Assembly (NCBI RefSeq): GCF_004010195.1
Contig: NC_057758.1
Location: 5,174,396-5,215,855 of the forward strand
Direction: 5' to 3'
From: Chiloscyllium plagiosum
Taxonomy: Eukaryota
Length of the DNA stretch: 41,460 bases
In this document: positions 1 through 41,460 of the stretch, in pieces
Numbering within the stretch: position 1 is the first letter of the stretch
How the letters are laid out: every line of letters begins with the position of its first letter
The notes under the pieces: generated by a model
What the model was told of the DNA's origin: nothing
Seen by the model: the letters and a program-made list of their open reading frames with translations, nothing else
Databases searched by the model: none
Program-made: the position numbers and the translations under genes

Positions 1-1255
1 TCATAAATCCTGTCTCTCAGAATCCTCTCAAATAATTTGCCCACAACTGACGTAAGACTTACTGGTGTTTAATTCCCAGGATTTTCCCTATCCCTTTACT
101 TGTACAAGGGAATAACATTTGTTACCCTTCAATCATCTGGAATTACTCCAGTAGACAGTACAGACGTACAGATCATCTCAAATGGCACAACAATTTATTT
201 CCTCACTTCCTGTCATAACTTCGGCTATATCCTCTCTGGCCCAGGAAACTCAACTGTCGTGACGTTTTTCAAAATTTTCATCCCATCTTTTTTCCTAACA
301 GGAGCCTGTGTCACGCTATCCTTCCAAAAGACACGATCCCTCTCAGGAATCAACACTGAAGCAAAGTATTTTGTCCGGACGTCCCCTTCCTCCTCTGACT
401 ACGGCTCAATAACTTTCCACGATCCTTGATCGGCCATAACATCATTCCGAGCTGAACATGTGTTGCTGGAAAAGCGCAGTAGGCCAGGCAGCATCCAAGG
501 AGCAGGGGAATCGACGTTTCGGGCATGAGCCCTTCTCTCCTGAAGAAGTGCTCATTCTCGAAATGTCGATTTTCCTGCCCCTTGGATACTGCCTGACCTG
601 CTGCGCTTTTCCAGCAACACATTTTCAGCTCTGATCTCCAGCATCTGCAGTCCTTACTTTCTCCTCATAACATCATTCCGGCCATCCTCTATTCCTCATA
701 GAAATGTGGAACACTTTGGCGCTTTCCTTCATCCTACCTGTCAATTCTTTTCCATGCCCCCCCTTGTAGCTGTCCAGATTCCATTCGTCAGTTCCTTTCT
801 GGCTAACATTTAACCCGCTAAAGCTCTGTGGAATCCTTGATTCCTCAACTTTAAGTAAGCTTCCATTTTCCTCTTGATGATATGTTTCACAAACCTGATC
901 ACGCACGGTTCTTTCAACCTACCATTCCGGCCTTGCCTCAGTGGGTCAACCATGTTCAGCACTATGAGCAACTGCTTCCTAAACAACCTCTCAACTTCTG
1001 TCGTGCATTTCCCTGAGAACATATGTCCCCAATGCAGACGGACAGTTTCTGTCTAATAGCATTGTCATCCTCGATACCACCTGCTCCTAACCCTCTTCAG
1101 GAGTACAGGAAATGTCATGGAATTAGAATCAATATCTCTGTAATACTCTTCCATCGAGAGGTCTGACACCTGGTATGTTTCGTTGCCAATCACCAAATCC
1201 GAAATGGCCTCCACTCCAGTCAGTCTAACTGCATATTGCATCTGTATCCGCTGTT
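1..1255 (-). mobile_element. Decayed CR1-clade LINE ORF2 fragment
   Basis: Minus-strand fragments resemble the CR1 endonuclease-RT linker and RT N-terminus. The same element continues upstream in copy 2 (14500-17425). Boundaries approximate. Confidence 0.75.
450..665. mobile_element. Palindromic Penelope-like element terminal fragment with 15-bp TSD
   Basis: Imperfect inverted repeat of about 80 bp (TGTGTTGCTGGAAAAGCGCAG...CTGCGCTTTTCCAGCAACACA), flanked by CATAACATCATTCCG at 435-449 and 666-680. Confidence 0.8.
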
Positions 1256-1600
1256 ATTGACCTCCATCGAGTCCCATGGTTTATCACTGAAGACGGGCAA
1301 GGATTCTGCACCTTTTAACTTTATTACATTTTTTAACTTTGTTTTTTTTGGGTTAGATTCTGCTCTGAAGTACTTTTCTACCAAAGATAGTGATGTTAAT
1401 GGTGACGTTACACACATTTCGCTGTACTCCTCTATCACTGCGCTCAGGTACACGTGATAACACAACCAAAACATAATTATTTTTAATGCAAAAAAAATCA
1501 GAAATAAGTCGGGAGAGAAATTCATGAAATAATAAAATCAGTAAACGATGAAACATTCGGCATGTCCTCCAACCATTGGGCAATAAGCACGTTTTCGTAT

Positions 1601-1908
1601 CAGCACGGTGGCTCAGTGGTAAGTACTGCTGACTCACAGTGCCAGGGACCTGGGCAACTGTTTGTGTGGAATTTGCACATTCTTGCCGTGCCTGTGTGGG
1701 TTTCCTCGGGTGCTCCGGTTTCCTCCCACAGTCCAAAGATGTGCAGGTTAGGTGAATTGACCATTCTACATTGTACGTATTTTTAGGTGGATTAGTCAAG
1801 GGTAAATGTAGGAGAACGGGTCTGGGTGGGTTGCTCTTCGGAGGATCGAAGTGGACTTGTTGGGCCTAAGGGCCTGTTTCCACTCTGTAGCGAATCTAAT
1901 GACATCTA
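1601..1908 (+). mobile_element. HE1-type tRNA-derived V-SINE (older copy)
   Basis: A-box-like TGGCTCAGTGG; core TGTGTGGAATTTGCACATTCT...GGGTGCTCCGGTTTCCTCCCACAGTCCAAAGATGTGCAGG; LINE-like tail ending in TCTAA repeats; B-box region deleted. Confidence 0.92.
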
Positions 1909-1939
1909 ATATATTCCAGTTGTAGTGCGAAAGATTTTT

Positions 1940-2700
1940 GGAGACGTACAGCACATAAATAGACCCTTCAGTCCACCTCATCCATGTCGTCCAGATATCA
2001 TAAGCTAATCACACCCCATTTTGCCTGCAATTGGCCCATATCCAACTGAACCCTTCTTATTCATGTACCCATCCAGATGCCTTTTAAATGATGTAATTTT
2101 GCCTACATCTACCACTTCCTCTGATTTAGAGATGCTGGTGTTGAATTGGGGTGCATACAGTTAAAAATCGCACAACACCTGATTATAGTCCAACAGGTTT
2201 AATTGGAAATACTAGATTTCGGAGCGCCACTCTTTCATCAGGTGGTGAAGGAGTGGAGCTCCGAAAGCTAGTGCTTCCAATTCAACCTGTTGGACTATAA
2301 CATCGTGTTGTGTGATTTTTAACTTTGTACTTCCTCTTGCAACTCATTCTTGGCACAAACCACCCTTTGTATGAAAGAACTGTCCCTTCCAATTTTTTTC
2401 CTCTCTCACCGTCAACCATTGTCTTCTAATTCTGATCTCCCCCGCCATGGGTAAATAAAAACCTTGTCTATTTATCCAATCCATACATTTCATAACTTTT
2501 CAAACTTCTATGGGGTCACCCTTCAGGCACCAATACTACAGAAAAAGCAGCCGCTGCCTATTCAACCTATCTCTGCAGCTCAAATCCTCCAACGTTGGCA
2601 AAATCTTTGTAAGTCTTTTCTGTACCCTTTCAGGTTTTGCCATATCCTTCCGCTAGGAAGGAGGCTAAAATTACACACAATATTCAAAATATATGGATTT
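1940..2700 (-). mobile_element. CR1/HER1 LINE 3' end fragment
   Basis: Reverse complement of a shark CR1 3' UTR and ORF2 C-terminus, interrupted by the 2123-2328 insert. Boundaries approximate. Confidence 0.7.
2123..2328. mobile_element. Second family of palindromic Penelope-like terminal fragment with 9-bp TSD
   Basis: Inverted repeat GTTAAAAATCGCACAACAC...GTGTTGTGTGATTTTTAAC, flanked by ACTTCCTCT at 2114-2122 and 2329-2337. Confidence 0.75.
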
Positions 2701-2859
2701 CCTTTGTCTTCCCCGTACCTATGATATTCATACAGGAAACTAATTGACAGACGTAACAAATCTGAACGTTTGTGTAAGGCGGCGATTGTTGCCCATTCAT
2801 AGTTTCTCGTGATAGGGTGGTGATGAGCTTCAGTCTTAAACAATAAGTCTTATTACAGT

Positions 2860-4850
2860 AAGACCTATTATGTTAAGCTTCAATCTACAATTTGAAAGGG
2901 ATAGGGTACAAATGGTAGGGACAATATTTCAGTTGAATAAAGGGAACTATGGAGCTATGAGGGAGGAGCTGGCCAAAGTTCAATGGTGCAATACCTCAAC
3001 AGGGATGACAGTGGAGGAATAATGGCAGATATTTCTAGGTATAATGCAGGAGATGCAGAATCAGTTCATTCCAAAAAGGAAGTAAGATCCTATGAGGAGG
3101 CGGGGTGGCCGTGGCTGACGAGGGATGTTAAGAAACATATCAAGTCAAAAGAGAAAAATAGAGCATAGCAAAGATAAGTGGGAAAACGGAGTACTGGGAA
3201 GCTTTTGAAGAACAACAGAGGATTACCAAGAACGAAATACGCAGAGAAAAAAAATGAGGTACGAAGGTAAACTGGTCAAACATATAAAAGAGGATAGTAA
3301 CAGCTTTTTTAGGTATGTAAAAGGGGAAAAATTGTTAAGACTAAAATTGAGCCCTTGAAGACAGAAACAGGGGAATATATTACGGGGAACAAAGAAATGG
3401 CAGAAGAGTTGAATTGGTACTTTGGATCTGCGTTCACTGAGGAAGACACAAGCAATCTCCCTGAGGTAACAGTGGCTGAAGGACCGGAACTGAAGGGAAT
3501 TTATATGTGCCAGGAATTGGTGTTGGAGGGACTGTTGTCTGAAGGCTGATAAGTCCCCGGGGCCTGATGGTCTGCATCCCAGGGTACTGAAGGAGGGAGC
3601 TCTAGACATCGAGGATGGGTTGGTGATTATTTTCCAGAGTTCGACAGATTCAGAATCATTTCGTGCGGATTGGAGGGTGGCTAATGTTGTACCACTTTTT
3701 AAGAAAGGAGCGAGAGAGAAAGCAGGAAATTATAGACCAGTTAGTCAGACCTTCGTGGTGGGAAAGATGCTAGAGTCAATTATAAAGGATGGAATTACGA
3801 CACATCTGGATAGCAGTAACAGGATAGGTCAGAGTCAGCATGGATTTATGAAGGGGAAATCATGCTTGACTAATCTTCTGGAATTTTTTGAGGATGTAAC
3901 TCTGAAGATGGACGAGGGAGATCCAGTAGATGTAGTGTACCTGGACTTTCAGAAAGCCTTTGATAAAGTCCCACATAGGAGGTTAGTGAGCAAAAGTAGG
4001 GTGCATGGTATTGGGGGCAAAGTACTGAATTGGATTGAAAATTGATTGGCTGACAGGAAACAAAGAGTAGTGATAAACTGCTCCCTTTCGGAATGGCAGG
4101 CGGTGACCAGTGGTGTGCCGCAGGGATCAGTGCTGGGACCACAGCTTCTTACAATATATATTAATGATATAGAAGATGGTATTAATAGTAACATTAGCAA
4201 ANNNNNNNNNNNNNNNNNNNNNNNNNNNNNNNNNNNNNNNNNNNNNNNNNNNNNNNNNNNNNNNNNNNNNNNNNNNNNNNNNNNNNNNNNNNNNNNNNNN
4301 NNNNNNNNNNCAGTTCTGGTCTCCACATTTGAGGAAAGACATTCTGGCTATTGAGGGAGTGCAGCGTAGGTTCACGAGGTCAATTCCTGGAATGGCGGGA
4401 CTATCTTATGTTGAAAGATTGGAGCGACTGGGCTTGTATACCCTTGAGTTTAGAAGACTGAGAGGGGATCTGATTGAGACGTATAAGATTATTAAAGGAT
4501 TGGAAACACTGGAGGCAGGAAACATGTTTCCGTTGATGGGTGAGTCCCGAACCAGAGGACACAGCTTAAAAATAAGGTGTAGCCCATTTAGGACAGAGAT
4601 GAGGAGAAACTTCTTCACTCAGAGAGTGGTGGGAGTATGGAATGCTCTTCCCCAGAAGGCAGTGGAGGTCCAGTCTCTGGATTCGTTTAAGAAAGAGATG
4701 GATAGATCTCTCAAGGATTTGGAATCGAGGGTTATGGAGATAAGGCAGGAACAGGGTACTGATTGAGGATGATCAGCCATGATCATAATGAATGGTGGTG
4801 CAGGCTCGAAGGACAGAATGGCTTCCTCCTGCACCTATTGCCTATTGTCT
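2860..4850 (+). mobile_element. 5'-truncated, relatively young CR1-clade LINE (RT pseudogene plus 3' UTR)
   Basis: Motifs KSPGPDG, WRVANVVPLFKKG, NYRPVS, QHGFMKGKSCLTNL, YLDFQKAFDKVPH, GVPQGSVLGP, RRLRGDLIETYKI, with frameshifts; tail CCTATTGCCTATTGTCT. Confidence 0.95.
4202..4310. other. Assembly gap (109 N)
   Basis: Run of N; the equivalent interval in copy 2 (20249-20629) is 381 bp. Confidence 0.99.
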
Positions 4851-7800
4851 TAAACTGTCCCGCTTCAGATTCTGTTCGCAGACACTTAGTTCATTTCGTA
4901 CGAAAGATCAATACATTCACCAAATAGACTGCATGGTTTATTCATCCAGCCACTGTTCTCCTCATGAGTCTTTTGAATGTCGCGGGTGTGCGTTCTTCAT
5001 TTCAACGTGAATCAATTTAAACTGATATATCTCAATTGGGGTTACAAACGCAGAAATTTCTTTCGCCCTCTCTGATGAAGTTACCTGCCAGTACCCATGC
5101 ATTACGTCTAACTTCGTGATGTAACTGAATTGTCTGACTTTCTTGATATATTCCTTTAATCTCGGAATTGGATGATACCGATTTTGTAACGGCGTTGACC
5201 TTCTGATAATCCATGCAGAATAGTTGAGTCCCGCCCTGTTTGGAAACCGAGACGATCAATGAACTCCACTGTCTCTGGTTTGGTTCGATGACTTCCTTGC
5301 CGGGCAAGACCTCCTCCTGAATCTCGACCTCTTTGGTTTTGAATGGATTAAACCAATAGGAATGTTGTTTTATTGATGCAGTATTCCCTGCGTCTACTTA
5401 GTTTGCAATAGCATTCGTCCACCTCATCTGATTCTTACATATGTTCTGATGCTGCAGTTGCAAATCTGTCGACTGCGTTCTACCCTCCTAAGACTTTTAC
5501 GTCCCTAACATATCCCACTCCTCAGGGATAATTCATTTCTACTGTCCATTTAGAGGCACATCAACTGGATTTGATTCCTCACTCTGTGGTGCAGTACCGA
5601 ACACATGTTTTTGTCCCGTTTATTTCTCCCTAGTACAAAGCTTTTTTTTCAGCATGGTCACATGACATACTCGATACTTTTTTTCTATCTGGTATCTTTA
5701 CTAGATGGTTCACCTGACTGAACTTCTTCCTACTTTGATATGGAGTACTAAATCTGGTTTTGAACGGATTTCCTATTGCATGTAACATTACTAACAAGTT
5801 ATCCCTTCTGGAAAACGTCCGAGTGTCTATCACCTGCTTCATTCTACATTGTGACCTCTTCAGGTGCTGTTTAGCGAACTCACCTAAACGATTTAATATC
5901 TCCCTTACCTCGAAAAAATAACTGAATTGTGAGATCTACGATTTTGGTCCTGTCAATCTATCTTTAGTTCATTTCAAAGGGCCTCTCACTTCATGACCGA
6001 ATATTAACTCAAAGGGAGTGAACTGAATAGATTCGTTTCAGGCACCTCTCATGCCAAACAATGCGAATGGGATACCTTTATCCCAATCATTCGGGTAACC
6101 CTGACAGTGTGCTGTCAACATGATCTTCGGTGTCTGATGGCACCTTTCTCAATCTCCCTGGTACTCAGGATGTTACACACTGGACTTAAAGTGATGTATA
6201 CCTAAGATATCCATAACCCCCTTAATTGACCTTGCAAGAAAATTTTACCAATGGTCCAACTGAATCTCACTGGGTAGCCAACAACCTGTGAAGAAAGCTA
6301 CTAACTCCTTTACTACTCTTATTGAATTGTTACTCCATAATGGAATTGCCTCCAGAAATCTGGTCGATTCCCACTTTTGGATGAGTAGTGGACCGACGCA
6401 ATCAATTATAACCCACATGAAAAGTTCTTCTAATGTAGTAATTGGCAACAAAAGTGCTTTATTTTACGGCCTGATGTTTCACAACTATTTGGCATGTATG
6501 ACACATTCGGCAAAAATAAACCCTATCCTTGTGCATTCCAGGAAAATAAAAACATTTTTGGATCAAAGCCTGAGTTTTCCGTACCTCGAAGTAACTTTCT
6601 ACATGCAGAAAGAGCTTGCACCTCCTATCTGCATGTAGAAAGCAACACAACCTGGTGCGTTTCAGCACATTTTTCCTCGAAACAAACCTGCCGTAGTCTC
6701 CATTTCCGTCTTAGGATTCTATCTTTCAGATGATAATGCTCTGGAACATTCTCTGCCGCCTTTCCAGTGTGCACATTCACATGTACATATTTTATTGTAT
6801 TGTCTTGCTTTTGCAAGTCTCTTCGTCTTTCAGGAATATACATCTCTGTTTGACCGTCTGCCTGATCAGGTTCTTCCTGCACATTTATGTCAAACAGGGT
6901 ATCCACTAACTGACACTCAACTCCTTCGGCTTTCTCTTTACTTTTTGCATCGTGCTCTGACGTATAATAGTGTGATCTGCTTAACACACAAGTGTGGAAA
7001 TACCAGGGTATTTCCGTTTTAACTCATCAGTTTCATGGTCTTCCTTAGGCGGCACAGTGGCACAGTGGTTAGCACTGCTGCCTCACAGCACTAGACACCT
7101 GGGTTCAATTCCTGCCTCAGGCGACTGACTGTGTGGAGTTTGCACGTTCTCCCCGTGTCTGCGTGGGGTTTCCTCCGGGTGCTCCGGTTTTCTCCCACAG
7201 TCCAAAGACGTGCAGGTTAGGTGAATTGGCCATGCTAAATTGCCCGTCGTGTTAGGTAAGGGGTAAATGTAGGGGTATGGGTGGGTTACGCTTCGGCGGG
7301 TCGGTGTGGACTTGTTGGGCCGAAGGGCATGTTTCCATGCTGTACTCTAATCTAATCTAATCTTCTCCACTCTACGGGGTGTCACTCCGAGCTTGGACCC
7401 TGCCAAATCATTCCGAAGGAACAAACTGAATTCATAGAACTTGAACACGTTCAATCACTCACTGTAAATTTCCCAGTCTTGAGTTGGCAATCCAACCTGA
7501 TCTAACATCGGGGAAAGCTAAATTTCTTTCCATCTGTCCCACAAATTACCACACTCTCTGGTAACAGACCAGAAGAAGTGCATATTCGTTCATCGCTTCT
7601 GATACGTGACTCGTTTCATCCTGTATTGCTCAGAACTATAACCTGTTGTCCTTCTCGCCGTTTCTTTGTGAGTAATCGTTACACAGAGTTACATTCTTTA
7701 GAGAGATCAAGTAATAACTTTATACTCAGCTCCTACTGATCTGTGAACTGCACTCTCCTGCACCTGCTCAGCTGTTCTTGGGGTTTTGTTTATTACGTTC

Positions 7801-9200
7801 ATCAATGCTACTGGCTTAGCTTCTTGTCCCACATCTTTTTCCACAGTGCCTTTCTTTAACGGCAGCACTATGACTGTACGTGACCAAATTTCTCGCAGTG
7901 AAAACGCCTGTTCCCAATACCGTTCCGAAACCACTGGCACTCCATTTTCTGTGTCTCACTCAATGTCGGTGAAAACACCTGAGGCCATTGACCTCTTTTC
8001 ACCCTCTTGGAGTTTTTTTTTTAATCCTGTGCGCTCGACTCACTGCTTCGTTGTGTCGGATCTCGCCTTCTCCCAACGTTTCTCCCTCACAGGACGAAAT
8101 TCTGGCCTGAAATTTGTCTTATGAACCAACATGTACTCATCTGCTACTTCTGTGTCCCTTCTCACTTCTTGAACTTTCTGTTACTCCACGTGAAGTCTTA
8201 CCATCTCTGCAAGTGAGTTTTTTAAGCTCCTCCAGTAGAATAATCTCTCTGGGTTCCTCAAGCGTCTTATCTATTTTCAAACCACATATCCATTGATCCA
8301 AATGACTATGTTGAATTCTTTCGAACTTAACATAATTTTGACCATGTTCCTTCTTTGTGTTTAGAAACTGCTGCCGCTAATATTCCCAAACCAATTCATA
8401 AACATTTAAAATAGCCTGTTTAACATCTTAATAATCACTTCACACCTCGTATGACAGTGTGGCAAATACCTCACTGGCTCTACCTACCAGTTTAAACTGA
8501 ATGGGAAGTACCTGTAAATCCTCAGACCATTCCATCTGCCCTGCCCATTTTTCAAATGAAATAAAGAAGGTTTCAATGCCTTTCTCAGCAAAATCTAGAA
8601 GGGTTTTGGCACATTTATATATCACTACCTCATTTATACATTATATATTTATCATTTACAAAGCAAAGCAATCTCAAAACCAAGCAGCTTTCAGTTCTGT
8701 TGTGTATTCCTGTCTTCTTTTCTTCTTCGGGATTCTGCTTTACGGTTTAATGCTCGATAAAAGTACCTTTAAGAGAGAAATTCTCGGGCAGTCTTTTTAC
8801 ATTTTGGTGGCTTGCGAGTTCTCCTCTCAACTGTTCAATTTTACCTGACCTCATACTCCCAAAACACAGATTATGTCATTGGGTTTTAAGAATGTCAACG
8901 TACTAAACTCAAATTAGATTGTACTTTAGTGTTTATTGGGTATACCATAAACTGATTGGCCTAATTCAAATCTCCTTCTTTGTCTTTAGAAAACCAACTA
9001 CCCACGCTAACCAACGAGTGGACCACATGTTACATCGTATGTTTTTCAGAACACTTAGTGCTGTCACTGCTAGTTTTAACTCTCGTAAAGGTATAATACA
9101 CCCACATGTTCATAACACACTTTATGTTTTGGTCTTCCTTGTAATAATGTAATCCATTTTGCTCTTAATTTATTTTGAAAATTTGTTTGCTCAAGTCTTT
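4851..9200 (-). mobile_element. Decayed Gmr1-like Ty3/Gypsy LTR retrotransposon internal region (gag-PR-INT-RT)
   Basis: Minus-strand order: gag-like ETFFISFEK...KLVGRASEVFATLS (~8440-8625); degenerate CCHC (~7930-7990); protease-like VIVLSNTG (~7600-7645); integrase His/Cys finger (CRMCHTCQ) and IDCVGPL (6245-6668); RT WSSLIV..MDYQKVNAVTK (5032-5307). Many stops and frameshifts. Confidence 0.88.
7048..7361 (+). mobile_element. Full-length young HE1-type SINE, present only in copy 1
   Basis: A box TGGCACAGTGG 7058-7068, B box GGTTCAATTCC 7102-7112, V-SINE core, (TCTAA)3 tail. Empty site CTTCCTTAGGCTTCTCCAC in copy 2 near 23490. Confidence 0.96.
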
Positions 9201-9204
9201 GGTC

Positions 9205-9498
9205 AATGTTGTGCCAAGGGGTGCTTACGGGTTTTGTGGTAAGTATTGGAGACAGCATCGTTACGTTGGCATAATCCGTTGGGTTTTCGGATAGATCGTT
9301 GGTCTGTATTCTGTTCTCTTTTGCTTGTATTTTGTTCAGTATTCTTGTTAATAAATTTTGTTCATTTTGAACATAATTGGTTTGAACAGCTGCATCCCTC
9401 CTCGACTATCAGCATTACTTCTGCTTACAACAACCCGCAAAGATGGAGTCTGACTACTTCTTTAAGTGTTTTGAGGGTATCTGGCCTGGCACATAACA
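9205..9498 (+). mobile_element. 3' part of a Gypsy-type LTR
   Basis: AATAAA near 9350, ends in CATAACA; its reverse complement aligns by eye with the solo LTR at 30475-31233. Confidence 0.65.
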
Positions 9499-9708
9499 CC
9501 GTATTGGGCTTACCTTCCATTGAATCAAATGTTGTTACAACATGATCTTTCTCTTCGAATCTTTGAGCCTTACACATATCATGGAATATTCGTTTCTCCA
9601 TTTATTCATTCCATGGAATATTGTTTCCTGACCATGTACAGTGATTTTAGATTTATCAAAGCGATGATTACTTACTCCATATGACGCCTGTTTCTGCACA
9701 TGTCGGAT

Positions 9709-10770
9709 CGCCCAGGATTACATTTTTATGCCTGACATACAGGCAGCGATTGAATTCGGGTAGACATCAACATCCTCTGAGAACACTATGATCAACTCTC
9801 AACAATTCACAAGTTGGTTCTGCTTTCCATGTAAAAAAGCTTGCTGAAAAGGTCATATGTTGAATGCTACCTGAATGATTCAAATTCTTGCCGTTGATCA
9901 AATTCTGTCCTCATGAAGGAATTTTGCAAATGTATTTGCTGATTATTGTGCTCGTTTGTCTTCATGTAGGTTTGTTGGTTCCTTTGTTTGTTTGGAATGC
10001 ATGTGAAATAGGATTGCAAAAAATGCACTTAATCCTTTGAAACTATTAACTGAAATCACCATTTTATGAATTCTTTGAAGATCATTAATTGCATGATCAG
10101 ACACGACAAAAGAAAATCGATAAACATTTTTTTTTTAACCAAACGATAATTCGAGGTATACCAGAAGAATAGTATAGTACTAAGCTATTTGGCAGTGTAT
10201 GTTATGAAGATGATACTCAGAGGCTGCAGAGTGACTTGCGCCCAGGATTACATTTTTATGCCTGACATCCAGGCAGCGATTGAATTCGGGTAGACATCAA
10301 CATCCTCTGAGAACACTATGATCAACTCTCAACAATTCACAAGTTGGTTCTTCTTTCCATGTAAAAAAGCTTGCTGAAAAGGTCATAAGTTGAATGCTAC
10401 CTGAATGATTCAAATTCTTGCCGTTGATCAAATTCTGTCCTCATGAAGGAATTTTGCAAATGTATTTGCTGATTATTGTGCTCGTTTGTCTTCATGTAGG
10501 TTTGTTGGTTCCTTTGTTTGTTTGGAATGCATGTGAAATAGGATTGCAAAAATTGCACTTAATCCTTTGAAACTATTAACTGAAATCACCATTTTATGAA
10601 TTCTTTGAAGATCATTAATTGCATGATCAGACACGACAAAAGAAAATCGATAAACATTTTTTTTTTTACCAAACGATAATTCGAGGTGAGTACCAGAAGA
10701 ATAGTATAGTACTAAGCTATTTGGCAGTGTATGTTATGAAGATGATACTCAGAGGCTGCAGAGTGACTTG
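9709..10770 (+). repeat. Tandem duplication of a ~530-bp unit (9709-10238, 10239-10770), copy 1 only
   Basis: Both units begin CGCCCAGGATTACATTTTTATG and end GAGTGACTTG; single unit in copy 2 at 25833-26364. Confidence 0.96.
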
Positions 10771-12025
10771 AACACACTGCCTGAGTGAGAAACTAATTGG
10801 CAAATGTACCCATAATGTGGACAAATGTGAGGTTATCCACTTTGGCCCCAAATGTAGGAAGGCAGATTATTGTAAGAATGGTATCAGTTCAAGGAAAGGT
10901 GAGGTGCAACGAAACCTGGGCATCATGGTGGAACGGTCGCTGATGGATAGTATGGAGGTACAGCAGGCAGTCAGGGAACCTAATGACATGCTGGCCTTCG
11001 TCGCAAGAATGGTTGATATCGGAGTAAGGATGTCTTGCTGCACTTATATAGGGCCTTGGCGTAGCCACACTTTGAGAAGTCCGTGTAGCTTTGAACTCTT
11101 TGGCTGAGAAATAGCGTTATTGCTATTGACGGCGTCCAGCAATGGTTCACCAGACTGATTCGGAGATGGCAAGATTGACATTTGAGGAAAGTCGAAGTGT
11201 GTGAATATAGAAAGCAGCACAGCAGTTCAGGCAACATCCAATGAGCAGGACTTTCGATGATTCATAAGCCCTTCACCAGGCATAAGGAGGAGGTAGTGGG
11301 TGACACATAAATGGAGGCCTAGCGTGGGGCTGCGTGGACGTATGGTGGGATGGCAATTGATAGATACAGGTGGGAAGTGTTTGGAAACGATGCTGGGACG
11401 AATGGTTTGGATGGGTGAGAAGGGGGCTGGCAGCTTGGTCAAGTTAAAAGGCCTTAATGACTTGGAAGGCTCGATTTGGGATGAAGTGGGGCAAGTGGAA
11501 ATGAGGAAACTGGTGAAATTGGCATTAATTCCGTGTGTTGCAGGACCCAGGACGGAAGTTGAATTGTTCTTCTTCCAGTTAGCGGGTGGCTTTGACTTGT
11601 CGGTGAATGAAGGTGATGAAAGTTTTGTTGGATAGAGCGTGTATTCACTGGAACTTAGAAGGGTGGCGAGCCATTGTCACGGGAACATATGACATGCTCA
11701 TGGGGCTACACACGCTAGATGACAGAAGAATGTTGCTGATGTTAGTAAAGTCCAGAACTCGGGGTCAGAGCCTAATAATAAGGAGTATGCTAGTCAGATT
11801 TGAGATGAAGAAGAATTTGCTCATTCACAGAGTTATGAACGCTTGGAATTCTCTCCCCCAGGATTTTCTTTCAGTCCAGTTCATCAGACATATTAAATGT
11901 GGTATGGGCAGGAAGTTGGAATGAGATACTGAGACTTCATGATCAGCCATGATCCTGTTGAATGGTAGTGCATGCTCGAAAGGCCGAATGCTCTACGTCT
12001 CAATCCATTGTTTGTGTTTCTATGT
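10705..12025 (+). mobile_element. Old CR1 LINE 3' fragment interrupted by a Penelope-like fragment
   Basis: NVDKCEVIHFG, SRTRGQSL, VMNAWNSLPQ motifs and CR1 3' UTR GATCAGCCATGATC; tail TTTCTATGTTTCT. Confidence 0.85.
11205..11615 (-). mobile_element. Decayed Penelope-like element fragment
   Basis: Begins with a degenerate version of the 450-665 terminal motif (CAGGCAACATCC...GAGCAGG...AAGCCCTTCA), followed by a purine-rich tract; splits the CR1 fragment. Confidence 0.6.
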
Positions 12026-12391
12026 TTCTGGTATTGTGAATATGTTACGACAATAGTCAGGAGAGAAAGATCCTTAATTTGTGTATGAGCAACATTTCTG
12101 CAATACTATTTTCATCATACATGTGGCAGGGCTTGTTTCCCCACCCGCTCTGCAGGAGTTGAATCATTTCATCTAAGTCACGTTCAGGTGCTAGAAAATT
12201 CAAGCAAAGGAGGCTGCTTGAGAAAATGCCGTGGAAACGGATATCCTGATCAACCCAAACTTTATGAATGCACATATTTAACAGAAAAAAAGAAATAAGA
12301 TTATCAATGTGAATGATCCTTTGATATCTGGCTTGTCATGCATATAAACAGAAACCACCAGCCTGCATTTGGTAAAACAATATAACAAATG

Positions 12392-12443
12392 CTAATTATG
12401 GAAAAACTAATTATCTCCTTGGTGGATTGAATGGTGCATAAAT
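12392..12443 (+). promoter_or_regulatory. Candidate proximal promoter of GPCR gene copy 1
   Basis: CTAATTAT twice (12392-12399, 12407-12414) and TATA-like CATAAAT (12437-12443), about 75 nt upstream of the ATG. Motif match only. Confidence 0.35.
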
Positions 12444-12514
12444 GAGCTCGTCTGCTATTAGCTATGACATCCACCAGTCAGTGCCTTCCTGTTTATACGG
12501 AATTTACTGAGAAA

Positions 12515-12584
12515 ATGGAAAAACCTGCAATAATGCTGGTAAAAGAGTATTACTACCCGATTATTGCAACCATTGGCATACCTG
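12515..12584 (+). CDS. GPR139/GPR142-like class A GPCR, copy 1, exon 1 (MEKPAIMLVKEYYYPIIATIGIP + phase-1 G)
   Basis: AAAATGG Kozak-like start; donor G|GTATGT at 12584/12585; joins in frame to the acceptor at 13212, giving TM1 YYPIIATIGIPANVMTLIIL. Confidence 0.9.
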
Positions 12585-12619
12585 GTATGTTCTAATCATC
12601 TGTTTCTTGATAATTGCGA

Positions 12620-12765
12620 TGATGTGAAGGAGTTGGTGTTGTACTTGGATGGACAAACTCAGAGGTCAAACGACACCAGGTTATTTTCAGGTGATTTCAA
12701 ATGACTAAAGCTTGTGATTTCAAGTAAACCTGTTGGAGACTAAACTGGTGTCGTGTAACCTTTGT
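12620..12765. mobile_element. Degenerate palindromic Penelope-like fragment in the GPCR intron (copy 1)
   Basis: Inverted repeat ACGACACCAG...CTGGTGTCGT and AAACCTGTTGGA motif shared with 2123-2328. Confidence 0.6.
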
Positions 12766-13211
12766 ATTAGTAATTGATATTGACGATTTCATTTTTCCTA
12801 CTACAAAGCAGGAAAGTAGTGGTCTCCTCCGAATAAGCGTTCTCAGTCCGCTTGTCAGGTGAGCAAACATTCTACTCGATCATGTTCCATCTACCTTACT
12901 AAAATATCATTACTCCTGTTGCAATATTTTTGAAACGACTGCACAAAAGTTTTAGTAGAGTTCCGTATTATTCTGTGCAGTTCAGACAGAGTTGATAATG
13001 GTATTTCAGGTATCTATCGCATTTATAAAATGGTAATGGACATATAAGGTGTATCACTTCCCATGCAACGTCCCAATAATAAGCTTCATCTTTTAGTTTT
13101 TTTTTTCATACCGATGCTCTGTAAATGGAATAAATCTTTCACAGCATGTGCTTCTTAATTGATGTCAATCAGTTGTTAAAACGTGCCTAATCTGGTCTCT
13201 CCTCCTTGCAG

Positions 13212-13306
13212 CAAATGTGATGACTCTTATAATTCTGCCTCGAAGGAACTGCGGTGTTACTAAGTGCACGTCAGTCTACATGATAGCCATGGCCTCAGCT
13301 GATCTA
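13212..13306 (+). CDS. GPR139/GPR142-like GPCR, copy 1, start of exon 2 (truncated by gap)
   Basis: Acceptor TCTCTCCTCCTTGCAG|; NVMTLIILPRRNCGVTKCTSVYMIAMASADL, identical in protein to copy 2 (one synonymous change). Confidence 0.9.
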
Positions 13307-13806
13307 NNNNNNNNNNNNNNNNNNNNNNNNNNNNNNNNNNNNNNNNNNNNNNNNNNNNNNNNNNNNNNNNNNNNNNNNNNNNNNNNNNNNNNNNNNNNNN
13401 NNNNNNNNNNNNNNNNNNNNNNNNNNNNNNNNNNNNNNNNNNNNNNNNNNNNNNNNNNNNNNNNNNNNNNNNNNNNNNNNNNNNNNNNNNNNNNNNNNNN
13501 NNNNNNNNNNNNNNNNNNNNNNNNNNNNNNNNNNNNNNNNNNNNNNNNNNNNNNNNNNNNNNNNNNNNNNNNNNNNNNNNNNNNNNNNNNNNNNNNNNNN
13601 NNNNNNNNNNNNNNNNNNNNNNNNNNNNNNNNNNNNNNNNNNNNNNNNNNNNNNNNNNNNNNNNNNNNNNNNNNNNNNNNNNNNNNNNNNNNNNNNNNNN
13701 NNNNNNNNNNNNNNNNNNNNNNNNNNNNNNNNNNNNNNNNNNNNNNNNNNNNNNNNNNNNNNNNNNNNNNNNNNNNNNNNNNNNNNNNNNNNNNNNNNNN
13801 NNNNNN
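13307..13806. other. Assembly gap (500 N, probably a placeholder size)
   Basis: Exactly 500 N; the missing part of exon 2 alone is 810 nt in copy 2. Confidence 0.99.
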
Positions 13807-15344
13807 GTTCTTTGAAGCGGTACTTCATCAAATATCTTCCAGAAAACTAAGTATAATACAAGTAATGGTTCTCCTTTACGCCCAAAAAAAAACGTTACGA
13901 ACTAGCAATTAGAAGACACATGATTTTCCTTTTGTAAACCATGTCGACTACGACTGATTAATGTGAACTGGAGTATCCCACTGAAACATTTTAAACATGT
14001 TTCCTCTAAAAGAAGCTAATGTAACTGAGATGAGTTTTGTTTTTTATTTTTCTTGTCCTCTGTATTCTATTTGCGATATGGTCATCTAAAGTGACCTCCC
14101 TTGAATGTATTAAGTTTTAAAAATTCAATCTAAGTAATTCAATACTCACCACATCGTGAGAGCACTGTACAAAAGCCCATCAGAACTCGGGTTCTTGTCA
14201 GACTGAAGCTTCAATGGTGCTGTCTTTACCGTGGCTGCTACCCTGTTTGTTTCGTCCCTCTACTAAAGAGTACAGGCACTGGGATTGTGAGTTCAGGGAT
14301 TCATCTATCTTCGTAAATCAATACATTTTATTTCTTGACTGAATAGAATGCGAATGCATCAACAGGGTTCACATACGACCATTACCTTGCTGCTCAAACT
14401 GCTGATGGCACTTTTGGCCTTCTGAACTTCTGTCCACGATTCGTATGTATATTTCCGATCCTGGTGCAAACTGAGGATGACAATAGCATTACACATCGAA
14501 TAATCTATATGTCAGACTACAGTCAGTGCAGTCTTAGAACAGTACTGATCATTCAGCTCCCGATGTTGTGCTGGCATTTTATCTCACTCAAACATCAGAT
14601 TAACCAACACAACCTTTATTGTATTATTTTCCATGTGCCTATCGAAGAGTCACTTGAATGTACGTAATATGCATGACTCTACTACCACTCCAGGAAGTGT
14701 ATGTGACGCACCCATCAATCTCTGTGTAAAGAAACTCCATCTGACATCTCCCCTCAACCTTCCTCCAATTACCATTACACTATGCCCCACGTGGTAAACA
14801 TTTCCACGTTGGGAAAATGTCTCTGGCTACACATTCTATCTCTGCCTCTCAGCATCCTGTACTCCTCCTTCAAGTCACCTCTCATCCTACTTTACTCCAA
14901 TGAGAAAAACCCTCACTCCCTTTACCTTTCTTCATATAACATGTCCTCCTGTCCAGGCAGCATCCTAGTAAATCTCCTCTGCACCCTCTCTAAAGTTTAC
15001 ACATTTTTTCGATAACGACACAAACAGAACTGAAAGTGATATTCCAAGTGTCGTCTAATGAGCTCTCTGCAGACCAGCAGAATAACCTCGCACCTCTTAA
15101 ACTCAATTCGCCTGCTGATGATAGCCAACATACCTTATGCATTCTAAACTAATCTATCAACTTGGGTGACAACATTGAGGTCTCTATGGACACGGACTCT
15201 GAGATTCCTCTGTTCCTCCATACTGCCAAGGATCCTTTATTAAACCTTGTAATCTGCATTCAAATACGACCTTCCAAACTGAATGATTTTGCACTTTTCC
15301 TGGTTGAATTCTATCTGCCACTTCTCAGCCCGGATCGGCATCCC

Positions 15345-15656
15345 AGAATCATCGAATCCTTATTGTGCGGATCAGTGTTGGCCTAACAAGTCCAAACGAT
15401 TCTCTGAAGAGTAACCCAACCAGACCCATTTCTCTACATTTAACCCCTGACTAATGCACGCAAGTTACATGTCCCTGAACACTTGAGTATTTAGCATGGC
15501 GAATTCACATTAAATGCAAATCTTTGGATTGTGTGAGGAAATCGGAGCGCCCGGTGGAAACCCACACAGACATAGGGAGAACGTGCAAAGTCCAAGCAGA
15601 CAATCGCCGAGGCTGGAATCGATCTCAGTGCTAATCACTGAGCCACCGAGATGCCC
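15345..15656 (-). mobile_element. HE1-type SINE (diverged)
   Basis: Reverse complement of the HE1 head (CACTGAGCCACCG), core (GGAAACCCACACAGAC..GGGAGAACGTGCAAA) and tail. Confidence 0.88.
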
Positions 15657-16579
15657 TGGTGGTAGGGGACATCCTCTGAACGTCCCATTGCAACCGAGAA
15701 CAGCCCTCCACAATATACACAACTCCAACAACCTTCGGGTCATTAGCAATCCTGTTAATCCACCCTTCCAATTGCTCATCCAAATCATTTATAAAAATCA
15801 AAGAGAGTAGAGATCCCATAATCTATCCCTGAACACCATCGGTCACCAAGCTCCCGGCTGAATAGTTTATATGTATCACCACACGCTATCTTCTATTGGC
15901 TAAACAATTCATTACCCAGACTGCCAGATTTCCCCAGACCTCACGCCTCCTGATTTTCTGAAGGAGCCAACCCTGGGGAATATTTTCAAATGCATTGCTG
16001 AAATCCATGGAAACCACATCCATTGCTCTCTCTTCATCAACGTATTTTCTTACATCCACAACCAATTCAATAAGCTTTCAGAGTTTTGCGCTGCCACTCA
16101 CAAGTCCGTGTTAACTATGATTTCCTCAGTACTCATAAATCCTGTCTCTCAGAATCCTCTCAAATAATTTGCCCACAACTGACGTAAGACTTACTGGTGT
16201 TTAATTCCCAGGATTTTCCCTATCCCTTTATTGTACAAGGGAATAACATTTGTTACCCTTCAATCATCTGGAATTACTCCAATAGACAGTGCAGACGTAC
16301 AGATAATCTCAAATGGCACAACAACTTAATTCCTCACTTCCTGTCATAACTTCGACTATATCCTCTCTGGCCCAGGAAACTCAACTGTCGTGACGTTTTT
16401 CAAAATTTTCATCCCATCCTTTTCCTAACAGGAACCTGTGTCACGCTATCCTCCCAAAAGACACGATCCCTCTCAGGAATCAACACTGAAGCAAAGTATT
16501 TAGTCCGGACGTCCCCTACCTCCTCTGACTACGGCTCAATAACTTTCCACGATCCTTGATCGGCCATAACATCATTCCG

Positions 16580-16833
16580 AGCTGAACATGTGTTGCTGGA
16601 AAAGCGCAGTAGGCCAGGCATGAACATGTGTTGCTGGAAAAGCGCAGTAGGCCAGGCAGTATCCAAGGAGCAGGGGAATCGACGTTTCGGGCATGAGCCC
16701 TTCTTTCCTGAAGAAGTGCTCATGCCCGAAACGTCGATTTTCCTGCCCCTTGGATGCTGCCTGACCTGCTGCGCTTTTCCAGCAACACATTTTCAACTCT
16801 GATCTCCAGCATCTGCAGTCCTCACTTTCTCCT
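16580..16833. mobile_element. Palindromic Penelope-like fragment, copy 2, with an internal 38-bp tandem duplication
   Basis: TSD CATAACATCATTCCG at 16565-16579 and 16834-16848; 16583-16620 repeated at 16621-16658; hammerhead-like CTGAAGA...GAAACGTC at 16708-16735. Confidence 0.8.
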
Positions 16834-17768
16834 CATAACATCATTCCGGCCATCCTCTTTTCCTCATAGAAATGTGGAACACTTTGGCGCTTTCCTTCAT
16901 CCTACCTGTCAATTTTTTTCCATGCCCACCCATGCAGCTGTCCAGATTCCATTCGTCAGTTCCTTTCTGGCTAACTTTTAATCCGCTAAAGCTCTGTGGA
17001 ATCCTTGATTCCTCAACTTTAAGTAAGCTTCCATTTTCCTCTTCACGATATGTTTCACAAACCTGATCACCCACGCTTCTTTCAACCTACCATCCCGGCC
17101 TTGCCTCAGTGGGTCAAACATGTTCAGCACTATGAGCAACTGCTTCCTAAACAACCTCTCAACTTCTGTCGTGCATTTCCCTGAGAACATATGTCCACAA
17201 TGCAGACGGACAGTTTCTGTCTAATAGCATTGTCATCCTCGATACCACCTGCTTCTAACCCTCTTCAGGAGTACAGGAAATGTCATGGAATTAGAATCAA
17301 TATCTCTGAAATACTCTTCCATCGAGAGGTCTGACACCTGGTATGTTTCGTTGCCAATCACGAAACCCGAAATGGCCTCCACTCCAGTCAGTCTATCTGC
17401 ATATTGCATCTGTATCCGCTGTTATTGACCTCCATCGAGTCCCATGGTTTATCACTGAAGACGGGCAAGGATTCTGCACCTTTTAACTTTATTACATTTT
17501 TTATCTTTTTTGGGGTTAGATTCTGCTCTGAAGTACTTTTCTTCCGAAGATAGTGATGTTAATAGTGACGTTGCACACATTTCGCTGTACTCCTCTATCA
17601 CTGCGCTCGGGTACACGTGATAACACAACCAAAACATAATTATTTTTAATTCAGGCAAAAAAAAATCAGAAATAAGTCGGGAGAGAAATTCATGAAATAA
17701 TAAAATCAGTAAACAATGGAACATTCGGCATGTCCTCCAACCATTGGGCAATAAGCATGTTTTCATAT

Positions 17769-18078
17769 CAGCACGGTGGCTCAGTGGTAAGTACTGCTGA
17801 CTCACAGTGCCAGGGACCTGGGCAACTGTTTGTGTGGAATTTGCACATTCTTCCCGTGCCTGCGTGGGTTTCCTCGGGTGCTCCGGTTTCCTCCCACAGT
17901 CCAAAGATGTGCAGGTTAGGTGAATTGACCATTCTACATTGTACGTATTTTTAGGTGGATTAGTCAAGGGTAAATGTAGGAGAACGGGTCTGGGTGGGTT
18001 GCTCTTCGGAGGATCGAAGTGGACTTGTTGGGCCTAACGGCCTGTTTCCACTCTGTAGGGAATCTAATGAAATCTAAT
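17769..18078 (+). mobile_element. HE1-type SINE (paralog of 1601-1908)
   Basis: Same sequence and flanks as the copy 1 element. Confidence 0.92.
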
Positions 18079-18104
18079 ATATTCCAGTTGTAGTGCGAAA
18101 GATT

Positions 18105-18870
18105 TTTGGAGACGTACAGCACATAAATAGACCCTTCGGTCCACCTCATCCATGCCGTCCAGATATCATAAGCTAATCACACCCCATTTTGCCTGCAATT
18201 GGCCCATATCCAACTGAACCCTTCCTATTCATGTACCCATCCAGATGCCTTTTAAATGATGTAATTTTGCCTACATCTACCACTTCCTCTGATTTGGAGA
18301 TGCTGGTGTTGAATTGGGGTGCATACAGTTAAAAATCGCACAACACCTGATTATAGTCCGATAGGTTTAATTGGAAATATTAGATTTCGGAGCGCCACTC
18401 TTTCATCAGGTGGTGAAGGAGTGGAGCTCCGAAAGCTAGTGCTTCCAATTAAACCTGTTGGACTATAACATCGTGTTGTGTCATTTTTAACTTTGTACTT
18501 CCTCTTGCAACTCATTCTCGGCACAAACCACCCTTTGTATGAAAGAACTGTCCCTTCCAATTTTTTTCCTCTCTCACCGTAAACCATTGTCTTCTAATTC
18601 TGATCTCCCCCGCCATGGGTAAAAAAACCTTGTCTATTTATCCAATCCATACATTTCATAACTTTTCAAACTTCTAAGGGGTCACCCTTCAAGCACCAAT
18701 ACTACAGAAAAAGCAGCCGCTGCCTATTCAACCTATCTCTGCAGCTCAAATCCTCCAACGTTGTCAAAATCTTTGTAAATCTTTTCTGTACCCTTTCAGG
18801 TATTGCCATATCCTTCCGATAGGAAGGAGGCTAAAATTACACACAATATTCCAAATATATGGATCTTCCT
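18105..18870 (-). mobile_element. CR1/HER1 3' fragment (paralog of 1940-2700)
   Basis: Collinear with copy 1. Confidence 0.7.
18291..18496. mobile_element. Palindromic Penelope-like fragment, family 2, copy 2
   Basis: TSD ACTTCCTCT at 18282-18290 and 18497-18505; same inverted repeat as 2123-2328. Confidence 0.75.
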
Positions 18871-19034
18871 TTGTCTTCTCCGTACCAATGATATTCATAC
18901 AGGAAACTAATTGACAGACGTAACAAATCTGAACGTTTGTGTCTCTGGTAAGGCGGCGATTGTTGCCCATTCATAGTTTCTCGTGATAGGGTGGTGATGA
19001 GCTTCAGTCTTAAACTATAAGTGTTATTACAGTA

Positions 19035-21170
19035 AGACCTATTATGATAAGCTTCAATCTACAATTTGAAAGGGAGAGAGTACAAATGGTAGGGACAATA
19101 TTTCAGTTGAATAAAGGGAACTATGGAGCTATGAGGGAGGAGCTGGCCAAAGTTCAATGGTGCATTACCTCAACAGGGATGACAGTGGAGGAATAATGGC
19201 AGATATTTCTAGGTATAATGCAGGAGATGCAGAATCAGTTCATTCCAAAAAGGAAGTAAGATCCTATGAGGAGGCGGGGTGGCCGTGGCTGACGAGGGAT
19301 GTTAAGAAACATATCAAGTCAAAAGAGAAAAATAGAGCATAGCAAAGATAAGTGGGAAAACGGAGTACTGGGAAGCTTTTGAAGAACAACAGAGGATTAC
19401 CAAGAACGAAATACGGAGATAAAAAAATGAGGTACAAAGATAAATTGGTATGGCAGAAGAGTTGAATTGGTACTTTGGATCTGCGTTCACTGAGGAAGAC
19501 ACAAGCAATATCCCAGAGGTAACAGTGGCTGAAGGACCTGAACTTAAGGGAATTTATATTTGCCAGGAATTGGTGTTGGAGAGACTGTTAGGTCTGAAGG
19601 CTGATAAGTCCCCGGGGCCTGATGGTCTACATCCCAGGATACTGAAGGAGCGAGCTCTGGACATCGAGGATGCGTTGGTGATTATTTTCCAGAGTTCGAC
19701 AGAATCATTTCGTGCGGATTGGAGGGTGGCTAATGTTGTACCACTTTTTAAGAAAGGAGCGAGAGAGAAAGCAGGAAATTATAGACCAGTTAGTCTGACC
19801 TTCGTGGTGGGAAAGATGCTGGAGTCAATTATAAAGGATGGAATTACGACACATCTGGATAGCAGTAACAGGATAGGTCAGAGTCAGCATGGATTTATGA
19901 AGGGGAAATCATGCTTGACTAATCTTCTGGAATTTTTTGAACATGTAAATCTGAAGATGGACAACGGAGATCCAGCGGATGTAGGGTACCTGGACTTTCA
20001 GAAAGCCTTTGATAAAGTCCCACATAGGAGGTTAGTGAGCAAACTTAGGGCGAATGGTATTGGGGCAAAGTACGAACTTGGATTGATAATTGGTTGGCTG
20101 ACAGAAAACAAAGAGCAGTGATAAGCAGCTCCCTTTCGAATGTCAGGCGGCGACCAGTGGGGTACCGCAGGGATCAGTGCTGTGACCGCAGCTTTTTACA
20201 ATATATATTAATGATATAGAAGATGGAATTAAGAGTAACATTAGCAAAGTTGCTGATGATACAAAGCGGGGTGGCAGGGTGAAATGTGAGGAAGAATGTT
20301 AGGAGATTACAGGGTGACCTGGACAGGTTAGGACAGATGCATGGCAGATGCAGTATAATGTGGATAAAAGTATGGTTATCCACTTGGGTGGCAAGAACAG
20401 GAAGGCAGATTACTACCTAAATGGAGTCTAGTTAGGAAAAGGGGCAGTACAAAGAGATCTGGGTGTTCTTGTACACCAGTCAATGAAGGCAAGCATGCAG
20501 GTACAGCAGGTAGTGAAGAAAGATAATAACATGCTGGCCTTCATAACAAGAGGGATTGAGTATAGAAGCGAAGAGGTGCTTCCGCAGCTGTACAGGGCCC
20601 TGGTGAGACCGCACCTGGAATATTGTGTGCAGTTCTGGACTCCAAATTTGAGGAAAGACAATCTGGCTAATGAGGGAGTGCAGCGTATGTTCACGAGGTC
20701 AATTCCTGGAATGGCAGGACTATCTTATGTTGAAATATTGGAGCGACTGGGCTTGTATACCCTTGAGTTTAGAAGACTGAGAGGGGATCTGATTGAGACG
20801 TATAAGATTATTAAAGGATTGGAAACTCTGGAGGCAGGAAACATGTTTCCGTTGATGGGTGAGTACCGAACCAGAGGACACAGCTTAAAAATAAGGGGTA
20901 GCCCATTTAGGACAGAGATGAGGAGAAACTTCATCACTCAGAGAGTGGTGGGAGTATGGAATGCTCTGCCCCAAAAGGCAGTGGAGGTCCAGTCTCTGGA
21001 TTCGTTTAAGAAAGAGTTGGATAGATCTCTCAAGGATATTGGAATCGAGGGTTATGGAGATAAGGCAGGAACAGGGTACTGATTGAGGATGATCCGCCAT
21101 GATCATAATGAATGGTGGTGCAGGCTCGAAGGACAGAATGGCCTCCTCCTGCACTTATTGCCTATTGTCT
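19035..21170 (+). mobile_element. 5'-truncated CR1-clade LINE (RT pseudogene), copy 2
   Basis: ORFs 19450-20121 and 20483-21082 carry CR1 RT motifs (ADKSPGPDGLHPRILKE, LYRALVRPHLEYCVQFW); about 120 bp deleted near 19449 relative to copy 1. Confidence 0.95.
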
Positions 21171-24100
21171 TAAACTGTCCCGCTTCAGATTCTGTTAGCA
21201 GACACTTAGTTCAGTTCGTACGAAAGATCAATATAACCACCAAATAGACTGCATGGTTTATTCATCCAGCCACTGTTCACCTCATGAGTCTTTTGAATGT
21301 CGCGGGTGTGCGTTCTTCATTTCAAAGTGAATCAATTTAAACTGATATATCTCAATTGGGGTTACGAACGCAGAAATTTCTTTCACCCTCTTTGATGAAG
21401 TTACCTGCCAGTACCCATGCATTACGTCTAACTTTGTGATGTAACTGAATTGTCTGACTTTCTTGATATAGTCCTTTAATCTCGGAATTGGATGATACCG
21501 ATTTTGTAACGGCGTTGACCTTCTGATAATCCATGCAGAATAGTTGAGTCCCACCCCGTTTGGAAACCGAGACGATCAATGAACTCCACTGTGCCTGGTT
21601 TGGTTCGATGACTTCCTTGCCAAGCAAGACCTCCTCCTGAATCTCAACCTCTTTGGCTTTGAATGGATTAAACCAATAGGAATGTTGTTTTATTGATGCA
21701 GTATTCCCTGCGTCTATTTAGTTTGCAATAGTATTCGTCCACCTCATCTGATTCTTACATATGTCCTGATGCTACAGTTGCAAATCTGTCGACTGCGTTC
21801 TATCCTCCTAAGACTTTTAGGTCCCTAACATATCCCACTCCTCAGGGATAATTTATTTCTAATGTCCATTTAGAGGCACATCATCTGGATTTGATTCCTC
21901 ACTCTGTGGTGCAGTACCGAACACATGTTTTTGTCCCGTTCCTTTCTCCCTCGTATAAAGCTTTTTTTTTTTTCAGCATGGTCACATGACATACTCGATA
22001 CTCTTTTTTTTCTATCTGGTATCTTTACTAGATGACTCACCTGACTGAACTTCTTCCTACTTTGATATGGAGTACTAAATCTGGTTTTGACCGGATTTCC
22101 TATTGCATGTAACATTACTAACAAGTTATCCCTTCTGGAAAACGTCCGAGTGTCTATCACCTGCTTCATTCTACACTGTGACCTCTTTAGGTGCTGTTTA
22201 GCGAACTCACCTAAGCGAATTAATATCTCCCTTACCTCGAAAAAAATAACTGAATTGTGAGATCAACGACTTTGGTCCTGTCAATCTATCTTTAGTTCAT
22301 TTCAAAGGTCCTCTCACTTTATGACCGAATATTAACTCAAAGGGAGTGAACTGAATAGATTCGTTTCAAGCACCTCTCATGCCAAACAATGCGAATGGGA
22401 TACTTTTATCCCAATCATTCGGGTATGTCAACATCATCTTCGGTGTCTGATGGGACCTTTCTAAATCTCCCTGGTACTCAGGATGATCCACACTGGACTT
22501 AAAGTGATGTATACCTAAGCTATCCATAACCCCCTTAATTGACCTTGCAAGAAAACTTTACCAATGGTCCAACTGAATCTCACTGGGTAGCCAACACCCT
22601 GTGAAGAAAGCTACTAACTCCTCTACTACTCTTATTGAATTGTTACTCCATAATGGAATTGACTCCAGAAATCTGGTCGATTCCCATTTTTGGATGAGTA
22701 GTGGACCGACGCAATCAATTATAACCCACATGAAAAGTTCTTCAAATGTAGTAATTGGCAACAAAGGTGCTTTATTTTACGGCCTGTAGTTTCACAACTA
22801 TTTGGCATGTATGACACGTTCGGCAAAAATAAACCCTATCCTTATGCATTCCAGGAAAATAAAAACATTTTTGGATCAAAGCCTGAGTTTTCCGTACCTC
22901 TAAGTAACTTTCTACATGCAGAAAGAGCTTGCACCTCCTATCTGCATGTAGAAAGCAACACAACCTGGTGCGTTTCACATTCCAGGAAAATAAAAACATT
23001 TTTGGATCAAAGCCTGAGTTTTTCGTACTCTAAGTAACTTTCTACATGCAGAAAGAGCTTGCACCTCCTATCTGCATGTAGATAGCAACACAACCTGGTG
23101 CGATTCAGCACATTTTTCCTCGAAACAAACCTGCCGTAGTCTCCATTTCCGCTTTAGGATTCTATCTTTCAGATGATAATGCTCTGGAACATTCTCTGCC
23201 GTCTTTCCAGTGTGCACATTCACATGTACATCTTTTGTTGTATTGTCTTGCTTTTGCAAGTCTCTTCGTCTTTCAGGAATATACATCTCTGTTTGACCGT
23301 CTGCTTGATCAGGTTCTTCCTGCACATTTATGTCAAACAGGGTATCCACTAACTGACACTCAACTCCTTCGGCTTTCTCTTTACTTTTTGCATCGTGCTC
23401 TGACGTATAATAGTGTGATCCGCTTAACACACAAGTGTGGAAATACCAGGGTATTTACGTTTTTACTCATCAGTTTCATGGTCTTCCTTAGGCTTCTCCA
23501 CTATACGGGGTGTCACTCCGAGTTTGGACCCTGCCAAATCATTCCGAAGGAACAAACTGAATTCATAGAACTTGAAAACGTTCAATCACTCACTGTAAAT
23601 TTCCCAGTCTTGAGTTGGCAATCCAACCTGATCAAACATCGGGGAAAGCTACATTTCTTTCCATCTGTCCCACAAATTACCCTACTCTCGGGTAACAGAC
23701 CAGAAGAAGTGCATATTCGTTCATCTCTTCTGATACGTGACTAGTTTCATCCTGTATTGCTCAGAACTATATCCTGTTGTCCTTCTTCCCGTTTTTTTGA
23801 GTAATCGTTACACAGAGTCACATTCTTTAGAGAGATCAAGTACTAACTTCATACTTAGCTCCTACTGATCTGTGAACTGCATTCTCCTGCACCCGCTCAG
23901 CTTTTCTTGGGGTTTCGTTTATTACGTTCATTAATGCTACTGGCTTAGCTTCTTGTCCCACACCTTTTTCCACAGTGCCTTTCTTTAACGACAGCACTAT
24001 GACTGTACGTGACCAAATTTCTGGCAGTGAAAACGCCTGTTCCCAATACCGTTCCGAAACCACTGGCACTCCATTTTCTGTGTCTCACTCAATGTCGGTG

Positions 24101-25345
24101 AAAACACCTGAGGCCATTGACCTCTTTTCACTCTCTTGGAGTTTTTTTATCCTGTGCGCTCGACTCACTGCTTCGTTGTGTCGGATCTCGCCTTCTTCCA
24201 ACGTTTATCCCTCACAGAACGAAATTCTGGCCTGAAATGTGTCTTATGAACCAACATGTACTCATCAGCTACTTCTGTTTCCCTTCTCACTTCCTGAACG
24301 TTCTGTTACTCCACGTGAAATCTTACCATCTCTGCAAGTGAGTTTTTTTATGCTCCTCCAGTAGAATAATCTCTCTGGGTTCCTCAAGCGTCTTATCTAT
24401 TTTCAAACCACATATCCATTGATCCAAATGACTATGTTGAATTCTTTCGAACTCAACGTAATTCTGACCATGTTCCTTCTTTGTGTTTCGAAACTGCTGC
24501 CGCTATGCTTCCCAAACCAATTCATAAACATTTAAAATAGCCTGTTTAACATCTTAATAATCACTTCACACCTCGTATGACAGTGTGGCAAATACCTCAC
24601 TGGCTCGACCTACCAGCTTAAACTGAATGGGAAGCACCCGTAAATCCTCGGACCATTCCATCTGCCTTGCCCATTTTTCAAATGAAATAAAGAAGGTTTC
24701 GATAACCTTCTCAGCAAAATCTGGTAGGGTTTTGGCACATTTATATATCACTACCTCATTTATACATTATATATTTATCATTTACAAAACAAAGCCTCTT
24801 ATCTCAAAACCAAGCAGCTTTCAGTTCTGTTGTGTATTCCTGTCTTCTTTTCTTCTTCTTCGGGATTCTGCTTCACAGATTAATGCTCGATAAAAGTACC
24901 TTTAAGAGAGAAATTCTCGGGCAGTCTTTTTACATTTTGGTGGCTTGGGAGTTCTCCTCTCAACTGTTCAATTTTACCTGACCTCATACTCCCAAAACAC
25001 AGATTATGTCATTGAGTTTTAAGAATGTCAACGTACTAAACTCAAATTAGATTGTACTTTTTATTTATTGGGTATATCTTAAACTGATTGGCCTAATTCA
25101 AATCTCCTTCTTTGTCTTTAGAAAACCAGCTACCCATGCTAACCAACGAGCTGGACCACATGTTACATTGTATGTTTTTCAGAACATTTAGTGCTGTCAC
25201 TGCTAGTTTTAACTCTCGTAAAGGTATAATACACCCACATGTTCATAACACACTTTACGTTTTGGTCTTCCTTGTAATAATGTAATCCATTTTGCTCGTA
25301 ATTTATTTTGAAAATTTGTTTGCTCAAGTCTTTGGTCAATGTTGT
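21171..25345 (-). mobile_element. Decayed Gmr1-like Gypsy internal region, copy 2
   Basis: gag-like 24566-24751, integrase 22558-22999, RT 21282-21627 (YITKLDVMHGYWQV, SAFVTP, YQFKLIHFEMKNA). Confidence 0.88.
22847..23107 (+). repeat. Tandem duplication of ~131 bp (22847-22977, 22978-23107), copy 2 only
   Basis: Both units start CATTCCAGGAAAATAAAAAC; single in copy 1 (~6534-6664). Confidence 0.95.
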
Positions 25346-25631
25346 GCCAAGGGGTGCTTACGGGTTTTGTGGTAAGTATTGGAGACAGCATCGTTACGTT
25401 GGCATAATCCGTTGGGTTTTCGGATAGATTTTTGGTCTGTATTCTGTTCTCTTTTGCTTGTGTTTTGTTCAGTATTCTTGTTAATAAATTTTGTTCATTT
25501 TGAACATAATTGGTTTGAACAGCTGCATCCCTCCTCGACTATCAGCGTTACGTCTGCTTAAAACAACTCGCAAAGATGGAGTCTGACTACTTTTTTAAGT
25601 GTTTTGAGGGTATCTGGCCTGGCACATAACA
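25345..25631 (+). mobile_element. 3' part of a Gypsy-type LTR, copy 2
   Basis: Paralog of 9205-9498; ends CATAACA. Confidence 0.65.
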
Positions 25632-26299
25632 CCGTATTGGGCTTACCTTCCATTGAATCAAATGTTGTCACAACATGATCTTTCTCTTCGAATCTTTGAG
25701 CCTTACACATATCATTGAATATTCGTTTCTCCATTTATTCATTCCATGGAATATTGTTTCCTGCATGATTTTAGATTTATCAAACCGATGATTACTTACT
25801 CCATATGACGCCTGTTTCTGCACATGTCGGATCGCCCAGGACTACATTTTTATGCATGACATACAGGCAGCGATTGAATTCGGGTAGACATCAACATCCT
25901 CTGAGAACACTATGATCAACTCTCAACAATCCACAAGTTGGTTCTGCTTTCCATGTAAAAAAAAGCTTGCTGAAATAGTCATATGTTGAATGCTACCTGA
26001 ATGATTCAAATTCTTGCCGTTGATCAAATTCTGTCCTCATGAAGGAATTTTGCAAATGTATTTGCAGATTATTGTGCTCGTTTGTCTTCATGTAGGTTTG
26101 TTGGTTCCTTTGTTTGTTTGCAATGCATGTGAAATAGGATTGCAAAAATTGCACTTACTCATTTGAAGCTATTAACTGAAACCACCATTTTATGAATTCT
26201 TTGAAGATCATTAATTGCATGATCAGACACGACAAAAGAAAATCGATAAACATTTTTTTTTGCCAATCGATAATTCGAGGTAAGCACCAGAAGAATATT

Positions 26300-27620
26300 A
26301 TACTACTAAGCTATTTGGCAGTGTATGTTATGAAGATGATACTCAGAGGCTGCAGAGTGACTTGTACACACTACCTGAGTGAGAAACTAATTGGCAAATG
26401 TACCCATAATGTAGATAAATGTGAGGTTATCCAATTTGGCCCCAAATGTAGGAATGCAGATTATTGTAAGAATGGTATCAGTTCAAGGAAAGGTGAGGTG
26501 CAACGAGACCTGGGCATCATGGTGGAACGGTCGCTGATGGATAGTATGGAGGTACAGCAGGCAGTCAGGAAACCGAATGACATGCTGGCCTTCGTCGCAA
26601 GAATGGTTAGTATCGGAGTAAGGATGTCTTGCTGCACTTATATAGGGCCTTGGCGAGGCCACACTTTGAGAACTCCGTGTAGCTTTGAACTCTTTGGCTG
26701 AGAAATAGCGTTCTTGCTATTGACGGCGTCCAGCAATGGTTCACCAGACTGATTCGGAGATGGCAAGATTGACATTTGAGGAAAGTCGAAGTGTGTGAAT
26801 ATAGAAAGCAGCACAGCAGTTCAGGCAGCATCCAATGAGCAGGACTGTCGATGATTCATAAGCCCTTCACCAGGCATAAGGAGGAGGTAGTGGGTGACAC
26901 ATAAATGGAGGCCTAGCGTGGGGCTGCGTGGACGTATAGTTGGATGGCAATTGATAGATACAGGTGGGAAGTGTTTGGAAACGTTGCTGGGACGAACGGT
27001 TTGGATGGGTGAGAAGGAGGCTGGCAGCTCGGTCAAGTTAAAAGACCTTAATGACTTGGAAGGCTCGATCTGGGATGAAGTGGGGCAAGTGGAAATGAGG
27101 AAACTGGTGAAATTGGCATTAATTCCGTGTGTTGCAGGACCCAGGACGGAAGTTGAATTGTTCTTCTTCCAGTTAGCGGGTGGCTTTGACTTGTCGGTGA
27201 ATGAAGGTGATGAAAATTTTGTTGGATTGAGCTTGTATTCACTAGAACTTAGAAGGGTGGCGAGCCATTGTCACGGGAACATATGACATGCTCATGGGGC
27301 TACACACGCTAGATGACAGAAGAATGTTGCCGATGTTGGTAAAGTCCAGAACTAGGGGTCAGAGCCTAATAATAAGGAGTATGCTAGTCAGATTTGAGAT
27401 GAAGAAGAATTTGCTCATTCACAGAGTTATGAACCCTTGGAATTCTCTCCCCCAGTATTTTTTTCCGTCCAGTTCATCAGATATATTCAATGTGGTATGG
27501 GCAGGAAGTTGGAATGAGATACTGAGACTTCATGATCAGCCATGATCCTGTTGAATGGTAGTGCATGCTCGAAAGGCCAAATGCTCTACTTCTCAATCCA
27601 TTGTTTGTGATTCTATGTTT
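26300..27620 (+). mobile_element. Old CR1 3' fragment with nested Penelope-like fragment (~26800-27210), copy 2
   Basis: Paralog of 10705-12025. Confidence 0.82.
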
Positions 27621-27984
27621 CTGGTATTGTGAATATATTACTGCAATAGTCAGGAGAGAAATATCCTTAATTTTTGTATGAGCAACATTTCTGCAATACT
27701 ATTTTCATCATACATGTGGCAGGGCTTGTTTCCCCACCCGCTCTGCAGGAGTTGAATCATTTCATCTAAGTCACGTTCAGGTGCTAGAAAATTCAAGCAA
27801 TGGAGGCTGCTTGAGAAAATGCCGTCGAAACGGCTATCCTGATCAACCCAAACTTTATGAATGCACACATTTCACAGAAAAAAAGAAATAAGATTATCAA
27901 TGTGAATGATCCTTTGATATCTGGCTTGTCATGCATATAAATAGAAACCATCAGCCTGCATTTGGTAAAACAATATAACAAATG

Positions 27985-28036
27985 CTAATTATGGAAAAAC
28001 TAATTATCTCCTTGGTGGAATGAATGGTGCATAAAT
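27985..28036 (+). promoter_or_regulatory. Candidate proximal promoter of GPCR gene copy 2
   Basis: CTAATTAT at 27985-27992 and 28000-28007, CATAAAT at 28030-28036; same motifs as copy 1. Confidence 0.35.
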
Positions 28037-28126
28037 GAGCTCGTCTGCTATTAGCTATGACATCCACCAGTCAGTGCCTTCCTGTTTGTACGGAATTTAC
28101 TGAGAAAATGGAAAAAACCTGCAATA

Positions 28127-28178
28127 ATGCTGGTAAAAGAGATTTACTACCCGATTATTGCAACCATTGGCATACCTG
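28127..28178 (+). CDS. GPR139/GPR142-like GPCR, copy 2, exon 1 (in frame from second ATG: MLVKEIYYPIIATIGIP); the upstream ATG at 28108 is out of frame by +1 A
   Basis: Donor G|GTATGT at 28178/28179; A6 run at 28112-28117 versus A5 in copy 1. Confidence 0.85.
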
Positions 28179-28213
28179 GTATGTTCTAACCGTCTGTTTC
28201 TTGATAATTGCGA

Positions 28214-28375
28214 TGATGTGAAGGAGTTGGTGTTGTACTTGGATGGATAAACTCAGAGGTCAAACGACACCAGGTTATTTTCAGGTGACTTCAAATGACT
28301 AAAGAACGGTGTTCCAAAAGCTTGTGATTTCAAGTAAACCTGTTGGAGACTAAACTGGTGTCGTGTAACCTATGT
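28214..28375. mobile_element. Degenerate palindromic Penelope-like fragment in the GPCR intron (copy 2)
   Basis: Paralog of 12620-12765 with 16 extra bp (AACGGTGTTCCAAAAG). Confidence 0.6.
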
Positions 28376-28820
28376 ATTAGTAATTCATATTGACGATTTC
28401 ATTATTCCTACTACAAAGCAGGAAAGTAGAGGTCTCCTCCGAATAAGCGTTCTAAATCCGCTTGTCAGGTGAGCAAACATTCTACTCGATCATGTTCCAT
28501 CTACCTTACTAAAATATCATTACTCCTGTTGCAATATTTTTGAAATGACTGCACAAAAGTTTTAGTAGAGTTCCGTATTATTCTGTGCAGTTTAGACAGA
28601 GTTGATAATGGTATTTCAGGTATCTGTCGCATTTATAAAATGGTAATGGACATATAAGGTGTATCACTTCCCATGCAACGTCCCAATACTAACCTCCATC
28701 TTTTAGTTTTTTTTTCATACCGATGCTCTGTAAATGGAATAAATCTTTCACAACAGGTGCTTCTTAATTGATGTCAATCAGTTGTTAAAACGTGAATAAT
28801 CTGGTCTCTCCTCCTTGCAG

Positions 28821-29725
28821 CAAATGTGATGACTCTTATAATTCTGCCTCGAAGGAACTGCGGTGTTACTAAGTGCACGTCGGTCTACATGATAGCCATG
28901 GCCTCAGCTGATCTAATGGTTATTTTCATCGATGTAACCTTATATCGCATTTTCAGTTTTCATTTTCCATTTTCATTCTTGTCGCGTACTCCAGTGTGCA
29001 GGACTATTTTATACACGATGATTTCCAGCGTGGACTTATCTGTTTGGTTCACAGTTTCCTTCACATTTGACCGTTTTGTAGCTATCTGTGACCAGAAATT
29101 TAAACGAAAGTTCTGCACCCCAAGAAATGCTGGCGTAGTCATAACAACGTTCTCTTTTGTCAGTTTTCTCAAGAATATTCCAACTTTGTTTGCATATGAA
29201 ACCCAACATCTAATTGACGGAGTGCAGTGGGGTTGTCAGTCAAGTGAAGATTTTTTTTTCTCACCACCAGGTATAGCCTTCGTCTGGTTTCACACCACCT
29301 GGGTCGTTTGGTTTCCTTTTTCTCTGATTCTCTTGTTTAATTCTATGACCATAAGATCTATTCTCCTGGCCAATAGAATCCGCCAAGCCCACAAAGGTTA
29401 TCGAGATAAAAATTGCAGTGATCCAGAGATTGAAAACCGCATGAAATCCATCATTTTATTGCTCTCTGTGTCAGGTTGTTTCATCTTGTTTTGGTTGACA
29501 GCTTCTGTGAGCTTTGTGTCAACTCGAATATCAAACTCCACCTATTACAGAGGCGACTACAGTGATCCAGGATACGTCGCCCATGAAGCAGGCACTTCGC
29601 TGAAGTTTTTGATTTGTTTACAGAACCCGTTCATTTATATAATAACGCAGAGGAAATTCAGGAAAGCGCTGAAAAATGCGATAAGCTCTCTCTGGCTATT
29701 AATGCTGAGACTAGTTTGCAAATAG
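28821..29725 (+). CDS. GPR139/GPR142-like class A GPCR, copy 2, exon 2 (end of TM1 through TM7 and C-tail, open frame)
   Basis: Acceptor CTCCTTGCAG|; TM2 MAxAD, Cys before TM3 (PVC), SVWFTVSFTFDRFVAIC (DRY-like), ECL2 Cys (WGC), TM5 Pro (WFPF), TM6 FILFW, TM7 NPFIY, helix 8 KFRKAL; stop TAG; AATAAA at 29754-29759. Spliced product is 318 aa from ATG 28127. Confidence 0.95.
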
Positions 29726-30474
29726 GACTAAAACTAAAATAATATTGCTGACAAATAAATTTCAATTTGAATGCGTTTGTTCGAACGTAGCATGTATTGC
29801 TTTGTTGTGTTACGGAACAAAATGCATCAACTATTTTGCTCACACTTATTTTATTTTGTAACATATGCTGTTATCTTTATTAGTTGAATTCCACTTCTCC
29901 AACCTGCTTTCACTTTCATCATGACAGCAAGGGCCACAGCAGCAGAAGTTTGCCATTCAGTCCTTCAGTTGTGCTTTGCCATTCAATGGGGTGACCTGAT
30001 ATTTCGTATCTCCACAGTTTAGACTTGTCTCCATAACGTCAGCTTTCCGAGAAACTAGATAGTTGAAGTAGAGGAGAAAATATGACAACAACCGTGCATC
30101 AAACATTTGGATAAGGGAGCAAATCAATTACATTCTGGATACAGAACTCCACTAAATCAATTTCATTTTGTTATACATTTCTCATTGCAAGTCTTGCAAT
30201 TATCAATGTTGGCACATACAGACATAAGGCCACATGAAATAGGAGCAGGAATAGGCCATCCAACCCTTCGAACCTGCTCCGCCACTTAATAAGATCATGA
30301 TCTGTACTGGAGAGAGACAGTATCTAGTTGCTATGCTAAACTACCATGTTAAAGGTGTGTTTATGCGATATTGTCTATCTTAAAACAGTTGATGATTCAT
30401 CTTAACAATGCATTTTTTAGTTTTTGAATTGCCTAAAAATTATGCTTTCCATAGTTTTTATTGTACTTTAACTC

Positions 30475-31233
30475 TGTCACGAGAACAAATGATGCTTTGC
30501 TAACAGCTTCCTGTTGGACAAATCGAATCGTATTTTGAACACAACATCTTCCATTTGCCTTTCAATGAAGACAAAGGGTTATAATCGAAGCAATTGTTGC
30601 CGACCAGGACAGACACCTCAATATATATCAACAATGTAGCCCAAACCCCAACTTTTACAGGAGTTGTAAACAAAAATGAGGCGAATATTCCACACAGTGG
30701 AAGAGCCACTCAGTTTTAAGCAGAACAAAATTTATTTACAGAGTACTGAATGAATCTAAGCAAAAAGATGCAGAATTTAGAATAACAGCAATGTTTGAAG
30801 CCTACCAACAAAATATCTCCCGCAATTTAACGGAATGCTGTTCTGATATCCTGCCAAATTCAATATACAAACGCCTTGGCAAAAAATTGAAATAAAAGAC
30901 GGATTCTTACAGGAGAGAGAGTTTGCAGAGAAGATCAAACAAGATCATTAGCTGAGATAAGGACACTCCTTATTGCCAGTAGCTTGTTGGGTCCCCCAAC
31001 GAAATCTAACAGAAAATTGAAAATGCTTGAACCGCGAGATTTGATTTTTCAGTGTCGAAGCAGGTTATTTTTATGTAAGCCTTTTCTCTTATGTTTAACA
31101 TGCGCAGTACCTATTAGCCATAATCAAAGTTCCCTAAACACAGACAAATTGGAACCACCACCTTTTACAAGTCATTTTAAAAATAAAAGAAACAAGGAGA
31201 ATATAATATTATTAAAGGAGATGCATCGTCACA
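30475..31233 (-). mobile_element. Solo Gypsy-type LTR
   Basis: TG...CA ends with 7/8 terminal inverted repeat (TGTCACGA / TCGTCACA); minus-strand AATAAA near 30735; similar to the reverse complement of 9205-9498. No clean TSD seen. Confidence 0.7.
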
Positions 31234-31439
31234 CTATCTCCTTACAGAACCTGGGGCCGTTGTGGGTAGATGGTTTGGAACTGGCAGGTATCTCTTCTTC
31301 TCCATACGGACGTTTGGGTTTCTTGCCCAGGATGAAATTCTCGTAGTGCAAGTTGAGTTTAGAATTATTGGACTCAAGCACATTTAGTGGTGACATTTGG
31401 TGCGCTCCTTCATGATTTTGCATTCATTTAGTTTAGGCC

Positions 31440-31815
31440 AAAAGAGGCACGAGTATGAATGAGACTATTCGACCAATCGAATCTGCTTCACCATTAAACA
31501 ATGATTGGGAAGTTTCCCGAACACATTCTCCCATTTTCTTTCCGTAACATTTGATGCCCTTAACAATCAAGAAAATGCAACACTCTACCTTAAATATACT
31601 CAGCAACTTGATCTCCACGGTATTCTGCATCCATGAATTCCACAGATTCACCACCCTCTGACTGAATCAGTTCCCCTTATCTCCGGTCTGAAGAGACTTT
31701 CCTTTACTCCAAGGCTGTCCCCTCGGGCACTTTTGGCTCCTGAAAATGGAAACATCTCCCACTCTGTACTCTTCTCAAGGCTCTCAGTATTCTGTTAGCT
31801 TCAATTAGATCCACC
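31440..31815 (-). mobile_element. CR1 LINE 3' end fragment
   Basis: Minus-strand VVNLWNS...IFKVE motif and CR1 3' UTR. Confidence 0.8.
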
Positions 31816-32295
31816 TGAAGACCTGAACTGCTGGGGAGGGGTCTCTCAGTTCCGTGAACAGTCGATAAGTACACCTGTAAACGACACTTTCAATTTCAGA
31901 ATTAAAAGCTTATTCAATAATACAGCGCAGAGTTGGCAGGCTCTGATTCGCCCAGAAGTTAGAAAACCCCTGAGCAATGAAAAGTATCCAACATCTTACA
32001 GAATTTGTATGGGGTTCATGTACATTGTTCATAGGTAGGCATTGTAGCATGATCGCATACTAACAACCTATCAATACAAATCTAGGAAGACGGACTGGGC
32101 AGAAATCAACAGAAAAGGAAGGACATCATAATTGAGAGATTCAGAAGACCGGAAGGATTTCAGCAACAGAGATTAGCTTCAATTAGATCCACCTGAAGAC
32201 CTGAACTGCTGGGGAGCTCTCAGTTCCGTGAACAGTCGATAAGTACACCTGTAAACGACTCTTTCAATTTCAGAATTAAACGCTTATTCAATAAT
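31795..32295 (+). repeat. Direct repeat, 378-bp period, running into the gap
   Basis: TTAGCTTCAATTAGATCCACCTGAAGACC... at 31795 and 32173, about 125 bp aligned with a few differences. Confidence 0.9.
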
Positions 32296-32795
32296 NNNNN
32301 NNNNNNNNNNNNNNNNNNNNNNNNNNNNNNNNNNNNNNNNNNNNNNNNNNNNNNNNNNNNNNNNNNNNNNNNNNNNNNNNNNNNNNNNNNNNNNNNNNNN
32401 NNNNNNNNNNNNNNNNNNNNNNNNNNNNNNNNNNNNNNNNNNNNNNNNNNNNNNNNNNNNNNNNNNNNNNNNNNNNNNNNNNNNNNNNNNNNNNNNNNNN
32501 NNNNNNNNNNNNNNNNNNNNNNNNNNNNNNNNNNNNNNNNNNNNNNNNNNNNNNNNNNNNNNNNNNNNNNNNNNNNNNNNNNNNNNNNNNNNNNNNNNNN
32601 NNNNNNNNNNNNNNNNNNNNNNNNNNNNNNNNNNNNNNNNNNNNNNNNNNNNNNNNNNNNNNNNNNNNNNNNNNNNNNNNNNNNNNNNNNNNNNNNNNNN
32701 NNNNNNNNNNNNNNNNNNNNNNNNNNNNNNNNNNNNNNNNNNNNNNNNNNNNNNNNNNNNNNNNNNNNNNNNNNNNNNNNNNNNNNNNNNNNNNN
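32296..32795. other. Assembly gap (500 N)
   Basis: Exactly 500 N. Confidence 0.99.
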
Positions 32796-33480
32796 TAATG
32801 TCACAGGTCAACGATAAAGTGTATAACCGAGATGAGGAAGGACAAACACACCAAGACAGAGATGAACCTTCAGAACTCCCTGCCACAGAAACATAATGAG
32901 AACAAAATAGTGAATAATTCATGAAGCTGTTGGGCAATGTTATTAGCCCGAAGAGATCAAACGGCAATGGTATAAACTGAAAACGTGAGACTAAGTTGGA
33001 TGCTTAGTCCTGTTGACACGGAATGGTGGATCAGGCTGGGATGGCCATTTGATTGACTGCTTCTACTCTTTTCTCTTTTTCGAGATTCAACATTGAAAAC
33101 AAAAAAAAATGATGGAGGTACAGCCTGTTTCAAACTCATGCCAGGATGGAGTGGAGTCAGTAAACAGACAATTGATGTTGCATGCTGCTCTGAAGCAGAC
33201 AGCTTTCATTTTCCAAAACCTAACTGGTCAAGACAGACACGACTCGAGGTTTACAGACTGATGAACGAAAATTGATACATGGAATTGGCACCACCAAATT
33301 CAACAATTACCTCATGTACTTAAAAGTAAACCGATATACATGCCCAATTTCCTGACACACAGGGTTAACAAAAGAAAGGGGACAATTACTTAGGAGATAT
33401 GAGAGAGAACAATTGGCAAGGGCATTCATGAATTGAAAGGTAGTTTTAACTCCGAGTCAATACTTCGATTGAAAACTTAC

Positions 33481-33787
33481 CGGAAATTCCGACAAAACCA
33501 ATGATAGGATAGTAATAACCTTCAATGATGTAAAGTGTATATTGTATTCGGGATCGTAATGACAAACGATCATAATAAGTGGAAAGTACAAAAAGATACC
33601 AAGATAGACTCCTGAAATGCATTGTCACATTCCAATGCATTGTTTCCAGATTCTTATCCATTGCAGGTATATTCCAATCCTTTGCTTTCAGATTCTGATC
33701 CATTCCCATAATGATCCAATCGATTTTTCTTCGCTTCCGATCACATATTGTGAAGTTCCATTCTCTTGCTATAAGATTTGATCTCAT
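33481..33787 (-). CDS. Third GPR139/GPR142-like GPCR, exon 1 with a long repeat-containing N-terminus; exon 2 not visible
   Basis: 102 open codons ending IEGYYYPIIGFVGIS + G|GTAAGT, the same YYPII..G motif and phase-1 donor as the other two genes. The start could be a later Met. Confidence 0.82.
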
Positions 33788-34199
33788 TCTCCTTCTCTTT
33801 CAAACTCGCTGTCCCTCTCGCTCTGTCTAGAATCACTGCTGACTCGAACTGCAGAGATGATGCTCTCACAACAGTATGGAACACTTCAGTGGGAAGGATG
33901 ACATTATCTAATATCAGAGAATCAGTCACCAGAGACACTGATCAGTGCCGCAGAAACAGATGATAATTGGAAGCTGTGGAATAACAGGTTTGCTTTAACC
34001 CCTTCGTTTCAGCATCATTTGGACCACAGAAAACAACATTTACCCATTCTGGAGAGAATACGGAGTGGTGATGTTCAAGGGAGGGATGGTGACTGAGCAT
34101 TGTCGGTCAATGCTGCCTGTATGTTCGAGAGTAGTGCCGAAGCTGTTGTGAATTCCAAATGTACACAGTGCTTTCGAAAGTAGGCATGTACACGAACTA

Positions 34200-35650
34200 G
34201 AATTCTTCACGTGTCAGCATGAATATGAGGAAAAGTTTGTTCATCACGAGCGGAAAACGTGTCAAATTTTGTGCCACAGAAGGAAGTTGAAGTCGAATCA
34301 CTGAACGTTATGAAGTAGGAGTTGTAGATCAGCCTTAGGATTAAACTGAGCAAAACCACGGGAAGAAAGTGAAAAAAAAAATGAGTGAGATGATCAGCAT
34401 TATCATGGGAAAAAATAAAAATGCCAAATAGTCTACTACTTCTTCTAACTTTCTATTATCTTATACAATTGTTTATCTAACACAAGGCAGAGCTTTGTCA
34501 GAGAAGTGAAATTTCAGAGGGACAGAGATAAATTCGTTGTGTGCGAAAAACCTTTGTTGATGAAATATAATGTGGGATAATGTGACTTATGTACATTGAC
34601 AGGAAGAATAGAGGATATGATTGATTACATTACAAAACAGTGTGGAAACAGGCCCTTCAGCCCAACAAGTCCACACCGACCCGCCAAAGCGTAACCTATC
34701 CATACCCCTTACCTAACACTACGGGCAATATAGCATGGCCAATTCACCTGACCTGCACATCATTGGACTGTGGGAGGAAACCGGAGCACCCGGAGGAAAC
34801 CCACGCAGACACGGGGAGAACGTGCAAACTCCACACAGTCAGTCGCCTGAGGTGGGAACTGAACCCAGGTCTCTGGCGCTGTGACGTAGCAGTGCTAAAC
34901 ACTGTGCCACCGTGCTGCCCAGTCTTCCACATAAGGAATACTGCAGAAAGCTTCAAAATGAAAATATTGGAGCGTGCATCTGCATGAATAACAAAGAAAA
35001 ACTCCAGTGTCCGTGGTTATGGGGAAAGTAGGGAAGGCAAATACTATGTTGGCCGTTATTTCAAACGAAATAGATTGCAAAGGGTGGGAGGTCTTGATAA
35101 ATCTAGAAAATCGCACTGGTCAGATCACAGCTAGAATACTCTGAATGGCTTTGACCCGGTCTGTAAAGAAAAAAGAAATGTTCTGGCATTGGAGACAATC
35201 CAGAGAAAGTTCACTTTATTGATCTCAGGAAAGACTGCATTATGAGAGATTGATTATTTTGAACTGTATTCATTGAAATGTCGAAAAATGAGAGGCCTTA
35301 CTCTTACATAACACAGTATTTTTAGAGGATTTGACAGGGTGGATGGAGAGAGGTTGTTTCATGCTTTGGGAGTGTCTCAGTGGATAGGACATTATCTCAT
35401 GAAAATGGGTCGCTGATTTAAGACAGCGATAAGGAGGATTTATTTTCTCTCTCTTAGGCTAGTAAATCAGTGGAGTCCTTTACTTTAGAGGGCTTTATGG
35501 GCTGGATGATTATGTAAAATAAAAGCTGAGACAGCGAGTATTTCAATCTGAAACGGGATTCTTGTTCTGAAGAAACGGCGCGAAACTGAAATTGAAGATA
35601 ATGAGAAGGGCGAAGATGTCGCGATTGGCAGAATAATCTCATTCCCCTCG
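34200..35650 (+). mobile_element. Highly decayed CR1 LINE 3' fragments
   Basis: Degenerate TATAATGTGGGATAATGTGA, GGAGACAATCCAGAGAAAGTTCAC and GATAAGGAGGATTTATTTTCTCT motifs; split by the SINE at 34622-34920. Confidence 0.65.
34622..34920 (-). mobile_element. Full-length young HE1-type SINE
   Basis: Close to the reverse complement of 7048-7361, with tRNA-like head, V core and tail. Confidence 0.95.
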
Positions 35651-36494
35651 TCCCCTCGTAAAGAATTCCGAAGGAAGATGACAATTGTATTTTTTGCTAC
35701 ATTCTCTGCCAGTTCTTCCTATTCCATCGCTGCATGGAAATCGTTTAACCTCAGGGGTACGTGAACATCAGCTCAAACTTACATCTATCCGTCCGTCTGC
35801 TGACTAAACAGAAAGACATTATCCGCCAGTGCAACGGAGTGTTCGAGTTTTATGCTGGCAAAGTGATGGCTGCTGTCTCTAATCTGAGGATGTGCCTTCT
35901 GCACCAAAGGATTCTGGAGGGCACTGGGGCAGGAAGGCTGGTCTAGAATTCACAAATTTATTCTCAGCTCAATCAACCAATAATATTCCGTCCCGTTGTT
36001 TGCATATGTCATGAGCTCTGACGCCTGTCATGACATGTCCAAACATCTGTTTCGAATATTGTAAAGAATCTTCTGCATCCTCCAATTCATGTTTTTCGCA
36101 GTTGTTAGCCCAATGCTATTTCACGTTGAGGTTGGAGGCTTTGGTCCCCATAGCTGTTCGATTATTCATTGTTAAAAACTATCATTGTTCGTATAACACT
36201 CATTGTTCATGTGCCTCACATTATGGCTCAATGTTGACCAGCAGAAGATGGTGAAAGCATGTCACATGATGTTTTTCCCTCCACGTATTATATTGTTTGC
36301 TCCCATTTTGCAAACCTCTGTGCCTCAGTTATATTACTAATGCTTATATCCCATTAGTGAATTTTCAAAAGTCCACAGAAAAATTTGAATGATAATGAAG
36401 AAGAACTCGATAGATGTTGGGGATAATCGATGAACGAATACTAATTCTTATTATTGCATTACTTGTCGTGATTTGTTGTTGTTGTTTTACAGTC

Positions 36495-38200
36495 ACAGAT
36501 TCATAGAGTCTGACATCATTGAGACAGTTCCTTTAGGCCAAACTGGTCCATGCTGAGCAAAATGTCTGTCAGTGCTAAAACCATTTCCTCTTATTTGGCC
36601 AACTCCTTTTTAATCCTTTCCTATTCTTGTATTTAGCCAAATACCTTTAAATGTTGTTAACGTACTTGCCTCAGCCATTGCCACTGGCAGCTGATTCCAT
36701 CTGTGTACCACCTCCTGTGTAAGATAATAGCTCCCCGTCAAGTTCCCTTTTATTCTTTTACTGACGCCCTGTGGCACTCGATTCCCTAACACTGGGAAGA
36801 AAGAGTATGTGCATTCATCCTAACCATGCCACTCATGATCTTAAACACTTCCATATGATCCCCCTCTGTCTTCCACGCTCTAATCAAAAGAGTCCCAGCT
36901 TGTCCAAACTCTCACCACAACTCAGCCCATTGACTCCTCGGAACTTTCTTCAGCATCATTTTCAGTACAATGGCATTATTCCTGCTGCAAAGTGAACAAG
37001 TCTGAATACAATGCTGTACTCCAATTGCGACCACGAATGGCCTGTAGAGCTTCAACATAATTCCCCAACTTCTTTAGGCTATGCCAGTTTGTGTAAAGCC
37101 TTCTTTACTGACCTGTCCACGTGTGACTCCACTTTCAGAGAACCTGAACACCAAGTTCCATCTATTCCACTGCACTTATTAAGACCCGACTATTCGCCAT
37201 GCGCCTGACGCTGCAGTTTGTCTTTCCAAAATGTACGATCTCACACATACCTATACAAAACGCCATTTATCATTTCTCAGCACACTTCCCTAGCTGATTA
37301 AGGTCCTGCTGAAATTTCTGAGAAGCTTCGTCACTGTCCACGACACGGCCTATTTTACCGTCATCTGCAAACTGTTTAAGCATGCCTTGTGCATTTTCAT
37401 GCAAACCATTGATGTCGGTTACAAACGGAATAGACCGACCTCTGACCCCTGAGGAACTCCACTTGTCACAATCATGAAGTCCGGCAACCTTTCTATTCGC
37501 CTCTGCCTCCTACTGTCAAGACACCTTTGTATCCAACTTTCCAGCTAGCTCGGATTCCATTCAACTTCAGCTTTCAGAGCAGTCAACCATGTGGAATCTC
37601 ATCAAAAAGGCCTTGTTGTAATCTATGTAATCTCTGTATACCGCCCTGACCTTGTCAAACTTCCTTACATTTCATCAAATAATTCTAACCGTTCGTAAGA
37701 CATTATATTGCACACACAATTATACACTGATTATTCCTCATCAAATCATGTCTTTACAAATGCATGGACATCTCTTTCTCTGAGAACCTCCTTAAGAATC
37801 TTACTCACCGCACATGTTAGGCTTACTGGTCTACAATTCCTTGGTTTTGTTTTGCCGCCCTTCCTGAGTAAGGGCACACAGCTCACTAACCTCCAGTCTA
37901 CCAGGATTTCACTCATGGCTCACGATGATGCACAAGTATAAGTCGGGGCCCCAGCATTTTCTTCTCTCGCTGCTTGCAATGTTCTTCGATATACCTGGTC
38001 AGGATCAGATATTTCGCTACTTTCACAGATATCCATACATCCAACGCAAATACTTCTATGCGTATACACTGTCCCCAAGATCTCAACACTAACTTCCCCA
38101 AATTCCAAGTCTTTATGTCGTTCTCCACGTAAACACAGAGGAGAAAGTTTAGTTGAGGACCTCACCCAGCTGCTGCGAATCAATACATACATGTCCACTT
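36495..38200 (-). mobile_element. Decayed CR1/HER1 LINE, 3' UTR through RT
   Basis: Minus-strand TQEVVHRWNQLP, FADD (GTCATCTGCAAA on +) and GVPQGS (TGACCCCTGAGGAACTCC on +). Confidence 0.82.
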
Positions 38201-38209
38201 TGAACAAAG

Positions 38210-39245
38210 TTCAAGAACAAAGAAGAAAGAAAACAATAGGAAATTAACAAACCTGAGCCAATCCAGATCGTCTACCAAAACCTGCCATGTAGTTTCTCAG
38301 AGTCTGAATCCCTTTGCGTGAAGCCCATTCATGTATGTGTCTAGATACATCTTAAATGACGCTACTGTACACGCCTCTACCACCTCTACTTGGCAACGTG
38401 TTCCAGGCACTCATTACCCTATGAATAAACAACTTTCCACATATATCTCCTCTGAACTTGCCCCTCTGAATGTGAACACGTGACCCCTTGGAATTGAGTC
38501 CTTCACTCTGGGGAAAAAAGCTTCTTCGATCCACCATGTCTGTACCTCTCGTGATTTTGTAGACATCAGTTACGTACCACCACCAACCTCAATCTTTCCA
38601 ATAAAAATAATCTTAATCTGATCGATATCTGTCCACAGGCATTTCTCTCCATATCCATACCAGGCAACTTCCGACTGAATCTCCTCTGCACCCTCTCCAA
38701 ATCATACACGTCATATTGATAATGTGGTGACCAGAACTGTACGCAGTATTCCAAATATGGCCGAACCAAAGTCTCATGGAACTCTATGATGACCTGCCAA
38801 CTCTTGTTATCAAAACGCCAACGATGAAGGAAAGGATGCCTTCTTGGCCAATCTGTTGTCCTGCGTCACCACTTTCAGTGAATAATGGACCTGAACACCC
38901 AGATGTTACTGTACATCAATTTTCATCAGGAAGTTTCCATATATTGCATATTTCGTTCCTGAATTTTATTCATACAAAATGCATCGTTTTGCACATGCCC
39001 AGATTGAACTCCATCTGCCACTTCACTGCCAAATTTCCCAGCCATCTACACTCGGCTGCATTCTCTGACAGGCCACTTCACGAACTGCTCAACAAGCAAT
39101 CTTCGTGTTACCTGCAAGCTTGCAAATCACATCACCTATATTTTTCTCTAAATCATTTTTGCATATCACAAACAACAGTGTTCCCAAAACGGTTCAATGT
39201 GAAACATCACTGGTCACAGGTCTCCATTTTGCGAAACTCGCTTCC
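38210..39245 (-). mobile_element. Decayed CR1 LINE 3' fragment
   Basis: VRPYLEYCVQFWSPHY...LERVQRRF and RVMSAWNTLP motifs. Confidence 0.88.
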
Positions 39246-41460
39246 ACAAATTCCTGCGCAATGTATGTAAATACAAAGTATAGCACTGTAAACAATACGC
39301 TCATGCATAATTCACCATTAACGTTGACCAGAACAGGATAAAATTGACAGAGATGATGTACAGAGAGACGATGTTCATTTTTCTTAGTATTGTATTTCTG
39401 TGTCTTTCTAATTCTCCCCTTTGCTGTGAGGCCGGGTTCTCCTGCATGCTCCGCTGGCCACTAATAAGTGTGGGTGACGGTGAAATCATTAAATAGTAAC
39501 ATCAGGAAAACACGGAAGAATCCGAATTAAAATGGATTGAAGGCTCTGAAATTTGACCGAGACTGAAGAGCATTTAACAGCAGTTTCTTTCTCACAAAAT
39601 TAGAGGAAGTCCGCCACATGTCCATTCGAGTTTGGGTAACTGAAACTGAATGAGCACTCTTCCAAAAACTAACACATTTAAGATTTTGGTCGACCACTCT
39701 CTCATGTGCCACGCTCTAAATGATTATGGTCATTTGAAATGCTTCTAGGTTTTCTTTCCCATTCATTTCCCCATTCACGATTGAAGCACTTTTCAACTTA
39801 TCTGGTTAATTGGTGCGTCGGCTAACATCAAGTGAGAGAATACTGCATACGATTCTCCATTTCAGAAAACAGATTCTCAAAGGTAACAAAATCTGGATTA
39901 CTATATGAGTCACGGGGGAGCTAGCAGGGGAGATCGAAAATTAAGACTACGTAGAAATGCAGCAGCATCCCCATATGCATGTAGATAAATATGTATATTT
40001 CCACCTATAAAGTTTATTTGGAATGGTCACAAAATTCTGGTTCCCTTTCTTCCGAAGGATTTGTACAAATGATCCCAATGCAGGTGAGGGTAATTTACAA
40101 TCTAATAAACCGAATAAGATGTCATTTCTTCGGAACGTTCTGACTGTAGGAATTTGTTTGGAAGTTCTGTCCACATTGACATCTTGGTTCTTGTAATTGA
40201 TAACTGAATATACTTCTGAAGTCTATGGCTAAGAACTGCTTTCATAGCCTGAATGGGAAAAAGTGCCCAACATGCTTTGTAAGAGGGCAAAGTCATCACA
40301 AAGGATAATGATCTCAACTGGAACACGGTAAACCAAAGAATGCTACAAACCTCCAACACATTTGACAGCATCTGTGGAGATATGTAAAAGTCTCAAGTTC
40401 ACTGACCCTTCTTAGGCCAATTCTCTTTGGGAAATTTGAATGCAATGAGACAAATGAGAAACATCTGGGAAAATGGCCATTCTTAAAGAAAAAAAGCAAC
40501 TGTGTTTCACTGATTTCTTTTCGGGAAGGTAAATGCCGTCCTCACTTTGCCTTCTGGTGCAATCTGAACAACAAGTGCTCATCCAGTCATTGGCACATAC
40601 ATTCTGTAAAATGTTTTTATATAATGCGGTTAATGAACTTGTCTAAACTGGTCCACAGATAACAATTGAATACTTCAATTGCTGCAAATGAATCAATAAA
40701 TCTGTTAATGTGTCCAAGCCTACATTCATTTTCTTATGCTTGAAAATGCAGTCGAATTCCATGTTTGAAACACTTTGTGTCAAAGTAGTTCACAATCCAT
40801 CAACATTTATACATTCACGTTTCCTCTAAACTTGCTTCTCTCTAAATTTCTTCAAGAATTTCCAATCGATAATTCGTACATGTGGTAATCACGAAGGTAA
40901 GAGGAGAAGTTACCACCTTTCACTCTTCCAAAATTTTGAAAAAATTTAAGAGACCGATTAGACTTACATTCAGTTTTACCACGCTTAGTGCAGACTGAGC
41001 CAGTCAAATAAAAGATGGATAAACACAAACTGTGAATTTATCTCTATCTGGCTTGTTGAATTTGGAATTAACGTTGTTTCCCCACTGAGCATTGTGTTGA
41101 CTTGATCGAGTTAGAAAGCAGCACAGATGATGACAACTTTGTCTTTGGTTTTCGCTTTTCAGATTGTGGAAATCTTCAGCTGGTTATCCCTTGAAGAAAA
41201 GTAATTGGTGCCAACATTATTTGTTAATTCTCCACAGGTTCTGCCAGAACTATTCAGTTCCTGCAGCAAGTTCTGTTTGCATTAGCAAATCGTTTACATA
41301 AATTTGATTTTATGAGAATTTCTGGTGTTGTTTCTTTTGGATTAGAGTTAACTTACGCGAAACAGACTTCTTAATAAGGTGATGTGAGCGTTAACTACAG
41401 CATTGTTAGCCATTTATTTCATAATAGGTGAAGAGAAAAAATAATAAAGTTATTCAAGTT

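What the first reader, a model, noticed from the sequence alone, without database searches (positions are those of the whole stretch)
12515..33787. Cluster of at least three GPR139/GPR142-like receptor genes, a candidate expanded receptor family
Seen: two recent paralogs on + (12515-13306, 28108-29725) and a more divergent exon 1 on - (33481-33787). All share YYPII-x3-G and a phase-1 intron inside TM1. Established: the TM1-TM3 motifs resemble GPR139/GPR142, which are single-copy aromatic amino acid (Trp/Phe) sensors in mammals, and sharks have small OR and TAAR repertoires. Inference: compact two-exon genes multiplying in tandem in repeat-dense DNA, with young and old paralogs side by side, is the birth-and-death pattern of chemosensory or other ligand-diversified receptor families. 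This may be a poorly characterised chondrichthyan receptor repertoire rather than true GPR139 orthologs. Function is not shown by the sequence.
Basis: partly seen in the sequence, partly recalled or inferred. Interest (0 to 1): 0.82.

Follow-up and report, generated by a model that had tools for sequence, protein, structure and literature searches.

The report
Hidden giant receptor family of sharks
These three genes belong to a family of many hundreds of related cell-surface receptor genes in a shark genome, filed in databases under the name of a single brain receptor; their varied predicted binding pockets and their smell-receptor-like promoter motifs suggest they are likely an overlooked set of smell or other chemical sensors.

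Summary
Genes A and B sit in one 16-kb tandem duplication. A is cut by an assembly gap, B's first ATG is out of frame, and C shows only exon 1. They are not GPR139 or GPR142: both orthologues are elsewhere in the genome, and AU tests reject grouping the family with them. The family forms its own clade with a salamander gene, beside two other shark genes found once each (probably the orphan 'GPR210' group). Seven capped searches list 646 distinct loci, 557 stop-free; the total is probably over 1,000, against 20-62 known olfactory receptor genes in cartilaginous fishes. Paralogues are under purifying selection (median dN/dS 0.31). Pocket positions vary more than neighbouring helix positions, the reverse of GPR139/142 orthologues. 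Upstream DNA carries homeodomain-type, O/E-like and TATA-like motifs, the arrangement described for mouse odorant-receptor promoters. Best reading (0.55): a chemosensory repertoire, likely olfactory. Expression and ligands are untested. RefSeq labels the genes 'probable GPR139'; ten paper searches found no description. The scan noted this family before on other DNA of this genome (e1-9870320).

The parts
1..13306 (.). first unit of a 16.1-kb tandem segmental duplication (holds gene A)
   Evidence: self-BLAST, 93-97% identical to 16133-28915
12392..12443 (+). predicted promoter of gene A: two homeodomain-type 6-mers (12392, 12407), O/E-like site (12415-12424), TATA-like box (12437-12443)
   Evidence: TATA-like box read from the sequence; binding is inferred
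12515..12584 (+). gene A exon 1 (23 codons plus 1 base), phase-1 GT donor
13212..13306 (+). gene A exon 2, start only; cut by N gap 13307-13806
16133..28915 (.). second unit of the duplication (holds the promoter, exon 1, intron and start of exon 2 of gene B)
27985..28036 (+). predicted promoter of gene B: 6-mers at 27985 and 28000, O/E-like site 28008-28017, TATA-like box 28030-28036
   Evidence: TATA-like box read from the sequence
28108..28178 (+). gene B exon 1; ATG 28108 is out of frame (one extra A), ATG 28127 is in frame
28821..29725 (+). gene B exon 2, open through TM1-TM7 and helix 8 to the stop
33481..33787 (-). gene C exon 1, long-N-terminus subfamily with a 14-aa repeat; likely start 33709 or 33703; phase-1 GT donor; intron runs into N gap 32296-32795

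Best explanation
The window holds three members of a family of two-exon class A GPCR genes, at least 646 loci strong in this shark genome, that is likely a chemosensory receptor repertoire predicted to be expressed in olfactory neurons. Shown: the family is a clade separate from GPR139/GPR142; it multiplies and decays in tandem clusters (here by a 16-kb duplication); its reading frames are under purifying selection; predicted pocket positions differ between subfamilies while the cytoplasmic face is conserved; and upstream DNA keeps homeodomain-type, O/E-like and TATA-like motifs. Inferred: LIM-homeodomain and EBF factors switch each gene on in a sparse set of sensory neurons, all members signal through a common G protein, and each subfamily detects different water-soluble molecules. 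Amino acids or small peptides are the likeliest ligands, given the kinship with GPR139/142 and invertebrate peptide receptors.
For: SIZE: seven exon-2 searches gave 891 family rows (7 non-family rows dropped) = 646 distinct loci, 557 stop-free, 445 on scaffolds C1-C51; 586/517 without rows seen only. In six 100-kb samples from family-bearing scaffolds, 0 of 4 intact copies were already on the list, beside 9 broken ones. Chao1 1,366 (rough). CLADE: family plus salamander gene SH-aLRT 99 in both trees; AU tests. SELECTION: median dN/dS 0.31 over 37 disjoint pairs, all below 1. POCKET: entropy 2.24 against 1.78 at other outer-helix positions (class entropy 1.46 against 0.89, p 1e-4) and 1.29 on the inner face; reversed in 121 GPR139/142 orthologues, 0.61 against 1.14. 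PROMOTER: the top de novo motif in 29 non-redundant upstream regions is TC(t/c)CTGGAG, median -94 from the ATG, information 10.55 against 8.7-9.2 in 8 shuffles. By my hand count 15 of 29 sites match the published O/E consensus (PMC3247239 Table 1) at 8 or more of 10 letters, all at -76 to -114; my arithmetic expects about 3. The top 6-mer is CTAATT, in 17 of 29 proximal windows, 4 of 29 distal windows and 5% of random windows, and fits the paper's homeodomain consensus. It lies 8 bases before the motif in 6 of 13 genes that have both. Held-out long-N-terminus genes: 6-mer in 7 of 17 proximal and 0 of 17 distal windows; composite in 4 of 17 against 0.7% of random windows; cross-set tests p 0.007 and 0.0009. 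The relative L061, found once, lacks the motif (score 1.6).
Against: No expression or ligand data for any member. The motif is only moderately stable: in two-fold cross-validation a similar motif came up in about half of 8 folds, and the best held-out site fell in the expected window in 36 of 116 tests (20% expected). The composite is present in 12 of 29 and 4 of 17 genes, and gene C has no such 6-mer. The promoters share ancestry, so the counts are not independent, and the O/E match falls in different registers in the two subfamily sets. EBF and homeodomain factors also act outside the nose (PMC3247239; B cells and other neurons, recalled). Among close paralogues the pocket is not evolving faster (dN/dS 0.28 against 0.29 for other outer-helix positions); only the extracellular loops are raised (0.49). 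Pocket positions come from a recalled generic class A list. Catshark olfactory neurons are all microvillous and express mainly V2Rs (PMC10116579 abstract). Unplaced contigs (201 of 646 loci) may include haplotype duplicates, and 'stop-free' was judged on exon 2 only.
Confidence: 0.55

Rival explanations
1. A sensory repertoire outside the nose: taste buds, solitary chemosensory cells of skin, gills or gut, or somatosensory neurons (as MRGPRs are in rodents).
For: The size, pocket and selection evidence fits equally well. The pattern of O/E expression in non-olfactory tissues differs between family members. GPR142 senses amino acids in gut and pancreas (recalled).
Against: Homeodomain plus O/E plus TATA close to the start is the combination described for odorant-receptor promoters.
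Confidence: 0.2
2. An immune or other internal ligand-recognition repertoire, for example leukocyte receptors for microbial peptides, like formyl-peptide receptors.
For: EBF1 is a B-cell factor (recalled). Extracellular loops evolve fastest (dN/dS 0.49). One subfamily has a variable-number, often glycosylated 14-aa N-terminal repeat.
Against: The homeodomain-type 6-mer is the strongest promoter signal. By eye, the 80 listed long ORFs from 900 kb of cluster DNA showed no immune genes (not scanned against Pfam).
Confidence: 0.15
3. Mostly passenger copies carried along by segmental duplication in repeat-rich DNA, with only a few functional genes.
For: A and B lie in one repeat-filled duplication. 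Broken copies are common: 9 of 13 loci in the samples. B's first ATG is out of frame.
Against: dN/dS is below 1 in 37 of 37 pairs; 557 loci are stop-free; the splice acceptor is kept in 106 of 108 ORFs; subfamilies are shared between sharks and rays; promoter motifs persist across subfamilies about 46% identical in protein.
Confidence: 0.07
4. Duplicates of GPR139 or GPR142 that still sense tryptophan and phenylalanine.
For: Best PDB sequence hit of gene B is GPR139, E 7e-7; same intron position; database names.
Against: True orthologues lie at C21 and C24. AU tests reject the grouping. Of four residues needed by GPR139 only W241 is conserved across the family.
Confidence: 0.03

Closest known systems
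GPR139 and GPR142 (vertebrate orphan / aromatic amino-acid receptors)
   Same: Class A GPCR; phase-1 intron just before Asn1.50; W6.48; nearest relatives with a solved structure by sequence.
   Different: One orthologue of each found elsewhere in this genome; 23% identity; separate clade (AU rejected); the family keeps the TM3-ECL2 cysteine pair (100% and 97%) while GPR139/142 lack the TM3 cysteine; pocket residues are not conserved.
'GPR210' orphan group of coelacanth, gar and fishes (Rinne et al. 2019, PMC6504862; passages and supplement search seen)
   Same: Described as an orphan with three subtypes beside GPR139/142. My trees give three lineages in that position: L061 with coelacanth XP_005988539 and a silverside gene, L062, and the family with a salamander gene.
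   Different: The paper has no shark data ('shark' 0 hits) and reports no expansion there. I could not match accessions, so the identification is inferred.
RefSeq/UniRef models 'probable G-protein coupled receptor 139' in sharks and rays
   Same: These are the family: 119 of the 120 listed homologues carry a name, all from sharks or rays, most with this label; likewise 17 of 18 family representatives looked up.
   Different: Automatic labels only, sometimes 'capa', 'FMRFamide', 'allatostatin' or 'vasopressin V2 receptor-like'. They do not present the genes as a family.
Odorant receptors (OR) and the other vertebrate chemoreceptor families (TAAR, V1R, V2R, T1R, T2R)
   Same: Hundreds of compact genes in tandem clusters, birth and death, short N-terminus in most subfamilies, variable pocket, and homeodomain + O/E + TATA motifs upstream.
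   Different: Different lineage: no OR-type Pfam family at E 0.01, an intron in TM1, peptide-receptor kinship. Olfactory expression is not shown.

Membership tests
Class A (rhodopsin-like) GPCR | seven-helix fold with N1.50, D2.50, DRY-type motif, N7.49/Y7.53 | tested here: met
   Pfam 7tm_1; model and fold search; N98, D100, D100-R97-F90, N94, Y94 percent conserved
GPR139/GPR142 orthologues | falls inside the GPR139 or GPR142 clade | tested here: not met
   AU p 1e-109 (with GPR139) and 0.003 (with both)
GPR139/GPR142 orthologues | ligand residues F109, H187, W241, N271 | tested here: not met
   family columns Y44/F13, H35/D28/Y15, W93, F25/Y22/N17; gene B keeps 2 of 4 (residues from the abstract; mapped by one constant offset that fits all five residues named there)
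GPR139/GPR142 orthologues | phase-1 intron before Asn1.50 | tested here: met
   acceptor in 106 of 108 ORFs, a set that includes GPR139, GPR142, L061 and L062; a shared ancestral trait, not diagnostic
GPR210 group (Rinne 2019) | groups with the coelacanth/gar/fish orphans beside GPR139/142 | tested here: inconclusive
   groups with coelacanth XP_005988539 and kin at SH-aLRT 87-96; the paper's Ensembl ids could not be matched
Odorant receptor (OR) family | OR sequence family, intronless coding region | tested here: not met
   only 7tm_1 at E 0.01; coding intron present
Chemosensory repertoire (works-like) | large clustered birth-and-death family under purifying selection | tested here: met
Chemosensory repertoire (works-like) | diversified ligand pocket | tested here: met
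   between subfamilies yes; no acceleration among close paralogues
Chemosensory repertoire (works-like) | homeodomain and O/E promoter sites | tested here: inconclusive
   enriched at a fixed position and seen in held-out genes, but cross-validation is modest and binding untested
Chemosensory repertoire (works-like) | sparse expression in sensory neurons | not testable with these tools
   the only RNA runs offered were of unstated tissue and were read to 2% and 6%
Chemosensory repertoire (works-like) | activation by environmental chemicals | not testable with these tools
   needs a ligand screen

The most novel reading that the evidence does not exclude
Sharks and rays smell with a chemoreceptor family of their own, unrelated to OR, TAAR, V1R and V2R: about a thousand genes grown from one orphan peptide-type GPCR that acquired a homeodomain-O/E promoter like that of odorant receptors. 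The supposed poverty of shark olfactory receptors would then come from searching only the known families.
Probability: 0.5. Interest if true: 0.96.

Novelty: new variant of a known kind. Interest (0 to 1): 0.86.

Why it matters
Cartilaginous fishes are reported to have the smallest olfactory repertoire of any vertebrate group (mean 43.8 genes, range 20-62; PMC10869828) and a 'relative paucity' of GPCRs (PMC8455134), which is hard to square with their large olfactory organs. A family of more than 500 stop-free receptor genes is over ten times that mean and challenges the paucity claim whatever its tissue. If it is olfactory, it is a further vertebrate chemoreceptor family and an independent recruitment of odorant-receptor-type promoter control. 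This is directly testable with shark olfactory RNA-seq.

Tried and rejected
EXPRESSION: no RNA holder was listed. Two single-cell runs of unstated tissue were laid on 27300-30150. X5 gave 164 partial reads, nearly all on a repeat tail in the intron (28309-28347); X6 gave none; 2% and 6% of the runs were read. This is no test. B'S EXTRA A: contigs of runs X2 and X4 lack it, but 8 of 14 nearby differences are copy-A letters and 6 match neither copy, so they likely come from sister copies and do not decide between a real frameshift and an assembly error. TOTAL COPY NUMBER: no exact count was obtained; each search scores at most 150 candidates, so 646 is a floor, and Chao1 rests on assumptions these searches break. 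POCKET SELECTION: not found among recent paralogues; no site models were available. TREES: the full-bootstrap tree did not finish, so both trees carry SH-aLRT only. FOLD SEARCH: peptide receptors rank alike (GPR139 is 26th), so it is uninformative on kinship. OTHER: GPR139 exon 1 was not found within 20 kb, so its promoter could not serve as a control; the first k-mer test on 10 upstream regions did not beat shuffles; the amphioxus query returned no vertebrate proteins; no chimaera member turned up among named rows, but no chimaera genome was searched. LITERATURE: searches found no paper describing the family. Supplement searches were blank for PMC12361510 (one file unreadable), PMC8455134 (12 of 24 files), PMC13188829 and PMC10115646 (one file unreadable). 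The supplement of PMC11979771 could not be read. The tandem-cluster figure and tables of bioRxiv 2025.06.08.657570 were not seen and may list the family. Most subscription journals are not covered.
Full report
THE WINDOW. It is G000:C49:5174396-5215855 of a 3.56-Gb genome, a shark's to judge by its GPR139, which is 95% identical to that of Mustelus. Positions 1-13306 and 16133-28915 are a tandem duplication at 93-97% identity with several indels, filled with retroelement pieces. Gene A has exon 1 at 12515-12584, a 627-bp GT-AG intron, and 95 bp of exon 2 before an N gap. Gene B has exon 1 to 28178, a 642-bp intron and an open exon 2 (28821-29725). One extra A puts ATG 28108 out of frame, and the 318-aa protein starts at 28127. 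A and B differ at 32 of 1,205 aligned bases around the gene. Gene C is exon 1 only. Its intron runs into the gap at 32795, and no matching exon 2 lies in 181 kb around the window. An open exon 2 of the same subfamily at C49:4438813 has a gap upstream and no matching exon 1 within 20 kb, and its intron piece begins about where C's ends when both are laid on a complete paralogue. I infer that C is one gene split by scaffolding.

SIZE OF THE FAMILY. Six more queries from different lineages brought the list to 891 rows after dropping 7 non-family rows. These collapse to 646 loci, of which 557 are stop-free over nearly the whole exon; 445 lie on C1-C51, most densely on C44 (96), C46 (54), C37 (47), C8 (37) and C49 (32). 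Without rows seen only in the weakest search the figures are 586 and 517. In six 100-kb samples from family-bearing scaffolds, all 4 intact copies were new to the list, 9 broken copies lay among them, and three samples were empty. Over 1,000 loci is therefore likely but was not counted. Relatives are named in 15 shark and ray genera. In the 50%-identity library, 91 clusters score E below 1e-30.

NOT GPR139 OR GPR142. One GPR139 (C21; 85% to a human record) and one GPR142 (C24) were found. Median identity of 103 family members to them is 23%, against 46% within the family. Trees of 71 rows (LG+G4) and 42 rows (C20 mixture), rooted on the genome's SSTR1, agree. The family joins a salamander gene (SH-aLRT 99), then a conserved gene of coelacanth, silverside and this shark (L061), then L062, then amphioxus 'GPR139'; GPR139 plus GPR142 stand apart. 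AU tests reject family+GPR139 (p 1e-109) and family+salamander+GPR139+GPR142 (p 0.003). The three lineages fit the 'orphan divided into three subtypes', GPR210, of Rinne et al. (passage), but I could not match identifiers. The phase-1 intron before Asn1.50 is common to all these genes (106 of 108 acceptors). Exon 1 with a phase-1 GT donor was found for 23 of 40 genes within 7 kb and encodes 20-28 residues.

PROTEIN ANATOMY. The model is a confident seven-helix receptor. The cytoplasmic face, the DRF motif, the TM3-ECL2 cysteines and W6.48 are conserved. The columns of GPR139's F109, H187 and N271 (abstract of PMC5430874) are mixed, and so is the arginine at 6.51 that GPR139, GPR142, L061 and L062 share. 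Across the family, 31 generic pocket positions are more variable than 61 other outer-helix positions (p 0.004; by residue class p 1e-4). In 121 GPR139/142 orthologues the same positions are more conserved (p 0.001). In 37 disjoint paralogue pairs dN/dS has median 0.31: pocket 0.28, other outer helix 0.29, loops 0.49, inner face 0.25. So ligand differences appear to be old and fixed between subfamilies, not driven by fast change in young copies. The gene-C subfamily adds a 14-residue N-terminal repeat, often with a glycosylation sequon, in one to about six copies.

PROMOTERS. In 29 non-redundant regions upstream of the ATG, a de novo search returned TC(t/c)CTGGAG (median position -94, interquartile -105 to -77), and the most enriched 6-mer was CTAATT (17 of 29 proximal, 4 of 29 distal, 5% random). 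Both fit the O/E and homeodomain consensus strings tabulated for mouse odorant-receptor promoters (PMC3247239, passages). A TATA-like box follows at about -57 to -86 in 9 of 10 regions read by eye. The two elements are often adjacent at a fixed spacing, and the distant long-N-terminus subfamily has a homologous composite. Against this: cross-validation is modest (36 of 116), the composite is in under half the genes, gene C lacks the 6-mer, the genes share ancestry, and the O/E register differs between the two sets. Genes A and B carry the full arrangement. L061 lacks the motif.

HOW IT LIKELY WORKS. Shown: a large, old, selected, clustered family with a conserved signalling face, a diversified pocket and a conserved upstream element. 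Inferred: expression driven by LIM-homeodomain and EBF factors in olfactory neurons, a shared G protein, and subfamily-specific water-soluble ligands. Amino acids or peptides are suggested by kinship with GPR139/142 and the invertebrate MIP, FMRFamide and proctolin receptors (PMC8514136 and PMC12208981, passages; Atlas neighbours). Expression could not be tested. I give this reading 0.55, other sensory cells 0.2, immune 0.15, passengers 0.07 and true GPR139 duplicates 0.03.

WHAT IS KNOWN. Databases hold the genes under automatic names. Ten searches found no paper on the family. Seen as passages: PMC11979771, PMC8455134, PMC8514136, PMC6504862, PMC10620051, bioRxiv 2025.06.08.657570, PMC12361510, PMC12208981, PMC10869828, PMC12294341, PMC3247239. 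Abstract only: PMC5430874, PMC10116579. Supplements only: PMC13188829, PMC10115646. One shark study filtered families above 100 copies out of its expansion analysis, which may be one reason such a family is overlooked. Unseen supplements and subscription journals could hold a mention. The few lines shown of it do not mention the placement, pocket or promoter results.

VERDICT. A real, very large and apparently undescribed receptor family. It works like a chemoreceptor repertoire by the genomic tests that could be run, apart from pocket acceleration in young copies and with the promoter test only partly conclusive. It is neither an OR nor a GPR139/142 orthologue. Interest 0.86.

Noticed in passing
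G000:C26:36600769 (L061) and G000:C98156:21305 (L062): Two relatives of the family, each found once, with the same intron position and an arginine at 6.51; L061 is 64% identical to a coelacanth protein and has kin in a silverside and a crocodile.
   Followed up: partly
P0231, P0270, P0273 (Pleurodeles, Ambystoma, Lissotriton): A salamander gene is the sister of the whole shark family, which suggests the founder dates to the jawed-vertebrate ancestor and was lost or left unexpanded in most bony vertebrates.
   Followed up: partly
window 33481-33787; L031-L040, L278-L297: The long-N-terminus subfamily has a variable-number 14-residue repeat that starts with Met and often carries a glycosylation sequon, followed by an aromatic-rich segment before TM1; function unknown.
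   Followed up: partly
G000:C54120:1-1697 (L002): Unplaced contig 97% identical to gene B's exon 2 and 3' flank; over the shared 71 bp it differs from A at 2 bases and from B at 1. It may be A's missing part, an allele or a third copy.
   Followed up: partly
G000:C49:5109440-5110357 and 5131265-5132164: An intact exon 2 of another subfamily and a decayed pseudogene 65 and 43 kb upstream of the window.
   Followed up: partly
window 39307-39396, minus strand: Weak fragment matching the TM6 region of the family (18 bits); possibly a remnant.
   Followed up: no
window 28309-28347: Short repeat tail in gene B's intron that attracts many reads, some ending in poly(A), from transcripts elsewhere; a trap for expression counts.
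   Followed up: yes
window 9709-10770 and 22847-23107: Local tandem duplications of 532 bp and 131 bp that distinguish the two units of the large duplication.
   Followed up: no
P0142: A database model joins a coiled-coil segment that looks TRIM-like (my recall) to a family receptor; probably a gene-model fusion of neighbouring genes.
   Followed up: no
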